NCBI GenBank assembly: GCA_964016885.1
Contig: OZ024757.1
Coordinates: 42,656,001 to 42,720,000, forward strand
Reading direction: 5' to 3'
DNA from: Eledone cirrhosa
Lineage: Eukaryota
DNA: 64,000 nt
Position numbers and translations under genes: made by a program. The first letter of the stretch is position 1, and every line of letters starts with the position of its first letter. This document shows, in pieces, positions 1-64,000 of this stretch. The notes beneath the pieces were generated by a model. That model saw only the letters and a program-made list of their open reading frames with translations, did not search any database and was not told the origin of the DNA.

Positions 1-3000
1 AGCCATTTTAGAGTCGTTTTACTCATTTAAGGGCTGTTTTATCCATTTGAGAGTCATTTTACTCATTTGAGGAGTATTTTAGCCGTTTTAGAGACGTTTT
101 AGCAATTTCAGAGTCCCTTTTCGCCGTTATAGAGTCATTTTAGTCATTTTAGAGTCGTTTTAGTCATTATAGTCATTTTAGCCATTTTATAGTGGTTTTA
201 CTCATTTAAACTGCCGTTGTAGCCAGTGTTGTTTCGATTTCTCCATTCTACAGTCGTTTAGACATCATTTTAGTCATTTAAGGTGTCGTTTTGGCCATTT
301 GAGAGTCGTTTTAGTCATTTATGGTGCCGTGTTAGCCATTTCAGAGGCATTTTAGCCATTTGAGAGTCGTTTTATTCATTTAAGGAGTGTTTTAGCCATT
401 TTACAGACGTTTTAGTCAATTTAGAGTCACCTTCACATTTATGGTGTTATTTGAGCCATTTTAGAGTCGTTTTAGTCATTTCAGAGTCAATTTAGTCATT
501 TTGGTGTCATTCTAGCAATTTAAGACGCCGTTTTAGACATTTTAGTAATTTCTAATGACGTTTTAGTCATTTTTGATGACGTTTTAGTAATTTATGATGA
601 CGTTTTAGCCATTTTAGTCATTTATGATGCCGTTTTAGCCATTTTATTGTCATTTTAGTCATTTATGATGCAGTTTTAGCCATTTTGTCGTAATTTCAGT
701 CATTTATGATAACGTTTGAGCCATCTAAGTGTCATTTTAGTCCTTTTTGATAACGTTTTAGCCATTTTAGTCATTTATAATGACGTTTTAGCCATTTTAG
801 CAAATTAACAGTCCGTTTTAGCCATTTTAGTGTCATTTTAGTCATTTATGATGCCGTTTGAGACATTTATGATGACATTTTAGCCATTTTAGTCATTGAT
901 AATGACGTTTTAGCCATTTTATTCATTTATGAAGACGTTTTAGACATTTTATTGTCTTTTTAGTCATTATGATGCGATTTCAGCCATTTTAGCGTAATTT
1001 TAGTCATTTACGATGTCGTTTTAGCCGTTTTAGTAATTTATGATGACGTTTAAGCAATTTTAGAGTAATTTTATTCATTTACGATGTCGTTTTAGCCATT
1101 TTAGTCATTTATGATGATATTTAAGTCATTTAAGTCATTGGTGAAGACGTTTTATCTATTTTAGTCATTTATAATGAGGTTTTAGACATTTTAGAATCAT
1201 TTTAGTCATTTCCGATGAAGTTTTAGCAATTTTAGTCATGATGCGTTTTAGCCATTTTAGTCATTCATGATGACGTTTTAGCCATTTTCGTGTCATTTTA
1301 GTCATTTATGATGCCGTTTTAACCATTTTAGTGTCATTTTAGTCATTTATGATGCCGTTTAAACCATTTTAGTGTGATTTTAGTCACTTATAAATGACGT
1401 TTTAGCCGTTTTAGTCACTTTTGATGACGTTTTAGTCATTTATGATGACGTTTTAGCTATTTCAGAACCATTTTAGACGTTTTAGTCGTTTTAGAGTCAT
1501 TGTAGCTATTTATGATACCGTTTAAGCCATTTTAGAGTCATCAAATGACTAAATTGACTCTAAAATGGCTAAAACGGCATCATGAATTAGTAAAATGGTC
1601 AAAACGACATCATAAATGACTAAAAGTGCTAGAACGTCATCATTAATGACTAAAACGTCATCAAAAATGACTAAAATGGCTAAAACGGAATCATAAATGA
1701 CTAAAATGGCTAAAAAGGCATCATAAATGGCTAAATTGACACTGAAATGGCTAAAACGGCATCATGAATGAGGAAAATGGCTAAAACGTCATAAATGACT
1801 GATACGTCATCTTAAATGACTAAATCGTCATCATAAATGACTAAAATGGCTAAAACAGCATCATAAATGGCTAAAACGCTATTATAAATGACTAAAATGA
1901 CTCTAAAATGGCAAAAAGGCATCATAAATGAGTAAAATGGCTAAAACGTCATCATAAATGTCTAAAACGGCATCATTAATTACTGAGCTGACTCTAAAAT
2001 TGCCAAAAAGGCATCAAAAAAGAGTAAAATGGCTAAAACGTCATCATAAATGACTAAAATGGCTAAAACGGAATAATAAATGACTGAAATGGCTAAAAAG
2101 GCATCATAAATGACTAAATTGACTCTGAAATAGCTAAAACGGCATCATGAATGAGGAAGATGGCTAAAACGTCATTATAAATGACTAAAACGTCATCATG
2201 AATGACTAAAATGGCTAAAACGGCATCATAAATGGCTAAATTGACTCTAAAATGGCTAAAACGGTATCATAAATGAGTAAAATGGCCAAAACGTCATCAT
2301 AAATGACTAAAATGGCTAAAACGGCATCATAAATGACTAAAATGTCTAAAACCGCACACATAAATGGCTAAATTGACGCTAAATTGGCTAAAACGGCATC
2401 ATAAATGACTAAAATGACTCTAAAATGGCTAAAAAGGCATCATGAATGAGTAAAATGGCTAAAACGTCATCATAAATGGCTAAATTAACTCTAAAATGGC
2501 TAAAACGCTATCATAAATGACTAAAATGACTCTAAAATGGTTTAAACGTCATCATAAATGAGTAAATTGGCTAAAACGTCATCATAAATGTCTAAAACGG
2601 CATCATTAATGACTGAAATGACTCTAAAATTGCCAAAAAGGCATCATAAATGACTAAAAGGGCTAAAACGGCATCATAAATGACTAAAATTACTCTAAAA
2701 TGGCAAAAAGGCATCATAAATGAGTAAAATGGCTAAAACGTCATCACAAATGACTAAAACCGCTAAAACGGCATCTTAAATGACTAAAATGTTTAAAACT
2801 GCATCATAAATGGCAATTTTTGACTCTAAAATGGCTAAAACGGCATCATAAGTGACTAAAATGACTCTAAAATGGCCAAAAAGGCATCATAAATAAGTAA
2901 AATGTCTAAAACGTCATCATAAATTGCGAAAACGTCATCATAAATGAATAACATGACTCTAACATGACTCTATAAATGAGTAAAATTGCTAAAACGTCAT

Positions 3001-6000
3001 CATAAATAACTAAAACGTCATCATAAATGGCTAAAACGTTATCATAAATGTCTAAAATGGCTAAAACAGCATCATAAATGAATAAAGTAACTCTAAAATG
3101 GCTAAAAAGGCACCATAAATGAATAAAATGGCTAAAACGTCATCATAAATGACTAAAACGTCATCATAAATGACTAAAATAGCTAAAACAGAATCTTAAA
3201 TGACTAAAATGGCTAAATTGACGCTAAATTGGCTAAAATAAATGACTAAAATGACTCTAAAATGAATGAAAAGGCATCATGAATGAGTAAAATGGCTAAA
3301 ACGTCAACATAAATGACTAAAATAGCAGCATAAATGACTAAATTGACTCTAAAAGGGCTAAAAAGGCATCATGAATGAGTAAAATGGCCAAAACGTAATC
3401 ATAAATTACTAAAATGTTTAAAACTGCATCATAAATGGCTAAATTGACTCTAAATTGGCTAAAACGGCATAATAAGTGACTAAAATGACTCTAAAATGGC
3501 CAAAAAGGCATCATAAATAAGTAAAATGGCTATAACGTCATCATAAATGTCGAAAACGGCATCATAAATGAATAAAATGAATCTAAAATGGCTAAAAAGG
3601 CATCATAAATGAATAAAATGGCTAAAACGTCATCATAAATGACTAAAACGTCATCATAAATGACTACAATGACTCTAAAATGGCTAAAACGTCATCATAA
3701 ATGACTGATACGTCACCTTAAATGACTAAATCGTCATCATAAATGACTAAAATGGCTAAAACGGCATCATAAATGGCTAAATTGACTCTAAAATGGCTAA
3801 AACGGCATAATAAGTGACTAAAATGGCCAAAAAGGCATCATAAATAAGTAAAATGGCTAAAACGTCATCATAAATGTCGAAAACGGCATCATAAATGAAT
3901 AAAATGAATCTAAAATGGCTAAAAAGGCATCATAAATGTGTAAAATGGTTAAAACGTCATCATAAATGAGTAAAATGGCTAAAACGTCATCATAAATGTC
4001 TAAAACGGCATCATTAATGACTGAAATGACTCTAAAATTGCCAAAAAGGCATTATAAATGAGTAAAATGGCTAAAACGTCATCATAAATGAGTAAAATCG
4101 CTAAAACGGTATCTTCAATTATTAAAATGTTTAAAACTGCATTATAAATAGCTAAATTGACTCTAAAATGGCTAAAACGGCATCATAAGTGACTAAAATG
4201 ACTCTAAAATGGCCAAAAAGGCATCATAAATAAGTAAAATGGCTATAAAGGCCTTCATAAATGTCGAAAACGGCATCAGAAATGAATAAAATGAATCTAA
4301 AATTGCTAAAAAGGCATCATAAATGAATAAAATGGCTAAAACGTCATCATAAATGACTACAATGACTCTAAAATGGCTAAAACGTCATCATAAATGACTG
4401 ATACGTCATCTTAAATGACTAAATCGTCATCATAAATGAATAAAATGGCTAAAACGGCATCATAAATGGTTAATTGACTCTAAAATGGCTAAAACGCTAT
4501 CATAAATGAGTAAAATGGCTAAAACGGCATCATAAATGGCTAAATTGACTCTAAAATGGCTAAAACGCTATCATAAATGAGTAAAATTGCCAAAACGTCA
4601 TCATAAATGACTAAAATGGCTAAAACGGCATCATAAATGACTAAAATGTCTAAAACCGCAACATAAATGGCTAAATTGACGCTAAATTGGCTAAAACGGC
4701 ATCATAAGTGACTAAAATGACTCTAAAATGGCTAAAAAGGCATCATGAATGAGTAAAATGGCTCAAACGTCATCATAAATGACTACAATGACTCTAAAAT
4801 CGCTATAACGTCATCATTAATGACTAAAATGGCTAAAACCGCATCATAAATGTCTAAATTAACTCTAAAATGGCTAAAACGCTATCATAAATGACTAAAA
4901 TGACTCTAAAATGGCAAAAAGGCATCATAAATGAGTAAAGTGGCTAAAACGTCATCATAAATGTGTAAAACGGCATCATTAATGACTGAAATGACTCTAA
5001 CATTGCCAAAAAGGCATCATAAATGACTAAAATAGCTAAAACGGCATCATAAATGACTAAAATTACTCTAAAATGGCAAAAAGGCATCATAAATTAGTAA
5101 AATGGCTAAAACGTCATCACAAATGACTAAAATCGCTAAAACAGCATCTTAAATGACTAAAATGTTTAAAACTGCATCATAAATGGCAATTTTAACTCTA
5201 AAATGGCCAAAAAGGCATCATAAGTGACTAAAATGACTAAAACGTCATCACAAATGGCGAAAACGTCATCATAAATAAATAACATGACTCTAAAATGGCT
5301 AAAAAGGCATCATAAATGAGTAAAATTGCTAAAACGTCATCATAAATAACTAAAACGTCATCATAAATGGCTAAAACGTTATCATAAATGTCTAAAATGG
5401 CTAAAACAGCATCATAAATGAATAAAGTAACTCTAAAATGGCTAAAAAGGCACCATAAATGAATAAAATGGCTAAAACGTCATCATAAATGACTAAAACG
5501 TCATCATAAATGACTAAAATGGCTAAAACGGAATCTTAAATGACTAAAATGGCTAAAAAGGCATCATAAATGGCTAAATTGACGCTAAATTGGCTAAAAT
5601 GAATGACTAAAATGACTCTAAAATGGATGAAAAGGCATCATGAATGAGTAAAATGGCGAAAACGTCATCATAAATGAATAAATGGCAGCATAAATGAATA
5701 AATTGACTCTAAAAGGGCTAAAAAGGCATCATGAATGAGTAAAATGGCCAAAACGTCATCATAAATGACTAAAATGTTTAAAACTGCATCATAAATGGCT
5801 AAATTGACTCTAAAATGGCTAAAACGGCATCATAAGTGACTAAAATGACTCTAAAATGGCCAAAAAGGCATCATAAATAAGTAAAATGGCTAAAACGTCA
5901 TCATAAATGTCAAAAACGGCATCAGAAATGAATAAAATGAATCTAAAATGGCTAAAAAGGCATCATAAATGAGTAAAATGGTTAAAACGTCATCATAAAT

Positions 6001-9000
6001 GAGTAAAATGGCTAAAACTTCATCATAAATGTCTAAAACGGCATCATTAATGACTGAAATAACTCTAAAATTGCCAAAAAGGCATTATAAATGAATAAAA
6101 TGGCTAAAACGTCATCATAAATGACTAAAATCGCTAAAACGGCATCTTAGATTACTCAAATGTTTAAAACTGCATTATAAATGGCTAAATTGACTCTAAA
6201 ATGGCTAAAACGGCATCATAAGTGACTAAAATTACTCTAAAATGGCCAAAAAGGCATCATAAATAAGTAAAATGGCTAAAACGTCATCATAAATGACTAA
6301 AATCGCTAAAACGGCATCTTACATTACTAAAATGTTTAAAACTGCATTATAAATGGCTAAATTGACTCTAAAATGGCTAAAACGGCATCATAAGTGACTA
6401 AAATGAATCTAAAATGGCTAAAAAGGCATCATAAATGAATAAAATGGCTAAAACGTCATCATAAATGACTACAATGACTCTAAATTCGCTATAACGTCAT
6501 CATAAATGACTCGTCATCATAAATGACTAAAATGGTTAAAACGGCATCATAAATGGCTAAATTGACTCTAAAATGGCTAAAACGCTATCATAAATGATTA
6601 AAACGACTAAAATCGCTAAAACGGCATCATAAATGACTAAAATGTTTAAAACTGCATTATAAATGGCTAAATTGACTCTAAAATAGCTAAAACGGCATCA
6701 TAAGTGACTAAAATGACACTAAAATGGCCAAAAAGGCATCATAAATAAGTAAAATGTCTAAAACGTGATCATAAATGTCGAAAGCAGCATCTTAAATGAA
6801 TAAAATGAATCAAAAATGGCTAAAAAGGCATCATAAATGAATAAAATGACTCTAAAATGGCTAAAACGTCATCATAAATGACTAAAATGGCTAAAACGGA
6901 ATCATAAATGACTAAAATGGCTAAAAAGGCATCATAAATGGCTAAATTGATACTGAAATGGCTAAAACGGAATCATGAATGAGGAAAATGGCTAAAACGT
7001 CATCATAAATGACTGACACGTCATCTTAAATGACTAAATCGTCATCATAAATGACTAAAATGGCTAAAACGGCATCATAAATGGCTAAATTGACTCTAAA
7101 ATGGCTAAAACGCTATCATAAATGACTAAAATGACTCTAAAATGGCAAGAAGGCATCATAAATGAGTAAAATGGCTAAAACGTCATCATAAATGACTAAA
7201 ATGGCAACATAAATGACTAAATTGGCTCTAAAATGGCTAAAAAGGCATCATGAATGAGTAAAATGGCCAAAACGTCATCATAAATGACTAAAATGTTTAA
7301 AACTGCATCATAAATGGCTAAATTGACTCTAAAATGGCTAAAACGGCATCATAAGTGAATAAAATTACTCTAAAATGGCCAAAAAGGCATCATAAATAAG
7401 TAAAATGTCTAAAACGTCATCATAAATGTCGAAAACAGCATCTTAAATGAATAAAATGAATCTAAAATGGCTAAAAAGGCATCATAAATGAGTAAAATGG
7501 TTAAAACGTCATCATAAATGAATAAAATGGCTAAAACGTCATCATAAATGACTAAAACGTCATCATAAATGACTAAAATGGCTAAAACGGAATCATAAAT
7601 GACTAAAATGGCTAAAAAGGCATCATAAATGGCTAAATTGATACTGAAATGGCTAAAACGGCATCATGAATGAGGAAAATTGCTAAAACGTCATCATAAA
7701 TGACTGACACGTCATCTTAAATGACTAAATCGTCATCATAAATGAGTAAAATGGCTAAAACGTCATCATAAATGACTAAAATGGCAACATAAATGAATAA
7801 AATGAATCTAAAATGGCTAAAAAGGCATCATGAATGAGTAAAATGGTTAAAACGTCATCATAAATTAGTAAAATGGCTAAAACGTCATCATAAATGTCTA
7901 AAACGGCATCATTAATGACTGAAATTACTCTAAAATTGCCAAAAAGGCATCATAAATGACTAAAAGGGCTAAAACGGCATCATAAATGACTAAAATAACT
8001 CTAAAATGGCAAAAAGCCATCATAAATGAGTAAAATGGCTAAAACGTCATCATAAATGACTAAAATCGCTAAAACGGCATCTTAAATGACTAAAATGTTT
8101 AAAACTGCATCATAAATGGCTAAATTACCTCTAAAATGGCTAAAACGTCATCATAAATTACTGATACGTCATCTTAAATTACTAAATCGTCATCATAGAT
8201 GACTAAAATGGCTAAAACGGCATCATAAATGGCTAAAACGCTATCATAAATGACTAAAATGACTCTAAAATGGCAGAAAGGCATCATAAATGAGTAAAAG
8301 GCTAAAACGTCATCATAAATGACTAAAATGGCAACGTAAATGACTAAATTGACTCTAAAATGGCTAAAAAGTCATCGTGAATGAGTAAAATGGCCAAAAC
8401 GTCATCATAAATGACTAAAATGTTTAAAACTGCATCATTAATGACTAAACTGACTCTAAAATGGCTAAAACGGCATCATAAGTGAATAAAATGACTCTAA
8501 AATGGGCATAAAGGCATCATAAATAAGTAAAATGGCTAAAACGTCATCATAAATGTCGAAAACGGCATCATAAATGAATAAAATGAATCTAAAATGGTTA
8601 AAAGGCATCATAAATGAGTAAAATGGTTAAAACGTCGTCATAAATGAGTAAAATGGCTAAAACGTCATCATAAATGTCTAAAACGGCATCATTAATGACT
8701 GAAATGACTCTAAAATTGCCAAAAAGGCATCATAAATGACTAAAAGGGCTAAAACGGTATCATAAATAACTAAAATAACTCTAAAATGGCAAAAAGGCAT
8801 CATAAATGAGTAAAATGGCTAAAACGTCATCATAAATGACTAAAATGGCTAAAACGGCATCTTAAATGACTAAAATGTTTAAAACTGCATCACAAATGGC
8901 TAAATTGACTCTAAAATGACTAAAACGGCATCATAAGTGACTAAAATGACTCTAAAATGGCCAAAAAGGCATCAGAAATAAGTAAAATGGTTAAAACGTC

Positions 9001-11966
9001 ATCATAAATGGCGAAAACAGCATCTTAAATGAATAAAATGAATCTAAAATGGCTAAAAAGGCATCATAAATGAGTAAAATGGTTAAAACGGCATCATAAA
9101 TTAATATAATGGTTAAAACGTCATCATAAATGACTAAAATGACTCTAAAGTGGCTAAAAGGTCATCATGACTAAAATGGCTAAAACGGAATCATAAATGA
9201 CTAAAATGGCTAAAAAGGCATCATAAATGGCTAAATTGACACTGAAATGGCTAAAACGGCATCATGAATGAGGAAAATAGCTAAAACGTCATCATAAATG
9301 AGTGATACGTCATCTTAAAAAACTAAATCGTCATCATAAATGACTAAAATGGCTAAAACGGCATCATAAATGGCTAAATTGACTCTAAAAGGGCTAAAAC
9401 GCTATCATAAATGTCTAAAATGACTCTAAAAGGGCAAAAAGGCATCATAAATGAGTAAAATGCCTAAAACGTCATCATAAATGTCTAAAACGGCATCATT
9501 AATGACTGAAATGATTCTAAAATTGCCAAAAAGGCATCATAAATGACTAAAAGGGCTAAAACGGCATCATAAATGACTAAAATAACTCTAAAATGGCAAA
9601 AAGCCATCATGAATGAGTAAAATGGTTAAAACGTCATCATAAATTAGTAAAATGGCTAAAACGTCATCATAAATGTCTAAAACGGCATCATTAATGACTG
9701 AAATGACTCTAAAATTGCCAAAAAGGCATCATAAATGACTAAAAGGGCTAAAACGGCATCATAAATGACTAAAATAACTCTAAAATGGCAAAAAGCCATC
9801 ATAAATGAGTAAAATGGCTAAAACGTCATCATAAATGACTAAAATCGCTAAAACGGCATCTTAAATGACTAAAATGTTTAAAACTGCATCATAAATGGCT
9901 AAATTACCTCTAAAATGGCTAAAACGTCATCATAAATTACTGATACGTCATCTTAAATTACTAAATCGTCATCATAGATGACTAAAATGGCTAAAACGTC
10001 ATCATAAATGGCTAAAACGCTATCATAAATGACTAAAATGACTCTAAAATGGCAGAAAGGCATCATAAATGAGTAAAATGGCTAAAACGTCATCATAAAT
10101 GACTAAAATGGCAACGTAAATGACTAAATTGACTCTAAAATGGCTAAAAGGTCATCGTGAATGAGTAAAATGGCTAAAACGTCATCATAAATGACTAAAA
10201 TGGCAACGTAAATGACTAAACTGACTCTAAAATGGCTAAAACGGCATCATAAGTGAATAAAATGACTCTAAAATGGGCATAAAGGCATCATAAATAAGTA
10301 AAATGGCTAAAACGTCATCATAAATGTCGAAAACGGCATCATAAATGAATAAAATGAATCTAAAATGGTTAAAAGGCATCATAAATGAGTAAAATGGTTA
10401 AAACGTCGTCATAAATGAGTAAAATGGCTAAAACGTCATCATAAATGTCTAAAACGGCATCATTAATGACTGAAATGACTCTAAAATTGCCAAAAAGGCA
10501 TCATAAATGACTAAAAGGGCTAAAACGGTATCATAAATAACTAAAATAACTCTAAAATGGCAAAAAGGCATCATAAATGAGTAAAATGGCTAAAACGTCA
10601 TCATAAATGACTAAAATGGCTAAAACGGCATCTTAAATGACTAAAATGTTTAAAACTGCATCACAAATGGCTAAATTGACTCTAAAATGATTAAAACGGC
10701 ATCATAAGTGACTAAAATGACTCTAAAATGGCCAAAAAGGCATCAGAAATAAGTAAAATGGTTAAAACGTCATCATAAATGGCGAAAACAGCATCTTAAA
10801 TGAATAAAATGAATCTAAAATGGCTAAAAAGGCATCATAAATGGCTAAATTGACACTGAAATGGCTAAAACGGCATCATGAATGAGGAAAATAGCTAAAA
10901 CGTCATCATAAATGAGTGATACGTCATCTTAAAAAACTAAATCGTCATCATAAATGACTAAAATGGCTAAAACGGCATCATAAATGGCTAAATTGACTCT
11001 AAAAGGGCTAAAACGCTATCATAAATGTCTAAAATGACTCTAAAAGGGCAAAAAGGCATCATAAATGAGTAAAATGTCTAAAACGTCATCATAAATGTCT
11101 AAAACGGCATCATTAATGACTGAAATGATTCTAAAATTGCCAAAAAGGCATCATAAATGACTAAAAGGGCTAAAACGGCATCATAAATAACTAAAATAAC
11201 TCTAAAATGGCAAAAAGGCATCATAAATGAGTAAAATGGCTAAAACGTCATCATAAATGACTAAAATGGCTAAAACGGCATCTTAAATGACTAAAATGTT
11301 TAAAACTGCATCACAAATGGCTAAATTGACTCTAAAATGACTAAAACGGCATCATAAGTGACTAAAATGACTCTAAAATGGCCAAAAAGGCATCAGAAAT
11401 AAGTAAAATGGTTAAAACGTCATCATAAATGGCGAAAACGTCATCATAAATGAATAAAATGACTCTAAAATGGCTAAAAAGGCATCATAAATGAGTAAAA
11501 TGGCTAAAACGTCATCATAAATGAGTAAAATGGCTAAAACTTCATCATAAATGTCTAAAATAGCTAAAACACCATCATAAATGAATAAAATGACTCTAAA
11601 ATGGCTAAAAAGGCACCATAAATGAATAAAATGGCTAAATCGTCGTCATAAATGGCTAAAACGTCATCATAAATGACTAAAATGGCCAAAACGGAATCAT
11701 AAATGACTAAAATGGCTAAAAAGGCATCATAAATGGCTAAATTGACGCTAAATTGGCTAAAACGGTATCATAATTGACTAAAATGACTCTAAAACGGATA
11801 AAAAGGCATCATGAATGAGTAAAATGGCTAAAACGTCATCATAAATGACTAAAATGGCAACATAAATGACTAAATTGACTCTAAAATGGCTAAAAAGGCA
11901 TCATGAATGAGTAAAATAGCCAAAACGTTATCATAAATGACTAAAATGTTTAAAACTGCATCATAA
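1..11966. repeat. AT-rich satellite of degenerate 10-bp subunits (AAATGACTAA / AATGGCTAAA / ACGKCATCAT) forming 20-40-bp, mostly 30-bp, units; reverse orientation 1-~1540, forward ~1541-11966
   Basis: Continuous recurrence of aaatgactaaaatggctaaaacgtcatcat, or its reverse complement before ~1540; no ORF in the track; ends abruptly at tcataa|ccactc (11966). Confidence 0.97.
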
Positions 11967-12033
11967 CCACTCTTGCCTCAAGTGGGAAAACTCCTGTCCA
12001 AACCCATGCAAGCGTGGAACATGGACGTTAAAC

Positions 12034-12065
<32 letters not shown>
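11967..12065 (+). mobile_element. 3' tail fragment of an RTE-type LINE or RTE-mobilised SINE ending in (GAT)n
   Basis: cccatgcaagcgtggaacatggacgttaaac(gat)n resembles the 3' end of the RTE at 18957-19000 (minus strand: cccatccaatcatggaaaagcggacataaaat(gat)n). Confidence 0.65.
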
Positions 12066-12066
<1 letters not shown>

Positions 12067-12179
12067 ATTTATATATATATATGTGTGTGTATATACATAT
12101 ACATATAATTGATTCGATGTAGTCATAGTTTTCAAGAATGCCTTTGGTAATGTGGTGGAAGAGTATGTTAAAATTGAAG

Positions 12180-12392
12180 TTATTTGTTGTATAGTAATAA
12201 GGAACAAACAACAAAGAAAGCGCCTCAGTAGAACTGAAGTGTAAGATGTGCTTTAAAGACTACAACAACAGCTACACAAGAGATGATGATAGACAGTGAT
12301 GACGCAAATGACTTCAAAACATTGTCAGCTTATTTAAAAACAACTGCAATACTCAGTCCTGAAAATGCTTGGATGAAAAGTGAGAGTAATAC
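12180..12392 (-). pseudogene. 3' part of the SLC35A-like terminal exon, downstream of the CR1 insertion
   Basis: Encodes VLLSLFIQAFSGLSIAVVFK*ADNVLKSFASSLSIIISCVAVVVVFKAHLTLQFY*GAFFVVCSLLLYNK*; not in the ORF track. Confidence 0.88.
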
Positions 12393-13156
12393 GGCCAAAA
12401 TGGGGACAAGGAAGGTCGCTTGACCACGTCTTGACCAAACAAAATATAATATTTTCACCAAAAACTGCCCTTTAAACACATGTCAGATGGATTACAATAT
12501 TCATTATTACAATTACTTTGACTGTTCCCTGACAACTAGTACCAGTTTCAAGATAGAATTATCTTAACGAAGTATATATAATTTGACTTGATTTTCGTCA
12601 ACAAACCACGTGTTCACATGGACGGGAAAAAAGGAAAAAAACAAAACAAATCGCTACATCCCTTAAGGATCGCAGTAAGTACTCCACAAAACATATAAAC
12701 AACAATATACACACATATTTATATACAGATATATACCATATGCATATATACACACGTGAAAGGAAACCACACTATTTCGTGTGAGACACTATACCGGCCA
12801 ATTTTACCAATTTACATTGGTAAAATATTTCTGAACATTGACTTCGCTTCTAACCCACATACACCTTTTAATTATATGTATATATACTAGCAGCTGAAAG
12901 TTAATAATTTGAAAAAAATATTATTGAAAGTTTATTATAAAGAAGCAGTATCAGGGGAAAAAAAACGTTATTTCGCTGTTAATAAACAATTGCCTTCTAC
13001 AGTACGTTTCATTTAACTTACGCAGCATATTTATTTGTTTACATGCACAGACTCTTCTGTACACACACACAACATTTAGGAAAACGGAAACAAAATACAC
13101 AAAAAAACAAAACAAAAAAAACAGACATTTTATTTCTATCGTAATCAAGTGCGCTA

Positions 13157-13985
13157 AACCTATATTGTTTACATTCTGTGTTTTTCTACGGATGAGCAGA
13201 AATAACAAAATTGCCATCGTGATATCCATCGATGAAGTATGCGACAAAACTGGTTGATATTCCAAAATAGAACATTGCCCAGAAGATCACATCTGCCATA
13301 TCTGTACGGAACCCGAAAACTCGTTCCGTAATCGCTGGGTCGAATGTGGAACCTGTCACATGTCTGCCTTCAATGCGCCACAGGCTTCCGGAAGATCCCA
13401 GGCCAAAACAAGAAACATCATATTGCTACGATGGATAGACTGTGGGAGATGGTCCAGCTAACAAACTGGTCCTTTCAGCGCCTGGGCTGTATGCCTTCTT
13501 CTCCCATTGCTGCGGAACAACAACAAAAACCGAAGATCGTGTCTTCTTCTACCATTGTTCCCGAACAACAACCTATATTATTTACATTCTGTGTTTTTCT
13601 ACGAATGAGTAGAAATAACAAAATTGCCATCGTGATATCCATCGATGAAGTATGCAACAAAACTGGTTGATGTTCCAAAATAGAACATTGCCCAGAAGAT
13701 CACACCTGCCATATCTGTACGGAACCCGAAAACTCGTTCCGTAATCGCTGGGTCGAATGTGGAACCTGTCGCATCTCTGTCTGCCTTCAATGCGCCACAG
13801 GCTTCCGGAAGATCCCAGGCCAAAATAAGAAACATCATATTGCTACGATGGATAGACTGTGGGAGATGGTCCAGCTAACAAACTGGTCCTTTCAGTGCCT
13901 GGACTGTATGCCTGCTTCTCCCATTGCTGCGGAACAACAACAACAAAGACCGAAGATCGTGTCTTCTACCATTGTTCCCGAACAA
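13157..13985 (+). repeat. ~413-bp tandem duplication of the CR1 5'UTR end / ORF1 start (copy 1 13157-13569, copy 2 from 13570)
   Basis: aacctatattrtttacattctgtgtttttctacg at 13157 and 13570; ATGAGYAGAAATAAC at 13192 and 13605. Confidence 0.93.
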
Positions 13986-14447
13986 CAACAACAAAAACCG
14001 AGGATCGTGTCTTCCTCTACCATTGTTCCTGAACAACAGCAAAAACCAACGACCGTAGCTTCTGCTACTACCTGCGTTGAAGGACTTCATCAACAACAGC
14101 AACCCATGTCTTCCTCACCCGTTACTTTTCAACAACAACAACCGACGATTGTGTCTTCTACCATGCCTGTTGAAGGAGAAGAACAACAACAAAAACCGAC
14201 CGTCAATACGGAGTTTGAGGAAATACGGCAAATGATTTCCGCTTTAAGTCAAGAAATAGCGGAAATAAAATCAAGCGTTCATTTAGAACCCCACAATGAG
14301 GGATCTTACCGGAGTGCCTTGTTAAAAAATCTCCGCGTACCTCATGTTGAACCTAGACGCATTGAGAATGCACAACAACTGACAATAAAGAAACTGAAAA
14401 AACTCTGGGAAACTAAATCAGAACAACCTGCCATCCCCTGCACATAA
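13605..14447 (+). pseudogene. CR1 ORF1 (PHD-like zinc finger, Gln-rich repeats, short coiled coil) with an in-frame TGA at codon 22
   Basis: ATG 13605 is in frame with track ORF 13848..14447: MSRNNK...KTG*CSKIEHCPEDHTCHICTEPENSFRNRWVECGTCRISVCLQCATG...WSFQCLDC; then PEQQQQKP.IVSS repeats, FEEIRQMISALSQEIAEIKS and SYRSALLKN. Confidence 0.75.
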
Positions 14448-17236
14448 TCATAGACTGGAATCAAGGTACAAATTGTTGTCCTTGAATGCACGTAGTCTAT
14501 GCAATAAGATTCATCTTTTTGACTCCTACATCAAAAGTATCAACCCGGACTTCGTTACAGTCACGGAAACTTGGGCACATCCCTTACTCTGTGATGGGGT
14601 TTTCAGCATGACTGGCTACAACCTGTTTCGTAAAGACCGCATTAATCGTGGTGGTGGTGGTGTAATGGTCTACGTTCAGTCAAATCTGTCGGCAATTCCT
14701 TGTGCTGATTTGAACCAATCACAGCAGGAAGTTTTTTTCTGCGATATACGTATGACCATGTCAACACTGCTACTTGGAGTCGTTTACCGTCCCCCAAATT
14801 ACCATCAGGACACTCAACTTTGTGATATCCTCAGAGCTGCTGCCAGGAAGACAGCCACTTATGTTTTCATTGCAGGAGACATCAATCACCCTGAGATTGC
14901 CTGGGAAACCTTTCGTTGGCCGCCAAGTGCAAACGACTTCCTTGAGCTAGTGCTGGACTCGAGTTGGTCCCAGGTGGTCACCTCCCCAACAAGAGGTGAC
15001 AACACTTTGGACCTACTCTTCACCACTACTCCTGAAACGATCATTAGTGTTACTGCTGAGGAACCTTTAGGTGACTCTGATCATGCTATGATCATTGCCA
15101 ATCTATCCCTCATGGGCAGTAAGAAGAACCACAACCATCTCCAAACTGCTCACTTTGACTGGAATAAAGCAGACTGGAACTGTTACTGCACCGAGTTGCA
15201 ACGGCCAAACTGGCTTGAGTTCTACGACTCTGGAGATGTCAACACTGTACTCCAGAACATCCTGAGCTCAATATGGACAGCATGTGCAGCATCGGTGCCA
15301 CGTAAGCGGAAAAAACATCCCAAAAGCGCAATTTGGGAGACTGCAGCAGTCCGTCTTGCCAGAAAAGAACGGCGCAATGCTGAACGTGAGTACAAACTTC
15401 ACAAATCAGACATTAATAGGAAGAGGCGAAATAGATCGTCCAACCACCTCAAACAGGTGACAAAAAAGGCAGTGCTTCAATTTGAGCAGCACATAGCAAC
15501 CAGCCCTGACAGTAAGGTGTTCTGGAAGTATGTTCACTCAAAGCAGAGGCCTCACTCTCCAGTTGGTCCTCTTCGCAATCCCCACACAAGCCAGGTTACT
15601 GACGACCCCAAGGAATGCGCAGAGCTCATTGCTGAATGCTATGCAGGCATTTTCACTATTGAAGACCAGAGTGTATCATCACCACCACCTATGACACCGG
15701 ACTCTATTACAACCATGGAATTTACACCTGCAATGCTGCGACGTCACCTAAAAAATAAACGCAACCATGCCTCTCTTGGTCTTGATGGTGTTACGTACCT
15801 GCTTCTTAAACGTGGTGGGTACTTCCTTCTACACCAGTTTCACGCTTCTTCCAATTCTGTCTGAACAACAGTGCTACTCCAGAACAGTGGAAAACTGCCA
15901 GTGTCATTCCTCTGTTCAAAAAGGGTGACCGCACATCACCTGTGAACTATCGTCCAGTCAGTCTTACTAGTTGCATCGCCAAACTGATGGAATCCTGTAT
16001 CAGAGAAACACTTTGGAACTTCTGGAGCTCTCACAGTCTTATCCGGGCCTCGCAATTTGGATTTATCCCCAACTCCAGCTGCTGTGATCAACTTATAGAG
16101 TTTCTTGAGGACATCACCCGGATCACTGATGGCGGCTCATGGGTGGATGTTGTTTACCTTGACTTTGTGAAGGCCTTCAATTCTGTGCCACACAAAAGGC
16201 TTATGGCAAAACTCTCTGCAATGGGTGTGAAGGATGATCTTTTTAACTGGTTGAAGTCCTTCATTCTCAGTCGAAGAGAGGTAGTCACGGTTCTAGGACA
16301 GCATTCCTCACCATATGAGATGTCATCTGGTGTACCACAGGGATCTGTTCTTGGCCCCCTTTTGTTTGTGGCATATATTAATGACATAGATGCCAACTTA
16401 AGGAATGCCACAGTACTAAAGTACGCAGATGGCATCAAGCTGTACCTTGAGATAAAAAGGACAGATCCTGAACACTATAGATCTTGCTTGCAGTCTGACC
16501 TGGACACAATGCAACAATGGATCTCAGACTGGCAACTCAAGCTAGCTGTGGACAAGTGCACCACCATGCATTTTGGGAGTATAAACCCAGCATCCACATA
16601 CTCCCTCCACAGCACTAATATCAATAAGTCTTCCTGTGAACGTTACCTGGGCATTACGGTCAGCAGCGATTTGCGTTGGACGAGGCACGTCTCTAAAAAA
16701 TTGTCAAGAGGGCCGAGGGTGTCTTAGCATCACTCAGCAAGACCTTTGTCAGCCGCTCTCCAGATATCTATTTAAGGCTGTATACAGCTATGGTGCGACC
16801 ACACTTAGAATTTGCATCACCAGTATGGAACCCCCATCTTGCTCAGGACATTGACCGCCTGGAAACTGTTCAGAGACGTGCAACCAAGCGAATACCCTCC
16901 ATCAGGCATCTACCATACTCTGAGCGCCTTGCTTCCCTGGGCATGGATTCATTGAAGCTCCGACGCCTGGCAACTGACTTGGTAAACACCCACAAAATTG
17001 TTAACCATGTTGCCAACAACAACCCTGAGTACCTTTTTGATTTCCATGTGTCTAACACACGTGGACATGCCCACAAAGTAAGAAAACAGCACAGTTCCCA
17101 AGACTTTCGGAAACATTTATTCAAGCTCAGAGTTGCTGAAGCATGGAACAAACTACCTGCATCAGTTGTTAGCTGTCGAGACACTGCATCCTTTAAGGCC
17201 TCCATGCTTCCCGAGATCCGCCAACACTACAGCTAA
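14398..17236 (+). pseudogene. CR1 ORF2 (APE endonuclease + reverse transcriptase), broken by frameshifts near ~15835 and ~16695, with catalytic YADD changed to YADG
   Basis: Track ORFs 14473..15864, 15942..16727 and 16790..17236 are consecutive pieces of one EN-RT protein; alternative frames give QWKTASVIPLFKKGD and LRLYTAMVRPHLEF across the breaks. Confidence 0.93.
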
Positions 17237-17348
17237 CACATACACACATGTACTTCCCTGACATTTGTGTATTATTCTATGTACTATATTGACGAGTTGT
17301 AGTGCACCTGAGCACTTTACACAATAATTTCATTATTATTATTATTAT

Positions 17349-17572
17349 TATATTATCGTAGCCATAGAAAAATCCCTTTTCAAAAATTTGTGTTCTGTCT
17401 TTTGTATATATTCCAACCATACCAGCAAGCATGCCAAAACTGGCCAGTTGTATGTTGCGTACCTAAACAGATTTCGGGGTGGATTTGAGGATTTTTTCAA
17501 AGTAGACACCTGCAAAACCTGAGAGAAATACGGAAATTATGACGGCTGTTAACCCGAGGAAGTTATTCAGCG
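17349..17572 (-). pseudogene. 5' part of the SLC35A-like terminal exon
   Basis: [73 protein letters not shown]; TAG at the conserved Trp position. Confidence 0.92.
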
Positions 17573-17577
17573 TTTAA

Positions 17578-17809
17578 CCCTTTAGCAATTACATTACACT
17601 ATATTTACTATTGTATTTTCAAGGTAAAGGCTTCACCTCACCTAATTATCTCATAATATCGAATCTATGAGATTTTGATATTATATAGTTTGAGAACAAT
17701 ACCTTAACATTAGTATGAGCAGTTGGTTACAAGGGCCAGTTATGGCCAGTTTGAACAGAAAGAGGAGAGAGAATTCTGGCCAGATATGGCCAGTTTAAAT
17801 GCTAAAGGG
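17578..17809. mobile_element. piggyBac-type non-autonomous DNA transposon (MITE), 232 bp
   Basis: TTAA(17574-77)-CCCTTTAGCA ... TGCTAAAGGG-TTAA(17810-13): 10-bp perfect TIR with CCC/GGG ends and TTAA target duplication. Confidence 0.85.
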
Positions 17810-17833
17810 TTAAATGAATTACTTTCAACTCAC

Positions 17834-18168
17834 CTGTACAGTGGCTACATCCAGGTTAGATATGGCTACAAAGAACAAGTTATTCTGAAGTGTATATATA
17901 ACAGATGGCACCATTATTTTGGCAGTGTCCCTACAATTGCCAAAGTAGCAGCCATATATAATACTAGGTAGGCGTAAGACACTGCGTTCCTCACACACGA
18001 TACACACCATGCTTATAAAGAGTTTGAAGGTTTCACAGATGACAACTGCCGTTGTTGAAATAAACAGAGGTCCCTCTCTCATCCTTAGGTACCGCATCAG
18101 GAGAACGACGGTGGAATTAAGCACAGTCATCATCACAAGACTAATAGCTTTCATGTAGAGATTTTTAT
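17834..18168 (-). pseudogene. First coding exon of the SLC35A-like transporter (N-terminal TM segments)
   Basis: Track ORF 17825..18154; acceptor TTTCTTTTTTTTTCTAG| at 18169 and donor CAG|GTGAGT at 17833; SLC35A-like sequence. Confidence 0.92.
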
Positions 18169-18261
18169 CTAGAAAAAAAAAGAAAGATTAGATAAAAAAT
18201 GAAATTTGAAATTATACAATTAGAGACGGTTGTATCCCAGTTTTTAGAATAGGTACATTGC

Positions 18262-18348
18262 ATCCTGAAAGGGTTTGTGGCAGGAAAGGCATATGGGAGT
18301 AAAAGATTGTCTCAAACTATACCAGCATAGAAAAAGGGACATAAAAAT

Positions 18349-18350
<2 letters not shown>
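18262..18350 (+). mobile_element. Degenerate SINE/RTE-tail-like fragment
   Basis: Ends ...taccagcatagaaaaagggacataaaat(ta)n, similar to the RTE 3' terminus seen at 18957-19000 and 12000-12035. Confidence 0.35.
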
Positions 18351-18379
<29 letters not shown>

Positions 18380-18956
18380 ACCACAAACAATTATAAGCTT
18401 TCTGAAGAAGTGTGATAAATAATTAAATATTGCATATGATTGAACAATATATATTGTAGTCAGCATATGTAGACTATTATAATAGATGAAGAAACATATG
18501 TTGAAGCCAATAAATCCCTACTCTACTTTCTCGCCGAACTCTGTATTTTTCTTGGTGCAATACTTGCCTATATATATATATATATATATATGAATAAACA
18601 TTCTGGTGTCTGAATGAGATGAAGCAAGACTGTATTTTATTTGAATTCATAGAAAAATGAGAAAACTCATCCCTAGGACAGCTGTTAAAACAGCTAAATG
18701 CTGTCAAAGACAGCAATGGGCAAAAATGCCTCAGTGGTCAACAGAGAGACAATCCACAAGGTGGGTGACAGGCAGATGAAATATAGAAAAGATTGAAAGA
18801 GGAAGAGGAGGAGGGCAAGAAGTGTGTTGTCACACAGAAGTGACTGGAAGAAGGAAATAAAGGGGATGTAGAATACAAGAGGTGGGTGTGAACATGGCTG
18901 AGAGAGTGATAAAGAGGAAGTGAGAAAGAGTGAGTGGAAGAAATATATATATATAT

Positions 18957-20694
18957 CATCATCATCATTTTATGTCCGCTTTTCCATGATTGGATGGGTC
19001 CTATTCAGCACAGCATCTCTCCACTTGTCACGGTCCTTCGTCATCTCCTCGGTGAGTTTCAGCGATCTGAGATCTGCTCTCACCACCTCCGCCCATGTTT
19101 TACGTGGTCTAGCCCTACTGCGTCTTCCTACTACTGGGATTTCTTGGCATCCTCCATGCACATCACATGTCTATACCATCTCAACCTTCTCCTGCACACC
19201 ACAACTTTCTTTCTCAACTCGTCTATGCTTGGTTGTTCACGCACATTGACATTGCACATCCAACAGAGCATACTTGCTTCATTTCTCTCCAGCTGTCGCA
19301 TATCCTCTGCAGTTGCTGCCAATGTCTCACTACCATGCAGCATTGCGCATCTCACACAGGCATCATATAACTGTCCTTTCGTACGCAGGGAGAAACCCTT
19401 CTTTGTTTGTCAACAAAGGAAACAGGCCTCCTTTCATGACACTAAGTACACTGGCATCATTCCGGACACACTTATCTCCAACAACATCCTGATTTGCACT
19501 GACACACTGCCTTGCAATGTAGAACACCGCACGTCTCTGATCTTCCCATCGCAGAACATTGGCAAACCTCCTACTCTCAGCCTCCCTGCGTGCTAAGTAC
19601 ACCTGACATCTAGCTTCTCTCCTAGCAGCTGTGTATCCTTCCCTACTCCCACCATTTTTCCAAGCCTTCCATGCCAGTCTTTTGTCTCTAATGGCCCTAT
19701 CTACCGTGGTGTTCCACCACCAGGTCACTCTGGTTGAAGCTCTGCCCCAACCACAAGTTTCTTCAGTAGCCTGCAGTAAGTTGTCATGTAAGAAATTCCA
19801 GTTATCATCTATGTCATACAACTCTAAATTGTCTTCTTTTTCGTCATATACATCTTGAAGGGCTTTGCTAAATTTATATTTTAATGAAAGGTCTTTTAGC
19901 TTCCAGACCTTTCTTTTCCACACCTTCCTGCATATCTCATTCTTTCTCATGCTTACTGAGATGTCACTAACGACTAACCTATGCTGTGGGGTACATTCTT
20001 CCCCAGGGTATGCCTTAGTATTTGACACCATCTGTCTGTCTCGCTGTCTAAATAGCAGGAAGTCAATCTGGCTTATGTGCTCGCCTGATTTGTAGGTTAT
20101 TAGGTGGTTGGTAGACTTCTGGAAGTTAGTTTTGCAAATGGTTAGTGCATTTGCATCACAAAATTCAAGAAGCCTCACTCCTTCTTCATTTCTTGAGCCG
20201 TAACTGTGCCCACCATGTACCTTAGTGTATCCATCCTGGAGCTGTCCAACATGTCCATTGAAGTCCCCAGCTAGCATAACGATGTCTCTGTCTTCTGTCA
20301 TCGAGGCTGTTTGTAAAAGTTGCTCGTAAAAGCAGTCTTTCTCTTCTTTACCTAGGCCTGCCTGGGAAGCATAGGCAGAGATGATTGTCAGTAGTCTCTT
20401 GCCTACAACTAATCTAAGCTTAATTATTCTATTACTAACTCTAACTACCTCTATTGTCTTATTGATCCACCTCTCAGCCAGTAATATGCCCACCCAACCT
20501 AACTCATCATCATTACCCACCCAGAAAAGCTTATAACTATGATGTTTGCCTGCAATTAGTCTTGCAGAGGCACCTCTCCATCTCACCTCTTGCACACAGC
20601 ACACATCCACATGCCTTCTCTCCACCATCTCTGTTATCTCACCAGATCTACCTGTGAGAGTGCCAACATTAAGTGTGGCAACTCTGAGATACAA
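18957..20694 (-). mobile_element. RTE-clade LINE, internally deleted: endonuclease and C-terminus present, RT domain absent; (GAT)n tail
   Basis: ORF 19363..20694 has RVATLNVGTL, CVQEVRW, IISAYASQ, AGDFNGHVG, SQIDFLL, PQHRLVV and TWWWN. Downstream frames give CAMLHGSETLA, LERNEASMLCWM, RRRLRWYRHV and RPRKTW..VV..DL. (CAT)n on the plus strand at 18957. Confidence 0.9.
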
Positions 20695-20713
20695 CGTCTA
20701 GTTCTTTTTCCTT

Positions 20714-20748
20714 ATATATATATATAATCTGCATACATATATGTATAT

Positions 20749-20805
<57 letters not shown>

Positions 20806-21086
20806 CAGAAATATATGTGTATATATATAAATATACATGCATACATCTATATATATATGTATCTAAAAAGTAAACATAAATAACAAAGCAAATGACAGTG
20901 CATTGAAGAAATAAATTAGTTCAACGCTTGAAATGGCAGGAAAAGGGTTTTAACATCTCGGACACTAGTCCTTCATCAGAAAATACTAGAAATATAAGAT
21001 GAAATAGAAAGATAGAGAGTGAGAAAAGGAAGGAGAATGAGAAAGACAAAAGGGGAGAAAAACATAACATACAGCCATTGATATTT

Positions 21087-21117
<31 letters not shown>

Positions 21118-21227
21118 GAGAGAGAGATTATATACATATATATACTCACACACACACACACACATATATATATTGTGTGTGTGTATATATATATATATAT
21201 GTGCGTGTATATATATATATATATATG

Positions 21228-21258
<31 letters not shown>

Positions 21259-21321
21259 GAGTGTGTGTGTGTGTATATATATATATGAGTGTGTGTGTAT
21301 ATATATATATGAGTGTGTATG

Positions 21322-21352
<31 letters not shown>
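20714..21352. repeat. Compound (TA)n/(CA)n/(GT)n/(GA)n microsatellite blocks (20714-20860 and 21088-21352)
   Basis: Directly visible dinucleotide runs. Confidence 0.9.
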
Positions 21353-21353
<1 letters not shown>

Positions 21354-21566
21354 CTCACCTGATCAATGAAACAATTGTTAATACTGTAAATAAACCCTTT
21401 TTGTACAGCCGACCATGTTATTCTTCATTCTTTCATGCGAAGAAATACCTATGATGGCTAGTAGACCACTGATGATGGATAGTCCTGGCTTCTATTTCTA
21501 ATTCTTTATTATATATATCATATTTGCAACAACACAGCTCGCCATTTTTCATTCATATACGCTTTC

Positions 21567-21985
21567 CCCTTCGCTGTGACCTGTCTTCTTCTCTTCCCTT
21601 ATTGCTATCCTCTTTCTCTCTCCATCTCCCTCTTACTTTCACTCACCCCCTCTGCTAGTCACCCTCTCTTGGCTAGCCTCTTCCTCACACTCCATCGTCA
21701 CCCTTCGCTGTGACCTGTCTTTTTCTCTTCACTTACTGCTATCCTCTTTCTCTCACCCCCTACTCTCTCCATCTTCCTCTTACTTTCACTCACCCCCTCT
21801 GCTAGTCACCCTCTCTTGGCTAGCCTCTTCCTCACACTCCATCGTCACCCTTCGCTGTGACCTGTCTTTTTCTCTTCACTTACTGCTATCCTCTTTCTCT
21901 CACCCCCTACTCTCTCCATCTTCCTCTTACTTTCACTCACCCCCTCTGCTAGTCACCCTCTCTCGGCTAGCCTCTTCCTCACACT
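21567..21985. repeat. Pyrimidine-rich minisatellite, ~3 copies of 134-147 bp
   Basis: cccttcgctgtgacctgtc at 21567, 21701 and 21848. Confidence 0.9.
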
Positions 21986-22339
21986 TTCACTCACTCACTC
22001 TCTGCTACTCACCCTCTCTATCACTTCCTCCATCGTCCCACACCATACAAAATTCTTTCCTCACTCACATTCGCACAGCCAAGATGTGTCTTTTGCCTTC
22101 TCGTCAATATTCTCAAGTTCTTATGTTCACAATGAATCATTGACTTGATTTTCTCATTTTTTCCTCTCTTTACGTTGCCCCACCATTCGTGTTTGTTTAC
22201 CTGTCTCTCTTTCTCCACCCAACTCTTTTTATCCCAATAACTTAATTTAGTTATTGTATCGCCCTAGCCGGAGGTATATAGTCTGTAATGCGAAGAAATA
22301 CCTGATGATGGATATTCCTGGTTTCTATTTCTAATTCTT

Positions 22340-22377
<38 letters not shown>

Positions 22378-23013
22378 TTATTATATATATATATATTATA
22401 TATTATATTATATATATATTATATATTATATATATATCTTTATTATATATATAATATATATCTAGTACTGGAGTGGATTCTTCCTCTATATCTTTTTCTC
22501 GTTTCCTCTCTCTTTCACTTTCTATCTTTCTCTGGAAGAAATCTACTGGAGAGGGATAGGGTTCCCCAGGCTTAAAATGCCCAAGAAATGCTGTATGTCA
22601 TTACAGTGCTCCTATGACTCTATCAGGAGCTACAGGACCATACATACAAACATGCATATAAATAGGAATGGACATTGAACAAGTTAAAGATTTTTACAAA
22701 GTTGAAATTCAGGCGAGAAAGAGAGAGAGAAGAAATTGAGATGAAATGAGTTGGCTTGGACTGAACTAAGACAGAAAGATGATAGAGAAAGAAGCAGGGA
22801 GAGATATAGTATATGTGATTCAGTGAATTACTGGTGGTGGTGGTAACAATATGAGTACTCAATGCACAGGAAGAGTGTATTAGATAATAATAAAAAATTA
22901 TGAAGTTTCATTTACCCGTATTTAGATCAATACACAACACAAGCCTATACATATGTGTGTGTGGGGTGTATATATATATACATATATATATACATACATA
23001 CACACACATACAT

Positions 23014-23060
<47 letters not shown>

Positions 23061-23127
23061 GATGGGGGACAATATACCAGCAAGAATTGCAATGTCATGA
23101 TTGCTTGCTCATGGAAAAAGATATATA

Positions 23128-23650
23128 TCTTATATATATAAAGTGAAGTTGGGCATTGTTTGTTTGGTGTCCCGAACTTGCAGGCTACACCATTCATCCG
23201 ATTTTCAAGAAACATGACACATATATAAAACTCGACCCGTAGATTGGAATAGGCTACTTGAAATTTTCGAAAAATCGATAATCGCGCTCCCAGAAGCCTA
23301 AAACCGATATTTTCAAAAATCGTCCGATTTCGATGAAACTCGACGCAAGTGTGTATTTTGATCCGGGGATGAACGTGGGCTACATTAAATTTTTGAAAAA
23401 AATTTCAATAATTGGATCACCAGAGGCAAACATCGATATTTACGAAATTTGTCCGATTCCAATAAAATTTGTAGGTATGTATTTTGATGCGAGGATCAAC
23501 GCAGGAGTACTTGAAATTTTCAAAAAAATCGATAATCGGACCCCCAGAGGTAAAAGTCCGGCAACCGAAAAACGCCATTCTTCTTGCTTCCATTTGTTGC
23601 GACTCCCGCCATGCAAAAAACGTTCAATCTATCAGGATTATCCACCGTAA
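23128..23650 (+). mobile_element. Probable 5' portion of a non-autonomous Helitron-like element with ~125-130-bp internal subrepeats
   Basis: Starts A|TCTTATATATATAAAG followed by tgtttgtttggtgtccc; repeated tccgatt...aaa...tgaaatttt...aaaaatcgataatcg modules at ~23197, 23323 and 23452; no hairpin/CTAG 3' end found. Confidence 0.5.
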
Positions 23651-24859
23651 GTCTCTTTAAAATTAACGCTCACCATATTCAGCAAACCTTTTATGCCAAT
23701 TCTTCAATTTCTTATATAAGGACTACACAGGATCGTCTTCATGTTCGGTGCTGTCTTTGATCTGAGATAATGGGCGGTTATGTGCGGCGCAGGAATAAAC
23801 CATGCTGATGACATTTGAGCAAGTTGCTGACTGGGCAGGAATGCCACATGGTGAGCCATGGCAGTCATGAGGGACCAAGGCATGCGGGCAGGGGTTGACG
23901 GTGGCAGGGATGCGGCTTGGTTAGGCATGGCAGTCTTGAAGGAGCACGGTGGACAGGCAAAATAAAGGGCTGAGAAGGGGATGGTGGCTGACAGACCATG
24001 GATGCGGCATGGTGAGGCATAACGATGCAGTGGGTCGACGGCATGCAAAGAAGGGAGATGGCCGGGATTGACGGTTGTAGGGATTCCACATGGTGAGCCA
24101 TGGCACTCGTGAAGGACCAAGGCGTGCGGGTAAGGGAGAGGGCAGGGAAGGTCATGGCGACTGACAGAGCATGGATGTGGCATGATGATGCAGTGGGACG
24201 ACGGCGTGCAGGGAAGGGAGAGGGCGAGACTTGATGGTGGCAGCGATGCAGCTTGGTGAGGCATGACCCCTTAGCCTTTGTCAAGGCAGAATTCTAGGAG
24301 AAGGAAAACTCCGACATAACACCTGCAACCCTGATGGTATCCAATGATGTTGACTTGTTCTTCTTTTTGGTAAATATCATCTTGGTTAAAAGAGTGGGAC
24401 TGGCTTTGTGCAGTGCCTTTGCTCACTATAAAAGCTTCACGGCACAGGCATTGCTTTGTATCTGGAGATCTCTCTGCACTTATCATCACATGGTACCATG
24501 GGCCCAGCACTATGTGTCAATAATTGTCACAACTGTAGTGTTTGTACCAGAGTTTAAGTCGCTGGCTGGACTAAAAATTCACACTCGTTCAGCGCATCGG
24601 TAGGGGTTCTCCTACATATAAAGTAGTGGCCGTACTCGAAAACGAGTTGGCAACCACCATGTATGTATGTATGTATGTATATTATAATATGTATGTACGT
24701 ATGTATATATACATACGTACATATATATATTTATATATACATATAAATATATATTTATATATACATATAAATGAAGTCCGTGTATTACAAAGTACTTTAA
24801 ATTAAGCTTATCGTGTTTTCAATGAAATAAAACTCTCACAAGCTTCGTCCGAGTCCCCC

Positions 24860-25112
24860 CTCCTCTCTCAGTCTATGTCTTTCTCTCATTATCTATTACT
24901 CTATCTCTCACTACCTCACGCACACTCTCTATATATATCTTTCTCTCTCACACACTCTCTCTATATATATCTCCCTTACTCTTCGTCTCTTTATCTATTA
25001 CTCTATCTCTCTCACACAATCTATATATCTATCCCTCTCTCGCTTACTCTCTCTCACACTCTAGTATCTCTCTTACTCACTCTCTATATCTTGCTTTATC
25101 TCTCTCTCTTTC

Positions 25113-25174
<62 letters not shown>

Positions 25175-25211
25175 CGTGTGTGTATATATGTATATAATTT
25201 TATTCATTGCA

Positions 25212-25298
<87 letters not shown>

Positions 25299-26060
25299 GT
25301 GTGTGTATATATGTATATAATTTTATTCATTGCATCTCTCTTTCACTCACTATCTGTCTCTTGCTGTATCTTCCCCTCTCTCTTTCACTCACTATCTGTC
25401 TCTTGCTGTATCTTCCCCTCTCTCTTTCACTCACTATCTGTCTCTTGCTGTATCTTCCTCTCTCTATTTCACTCACTATCTGTCTCTTACTGTATCTTCC
25501 TCTCTCTCTTTCACTCACTATCTGTCTCTTACTGTATCTTCCCCTCTCTCTTTCACTCACTATCTGTCTCTTACTGTATCTTCCTCTCTCTTTCACTCAC
25601 TATCTGTCTCTTACCGTATCTTCCTCTCTCTCTTTCACTCACTATCTGTCTCTTACTGTATCTTCCTCGCTCTCCTTCACTCACTATCTATCTATCACTT
25701 TATAGACCTCTCTCTTTTTCTACATCGATCGCACCCTCTTTCTCTCACTATATAAAGCTCTGTATCTCTCTCTCTCTATCCCTGTCTCTCTTTCTCTCTC
25801 ACTATATATCTCTCTCTCTCTATCCCTGTCTCTCACACTCTCTCTAAACATCTATATCTCCCTGTCTCTCTCTCACTCTTTACATCTATTTATCTAACAC
25901 TTTCCCCTCTGTATCCATCTATCTGCCCCCTCTCTCTCACACACCCTCTAACCCTTTCCCCCCTTCCGTCTCTATCCATCCACCTATCCCTGTCTCTCAC
26001 ACACTCTCTCTAAACATCTATCTTTCCCATCTAACGCTCTGTCCCCTCGCCCCTTCCCCT
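24860..26060. repeat. (CT)-rich low-complexity region with (TA)/(TG) runs and a 39-bp minisatellite (~25335-25690, ~9 copies)
   Basis: ctctctttcactcactatctgtctcttrctgtatcttcc repeated; the 13-aa periodicity of track ORFs reflects the 39-bp period. Confidence 0.9.
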
Positions 26061-26164
26061 CTGTTGTGAGCCGCCCGCCACTCTTGTCATTCAGGCAGAA
26101 ACACTTGAAGAAGTATCACGTAATTTACCCTGTCTCTCAAGCGCCAGAAATTATATGTGCGTAC

Positions 26165-26210
<46 letters not shown>

Positions 26211-26299
26211 ATCACATTTATACATACATATGCACTTTTATACATACATGTTCACATTTATATATACATATATACACATTTATACATACATCTGTGTTT

Positions 26300-26720
26300 T
26301 ATCTTAAAAATCGAAATCGTCTGCTGGCTAAACTGATCGAATATCTGATGGAAAATCTATCGAAAACCATTCGATAATCTATAGAATATTAATCGAAAAT
26401 ATTTATCGAAAATCTATCGAATATTTATCGGATATTTATCAAAAATTGATTGGAAATTAACAGAAAATTGATTGACAGTTGAACATTGATTGAAATTCGA
26501 TCGAAACTCTATTGAAAATTGGTTGAATATTGATTGAACATTGAATATCGATCGAACATCTATTGAAAAATGATTGAAAGGTGATTGAACTTTGATCTAA
26601 AATTGATTGAAAATTGATTGAAAATTTATTGAACATTTATTTAAAAAATTGATCGCCATTCTATTGAAAATTGATCTATAATTCATCGAAAATCTATTGA
26701 AACTTTATCGGACATTGATC
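26300..26720. repeat. Degenerate ~11-12-bp AT-rich tandem repeat (atcgaaaatct / attgaaaattg)
   Basis: Repeated gaaaattgatt / tatcgaaaatc motifs. Confidence 0.7.
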
Positions 26721-26889
26721 AATGGACCCTCGGGATACTTCTTTTGATCTGTAACTATCGATTATAATATGATATCGATTGATCGAACTCTGTCAGTCTC
26801 CAGTGATGCCATCAATATAACTATCATCTGCTAATATAGACTTAACCAGACACGTGTACCCTTGACACAGTTCTCAGGGAGATTCAGCA
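26667..26889 (+). repeat. Copy 1 of a ~225-bp dispersed direct repeat (copy 2 at 29494-29721)
   Basis: Near-identical aaaattgatctataatt...ggaccctcgggatac...gacacagttctcagggagattcagca at both sites. Confidence 0.93.
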
Positions 26890-27692
26890 TGATTCCATCA
26901 ACAGAAAAGTCTTCTGCCTGACGTTCAAGTGCCCCAGCATTCTTCCACACAAGATTTGCCGCATCTATCAAAGGTAATGTCCATTTTAATATTATTTTAT
27001 AATATTTTATATTAGATATTTAAGTGACTGAGTATTCCGTAGATGTAGATGTAATCTCTAATATAGATAAAAGTTCTCAGGGAGATTCAGCATATATATC
27101 TTTCTCTTTAAATATAATTTGTTTTAATATTTTTTTTTTAATTGTTGGGTCGTCAAGTATGAAATTTGTAGAAATTTGCTTATTTTTCGACAAATTTAAT
27201 ACTTGACGACTCAATAGTTGTTGTTATAGTTGTTGTTGTTGTTATAGTTGTTGTTGTTATAGTTGTTGTAGTTGTGGCATGTTTAGGGATCTTTTAAACC
27301 TGGTGAAGCCCAGCACTTTCCAGGTCTTAACGCAGTCTGTTTTCTATAAAGGAAGAACCGACCGCAGTAAATAAGGGGTTTCTTCTTATGTCCTTTTTGG
27401 GGGGTCAAATTTGGGGTTATTTTAATGTAAAATGATATCGTTATTATCAATAAAATCGTTATTATCAATAAAATGTAGATTATTATCAATAAAATGTAGA
27501 TTATTTCAAACATTATATATATAATATATATATAATGAGGTTATAAAATTACAAGTAAGTATAAGGTGACAAATAGTTATCTGCTTTCCTTTATTTAGTT
27601 GTTCTTGTTATTTGTTTCTACAGTTTCAAAAAAATGTGAAAAAAAAACGAATATTTTATTTTATATTTTATTTTATATATTATCATTATTAC

Positions 27693-27798
27693 TCGGTTGA
27701 TAAATAAAGTATCAGTAACGTACTTGGTCGATTTAATCGACTTTACCCCCTCTCCCCTTCAAATTGTTGGCCTTGTGTCTATAGTAGAAACTATTATT
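27693..27798 (+). mobile_element. SINE 3' fragment resembling the abundant cephalopod tRNA-derived SINEs
   Basis: cggttgataaataaagtatcagt...ggtcgatttaatcgactttaccccctc...ggccttgtgtcta...gaaactattatt; recognised by resemblance from memory only; no A/B box head is present. Confidence 0.5.
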
Positions 27799-27879
27799 AC
27801 AGAAATATATTGATAAAGGTGTCAAAATATTGGTTCCTTCGTTAGTTTTTGGCCATTTTAGAAATATGTTGGCTGGGGA

Positions 27880-29400
27880 AAGCTTTGGTTGGTTTGGGGG
27901 GCATTTGTGACTTAGCCTACCCCAAACTCACAAACAAGTGGCCCCAGGGTGGTAGGAAGGTAGATAGATATAATATCTACATGTTTCAGTGAAATTATTT
28001 CCGTTAAATTATATTAAAAGCATTGAAATATTGAGATAAACATATTTTAAAAAAAATTGGTTGTAAGCGACGACATAAAATATGTCGGTTTTTGAGCAAA
28101 AGAATTCGAACGAAATTCTTCTCAGTTTTGGTTGTTTTGGGATATTTTCGGTTAACCTTCCCCAAACTCACAAACAAGTGGCCCCACGGTGGGAGGAAGG
28201 TAGATAAATGAAATATCTACATATTTCAGTGAAATTATTTCCGTTAAATTACATTAAAACTATGTCTACCATTGAAATATTGAGATAAACATATTTTTAA
28301 AAAAATTGGTTGTAACCAGACGACATAAAATATGTCGGTTTTTGAGCAAATAAACATATTTTTTAAAATTGATTGTACGCAGACGACATAAAATATATTG
28401 GAGGGTGGGGGGTCTTTGATGAAGGAAAAAAAACGAAGTTTTGGTTGGTTTGGGGGTATTTTTGACTGTTAACCTTCCCCAAACAAGTGGCCCCGGGGTG
28501 GTGGGAAGGTAGACAGATGTAATATCTACATATTTCGGTTAAGTTACATTAAAACTATGTCTACCATTGAAATATTGAGATAAAGAGATTTGTTTAAAAA
28601 TTGGTTGTAAGCAGACGACATAAACATGTCGGCTGGGAAAAGTCTTTGAGCGAAAGAATTCGAACGAAATTCTTCTCAGTTTTGGTTGTTTTGGGATATT
28701 TTCGGTTAACCTTCCCCAAACTCTCAAACAAGTGGCCCCACGGTGGGAGGAAGGTAGATAAATGAAATATCTACATATTTCAGTGAAATTATTTCCGTTA
28801 AATTACATTAAAACTATGTCTACCATTGAAATATTGAGATAAACATATTTTAAAAAAAATTGGTTGTAACCAGACGACATAAAATATGTCGGTTTTTGAG
28901 CAAATAAACATATTTTTTAAAATTGATTGTACGCAGACGACATAAAATATATTGGAGGGTGGGGGGTCTTTAATGAAGGAAAAAAAAACGAAGTTTTGGT
29001 TGGTTTGGGGGTATTTTTGACTGTTAACCTTCCCCAAACAAGTGGCCCCGGGGTGGTGGGAAGGTAGACAGATGTAATATCTACATATTTCGGTTAAGTT
29101 ACATTAAAACTATGTCTACCATTGAAATATTGAGATAAAGAGATTTGTTTAAAAATTGGTTGTAAGCAGACGACATAAACATGTCGGCTGGGAAAAGTCT
29201 TTGAGCGAAAGAATTCGAACGAAATTCTTCTCAGTTTTGGTTGTTTTGGGATATTTTCGGTTAACCTTCCCCAAACTCTCAAACAAGTGGCCCCACGGTG
29301 GGAGGAAGGTAGATAAATGAAATATCTACATATTTCAGTGAAATTATTTCCGTTAAATTACATTTAAACTATGTCTACCATTGAAATATTGAGATAAAAG
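27880..29400. repeat. Tandem repeat with a 555-bp higher-order unit made of ~245- and ~310-bp related monomers
   Basis: aaacaagtggcccc at 27932, 28172, 28481, 28726, 29036 and 29281; identical track ORFs at 28539 and 29094 (555 bp apart). Confidence 0.93.
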
Positions 29401-29493
29401 TCAGTCGAAATGTAACCGAAATGGTAGATATAAATAGTATGCCGATAATAAAAAAGTGAAGTAAGCAAAAATAGGCAAAAATAAATAATAATT

Positions 29494-29721
29494 AAAATTG
29501 ATCTATAATTGATCGAAAATCTATTGAAACTTTATCGAAGATTGATCGATGGACCCTCGGGATACTTCTTTTGATCTGTAACTATCGATTATGATATAAT
29601 ATGATATCGATTGATCGAACTCTGTCAGTCTCCAGTGATGCCATCAATATAACTATCATCTGCTAATATAGACTTAACCAGACACGTGTACCCTTGACAC
29701 AGTTCTCAGGGAGATTCAGCA
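29494..29721 (+). repeat. Copy 2 of the ~225-bp direct repeat, abutting the 41-bp satellite
   Basis: Matches 26667-26889. Confidence 0.93.
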
Positions 29722-32700
29722 AGATGATGACAGACAGTCTAATAACCTAGGTATACACAGTCACATGATGACAGACAGTCTAATAACCTAGGTATACACA
29801 GCCAGATGATGACAGACAGTCTAATAACATAGGTATACACAGCCATATGATGACAGATAGTCTAATAACCTAGGTATACACAGCCATATGATGACACATA
29901 GTCTAATAACCTGGGTATACACAGCCAGATGATGACAGGCAGTCTAATAACATAGGTATACACAGTCAGATGATGACATACAGTCTAATAACCTAGGTAT
30001 ACACAGCCATATGATGACAGATAGTCTAATAACCTAGGTATACACAGCCATATGATGACACATAGTCTAATAACCTAGGTATACACAGCCAGATGATGAC
30101 AGGCAGTCTAATAACCTAGGTATACACAGCCAGATGATGACACAGTCTAATAACCTAGGTATACACAGCCACTAGATGACAGATAGTCTAATAACCTAGG
30201 TATACACAGCCACTAGATGACAGATAGTCTAATAACCTAGGTATACACAGCCACTAGATGACAGATAGTCTAATAACCTAGGTATACACAGCCAGATGAT
30301 GACAGGCTGTCTAATAACCTAGGTACACAGAGAGATGATGACAGGCAGTCTAATAACCTAGGTATACACAGCCAGATGATGACAGACAGTCTAATAACAT
30401 AGGTATACACAGTCAGATGATGACATACAGTCTAATAACCTAGGTATACACAGCCATATGATGACAGATAGTCTAATAACCTAGGTATACACAGCCATAT
30501 GATGACACATAGTCTAATAACCTAGGTATACACAGCCAGATGATGACAGGCAGTCTAATAACCTAGGTATACACAGCCACTACATGACAGATAGTCTAAT
30601 AACCTAGGTATACACAGCCACTAGATGACAGACAGTCTAATAACCTAGGTGTACACAGCCAGATGATGACAGATAGTCTAATAACCTAGGTATACACAGC
30701 CAGATGATGACAGGCTGTCTAATAACCTAGGTACACAGAGATGATGACAGGCAGTCTAATAACCTAGGTATACACAGCCACTAGATGACAGACAGTCTAA
30801 TAACCTAGGTATACACAGCCAGATGATGACAGACAGTCTAATAACCTAGGTATACACAGCCACTAGATGACAGACAGTCTAATAACCTAGGTATACACAG
30901 CCAGATGATGACAGACAGTCTAATAACCTAGGTATACTCAGCCAGATGACAGACATTCGAATAACCTAGGTATACACAGCCAAGTAATGACATACTGTCT
31001 AGTAACCTAGCTATACACAGCCAGATGAACACAGACAGGCTAATAACGTAGCTATACACAGCCAGATGATGACAGACAGTCTAATAACCTAGGCATACAC
31101 AGCCACTAGTTGACAGACAGTCTAATAACCTAGGTATACACAGCCAGATGATGACAGACAGTCTAATAACCTAGATATACACAGTCAGATGATGACAGAC
31201 AGTCTAATAACCTAGGTATACACAGCCAGATAATGACACTCTAAGAACCTAGGTATACACAGCCAGATGATGACAGACAGCCTAATAACCTAGGTATACA
31301 CAGTCACATGATGACAGACAGTCTAATAACCTAGGTATACACAGCCAGATGATGACAGACAGTCTAATAACCTAGGTATACACAGTCAGATGATGACAGA
31401 CAGTCTAATAACCTAGGTATACACAGCCATATGATGACACATAGTCTAATAACCTAGGTATACACAGCCAGATGATGACAGACAGTCTAATAACCTAGAT
31501 ATACACAGCCAGATGATGACAGACAGTCTAATAACCTAGGTATACACAGCCACTAGATGACAGTTTAATAACCTAGGTATACACAGCCAGATGATGACAG
31601 ACAGTCTAATAACCTAGGTATACAGAGCCACTATATGACAGACAGTCTAATAACCTAGGTATACACAGCCAGATGATGACAGACAGTCTAATAACCTAGG
31701 TATACACAGCCAGATGATGACAGACAGTCTAATAACCTAGGTATACACAGCCAGATGATGACAGACAGTCTAATAACCTAGATATACACAGACAGATGAT
31801 GACAGCCAGTCTAATAACCTAGGTATACACAGCCAGATGATGACAGACAGTCTAATAACCTAGGTATACACAGCCAGATGATGACAGACAGTCTAATAAC
31901 CTAGGTATACACAGCCAGATGATGATAGAGAGTCTAATAACCTAGGTATACACAGCCAGATGATGACAGACAGTCTAATAACCTAGGTATACACAGCCAG
32001 ATGATGACAGACAGTCTAATAACCTAGGTATACACAGCCAGATGATGACAGACAGTCTAATAACCTAGGTATACACAGCCACTAGATGACAGATAGTCTA
32101 ATAACCTAGGTATACACAGCCAGATGATGACAGACAGTCTAATAACCTGGGCATACAGAGTCACTATATGACAGACAGTCTAATAACCTAGGTATACACA
32201 GCCAGATGATGACACAGTCTAATAACCTAGGTATACACAGCCAGATGATGACAGATAGTCTAATAACCTAGGTATACACAGCCACTAGATGACAGTCTAA
32301 TATCCTAGGTATACACAGCCAGATGATGACAGACAGTCTAATAACCTAGGTATACACAGTTAGATGATGACAGACAGTCTAATAACCTAGGTATACACAG
32401 CCAGATGATGACAGAGAGTCTAATAACCTCGGTATACACAGCCACTAGATGACAGTCTAATATCCTAGGTATACACAGCCAGATGATGACAGACAGTCTA
32501 ATAACCTAGGTATACACAGCCAGCTGATGACAGTCAGTCTAATAACTTTGGTATACACAGCCAGATGATGACAGACAGTCTAATAACCTAGGTATACACA
32601 GCCACTAGATGACAGACAGTCTAATAACCTAGGTATACACAGCCACTAGATGACAGACAGTCTAATAACCTAGGTATACACACCCAGTTAAGGACAGACA

Positions 32701-35700
32701 GTCTAATAAGCTAGGTATACACATCCACTAGATGACAGATAGTCTAATAACCTAGGTATACACAGCCAGATGATGACAGACAGTCTAATAACCTAGGCAT
32801 ACACAGCCACTAGATGACAGACAGTCTAATAACCTAGGTATAAACAGCCAGATGATGACAGACAGTCTAATAACCTAGGTATACACAGCCAGATAATGAC
32901 AGACAGTCTAATAACCTAGGTATACACTGCCCGATGATGACAGCAGTCTAATGACCTAGGTATACACAGCCAGATGATGACAGGCAGTCTAATAACCTAG
33001 GTATACACAGCCAGATGATGACAGACAGTCTAATAACCTAGGTATACACAGCCACTAGATGACAGAGAGTCTAATAACCTAGGTATACACAGCCAATAGA
33101 TGACAGACAGTCTAATAACCTAGGTATACACAGCCAGATGATGAAAGACAGTCTAATAACCTAGGTATACACAGCCAGATGAGGACAGACAGTCTAATAA
33201 CCTAGGTATACATAGCCACTAGATGACAGACAGTCTAATAACCTAGGTATACACAGCCAGCTGATGACAGTCAGTCTAATAACCTAGGTATACACAGCCA
33301 CTAGATGACAGACAGTCTAATAACCTAGGTATACACAGTCAGATGATGACAGACAGTCTAATATCCTAGGTATACACAGCCACTAGATGACAGACAGTCT
33401 AATAACCTAGGTATACACAGCCAGATGATGACAGACAGTCTAATAACCTAGGTATACACACCCAGTTGAGGACAGACAGTCTAATAAGCTAGGTATACAC
33501 AGCCAGATGATGACAGACAGTCTAATAACCTAGGTATACACACCCAGTTGAGGACAGACAGTCTAATAACCTAGGTATACAGAGCCACTATATGACAGAC
33601 AGTCTAATAACCTAGGTATAAACAGCCAGATGATGAGAGACAGTCTAATAACCTAGGTATACACAGCCAGATGATGACAGACAGTCTAATAACCTAGGTG
33701 TACACAGCCAGATAATGACAGACAGTCTAATAACCTAGGTATACACAGCCCGATGGTGACAGCAGTCTAATGACCTAGGTATACATAGCCAGATGATGAC
33801 AGGCAGTCTAATAACCTAGGTATACACAGCCAGATGATGACAGACAGTCTAATAACCTAGGTATACACAGCCAGATGATGACAGACAGTCTAATAAACTA
33901 GGTATACACAGCCACTAGATGACAGACAGTCTAATAACCGAGGTATACACAGCCAGATGATGACAGACAGTCTAATAACCGAGGTATACACAGCCAGATG
34001 ATGACAGACAGTCTAATAAACTAGGTATACACAACCAGATGATGACCGACAGTCTAATAACCTAGGTATACACAGCCACTAGATGACAGACAGTCTAATA
34101 ACCTAGGTATACACAGCCACTAGAGGACAGTCTAATATCCTAGGTATACACAGCCAGATGATGACAGACAGTCTAATAACCTAGGTATACACAACCAGAT
34201 GATGACAGTCAGTCTAATAACTTAGGTATACACTGCCAGATGATGACAGACAGTCTAATAACCTAGGTATACACAACCAGATGATGACAGTCAGTCTAAT
34301 AACTTAGGTATACACAGCCAGATGATGACAGACAGTCTAATAACCTAGGTATACACAGCCACTAGATGACAGACAGTCTAATAACCTAGGTATACACAGC
34401 CAGATGATGACAGACAGTCTAATAACCTAGGTATACACAGTCAGATGATGACAGACAATTTAATAACCTAGGTATACACAGCCAGATGATGACAGACAGT
34501 CTAATAACCTAGGTATACACAGCCAGATAATGACAGACAGTCTAATAACCTAGGTATACACAGCCCGATGATGACAGCAGTCTAATAACCTAGGTATACA
34601 CAGCCACTAGAAGACAGACAGTCTAATAACCTAGGTATACACAGCCACTAGATGACAGTCTAATATCCTAGGTATACACAGCCAGATGATGACAGACAGT
34701 CTAATAACCTAGGTATACACAGCCAGATGATGACAGGCTGTCTAATAACCTAGGTACACAGAGAGATGATGACAGGCAGTCTAATAACCTAGGTATACAC
34801 AGCCACTAGATGACAGACAGTCTAATAACCTAGGTATACACAGCCAGATGATGACAGACAGTCTAATAACCTAGGTATACACAGCCAGATGATGATAGAG
34901 AGTCTAATAACCTAGGTATACACAGCCAGATGATGACAGACAGTCTAATAACCTAGGTATACACAGCCAGATGATGACAGACAGTCTAATAACCTAGGTA
35001 TACACAGCCACTAGATGACAGACAGTCTAATAACCTAGGTATACACAGCCACTAGATGACAGACAGTCTAATAACCTAGGTATACACAGCCAGATGATGA
35101 CAGACAGTCTAATAGCCTAGGTATACACAGGCAGATGATGACAAACAGTCTAATAACCTAGGTATACACAGCCAGATGATGACAGAGAGTCTAATAACCT
35201 CGGTATACACAGCCAGCTGATGACAGACAGTCTAATAACCTAGGTATAAACAGTCACTAGATGACAGTCTAATATCCTAGGTATACACAGCCAGATGATG
35301 ACAGACAATCTAATAACCTAGGTATACACAGCCAGCTGATGACAGTCAGTCTAATAACTTAGGTATACACAGCCAGATGATGATAGACAGTCTAATAACC
35401 TAGGTATACACAGCCCGATGATGACAGACAGTCTAATAACCTAGGTTACACAGCCAGATGATGACAGACAGTCTAATAACCTAGGTATACACAGCCAGAT
35501 GATGACAGTCTAATAACCTAGGTATACACAGCCACTAGATGACAGACAGTCTAATAACCTCGGTATACACAGCCACTAGATGATAGTCTAATATCCTAGG
35601 TATACACAGCCAGATGATGACAGACAGTCTAATAACCTAGGTATACACAGCTAGATGATGACAGACAGTCTAATAACCTAGGTATACACAGCCAGATGAT

Positions 35701-38595
35701 GACAGAGTCTAATAACCTCGGTATACACAGCCACTAGATGACAGTCTAATATCCTAGGTATACAGAGCCAGATGATGACAGACAGTCTAATAACCTAGTT
35801 ATACACAGCTAGATGATGACAGACAGTCTAATAACCTAGGTATACACAGCCAGATGATGACAGAGAGTCTAATAACCTCGGTATACACAGCCACTAGATG
35901 ACAGTCTAATATCCTTGGTATACACAGCCAGATGATGACAGACAGTCTAATAACCTAGGTATACACAGTCAGACGATGACAGACAGTCTAATAACCTAGG
36001 TATACACAGCCAGATGATGACAGACAGTCTAATAACCTAGGTATACACAGCCAGATGATAACAGACAGTCTAATAACCTAGGTATACACAGACAGATGAT
36101 GACAGCCAGTCTAATAACCTAGGTATACACAGCCACTAGATGACAGACAGTCTAATAACCTAGGTATACACAGCCAGATGATGACAGACAGTCTAATAAC
36201 CTAGGTATACACAGCCAGATGATGATAGAGTCTAATAACCTAGGTATACACAGCCAGATGATGACAGACAGTCTAATAACCTAGGTATACACAGCCAGAT
36301 GATGACAGACAGTCTAATAACCTAGGTATACACAGCCACTAGATGACAGACAGTCTAATAACCTAGGTATACACAGCCACTAGATAACAGACAGTCTAAT
36401 AACCTAGGTATACACAGCCAGATGATGACAGACAGTCTAATAACCTCGGTATACACAGGCAGATGATGACAAACAGTCTAATAACCTAGGTATACACAGC
36501 CAGATGATGACAGAGAGTCTAATAACCTCGGTATACACAGCCAGATGATGACAGACAGTCTAATAACCTAGGTATAAACAGTCACTAGATGACAGTCTAA
36601 TATCCTAGGTATACACAGCCAGATGATGACAGACAATCTAATAACCTAGGTATACACAGCCAGCTGATGACAGTCAGTCTAATAACTTAGGTATACACAG
36701 CCAGATGATGACAGACAGTCTAATAACCTAGGTATACACAGCCCGATTATGACAGACAGTCTAATAACCTAGGTATACACAGCCAGATGATGACAGACAG
36801 TCTAATAACCTAGGTTACACAGCCAGATGATGACAGACAGTCTAATAACCTAGGTATACACAGCCAGATGATGACAGACAGTCTAATAACCTAGGTATAC
36901 ACAGCCACTAGATGACAGACAGTCTAATAACCTCGGTATACACAGCCACTAGATGACAGTCTAATATCCTAGGTATACACAGCCAGATGATGACAGACAG
37001 TCTAATAACCTAGGTATACACAGCAAGATGATGACAGACAGTCTAATAACCTAGGTATACACAGCCAGATGATGACAGAGAGTCTAATAACCTCGGTATA
37101 CACAGCCACTAGATGACAGTCTAATCTCCTAGGTATACACAGCCAGATGATGACAGACAGTCTAATAACCTAGGTATACACAGCCAGATGATGACAGACA
37201 GTCTAATAACCTAGGTATACACAGTCAGACGATGACAGACAGTCTAATAACCTAGGTATACACAGCCAGATGATGACAGACAGTCTAATAACCTAGGTAT
37301 ACACAGCCAGATGATGACAGACAGTCTAATAACCTAGGTATACACAGCCAGATGATGACAGTCTAATAAGCTAGGTATACAAACCCAGTTAATGACAGAC
37401 AGTCTAATAAGCTAGGTATACACAGCCAGATGATGACAGACAGTCTAATAACCTAGGTATACACAGCCAGATGATGACAGACAGTCTAATAACCTAGGTA
37501 TACACAGCCAGATGATGACAGACAGTCTAATAACCTAGGTATACACAGACAGATGATGACAGCCAGTCTAATAACCTAGGTATACACAGCCACTAGATGA
37601 CAGACAGTCTAATAACCTAGGTATACACAGCCAGATGATGACAGACAGTCTAATAACCTAGGTATACACAGCCAGATGATGATATAGAGTCTAATAACCT
37701 AGGTATACACAGCCAGATGATGACAGGCAGTCTAATAACCTAGGTATACACAGCCAGATGATGACAGACAGTCTAATAACCTAGGTATACACAGCCACTA
37801 GATGACAGACAGTCTAATAACCTAGTTATACACAGCTACTAGATGACAGGCAGTCTAATAACCTAGGTATACACAGCCAGATGATGACAGACAGTCTAAT
37901 AACCTCGGTATATACAGCCACTAGATGACAGACAGTCTAATAAGCTAGGTATACACAGCCACTAGATGACAGACAGTCTAATAACCTAGGTATACACAGC
38001 CAGATGATGACAGACAGTCTAATAGCCTAGGTATACACAGGCAGATGATGACAAACAGTCTAATAACCTAGGTATACACAGCGAGATGATGACAGAGAGT
38101 CTAATAACCTCGGTATACACAGCCAGATGATGACAGACAGTCTAATAACCTAGGTATAAACAGTCACTAGATGACAGTCTAATATCCTAGGTATACACAG
38201 CCAGATGATGACAGACAATCTAATAACCTAGGTATACACAGCCAGCTGATGACAGTCAGTCTAATAACTTAGGTATACACAGCCAGATGATGACAGACAG
38301 TCTAATAACCTAGGTATACACATCCCGATGATGACAGACAGTCTAATAAACTAGGTATACACAGCCAGATGATGACAGACAAACTAATAACCTAGGTATA
38401 CACAGCCCGATGATGACAGACAGTCTAATAACCTAGGTAGACACAGCTACTAAATGACAGACAGTCGAATAACCTAGGTATACACAGCCACTAGATGACA
38501 GACAGTCTAATAACCTAGGTATACACAGCCAGATGATGACAGACAGTCTAATAAACTAGGTATACACAGCTAGATGATGACAGACAGTCTAATAA
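29721..38595. repeat. 41-bp satellite, ~215 copies; consensus AGATGATGACAGACAGTCTAATAACCTAGGTATACACAGCC
   Basis: cctagg recurs every 41 bp (for example 31941, 31982, 32023); variants ccactagatgac and 37-bp deletion monomers. Confidence 0.98.
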
Positions 38596-41500
38596 TGACG
38601 TTTTATTCATTTTAGTCACTTATGATGCCATTTTAGCTCTTTTAGTGTCATTTTAGTAATTTATGATGACGTTTTATCCATTCTATTCATTTCTGAACAC
38701 CTTTTAGACATTTTATTGTCTTTTTAGTCATTATGATGCCATTTCAGCCATTGTAGTGCAATTGTAGCCATTTACGATGTCGTTTTACCCATTTTAGTGA
38801 TTTATAATGACGTTTAAGCAATTTTATGTAGTTTTAGTCATTTACGATATCGTTTTTGCCATTTTAGTCGTTTATGATGACGTTGTAGTAGTTTATGATG
38901 ACGTTTCAGCCATTTTATTTATTTATGAAGACGTTTTAGCCATTTTAGAGACAATTTAGCAATTTAACAGTCCGTTTTAGCCACTTTAGTATCATTTACG
39001 ATGTCGTTTTAGCGCTTTTAGTCATTTTGATGACGTTTAAGCAATTTTAGTGTAATTTTATTCATTTAAGATGTCCTTTTAGCCATTTATGATGACGGTT
39101 AAGACATTTAAGTCATTTATCATGACGTTTTAGCCACTTTAGTAATTTTAGTCACTTATGATGCCATTTTTAGCCATTTCGGAGTCATTTTAGTCGTTTT
39201 AGTCATCTATGATGCAGTTTAAGCTATATTAGAGCCATTTTTGTCATTTTAGACGTTTTAGTCGTTTTAGAGTCATTTTAATCATTTATGATGCTGTTGT
39301 AGCCTTTCTAGAGTTATTTTAGTCATTTATGATGCCGTTTTACTCATTTACGAGTCATTTTTGTCATTTTACTCGTTTTAGTCATTTTAGTCAATTATGA
39401 TGCTGTTTTAGCCATTTTAGTGTCATTTTAGTCAATTTTTATGCCGTTTTACACATTTACGAGTCATTTTAGTCGTTTTAAAGTCATTTTAGTCAAATAT
39501 GATACTGTTTTAGCCATTTTAGAGCCATTTAATCATTTATGTTGCCATATTACAACAGAATGGCTAAAACTGCATCATAAATGACTAAAACGTCATCATC
39601 AATGACTAAAATGGCTAAAACGATATCGTAAATGGCTAAAACTACATAAAATTGCTTAAACGTCATTATAAATCACTAAAATGGGTAAAACGACATGGTA
39701 AATGGCTACAATTGCACTAAAATGGCTAAGACGGCATAATAAATGACTAAAGTGACAATAAAATGCTAAAACCGTATCATAATTGACTAGAATGACTCTA
39801 ACACGACGGAAACGTCTAAAATGACTATAAATGGCTCTAAAATGGTTAAACTGCATCGTAAATTACTAAAATGACTCAAAAATTGCTAAATATGGCAACA
39901 TAAATGGTTAAAATGGCTAAAACGTCATCCGGACCGTACTCCGCATGCGCCAAGGCCGTCGGACCGTAGTGCGCATGTGCCAAGGCCGCCGGACCGTAGT
40001 GCGCATGCGCCAAGGCCGCTGAACCGTAGTGCGCATACGCCAAGGCCGCCGGACCGTACTGCGCATGCGCCAAGGCCGCCGGACCGTAGTGCGCATGCGC
40101 CAAGGCCGCCGGACCGTTGTGCGCATGCCTAGAGGCCGCTGGACCTTAGTACGCATGCGCCAAGGCCGCCGGACCGTAGTGCGCATGCGCCATTGCCACC
40201 GTACCGTACTGCGCATGCGCCAAGGCCGCCGGACCGTAGTGCGCATGCGCCAAGGCCGCCGGACCTTACTACGCATGCGCCAAAGACGCCGGGCCGTAGT
40301 GCGTATGCGCCAAGGCCGCCGGACCGTAGTGCGCATGCGCCAAGGCCGCCGGACCTTACTACGCATGCGCCAAAGACGCCGGGCCGTAGTGCGTATGCGC
40401 CAAGGCCGCCGGACCGTATGCGCATGCGCCAAAGCAGCCGGACGGTAGTGAGCATGCGCCAAGGCTGCCGAACCGTAGTGCACATGCGCCAAGGCCGTCG
40501 GACCTTATTGCGCATGCTCCAAGGCCGCCGAACCGCGTGCGCAGTACGGTCGGGCGGGTTTGGCGCATGCGCAGTACGGTTCGGCGGCCTTGGCGCATAC
40601 GCACTACGGTCCGGCGGCCTTTACGCGTGCTCAGTATAGTCCGGCGACCTTAGCGCATGTGCACTAAGGTCCGGCGACCTTGCGCATTTGCACTACGGTC
40701 CGGCGGCCTTGGCGCATGCGCACTACGGCCGACGGCCTTGGCGCATGCGCAGTACGATCCGGCGACCTCGGCGCGTGCGCTGTACGGTCCGGCGGTCTTG
40801 GCGCATGCACACTACGGTCCAGCGGCCTTGGCGCATGCGCACTACGGTCCGACGGCCTTGGCGCATGCGCAGTACGATCCGTCGGACTGGCGCGTGTGCA
40901 GTACGGTCCGGCGGCCTTGGCGCATGCGCACTGCTGTCCAGCGGCCTTGGCGCATGCGCACTATGGTTCGTCGGCTTTGGCGCATGCGCAGTATGGTCCG
41001 GCGGCCTTGGCGCATGCGCAGTATGGTCCTGCGGCCTTGGCGCATGCGCACTACGGTTCGGCGGCTTTGGCGCATGCGCAGTACGGTTCGGCGGCCTTGG
41101 CGCATGCGCAGTACGGTTCGGCGGCCTTGGCGCATGCGCACTACCGTCCGGCGGCCTTGGCGTATGCGCAGTAAGGTACGGCGGCCTTAGTGCATGCGCA
41201 CTACGGTCCGGTGTCCATTGCGCATGCGCACTACGGTCCGGCGGCCTTTGCGCATGCGCACTACGGGCCGGCGACATTGGTGCATGCGCAGTACGGTACT
41301 GCGGCCTTGGCGCATGCGTAGCACGGTCAGGCGGCATTGTCGCATGCGAACTACGGTTCGACTGCCTTGGCGCATACGCACTACGGTCATGCGGCCTTGG
41401 CGCATGCGCACTACGGTTCGGTGGCCTTGGCGCATACGACCTACGCTCCGGCGGCCTTTGCGCATGCGCAGTATGGTCCGACGGCCTTGGCGCATGCGCA

Positions 41501-44500
41501 GTACGGTTTGGCGGCTTTGGCGCATGCGCAGTACGGTCCGGCGGCCTTGGCGCATGCGCACTACGGTCCGGCAGCCTTGGCGCATACGCAGTACGGTCGT
41601 TTAGCCATTTTAGTCATTTAACAGTCCTATTTAGTCATTTTATTCATTTAACAGTCCTATTTAGTCATTTTATTCATTTATGAAGACGTTTTAGGCATTA
41701 TATTGTCTTTTTAGTTATCATGATGCCATTTCAATCGATTTAGTGTAATTTTAGTAATTTACGATGTCGTTTTTGCCATTTTAGTCGTTTATGATAACGT
41801 TGTAATCATTTATGATGACGTTTTAGCCATTTTATTTATTTATGAAGACGTTTTAGCCATTTTAGAGACAATTTAGCAATTTAATAGTCCGTTTTAGCCA
41901 CTTTAGTGTCATTTTAGCCATTTACGATGTCGTTTTAGTCATTTCGATGACGTTTAAGCAATTTTAGTGTAATTTTTATTCATTTAAGATGTCCTTTTAG
42001 CCATTTATGATGACGGTTAAGACATTTAAGTCATTTATCATGACGTTTTAGCCACTTTAGTCATTTTAATCATTTATGATGCTGTTGTAGCCTTTCTAGA
42101 GTTATTTTAGTCATTTATGATGCCGTTTTACTCATTTACGAGTCATTTTTGTCATTTTACTCGTTTTAGAGTCATTTTAGTTAATTATGATGCTGTTTTA
42201 GCCATTTTAGTGTCATTTTAGTCAATTTTTATGCCGTTTTACTCATTTACGAGTCATTTTAGTCGTTTTAGAGTCATTTTAGTCAAATATGATGCTGTTT
42301 TAGCCATTTTAGAGCCATTTAATCATTTATGTTGCCATATTACAACAGAATGGCTAAAACTGCATCATAAATGACTAAAACGTCATCATCAATGACTAAA
42401 ATGGCTAAAACGATATCGTAAATGGTTAAACTACATAAAATTGCTTAAACGTCATTATAAATCACTAAAATGGGTAAAACGACATGGTAAATGGCTACAA
42501 TTGCACTAAAATGGCTGAAATTGCATCATAATGACTAAAAAGACAATAAAATGTCTAAAAGGTCTTCAGAAATGAATAGAATGGATAAAACGTCATCATA
42601 AATTACTAAAATGACACTAAAAGGGCTAAAATGGCATCATAAGTGACTAAAATGAATAAAACGTCATTATGAATGACTAAAATTGTTAAACGTCATCAAA
42701 AAGGACTAACATGACACTAAAATGGCCGAAATGTCATCATAAATGACTGAAATTACAACAAAATGGCTAAGACGGCATAATAAATGACTAAAGTGACAAT
42801 AAAATGCTAAAACCGTATCATAATTGACTAGAATGACTCTAACACGACTGAAACGTCTAAAATGACTATAAATGGCTCTAAAAGGGTTAAAGTGAATCAT
42901 AAATTAGTAAAATAACTCTAGAAAGGCTACAACAGCATCATAAATGATTAAAATGACTCTAAAACGACTAAAATGACAAATGACGGTCAGCTGGCCTTGG
43001 CGCATGCGCACTACGGTCCGACGGCCTTGGCTTATACGCACTACGGTCCGGCGGCCTTGGCGCATGCGCACTACGGTTCGGCGGCCTTGGCGCCTGCGCA
43101 GTACGGTCCGGCGGCCATGGCGCATGCGCACTACGATCCGGTGGTCTTTGAGCATGCGCACTACGGTCCAGCGACCTTGGCGCATGCGCAGTACGGTACT
43201 GCGGCCTTGGCGCATGCGCAGTATGGTCAGGCGGCTTTGGCGCATGCGCACTACGGTTCTGCGGCTTTGGCGCATGCGCAGTACGGTTCGGCGGCCTTGG
43301 CGCATGCACACTACGGTCCAGCGGCCTTGGCGCATGCGCACTACGGTCCGGCGGCCTTGGCGCATTCGCAACAATGTCCGGCGGCCTTGGCGCATGCGCA
43401 GTACGAGCGTCGGCCTCGGCGCGTGCGTAGTACGTACCGGCGGCTTTGGCGCATGCGCACTACGGTCCAGCGGCCCTGGCGCATGCGCACTATGGTTCAG
43501 CGGCTTTGACGCATGCGCACTACGGTCCGACGGCCTTGGCGCATGCGCAGTATGGTCCGGCGGCCTTGACGCATGCGCACTATGGTCCGGCGGCCTTGGC
43601 GCATGCGCACTACGGTTCGGCGGCCTTGACGCTGCGCACTACGGTCCGGCGGCCTTGGCGCATGCGCAGTACGGTACGGCGGCTTTGGCGCATGCGCACT
43701 ACTGTCCGGTGGCCTTGGCGCATGCTTCCTACGGTCCGGCGGCCTTTGCGCATGCGCACTACGGTCCAGCGACCTTGGCGCATGCGCAGTACGGTACTGC
43801 GGCCTTGGCGCATGCTCAGTCTGATCCGGCGGTCTTGGAGCATGCGCAGTACGATCCGGCGGTCTTGGCGCATGCGTAGCACTGTCAGGCGGCATTGTCG
43901 CATGCGAACTACGGTTCGACTGCCTTGGCGCATGCGCACTACGGTCATGCGGCCTTGGCGCAACGCACTACGGTTCGGTGGCCTTGGCGCATGCGCACTA
44001 CGGTCCGGCGGCTTTGGCGCATGCGCAGTACAGTCAGGCGGTTTGGCGCATGCGACCTACGGTCCGGCGCCCTTTGCGCATGCGCAGTATGGTTCGGCGG
44101 CCTTGGCGCATGCGCACTACGGTCCGACGGCCTTGGCGCATGCGCACTACGGTCATGCGGTCTTGGCGCATGCGCAGTACGGTCCGGCAGCCTTGTCGCA
44201 TGCGCAGTACGGTCCGGCGGCTTTGGCGCATGCGCAGTACGGTCCGGCGGCCTTGGCGCATGCGCACTACGGTCCGGCGGCCTTGGCGCATACGCAGTAC
44301 GGTCCTTTAGCCATTTTAGTCATTTAACAGTCCTATTTAGTCATTTTATTCATTTATGAAGACGTTTTAGGCATTATATTGTCTGTTTAGTTATCATGAT
44401 GCCATTTCAATCAATTTAGTGTAATTTTAGTAATTTACGATGCCGTTTTTGCCATTTTAGTCGTTTATGATGACGTTGTAGTCATTTATGATGACGTTTT

Positions 44501-47500
44501 AGCCATTTTATTTATGAAGACGTTTTAGCCATTTTAGAGACAATTTAGCAATTTAACAGTCCGTTTTAGCCATTTTAGTGTCATCTTAGCCATTTACGAT
44601 GTCGTTTTAGCCGTTTTAGTCATTTTGATGATGTTTAAGCAATTTTAGTGTAATTTTATTCATTTAAGATGTCCTTTTAGCCATTTATGATGACGGTTAA
44701 GACATTTAAGTCATTTATCATGAAGTTTTAGCCACTTTAGTCATTTTAATCATTTATGATGCTGTTGTAGCCTGTCTAGAGTTATTTTAGTCATTTATGA
44801 TACCGTTTTACTCATTTACCAGTCATTTTTGTCATTTTACTCGTTTTAGAGTCATTTTAGTCAATTATGATGCTGATTTAGCCATTTTAGTGTCATTTTA
44901 GTCAATTTTTATGCCGTTTTACTCATTTACGAGTTATTTTAGTCGTTTTAGAGTCATTTTAGTCAAATTTGATGCTGTTTTAGCCACTTTAGAGCCATTT
45001 AATCATTTATGTTGCCATATCACAACAGAATGGCTAAAACTGCATCATAAATGACTAAAACGTCATCATCAATGACTAAAATGGCTAAAACGATATCGTA
45101 AATGACTAAAACTACATAAAATTGCTTAAACGTCGTTATAAATCACTAAAATGGGTAAAACGACATCGTAAATGGCTACAATTGCACTAAAATGGCTGAA
45201 ATGGCATCATAATGACTAAAAAGACAGTGTCTAAAAGGTCTTCAGAAATGAATAAAATGGATAAAACGTCATCATAAATTACTAAAATGACACTAAAAGG
45301 GCTAAAATGGCATCATAAGTGACTAAAATGAATAAAACGTCATTATGAATGACTAAAATTGTTAAACGTCATCAAAAAGGACTAACATGACACTAAAATG
45401 GCCGAAATGTCATCATAAATGACTGAAATTACAACAAAATGGCTAAGACGGCATAATAAATGACTAAAGTGACAATAAAATGCTAAAACCGTATGATAAT
45501 TGACTAGAATGACTCTAATACGACTGAAACGCCTAAAATGACTGTAAATGGCTCTAAAATGGTTAAACTGCATCATAAATTACTAAAATGACTCAAAAAT
45601 GGCTAAATATGGCAACATAGAGGCTTAAAATGGCTAAAAAGTCATCCGGATCGTACTGCACATGCGCCAAGGCCGTCGGACCGTAGTGCGCATGCGCCAA
45701 GGCCGCCGAACCTTAGTGCGCATGCGCCAAGGCCGCCGGACCGTAGTGCGCATGCGCCAAGGCCGCCAGACCGTAGTGCGCATGCGCCAAGGCCGCCGGG
45801 CTGTACTGCGCATGCGCCAAGGCCGCCGGACCGTAGTGCGCATGCGTCAATGCTGCCAGACCGTAGTACGCATGCGCCAAGGCCGCCGGACCGTTGTGCG
45901 CATGCGCAAAGACCACTGAACCTTAGTGCGCATGCGCCAAGGCCGCCGGACCGTAGTGCGCATGCGCCAAGGCCGCCGGACCGTAGTGCGCATTCGCCAA
46001 GGCCGCCGGACCTTACTGCGCATGCGCCAAGGCCACTGCACCGTAGTGCGCATGCGCCATGCGGCCGGACCGTAGTGCGCATGCGCCAAGGCTGCCAGAC
46101 CGTAGTGCGCATGCGCCAAAGCCGCCGGACCGTACTGCGCATCTGCCAAGGCCATCGGAACGTAGTGCGCATGCGGCAAGGTCGCCGCACCGTAGTGCCC
46201 ATGCGCCAAGACCGGCGGACCGTAGTGCGCGTGCGCCAAGGCTGCCGGAACTTAGTGCGCATGCGTCAAAGCCGCTGAACCGTAGTGCGCATGCGCCAAG
46301 GACGTTGGACCTTAGTGCGCATGCGCCAAGGTCGCCGAACCGCATGCGCACAAAGGTCCGGCGGCCTTGGCGCATGCGCACTACGACGGCGGTCTTGGCG
46401 CATGCGCAGTACGATCCGGCGGTCTTGGCGCATGCGCACTACGGTCCGGTGGCCTTGGCGCATGCGAACTAAGGTACTGCGGCCTTGGCGCATGCGCACT
46501 CCGGTCCAACGGCCTTGGCACATGAGCACTACGGTTCGGCGGCTTTGGCGCATGCGCACTAAGGTCCGGCGGCCTTGGCGCATGTGCACTACGGTCCGGC
46601 GGCCTAGGCGCCTGCGCACTACGGTTCGACGGCTTTGGCGCATGCGCACTACAGTCCAGCGGCCTTGGCGCATGCGCACTACGGTCCGACGGTGTTGAGG
46701 CATGCGCTGTACGATCCGGCGGCCTCGGCGCGTGCGCAGTACGGTCCGGCGGTCTTGGCGCATGCGCAGTACGGTTCGGCGGCCTTGGCGCATGCGCACT
46801 AATGTCCAGCGGCCTTGGCGCATGCGCACTACGGTCCGGTGATCTTGGCGCATGCGCTCTACGGTTCGGCGGATTTGGCGCATGCGCACTACGGTCCGGC
46901 GGCCTTGGCGCATGCGCAATACGGTACTGCGGCCTTGGCGCATGCGCAGTACGGTCAGGTGGCCTTGGCGCATGCGCACTACGGTCCGGCGGCCTTGGCT
47001 CATGCGCAGTATGGTCCGGCGGCCTTGGCGCATGCGCACTACGGTCCGACGGCCTTGAGCATGCGCACAACGGTCCGACGGCCTTGGCTTATACGCACTA
47101 AGGTTCGGCGGCCTTGGCGCATGCGCACTACGGTTCGGCGGCCTTGGCGCATGCGCACTACGGTCCGGCGGCCTTGGCACCTGCGCAGTACGGTCCGGCG
47201 GCCATGGCGCATGCGCACTACGATCCGGTGGTCTTTGAGTATGCGCACTACGGTCCAGTGACCTTGGCGCATGCGCACTACGGTCCGGCGGCCTTGGCGC
47301 ATGCACACTACGGTCCAGCGGCCTTGGCGCATGCGCACTACGGTCCGGCGGCCTTGGCGCATTCGCAACAATGTCCGGCGGCCTTGGCGCATGCGCAGTA
47401 CGAGCGTCGGCCTCGGCGCGTGCGTTGTACGACCGGCGGCTTTGGCGCATGCGCACTACGCTCCAGCGGCCTTGGCGCATGCGCACTATGGTTCAGCGGC

Positions 47501-50500
47501 TTTGACGCATGCGCACTACGGTCCGAGGGCCTTGGCGCATGCGCAGTATGGTCCGGTGGCCTTGACGCATGCGCACTATGGTCCGGCGGCTTTGGCGCAT
47601 GCGCAGTACGGTTCGGCGGCCTTGACGCTGCGCACTACGGTCCGGCGGCCTTGGCGCATGCGCAGTACGGTACGGCGGCCTTGGCGCATGCGCACTACGG
47701 TCCGGTGGCTTTGGCGCATGCTTCCTACGGTCCGGCGGTCTTTGCGCATGCGCACTACGGTCCAGCGACTTTGGCGCATGCGCAGTACGGTACTGCGGCC
47801 TTGGCGCATGCTCAGTCTGATCCGGCGGTCTTGGAGCATGCGCAGTACGATCCGACGGTCTTGGCGCATGCGTAGCACTGTCAGGCGGCATTGTCGCATG
47901 CGAACTACGGTTCGACTGCCTTGGCGCATGCGCACTACGGTCATGCGGCCTTGGCGCAACGCACTACGGTTCGGTGGCCTTGGCGCATGCGCACTACGGT
48001 CCGGCGGCTTTGGCGCATGCGCAGTACGGTCAGGCGGTTTGGCGCATGCGACCTACGGTCCGGCGCCCTTTGCGCATGCGCAGTATGGTTCGGCGGCCTT
48101 GGCGCATGCGCACTACGGTCCGACGGCCTTGGCGCATGCGCACTACGGTCATGCGGTCTTGGCGCATGCGCAGTACGGTCCGGCGGCCTTGTCGCATGCG
48201 CAGTACGGTCCGGCGGCTTTGGCGCATGCGCAGTACGGTCCGGCGGCCTTGGCGCATGCGCACTACGGTCCGGCGGCCTTGGCGCATGCGCAGTACGGTC
48301 CGGTGGCCTTGGCGCATACGCAGTACGGTCCTTTAGCCATTTTAGTCATTTAACAGTCCTATTTAGTCATTTTATTCATTTATGAAGACGTTTTAGGCAT
48401 TATATTGTCTGTTTAGTTATCATGATGCCATTTCAATCAATTTAGTGTAATTTTAGTAATTTACGATGCCGTTTTTGCCATTTTAGTCGTTTATGATGAC
48501 GTTGTAGTCATTTATGATGACGTTTTAGCCATTTTATTTATGAAGACGTTTTAGCCATTTTATTTATGAAGACGTTTTAGCCATTTTAGAGACAATTTAG
48601 CAATTTAACAGTCCGTTTTAGCCACTTTAGTGTCATCTTAGCCATTTACGATGTCGTTTTAGCCGTTTTAGTCATTTTGATGATGTTTAAGCAATTTTAG
48701 TGTGATTTTATTCATTTAAGATGTCCTTTTAGCCATTTATGATGACGGTTAAGACATTTATGTCATTTATCATGACGTTTTAGCCACTTTAGTCATTTTA
48801 ATCATTTATGATGCTGTTGTCGCCTTTCTAGAGTTATTTTAGTCATTTATGATACCGTTTTACTCATTTACCAGTCATTTTTGTCATTTTAGTCAATTAT
48901 GATGCTGATTTAGCCATTTTAGTGTCATTTTAGTCAATTTTTATGCCGTTTTACTCATTTACGAGTCATTTTAGTCGTTTTAGAGTCATTTTAGTCAAAT
49001 ATGATGCTGTTTTAGCCACTTTAGAGCCATTTAATCATTTATGTTGCCATATTACAACAGAATGGCTAAAACTGCATCATAAATGACTAAAACGTCATCA
49101 TCAATGACTAAAATGGCTAAAACGATATCGTAAATGACTAAAACTACATAAAATTGCTTAAACGTCATTATAAATCACTAAAATGGGTAAAATGACATCG
49201 TAAATGGCTACAATTGCACTAAAATGGCTGAAATGGCATCATAATGACTAAAAAGACAATAAAGTGTCTAAAAGGTCTTCAGAAATGAATAAAATGGATA
49301 AAACGTCATCATAAATTACTAAAATGACACTAAAAGGGCTAAAATGGCATCATAAGTGACTAAAATGAATAAAACGTCATTATGAATGACTAAAATTGTT
49401 AAACGTCATCAAAAAGGACTAACATGACACTAAAATGGCCGAAATGTCATCATAAATGACTGAAATTACAACAAAATGGCTAAGACGGCATAATAAATGA
49501 CTAAAGTGACAATAAAATGCTAAAACCGTATGATAATTGACTAGAATGACTCTAACACGACTGAAACGTCTAAAATGACTATAAATGGCTCTAAAATGGT
49601 TAAACTGCATCATAAATTACTAAAATGACTCAAAAATGGCTAAATATGGCAACATAAAGGCTTAAGATGGCTAAAAACTCATCCGGACCGTACTGCACAT
49701 GCGTCAAGGACGTCGGACCGTAGTGCGCATGCGCCAAGGCCTCCGAACCGTAGTGCGCATGCGCCAAGGCCGCCGGACCGTAGTGCGCATGCGCCAAGGC
49801 CGCCGGGCAGTACTGCGCATGCGCCAAGGCCGCCGGACCGTTGTGCGCATGCGTCAATGCTGCCAGACCGTAGTGCGCATGCGCCAAGGCCGCCGGACCG
49901 TTGTGCGCATGCGCAAAGACCACTGACCCTTAGTGCGCATGCGCCAAGGCCGCCGGACCGTACTGCGCATGCGCTAAGGCCGCCGGACCTTAGTGCGCAT
50001 GCGCCAAGGCCACTGGACCGTAGTGCGCATGCGCCAAGGCCGTTGGACCGGAGTGCGCATGCGCCAAGGCCGCAGTACCTTAGTTCGCATGCGCCAAGGC
50101 CACCGGACCGTACTGCGCATGCGCTAAGGCCGCCGGACCTTAGTGCGCATGCGCCAAGGCCACTGGACCGTAGTGCGCATGCGCCATGCGGCCGGACCGT
50201 AGTGCGCATGCGCCAAGGCCGCCGGACCGTAGTGCGCATGCGCCAAGGCTGCCAGACCGTAGTGCGCATGCGCCAAAGCCGCCGGACCGTACTGCGCATC
50301 TGCCAAGGCCATCGGAACGTAGTGCGCATGCGGCAAGGTCGCCGCACCGTAGTGCGCATGCGCCAAGACCGGCGGACCGTAGTGCGCGTGCGCCAAGGCT
50401 GCCGGAACGTAGTGCGCATGCGTCAAAGCCGCTGAACCCTAGTGCGCATGCGCCAAGGATGTTCGACCTTAGTGCGCATGCGCCAAGGCCGCCGAACCGC

Positions 50501-53500
50501 ATGCGCACAAAGGTCCGGCGGCCTTGGCGCATGCGCACTACGACGGCGGTCTTGGCGCATGCGCAGTACGATCCGGCGGTCTTGGCGCATGCGCACTACG
50601 GTCCGGTGGCCTTGGCGCATGCGCACTAAGGTACTGCGGCCTTGTCGCATGCGCAGTACGGTTCGGCGGCTTTGGCGCATGCGCACTACGGTCCGGCGGC
50701 CTTGGCGCATGCGCATTACGGTCCGGCGGCCTTGGCGCATGCGCAGTACGGTCCGGCGGCCGGCATGCGCAGTAGAGTCATGCGGCCTTGGTGTATGCGC
50801 ACTATGTACCGGCCGCCTTGGCGCATGTGCACTATGTACCGGCCGCCTTGGCGCATGTGCACTATGTACCGGCCGCCTTGGCGCATGCGCACTACTGTTC
50901 GGCGGCTTTGGCGCATGCGCACTACGGTCCGGCGGCCTTGGCGCATGCGCATTACGGTCCGGCGGTCTTGGCGCATGCGCAGTACGGTCCGGCGGCCGCC
51001 TTGACGCATGCGCAGTAGAGTCAGGCGGCCTTGGTGTATGCGCACTATGTACCGGCCGCCTTGGCGCATGTGCACTATGTACCGGCCGCCTTGGCGCATG
51101 CGCACTACTGTTCGGCGGCTTTGGCGCATGCGCACTACGGTCCGGCGGCCTTGGCGCATGCGCATTACGGTCCGGCGGCCTTGGTGTATGCGCACTACGG
51201 TCCGACGGCCTTGGCGCATGTGCACTATGTACCGGCCGCCTTGGTGCATGCGCACTACGGTTCGGCGGCTTTGGCGCACGCGCAGTACGGTTCGGCGGCC
51301 TTGGCGCATGAGCACTACGGTTCTGTGGCCTTGGCGCATGCGTACTACGGTACTGCGGACTTGGCGCATGCGCAGTACGGTCAGGCGGCTTTGGCCCATG
51401 CGCACTACGGTTGGGCGGCCTTGGCGCATGCCCACTACGGTCATGCGGCCATGGCGCATGCGCACTACGATCCGGTGGCTTTGGGGCATGCGCACTACGG
51501 TCCGGCGGCCTTGGCGCATGCGCACTACGGTCTGGCGGCCTTGGCGCATGCGCAGTACGGTCCGGCGGCGTTGGCGCATGCGCAGTACGGTCGTTTAGTC
51601 ATTTTAGTCATTCAACAGTCCTATTTAGTCATTTTATTCATTTATGAAGACGTTTTAGACATTATATTGTCTTTTTAGTTATCATGATGCCATTTCAATC
51701 AATTTAGTGTAATTTTAGTAATTTACGATGTCGTTTTTGCCATTTTAGTCGTTTATGATGACGTTGTAGTCATTTATGATGACGTTTTAGCCATTTTATT
51801 TATTTATGAAGAGGTTTTAGCCATTTTAGAGACACTTTAGCAATGTAACAGTCCGTTTTAGCCACTTTAGTGTCATTTTAGCCGTTTACGATGTCGTTTT
51901 AGTCATTTTGATGACGTTTAAGCAATTTTAGTGTAATTTTATTCATTTACGATGTCCTTTTAGCCATTTATGATGACGGTTAAGACATTTAAGTCATTTA
52001 TCATGACGTTTTAGCCACTTTCGTCATTTTAGTCATTTATGATGTCATGTTTAGCCATTTCGGAGTCATTTTAGTCGTTTTAGTCATTTATGATGCAGTT
52101 TAAGCTATATTAGAGCCATTTTTGTCATTTTAGTCGTTTTAGAGTCATTTTAATCATTTATGATGTTGTTGTAGCCTTTCGAGAGTTATTTTAGCCATTT
52201 ATGATACCGTTTTACTCATTTACCAGTCATTTTTGTCATTTTACTCGTTTTAGAGTCATTTTAGTCAATTATGATGCTGATTTAGCCATTTTAGTGTCAT
52301 TTTAGTCAATTTTTATGCCGTTTTACTCATTTACGAGTCATTTTAGTCGTTTTAGAGTCATTTTAGTCAAATATGATGCTGTTTTAGCCACTTTAGAGCC
52401 ATTTAATCATTTATGTTGCCATATTACAACAGAATGGCTAAAACTGCATCATAAATGACTAAAACGTCATCATCAATGACTAAAATGGCTAAAACGATAT
52501 CGTAAATGACTAAAACTACATAAAATTGCTTAAACGTCATTATAAATCACTAAAATGGGTAAAACGACATCGTAAATGGCTACAATTGCACTAAAATGGC
52601 TGAAATGGCATCATAATGACTAAAAAGACAATAAAGTGTCTAAAAGGTCTTCAGAAATGAATAAAATGGATAAAACGTCATCATAAATTACTAAAATGAC
52701 ACTAAAAGGGCTAAAATGGCATCATAAGTGACTAAAATGAATAAAACGTCATTATGAATGACTAAAATTGTTAAACGTCATCAAAAAGGACTAACATGAC
52801 ACTAAAATGGCCGAAATGTCATCATAAATGGCTAAGACGGCATAATAAATGACTAAAGTGACAATAAAATGCTAAAACCGTATGATAATTGACTAGAATG
52901 ACTCTAACACGACTGAAACGCCTAAAATGACTAATGGCTCTAAAATGGTTAAACTGCATCATAAATTACTAAAATGACTCAAAAATGGCTAAATATGGCA
53001 ACATAGAGGCTTAAAATGGCTAAAAAGTCATCCGGACCGTACTGCACATGCGCCAAGGCCGTAGTGCGCATGCGCCAAGGCCGCCGAACCGTATTGCGCA
53101 TGCGCCAAGGCCGCCGGACCGTAGTGCGCATGCGCCAAGGCCGCCAGACCGTGGTGCGCATGCGCCAAGGCCGCCGGACCGTAGTGCGCATGCGTCAATG
53201 CTGCCAGACCGTTGTGCGCATGCGCCAAGGCCGCCGGACCGTTGTGCGCATGCGCAAAGAACACTGACCCTTAGTGCGCATGCGCCAAGGCCGCCGGACC
53301 GTACTGCGCATGCGCTAAGGCCGCCGGACCTTAGTGCGCATGCGCCAAGGCCACCGGACCGTAGTGCGCATGCGCCAAGGCCACTGGACCGTAGTGCGCA
53401 TGCGCCAAGGCCACTGGACCGTAGTGCGCATGCGCCATGCGGCCGGACCGTAGTGCGCATGCGCCAAGGCCGCCGGACCGTACTGCGCATGTGCCAAGGC

Positions 53501-56500
53501 CATCGGAACGTAGTGCGCATGCGGCAAGGTCGCCGCACCGTAGTGCGCATGCGCCAAGACCGCCGGACCGTAGTGCGCGTGCGCCAAGGCTGCCGCAACG
53601 TAGTGCGCATGCGTCAAAGCCGCTGAACCGTAGTGCGCATGCGCCAAGGACGTTGGACCTTAGTGCGCATGCGCCAAGGCCGCCGAACCGCATGCGCACA
53701 AATGTCCGACGACCTTGGCGCATGCGCACTACGACGGCGGTCTTGGCGCATGCGCAGTACGATCCGGCGGCTTTGGCGCATGCGCACTACGGACCGGCGG
53801 CCTTGGCGCATGCGCAGTACGGTCCGGCGGCCGGCCTTGACGCATGCGCAGTAGAGTCAGGCTACCTTGGTGTATGCGCACTACGGTCCGACGGCCTTGG
53901 CGCATGTGCACTATGTACCGGCCGCCTTGGCGCATGCGCACTACGGTTCGGCGGCTTTGGCGCATGCGCAGTACGGTTCGGCGGCCTTGGCGCATGAGCA
54001 CTACGGTCCGGCGGCCTTGGCGCATGCGCACTACGGTTCTGTGGCCTTGGCGCATGCGTATTGCGGTACTGCGGCCTTGTCGCATGCGCAGTACGGTACT
54101 GCGGACTTGGCGCATGCGCAGTACGGTCAGGCGGCTTTGGCCCATGCGCACTACGGTTGGGCGGCCTTGGCGCATGCCCACTACGGTCATGCGGCCATGG
54201 CGCATGCGCACTACGATCCGGTGGCTTTGGCGCATGCGCACTACGGTCCGACGGCCTTGGCGCATGCGCACTACGGTCTGGCGGCCTTGGCGCATGCGCA
54301 GTACGGTCCTGCGGCGTTGGCGCATGCGCAGTACTGTCGTTTAGTCATTTTAGTCATTCAACAGTCCTATTTAGTCATTTTATTCATTTATGAAGACGTT
54401 TTAGACATTATATTGTCTTTTTAGTTATCATGATGCCATTTCAATCAATTTAGTGTAATTTTAGTAATTTACGATGTCGTTTTTGCCATTTTAGTCGTTT
54501 ATGATGACGTTGTAGTCATTTATGATGACGTTTTAGCCATTTTATTTATTTATGAAGACGTTTTAGCCATTTTAGAGACATTAGCAATTTATCAGTCCGT
54601 TTTAGCCACTTTAGTGTCATTTTAGCCATTTACGATGTCGTTTTAGCCGTTTTAGTCATTTTGATGGCGTTTAAGCAATTTTAGTGTAATTTTATTCATT
54701 TACGATGTCCTTTTAGTCATTTATGATGACGGTTAAGACATTTAAGTCATTTATCATGACGTTTTAGCCACTTTCGTCATTTTAGTCATTTATGATGTCA
54801 TGTTTAGCCATTTCGGAGTCATTTTAGTCGTTTTAGTCATTTATGATGCAGTTTAAGCTATATTAGAGCCATTTTTGTCATTTTAGTCGTTTTAGAGTCA
54901 TTTTAATCATTTATGATGTTGTAGACTTTCTAGAGTTATTTTAGTCATTTATGATACCGTTTTACTCATTTACGAGTCATTTTTGTCATTTTACTCGTTT
55001 TAGAGACATTTTAGTCAATTATGATGCTGTTTTAGCCATTTTAGTGTCATTTTAGTCAATTTTTATGCCGTTTTACTCATTTACGAGTCATTTTAGTCGT
55101 TTTAGAGTCATTTTAGTCAAATATGATGCTGTTTTAGCCATTTTAGAGCCATTTAATCATTTATGTTGCCATATTACAACAGAATGGCTAAAACTGCATC
55201 ATAAATGACTAAAACGTCATCATCAATGACTAAAATGGCTAAAACGATATCGTAAATGACTAAAACTACATAAAATTGCTTAAACGTCATTATAAATCAC
55301 TAAAATGGGTAAAACGACATCGTAAATGGCTACAATTGCACTAAAATAGGATGAAATGGCATCATAATGACTAAAAAGACAATAAAATGTCTAAAAGGTC
55401 TTCAGAAATGAATAAAATGGATGAAACGTCATCATAAATTACTAAAATAACACTAAAAGGGCTAAAATGACATCATAAGTGACTAAAATGAATAAAACGT
55501 CATTATGAATGACTAAAATTGTTAAACGTCATCAAAAAGGACTAACATGGCCGAAATGTCATCATGTATGACTGAAATTACAACAAAATGGCTAAGACGG
55601 CATAATAAATGACTAAAGTGACAATAAAATGCTAAAACCGTATCATAATTGACTAGAATGACTCTAACACGACTGAAACGTCTAAAATGACTATAAATGG
55701 CTCTAAAATGGTTAAACTGCATCATAAATTACTAAAATGACTCAAAAATGGCTAAATATGGCAACATAAAGGCTTAAGATGGCTAAAAACTCATCCGGAC
55801 CGTACTGCACATGCGTCAAGGACGTCGGACCGTAGTGCGCATGCGCCAAGGCCTCCGAACCGTAGTGCGCATGCGCCAAGGCCGCCGGACCGTAGTGCGC
55901 ATGCGCCAAGGCCGCCGGACCGTAGTGCGCATGCGCCAAGGCCGCCAGATCGTAGTGCGCATGCACCAAAGCCGCCGGGCCGTTGTGCGCATGCGCCAAG
56001 GCCACTGGACCGTACTGCGCATGCGCCAAGGCCACTAGAACGTAGTGCGCATGCGCCAAGGCCATCGGACCGTAGTGCGCATGCGCCAAGGCTGCCAGAC
56101 CGTAGTGCGCATGCGCCAAAGCCACCGGACCGTAGTGCGCATGCGGCAAGGTCGCCGCACCGTAGTGCGCATGCGCCAAGACCGCCGGACCGTAGTGCGC
56201 GTGCGCCAAGGCTGCCGGAACGTAGTGCGCATGCGTCAAAGCCGCTGAACCGTAGTGCGCATGCGTCAAAGCCGCTGAACCGTAGTGCGCATGCGCCAAG
56301 GACGTTGGACCTTAGTGCGCATGCGCCAAGGCCGCCGAACCGCATGCGCACAAAGGTCCGGCGGCCTTGGCGTATGCGCACTACGACGGCGGTCTTGGCG
56401 CATGCGCAGTACGATCCGGCGGTCTTGGCGCATGCGCAGTACGGTCCGGCGGTCTTGGCGCATGCGCAGTACGGTCCGGCGGTCTTGGCGCATGCGCACT

Positions 56501-59500
56501 ACGGTCCGGTGGCCTTAGCGCATGCGCACTAAGGTACTGCCGCCTTGTCGCATGCGCAGTACGGTTCGGCGGCTTTGGCGCATGCGCACTACGGACCGGC
56601 GGCCTTGGCGCATGCGCAGTAGAGTCAGGCGGCCTTGGTGTATGCGCACTACGGTCCGACGGCCTTGGCGCATGTGCACTATGTACCGGCCGCCTTGGCG
56701 CATGCGCACTACGGTTCGGCGGCTTTGGCGCATGCGCAGTACGGTTCGGCGGCCTTGGCGCATGAGCACTACGGTCCGGCGGCCTTGGCGCATGCGCACT
56801 ACGGTTCTGTGGCCTTGGCGCATGCGTATTACGGTACTGCGGCCTTGTCGCATGCGCAGTACGGTACTGTGGACTTGGCGCATGCGCAGTACGGTCAGGC
56901 GGCTTTGGCCCATGCGCACTACGGTTGGGCGGCCTTGGCGCATGCCCACTACGGTCATGCGGCCATGGCGCATGCGCACTACGATCCGGTGGCTTTGGCG
57001 CATGCGCACTACGGTCCGACGGCCTTGGCGCATGCGCACTACGGTCTGGCGGCCTTGGCGCATGCGCAGTACGGTCCTGCGGCGTTGGCGCATGCGCAGT
57101 ACTGTCGTTTAGTCATTTTAGTCATTCAACAGTCCTATTTAGTCATTTTATTCATTTATGAAGACGTTTTAGACATTATATTGTCTTTTTAGTTATCATG
57201 ATGCCATTTCAATCAATTTAGTGTAATTTTAGTAATTTACGATGTCGTTTTTGCCATTTTAGTCGTTTATGATGACGTTGTAGTCATTTATGATGACGTT
57301 TTAGCCATTTTATTTATTTATGAAGACGTTTTAGCCATTTTAGAGACAATTTAGCAATTTAACAGTCCGTTTTAGCCACTTTAGTGTCATTTTAGCCGTT
57401 TACGATGTCGTTTTAGCCGTTTTAGTCATTTTGATGACGTTTAAGCAATTTTAGTGTAATTTTATTCATTTACGATGTCCTTTTAGCCATTTATGATGAC
57501 GGTTAAGACATTTAAGTCATTTATCATGACGTTTTAGCCACTTTCGTCATTTTAGTCATTTATGATGTCATGTTTAGCCATTTCGGAGTCATTTTAGTCG
57601 TTTTAGTCATTTATGATGTAGTTTAAGCTATATTAGAGCCATTTTTGTCATTTTAGTCGTTTTAGAGTCATTTTAATCATTTATGATGCTGTTGTAGCCT
57701 TTCTAGAGTTATTTTAGTCATTTATGATACCGTTTTACTCATTTACCAGTCATTTTTGTCATTTTACTCGTTTTAGAGTTATTTTAGTCAATTATGATGC
57801 TGATTTAGCCATTTTAGTGTCATTTTAGTCAATTTTTATGCCGTTTTACTCATTTACTAGTCGTTTTAGAGTCATTTTAGTCAAATTTGATGCTGTTTTA
57901 GCCACTTTAGAGCCATTTAATCATTTATGTTGCCATATTACAACAGAATGGCTAAAACTGCATCATAAATGACTAAAACGTCATCATCAATGACTAAAAT
58001 GGCTAAAACGATATCGTAAATGACTAAAACTACATAAAATTGCTTAAACGTCGTTATAAATCACTAAAATGGGTAAAACGACATCGTAAATGGCTACAAT
58101 TGCACTAAAATGGCTGAAATGGCATCATAATGACTAAAAAGACAATAAAGTGTCTAAAAGGTCTTCAGAAATGAATAAAATGGATAAAACGTCATCATAA
58201 ATTACTAAAATGACACTAAAAGGGCTAAAATGGCATCATAAGTGACTAAAATGAATAAAACGTCATTATGAATGACTAAAATTGTTAAACGTCATCAAAA
58301 AGGACTAACATGACACTAAAATGGCCGAAATGTCATCATAAATGACTGAAATTACAACAAAATGGCTAAGACGGCATAATAAATGACTAAAGTGACAATA
58401 AAATGCTAAAACCGTATGATAATTGACTAGAATGACTCTAACACGACTGAAACGCCTAAAATGACTAATGGCTCTAAAATGGTTAAACTGCATCATAAAT
58501 TACTAAAATGACTCAAAAATGGCTAAATATGGCAACATAGAGGCTTAAAATGGCTAAAAAGTCATCCGGACCGTACTGCACATGCGCCAAGGCCGTAGTG
58601 CGCATGCGCCAAGGCCGCCGGACCGTAGTGCGCATGCGCCAAGGCCGCCAGACCGTGGTGCGCATGCGCCAAGGCCGCCGGACCGTAGTGCGCATGCGTC
58701 AATGCTGCCAGACCGTAGTGCGCATGCGCCAAGGCCGCCGGACCGTAGTGCGCATGCGCCAAGGCCGCCAGACCGTGGTGCGCATGCGCCAAGGCCGCCG
58801 GACCGTAGTGCGCATGCGTCAATGCTGCCAGACCGTAGTGCGCATGCGCCAAGGCCGCCGGACCGTTGTGCGCATGCGCAAAGAACACTGACCCTTAGTG
58901 CGCATGCGCCAAGGCCGCCGGACCTTAGTGCGCATGCGCCAAGGCCACTGGACCGTAGTGCGCATGCGCCAAGGCCACTGGACCGTAGTGCGCATGCGCC
59001 ATGCGGCCGGACCGTAGTGCGCATGCGCCAAAGCCGCCGGACCGTACTGCGCATGTGCCAAGGCCATCGGAACGTAGTGCGCATGCGGCAAGGTCGCCGT
59101 ACCGTAGTGCGCATGCGCCAAGACCGCCGGGCCGTAGTGCGCGTGCGCCAAGGCTGCCGGAACGTAGTGCGCATGCGCCAAAGCCGCTGAACCGTAGTGC
59201 GCATGCGTCAAAGCCGCTGAACCGTAGTGCGCATGCGCCAAGGACGTTGGACCTTAGTGCGCATGCGCCAAGGCCGCCGAACCGCATGCGCACAAAGGTC
59301 CGGCGGCCTTGGCGCATGCGCACTACGACGGCGGTCTTGGCGCATGCGCAGTACGATCCGGCGGTCTTGGCGCATGCGCAGTACGGTCCGGCGGTCTTGG
59401 CGCATGCGCACTACGGTCCGGTGGCCTTAGCGCATGCGCACTAAGGTACTGCGGCCTTGTCGCATGCGCAGTACGGTTCGGCGGCTTTGGCGCATGCGCA

Positions 59501-62500
59501 CTACGGACCGGCGGCCTTGGCGCATGCGCAGTACGGTCCGGCGGCCGCCCTTGACGCATGCGCAGTAGAGTCAGGCGGCCTTGGTGTATGCGCACTACGG
59601 TCCGACGGCCTTGGCGCATGTGCACTATGTACCGGCCGCCTTGGCGCATGCGCACTACGGTTCGGCGGCTTTGGCGCATGCGCAGTACGGTTCGGCGGCC
59701 TTGGCGCATGAGCACTACGGTCCGGCGGCCTTGGCGCATGCGCACTACGGTTCTGTGGCCTTGGCGCATGCGTATTACGGTACTGCGGCCTTGTCGCATG
59801 CGCAGTACGGTACTGCGGACTTGGCGCATGCGCAGTACGGTCAGGCGGCTTTGGCCCATGCGCACTACGGTTGGGCGGCCTTGGCGCATGCCCACTACGG
59901 TCATGCGGCCATGGCGCATGCGCACTACGATCCGGTGGCTTTGGCGCATGCGCACTACAGTCCGACGGCCTTGGCGCATGCGCACTACGGTCTGGCGGCC
60001 TTGGCGCATGCGCAGTACGGTCCTGCGGCGTTGGCGCATGCGCAGTACTGTCGTTTAGTCATTTTAGTCATTCAACAGTCCTATTTAGTCATTTTATTCA
60101 TTTATGAAGACGTTTTAGACATTATATTGTCTTTTTAGTTATCATGATGCCATTTCAATCAATTTAGTGTAATTTTAGTAATTTACGATGTCGTTTTTGC
60201 CATTTTAGTCGTTTATGATGACGTTGTAGTCATTTATGATGACGTTTTAGCCATTTTATTTATTTATGAAGACGTTTTAGCCATTTTAGAGACAATTTAG
60301 CAATTTAACAGTCCGTTTTAGCCACTTTAGTGTCATTTTAGCCGTTTACGATGTCGTTTTAGCCGTTTTAGTCATTTTGATGACGTTTAAGCAATTTTAG
60401 TGTAATTTTATTCATTTACGATGTCCTTTTAGCCATTTATGATGACGGTTAAGACATTTAAGTCATTTATCATGACGTTTTAGCCACTTTCGTCATTTTA
60501 GTCATTTATGATGTCATGTTTAGCCATTTCGGAGTCATTTTAGTCGTTTTAGTCATTTATGATGCAGTTTAAGCTATATTAGAGCCATTTTTGTCATTTT
60601 AGTCGTTTTAGAGTCATTTTAATCATTTATGATGCTGTTGTAGCCTTTCTAGAGTTATTTTAGTCATTTATGATACCGTTTTACTCATTTACCAGTCATT
60701 TTTGTCATTTTACTCGTTTTAGAGTTATTTTAGTCAATTATGATGCTGATTTAGCCATTTTAGTGTCATTTTAGTCAATTTTTATGCCGTTTTACTCATT
60801 TACGAGTCATTTTAGTCGTTTTAGAGTCATTTTAGTCAAATTTGATGCTGTTTTAGCCACTTTAGAGCCATTTAATCATTTATGTTGCCATATTACAACA
60901 GAATGGCTAAAACTGCATCATAAATGACTAAAACGTCATCACCAATGACTAAAATGGCTAAAACGATATCGTAAATGACTAAAACTACATAAAATTGCTT
61001 AAACGTCATTATAAATCACTAAAATGGGTAAAACGACATCGTAAATGGCTACAATTGCACTAAAATGGATGAAATGGCATCATAATGACTAAAAAGACAA
61101 TAAAATGTCTAAAAGGTCTTCAGAAATGAATAAAATGGATGAAACGTCATCATAAATTACTAACATAACACTAAAAGGGCTAAAATGACATCATAAGTGA
61201 CTAAAATGAATAAAACGTCATTATGAATGACTAAAATTGTTAAACGTCATCAAAAAGGACTAACATGGCCCAAATGTCATCATGTATGACTGAAATTACA
61301 ACAAAATGGCTAAGACGGCATAATAAATGACTAAAGTGACAATAAAATGTTAAAACCGTATCATAATTGACTAGAATGACTCTAACACGACTGAAACGTC
61401 TTAAATGACTATAAATGGCTCTAAAATGGTTAAACTGCATCATAAATTACTAAAATGACACAAAAATGGCTAAATATGGCAACATAAAGGCTTAAAATGG
61501 CTAAAAAGTCATCCGGACCGTACTGCACATGCGTCAAGGACGTCGGACCGTAGTGCGCATGCGCCAAGGCCTCCGAACCGTAGTGCGCATGCGCCAAGGC
61601 CGCCAGATCGTAGTGCGCATGCACCAAAGCCGCCGGGCCGTTGTGCGCATGCGCCAAGGCCACTGGACCGTACTGCGCATGCGCCAAGGCCATCGGACCG
61701 TAGTGCGCATGCGCCAAGGCGGCCAGACCGTAGTGCGCATGCGCCAAAGCCACCGGACCGTAGTGCGCATGCGCTAAGGCCGCCGGACCGTACTGCGCAT
61801 GCGCTAAGGCCGCCGGACCGTACTGCGCATGCGCCAAAGCCGCCGAACCGTAGTGCGCATGCGCCCAGGCCGCCGAACCGTAGTGCGCATGCGCCCAGGC
61901 CGCCGGACCGTAGTGCGCATGCACCAAGCCGCATGACTGTATTGCGCATGCGTCAAGGTCCCGGTACCGAACTACACATGCGCCAAGGCCGCCGGACCGT
62001 AGTGCGCATGCGCCAGAGACGCCGAACCGTACTGCGCATGCGCAAGGTCGCCGGACCATACTGCGCATGCGCCAAGGCCGCCAGACTGTACTGCGCATGC
62101 GTCAAAGTCGCAGTACCGAACTGCGCATGCGCCAAAGACGCCGAACCGTCGTGCCATTGCGCCAAGACCGCCGAAACGTACTGCACACGCGCCGAGGCGG
62201 CCGGATCGTACTGCGCATGCCCCAAGGCCGCCGGACCGTAGTGCGCATGCGTCAAGGCCGCCAGACCGTAGTGCGCATGCGCCAAGGCCGCCGAAGCGTA
62301 CTGCGCATGCGCCAAGGCCGCCGACCCTTAGTGCGCATGCGCCAAGGCCGCCGACCATTAGTGCGCATGCGCCAAAACCGCTGGACCGTAGTGCGCATGC
62401 GCCCAGACAACCGGATCGTACTGCGCATGCGCCAAGGCCGCCGTCGTAGTGCGCATGCACCAAGGCCGCCGCACCTTTGTGCGCATGCGGTTCGGCGGCC

Positions 62501-64000
62501 TGGCGCATGCGCACTACGGTTCGGCGGCTTTGACGCATGCGCACTACGTTCCAGCAGCCTTGGCGCACGCGCACTACGGTCCGGCGGTCTTGGCGCATGC
62601 GCCAAGACCGCCGGACCATACTGCGCATGCGCCGTGGGCGCCGGACCGTAGTGCGCATGCGCCAAGGCCGCCGGACCGTAGTGCGCATGCGCCAAGGCCG
62701 CCGGACCGTAGTGCGCATGCGCCAAGGCCGACTGACTACTGCGCATGTCATCGTCGCAGTACCGAACTGCGCATGCTCCAAGTAGTGCGCATGCTCCAAG
62801 ACCGCCGGATCTTACTGCGCAGGCCCCAAGGTCGTCGGACCGTTGTGCGCATGCGCCAAAGCCGCCAACCCGTAGTGCACATGCGCCAAGACCGCCGGAC
62901 CATACTGCGCATGCGCCAAGGCCGCCGGAGCGTAGTGCTCATGCGTCAAGGCCGCCTGACTGTACTGCGCATGCGTCAAGGTCGCAGTACCGAACTGCGC
63001 ATGCGCCAAATTCGCCGGACCGCAATGCGCATGCGCCAAATTCGCCGGACCGCAGTGCGCATGCGCCAAATTCGCCGGACCGCAGTGCGCATGCGCCAAA
63101 GCCGCCGGACCGCAGTGCGCATGCGCCAAAGCCGCTGGACCGTACTGCGCATGCGCCAAGGCCGCCGGACCGTAGGGCACATGCGCCAAAGACGCCGAAC
63201 CGTCGTGCCCATGCGCCAAGACCGCCAGCTTGTACTGCGTATGCCCCAAGGCCGCCGCACCGTAGTGCGCATGCGACAAGGCCGCAGTACCGTAGTGCGC
63301 ATGCGCCAAGGCCACCGGACCGTAGTACGCATGAGCCAAGGCCGCCGGACCGTAGTGCGCATGCGCCAAAGACGCCGAACCGTCGTGCCCATTCGCCAAG
63401 AACGCCGGACCGTACTGCGCATGCGCCAAGGCCGCCGAACCGTACTGCGCATGCGCCAAAGCCGCCTACCCGTGGTGCGCATGCGCCAAAGCAGCCGGAC
63501 CGTAGTGCGCATGCGCCAAGGCCACCGGACCGTACTGCGCATGCTCCAAGACCGCCGGATCGTACTGCGCCTGCCCCAAGGCCATCGGACCGTAGTGCGC
63601 ATGTGCCAAGGCCGCCAGACCGTAGAGCGCATGCGCCAAGACCGCCGAACCGTACTGCGCATGCGCCAAGGCCGCCGAACCGTACTGGCATGCGCCAAAG
63701 CCGCCAAACCGTAGAGCGCATGCGCCAAAGCCGCTGGACCGTAGTGCGCATGCGCCAAGGCCGCATGACCGTAGTGCGCATGCGCCAAAGCCGCTGGACC
63801 GTAGTGCGCATGCGACAAGGCCGCAGTACCGTAGTGCGCATGCGCCAAGTCCATCGGACCGTAGTGCGCATGAACCAAGGCCGCCGGACCGTAGTGCGCA
63901 TGCGCCAAGGCCACCGGACCGTACTGCGCATGCGCCAAGGCCGCCGGACCGTAGTTCGCATGCGCCAGAGCCGCAGAACCGTAGTGCACATGCGCCAAGC
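38596..64000. repeat. Composite macrosatellite: ~2.7-4.0-kb units alternating the AT 10/30-bp satellite and a GC-rich 30-bp satellite, each block internally inverted
   Basis: AT inversion junction gttgccatattacaacagaatggct at 39541, 42331, 45011, 49043, 52415, 55165, 57929 and 60884; GC blocks lie between them. Confidence 0.95.
39930..64000. repeat. GC-rich 30-bp satellite (GGACCGTAGTGCGCATGCGCCAAGGCCGCC) in blocks ~39930-41598, 42983-44305, 45645-48331, 49683-51592, 53032-54337, 55795-57105, 58566-60051 and 61513-64000
   Basis: 30-bp period is visible as column alignment in the 60-nt lines; ~14 kb in total, roughly 470 monomers. Confidence 0.97.

Follow-up and report, generated by a model that had tools for sequence, protein, structure and literature searches.

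Analysis of the 64-kb window, that is, the whole stretch of DNA under study, revealed that four fixed junctions tie an AT-rich and a GC-rich satellite together in a mirror-arranged unit of 2.7-4.0 kb, the periodic part spanning 38592 to about 61800. Seven units of roughly 3 kb each follow the repeating order A (AT satellite reverse), B (AT forward), C (GC forward) and D (GC reverse), the satellites meeting back to back and front to front within the unit (Table 1). The AT inversion site (AT flip) is present eight times, the GC inversion site (GC flip) six times in the units and each of the two AT/GC transitions seven times; all four junction types occur in six of the seven units, while the remaining one is without the GC flip. 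The resulting dyads are 1.0-2.7 kb in size, and the number of GC monomers per arm varies between the fixed junctions, from 18 to 27 in the forward and from 20 to 63 in the reverse arm. A sequence-only reading had given every unit the order AT-forward, GC-forward, flip, GC-reverse, AT-reverse and had extended the array to 64000; this order was found in six of the seven intervals between AT flips but not in 42336-45016, which has neither the GC-forward arm nor the GC flip, and the periodicity stops at about 61800, the remainder to 64000 being a GC-only array.

Table 1. Features of the satellite block and its neighbouring arrays (window coordinates; number of GC monomers in brackets)
Feature	Coordinates	Orientation	Composition and remarks
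Plain AT-satellite array	1..11966	reverse to about 1540, then forward	inversion site differs from that of the units
Third satellite, 41-bp unit, about 216 copies	29720..38591	+	lies directly left of the array
Left edge, inverted copy of first part of B	38592..38856	-	4-base overlap with the 41-bp satellite
Segment A copy 1, AT satellite reverse	38857..39548	-	
AT inversion site, copy 1 of 8	39546..39578	.	contains an 11-base non-satellite spacer
Unit 1	39559..42338		B 39559-39930 (internal deletion), C 39931-40535 (20), D 40536-41598 (34), A 41599-42338
Unit 2, rearranged	42349..45018		B 42349-42895, D 42981-44306 (42), A 44307-45018; C arm and GC flip missing
Unit 3	45029..49050		B 45029-45647, C 45648-46342 (23), flip 46337, D 46343-48330 (63), A 48331-49050
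Unit 4	49061..52422		B 49061-49684, C 49685-50499 (27), flip 50494, D 50500-51592 (34), A 51593-52422
Unit 5	52433..55172		B 52433-53033, C 53034-53690 (21), flip 53685, D 53691-54338 (20), A 54339-55172
Unit 6	55183..57936		B 55183-55796, C 55797-56342 (18), flip 56337, D 56343-57106 (24), A 57107-57936
Unit 7	57947..60891		B 57947-58567, C 58568-59284 (23), flip 59279, D 59285-60052 (24), A 60053-60891
Eighth B segment, with final AT-to-GC transition (61514/61515)	60902..61514	+	crossed by reads
GC-satellite array, 30-bp monomer, 77 monomers tiled	61515..64000	+	C-like start, plain from about 61785, continues past the window
Inverted copy of the GC-flip region within the plain GC array	62411..62602	-	turns at palindrome 62578-62617
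10-base dyad GCGCATGCGC, 286 exact copies	39931..64000	.	core of the GC monomer

The AT satellite, as analysed in the plain array at the left end of the window, is built of 9-, 11- and 21-base subunits with periods of 30, 41 and 71 and a GC content of 30.6%; at the monomer level the two satellites have 30% and 67% GC, respectively, and both occur additionally as plain arrays within the window. Comparison of the two monomers showed that 11 of 30 letters are alike, a value equalled by 72% of 2000 shuffles, and a common origin was rejected. Exact 30-base scans gave no match for the GC monomer in metagenome and viral contigs and none for the AT monomer in metagenome contigs, and an Rfam search of the window gave none either. 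A coding reading of the GC arrays was also rejected, since the long frames lie on both strands and change frame, which is the expectation for a 30-base GC repeat. The seven flanking frames belong only to endonuclease, reverse transcriptase and transporter families; two of them have cephalopod sequences as their best named relatives, one being a retroelement frame (64% identity over 55%) and the other an exon (40%). The transporter exon lies about 20 kb from the array, and a centromeric location is thus not required. Probably the block belongs to the heterochromatic satellite DNA of an octopod cephalopod; it is likely a non-coding composite satellite higher-order repeat and not a transposon.

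The eight AT flips reported by the sequence-only reading were recovered at 39546, 42336, 45016, 49048, 52420, 55170, 57934 and 60889, with exactly the spacings given (2790, 2680, 4032, 3372, 2750, 2764 and 2955), and a 33-base probe was identical in seven copies and carried one change in the eighth. The GC flips were likewise recovered in units 3 to 7 and, as a variant, at about 40530-40535 in unit 1; the GC-flip probe picked up two more sites, a spurious match at 49833 and, at 62469, an inverted copy missed in the earlier reading. The GC flips coincide with the palindrome, or dyad, of the GC monomer itself, and one of them is a perfect zero-loop palindrome. The two AT/GC transitions differ from each other in their flanking variants. 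The longest perfect stems are 10 bp with a 44-base loop at the AT flip and up to 25 bp with a 21-base loop at the GC flip; near-perfect arms with a short central loop, as in a cruciform-capable palindrome, were found at none of the unit flips, and the sole zero-loop 20-bp case is the perfect palindrome 62578-62617, centred on the monomer dyad. The predicted folding energy of 600 bases was -111 to -122 kcal/mol at the AT flips (-25 to -28 without a flip, about -354 for a perfect palindrome) and -318 to -328 kcal/mol at the GC flips (-170 to -178 and about -490, respectively). Of the hairpins and cruciforms proposed earlier, the former are thus predicted for single strands, such as the lagging strand or a transcript, which would form long mismatched hairpins, while the mismatches and the short perfect stems at the flips make cruciform extrusion from duplex DNA doubtful.

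Alignment of the mirror arms within units showed 78.5-87.9% likeness for the AT and 84.6-92.2% for the GC arms, compared with 82-84% (maximum 85.7%) for unrelated windows of the same satellites; the top values (unit 1 AT, 87.9%; unit 1 GC, 90.0%; unit 3 GC, 92.2%) were obtained where arms differing in length had to be aligned with gaps. By best 40-mers the arms scored 31.8 of 40 and the control 31.4 +/- 0.3. The same segment compared across units was 92.5-99.9% (A), 94.1-99.8% (B), 88.2-97.0% (C) and 83.6-99.5% (D) alike. Mirror identity is at the level of the family and not of the copy, and the claim that arms match in specific variants did not hold for the arms of one unit. The example given for it is real as a sequence match, 38592-38834 being the reverse complement of 42428-42670 at 97.9%; the left-edge inverted copy, which switches in register into segment A at about 38856, matches seven of the eight AT-forward segments at 94-96% and is therefore a patch, not the arm of a single unit. 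Variant-specific inverted matches are restricted to four short, recent patches (94-100%) with in-register switch points; they include an 80-base exact match between unit 3 (46440-46519) and C of unit 4 (50033-50112), and in unit 2 a stretch of 85 bases between B and D (42896-42980) repeats part of A in inverted orientation (up to 97.6%). Diagnostic variants form a mosaic among units (B3, B5 and B7 versus B6 and B8).

The history that we favour, and consider likely, has two steps, each likely in itself. An AT-rich and an unrelated GC-rich satellite would have been joined one time via template switching at short matches, a step read from junction anatomy only, and unequal exchange or rolling-circle amplification would then have multiplied the whole unit as a block. 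Each junction would thereby have arisen once, its apparent conservation being mainly descent by amplification, and the opposed arms may now serve strand switching and conversion, as the patches and the unit 2 deletion suggest. At 42980 the switch into D is without clear microhomology, which counts against template switching, and an older patch of about 100 bases common to A and B (83-90% alike), together with an 11-base variant, would fit an old inverted duplication.

Origin-dependent inverted-repeat amplification and tandem inversion duplication are models for inverted duplication. A single inverted duplication of the AT-GC boundary, giving perfect arms that were stabilised by complementary deletions and then tandemly amplified, is a rather unlikely source of the array. 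With one half turned over, both halves do read AT-forward then GC-forward, and unit 2 and junctions seen only in reads show that deletions removing a flip occur. The 11-base variant is confined to the end of B and the side of the AT flip (7 + 7 copies, none in the plain AT array) and the last 28 or so bases of B1 are similar to the beginning of inverted A, but in the plain AT array a 30-base probe also had two matches, each with 4 edits. Long collinear mirror identity is gone, the AT/GC transitions are unlike in their flanking variants, and C and inverted D have only 8 monomer types in common, of 72 and 140. The claim of an inversion-born macrosatellite in the sequence-only reading is supported.

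A function could be added to the template-switching and amplification history without changing it: selection may maintain the cassette as part of the structure of (peri)centromeric chromatin in octopods, with an NRF1-family protein on the dyad and mirror symmetry kept by selection. We regard this as unlikely. The dyad GCGCATGCGC, of which no exact copy occurs in 1-39930, equals the preferred NRF1 consensus site (PMC10810270); NRF1 is described there as contacting TGCGC half-sites, but both outer bases are present at only 12 dyad sites. The dyad core varies about half as much as the rest of the GC monomer: among 260 distinct monomer types, G/C sites carried 17.6 changes per site in the core versus 40.2 at the 13 G/C sites outside (one common polymorphic site omitted; rank test p 0.0006, sites and types not being independent), and variation was lower in six of seven sub-arrays and equal in C1. 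Self-templated repair or mutation context, however, can preserve a palindromic core without a protein. CpG transitions were not in excess (15.7 per site versus 21.5 at other C/G sites, 258 types) and thus gave no sign of germline methylation. Several kinds of AT/GC junction were found in other samples and under a second organism label, which favours this reading, but recent amplification fully accounts for the identical junctions, and reads suggest common units without the AT flip, so that full symmetry seems dispensable. Selection for array-level symmetry has been proposed, not shown, in Tribolium. That octopods independently evolved a Tribolium-type centromeric architecture, with genome-wide mirror cassettes, an unmethylated CpG-rich NRF1-site satellite nested in an AT satellite, and factor and dyad symmetry organising (peri)centromeric chromatin, is a wider and improbable proposal; in the literature searched, outside which most subscription papers lie, no account of centromeric satellites in cephalopods or of satellite arrays carrying NRF1 sites was found.

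Drosophila FB and sea-urchin TU are foldback transposons with long inverted arms of short tandem repeats, and non-autonomous foldback copies are without a transposase as well. The sequence-only reading had suggested a tandemly amplified foldback element; such a DNA transposon, its modular arms comprising an outer AT and an inner GC domain, would have been amplified in tandem or would have been the seed of both satellites, as is the case for Tetris in Drosophila virilis (PMC4079207), and is very unlikely here. Like the foldback elements described there, the array does have long inverted arms in which short tandem repeats vary in copy number, tandem sub-repeats occur inside the arms, and the AT-to-GC transition, with variants, is frequent in reads. 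On the contrary, the ends set by the two flips are unmatched as terminal inverted repeats (12/30 and 6/30 letters alike, ungapped) and a non-repetitive flanking domain is missing. The array begins mid-segment, its left edge lying inside B with the 4-base overlap and its right edge merging into the GC array, with no 8-10 base target duplication at either; the modules also form plain arrays; and no transposase was found in the window, the 19 array frames of at least 200 aa being repeat read-outs. Mixed AT-rich loose ends at 61297 and 61445-61448 (up to 756 reads) were rejected as element ends because the reads start at GCATGC and stop at AATT sites, those of SphI and MluCI, and such read ends are consistent with a double-digest library. 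Since the mixed flanks of RAD reads begin exactly at four-base restriction sites and carry adapter-like letters (one loose-end consensus is adapter-like), they are library products.

Public reads and contigs crossed the AT flip and both transitions, that is, three of the four junction types, in short pieces. In run X1, possibly the source sample, the D|A junction is spanned by a contig of 263 bases free of differences and the AT flip by one of 131 bases with 9 differences; one letter of the latter is found in none of the eight window copies, and the AT flip thus exists outside them too. Runs X5 and X6, other samples bearing the same species label, contain 510 and 265 molecules with their start at 61561; on that strand, 328 and 173 reads, respectively, cover the region left of the B|C junction. 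The reads also show a further junction, from GC-reverse to B, that is absent from the window. Opposite-strand joints 59545/61597 and 60227/60902 were rejected as plain collinear satellite mapping to two arms, and joint 59399-61423, with 27 letters on its short side, was left out of the evidence. That the flips are assembly or chimeric-read artefacts is extremely improbable: among the 16 pieces listed (1998 more lie beyond the listing), all short, none crosses the GC flip, on which a restriction site sits, but fold-back chimeras yield perfect mirror arms and not arms 79-92% alike, the units bear nested variants common to several of them, and the AT-to-GC transition is crossed in two further samples.

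The array closely parallels the macro-dyad cassette organisation of Tribolium, and to call it an undescribed system was an overstatement (PMC13081366, PMC12581902). According to a 2026 paper (PMC13081366), macro-dyad symmetries of satellite arrays are documented only in Tribolium; in PMC13277930 and PMC13427858 macro-dyads appear only in the reference lists. As in the cassettes of T. madens (TmSat1/TmSat2, PMC13081366) and T. freemani (TfSat01/TfSat03, PMC12581902), two satellites intermingle in alternating arrays, orientation changes inside the array of each, the inversion sites are near-identical between copies, two different transition zones flank the inner satellite, one per side, and the number of inner repeats varies in a fixed frame, the Tribolium cassettes measuring 2-4 kb. 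In Tribolium, however, monomer length runs to hundreds of bases, a single 110-bp element is the source of the T. madens pair (PMC13081366), the long outer arrays vary in size (median 14 kb), and megabase regions occur on all chromosomes (PMC13081366, PMC12581902), whereas here the monomers are 9-30 bases long, unrelated and of opposite base composition, the part seen is limited to 23 kb and a mollusc is the probable host. Short and almost invariant AT arms make the whole a periodic higher-order repeat. The unrelated monomers and the NRF1-consensus dyad in the GC monomer are new relative to Tribolium. As described in PMC13081366 and PMC12581902, the 1061-bp satellite of T. brevicornis and TmSat2 are likewise kb-scale units of imperfect inverted halves amplified in tandem, but of one sequence family, whereas the present unit has two unrelated families and two inversion centres. 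Complex higher-order repeats of Meloidogyne also combine different satellites per unit, with a short conserved motif resembling a protein-binding box at the junctions; the abstract of PMC3694981 reports no array-level inversion, and the motif there is CENP-B-box-like, compared with the NRF1-site dyad here.

The block probably works like the cassette organisation of the putative (peri)centromeres of Tribolium. Architecture rather than sequence has been proposed to matter for centromeres (PMC13081366), and a four-junction cassette in a probable mollusc is an independent test of that idea. The array illustrates the null model as well, block amplification explaining the identity of the junctions and the arms being no closer than any two pieces of the satellites. 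If NRF1 binds the dyad core, the satellite would serve a housekeeping transcription factor as an extensive sink or scaffold, and its transcription, if it occurs, would supply long mismatched double-stranded RNA in the cephalopods, a group known for heavy A-to-I editing.

Classification of short motifs by strand indicated that the region between 38592 and 61514 is built from four kinds of segment, AT satellite in reverse (A) or forward (B) orientation and GC satellite in forward (C) or reverse (D) orientation, with GC contents of about 30% in A and B and about 67% in C and D. The AT and GC monomers are unrelated; their best match was 11/30 and was equalled by 72% of shuffles. Junction counts bore out the eight AT flips (sites of orientation inversion) at the spacings first read from the sequence, and likewise the GC flips at five sites with a variant near 40530, and located seven B|C and seven D|A transitions, five of the latter matched by the junction probe and two being variants. 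The order AT-forward, GC-forward, flip, GC-reverse, AT-reverse, ascribed to each unit by the sequence-only reading, held for six of the seven AT-flip intervals, but in unit 2 B is followed by an inverted 85-base copy of A and then immediately by D. C segments contain 18-27 GC monomers and D segments 20-63. Both satellites occur as plain arrays too, the AT satellite over 12 kb at the window's left end, with a different flip, and the GC satellite in its continuation beyond about 61785. The array is real, and we consider it likely to be a composite higher-order satellite repeat in which inversions alternate.

Reads from four of the seven listed public sequencing runs were aligned to one whole unit (59100-61600); run X1 may be the source sample, while X5 and X6 are reduced-representation reads from two other samples under the same species label. 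In X1, a 263-base contig without differences, with three exact copies in the window, spanned D|A at a depth of 19, and a 131-base contig with nine differences spanned the AT flip at a depth of 109 and carried one letter found in none of the eight window copies. Minus-strand molecules beginning at 61561 numbered 510 in X5 and 265 in X6, and 328 and 173 minus-strand reads, respectively, cover 61460 and therefore span B|C; X5 has 71-82 reads that lie over both sides of D|A. Among the 16 matches listed (1998 others), no piece crossed the GC flip, which carries the site where the reduced-representation reads begin. A junction from GC-reverse directly to B at 61244 was present in reads (473 and 226 of them in its best-supported row, where the short side has 67 letters) and on a 331-base contig of run X4, under a second organism label; it occurs in none of the seven window B copies and is not on a restriction site. 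This junction suggests that a common shorter unit exists that lacks both A and the AT flip. Further AT/GC junctions absent from the window, to 61423 and 60242, appeared more weakly in X4, X5 and X6 reads, 61244 being the commonest, and a B-end variant before 61463 appeared in X1, X5 and X6. Loose read ends resembling element ends were rejected as restriction-site and adapter products.

Comparison between units revealed that A segments were 92.5-99.9% alike, B 94.1-99.8%, C 88.2-97.0% and D 83.6-99.5%, while mirror arms showed 78.5-87.9% (A versus inverted B) and 84.6-92.2% (C versus inverted D), and control comparisons of arms with unrelated windows of plain arrays averaged 82-84%. In best 40-mer matches, inverted A scored 31.8/40 in B versus 31.4 +/- 0.3 in control pieces. 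The unit arms are not mirror copies. One older patch common to A and B, about 100 bases long, stands out; it recurs in the left AT array's reverse arm (about 600-1500), which has older variants in common with A and B. Long inverted matches of 94-100% were limited to four patches (see table), the remaining inverted matches being runs of consensus GC monomer or AT stretches below 90 bases. Arms had been said to match in specific variants; since the long matches are confined to these patches, the example given, 38596-38830, which falls in the patch at 38592-38856, is real but would be a later exchange product.

Folded as single-stranded DNA, 600-base segments spanning flips (three AT, three GC) gave predicted energies of -111 to -122 kcal/mol for AT flips (-25 to -28 with one arm turned back, about -354 for a perfect palindrome) and -318 to -328 kcal/mol for GC flips (-170 to -178 and about -490, respectively), the longest unbroken predicted helices being 13-14 bp and 36-51 bp; RNA parameters gave the same order. 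These values predict long mismatched hairpins for single strands, and the suggested hairpin potential stands to that extent, but extrusion from duplex DNA seems unlikely at the unit flips.

The GC flips are positioned on the GC monomer's own dyad; the best perfect stem at the unit flips is 25 bp, closed by a loop of 21 bases, and 15 bp at one of the three flips tested. The AT flip surrounds an 11-base spacer, and its best perfect stem is 10 bp, with 44 bases in the loop. The array reverses direction at 62578-62617 in a perfect 20-bp palindrome with zero loop, and the inversion of the plain AT array near 1543 has a perfect 16-bp stem and a 14-base loop. At the left edge, the 41-bp satellite is joined to the middle of inverted B via a 4-base overlap, and the crossover from inverted B to A is in register, inside common sequence. 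These are the marks expected if flips and junctions arose by template switching or recombination at short homology. Diagnostic variants are common to units in a mosaic pattern, copies B3, B5 and B7 being near-identical and B6 and B8 of another type; this mosaic and the variable GC monomer numbers are as would be expected from block amplification followed by unequal exchange among units.

Features of the window and long inverted matches
Feature	Position	Strand	Description
Plain AT satellite array	1-11966		own inversion near 1543, unlike the site in units
Non-LTR retroelement	13150-17240	plus	endonuclease and reverse transcriptase domains; frames shift near 15830 and 16710
Nucleotide-sugar transporter exon (SLC35A-like)	17828-18157	minus	~20 kb from composite array
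Broken retroelement	18970-20697	minus	endonuclease domain; type annotated 'craniofacial development protein 2-like' in Octopus
41-bp satellite	29720-38591		~216 copies; CpG-poor; short dyad inside
Inverted patch 1	38592-38856		inverted B
Inverted patch 2	42896-42980		inverted A
Inverted patch 3	46440-46519 vs 50033-50112		80 bases exact
Inverted patch 4	62411-62602		inverted GC flip

The 12-30 kb part marks the window as animal DNA; it holds remnants of two non-LTR retroelements, dinucleotide microsatellites and one transporter exon, whose distance from the array places the satellite blocks beside or within a gene. The sole relative of this exon returned by protein search was a cuttlefish protein (40% identity), while the retroelement frame 19363-20694 gave 69 matches (top 65%), the best named one being from Octopus bimaculoides, with 64% over 55% of the frame. 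These relatives suggest a cephalopod host, probably an octopod. The 5' part of the plus-strand element, with a cysteine-rich stretch, appears duplicated. A 556-base unit is repeated about 2.7 times (94%) at 27880-29398 and lies between the two copies of a 236-base direct duplication (95%; 26663-26893 and 29491-29725), the second of which adjoins the 41-bp satellite; three satellites meet within 30 kb.

The GC monomer core, GCGCATGCGC, corresponds to the preferred NRF1 site according to the available part of PMC10810270; 286 exact copies were found in 39931-64000 and none in the window before 39931. Among 260 monomer types, with one polymorphic site left out, variation at G/C sites was less than half as frequent in the core as outside (17.6 versus 40.2), and it was lower in the core in six of seven sub-arrays. 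No transition excess was found at the CpG sites of the GC monomer. Binding of a putative NRF1-family protein would fit the low core variation, and so would self-repair of the palindrome.

The foldback-transposon reading was rejected on present evidence, as the array lacks the termini and target duplication defined for Tetris in the part of PMC4079207 available. The closest known system is the Tribolium macro-dyad cassette. As described in the accessible portion of PMC13081366, in T. madens the major satellite encloses a cassette of the minor satellite, in which the inversion point and two different transitions are conserved and the number of repeats varies, and the major satellite has conserved inversion sites of its own; the T. 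freemani cassettes are dyads of about 4 kb between major arrays (PMC12581902, in part). The three structural features that define such cassettes are alternation of two satellites, reversals of orientation in both that give kb-scale dyads, and conserved inversion sites with two conserved transitions around a variable repeat number. All three are seen in the window array, known here from 23 kb only, which differs in host, monomer size and strict periodicity, and in that its two satellites are unrelated and of opposite base composition. The complex repeats of Meloidogyne, with a conserved motif at junctions (PMC3694981, in part), are a looser parallel. Among the papers listed by our literature search there was no description of the composite repeat or of cephalopod centromeric satellites, and the Tribolium authors state, in the same portion of PMC13081366, that macro-dyad symmetries had been documented in no genus other than Tribolium and that a function at centromeres is unconfirmed. 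The Eledone cirrhosa array probably represents a second phylum for this recently described, unexplained architecture, and the NRF1 lead is testable.
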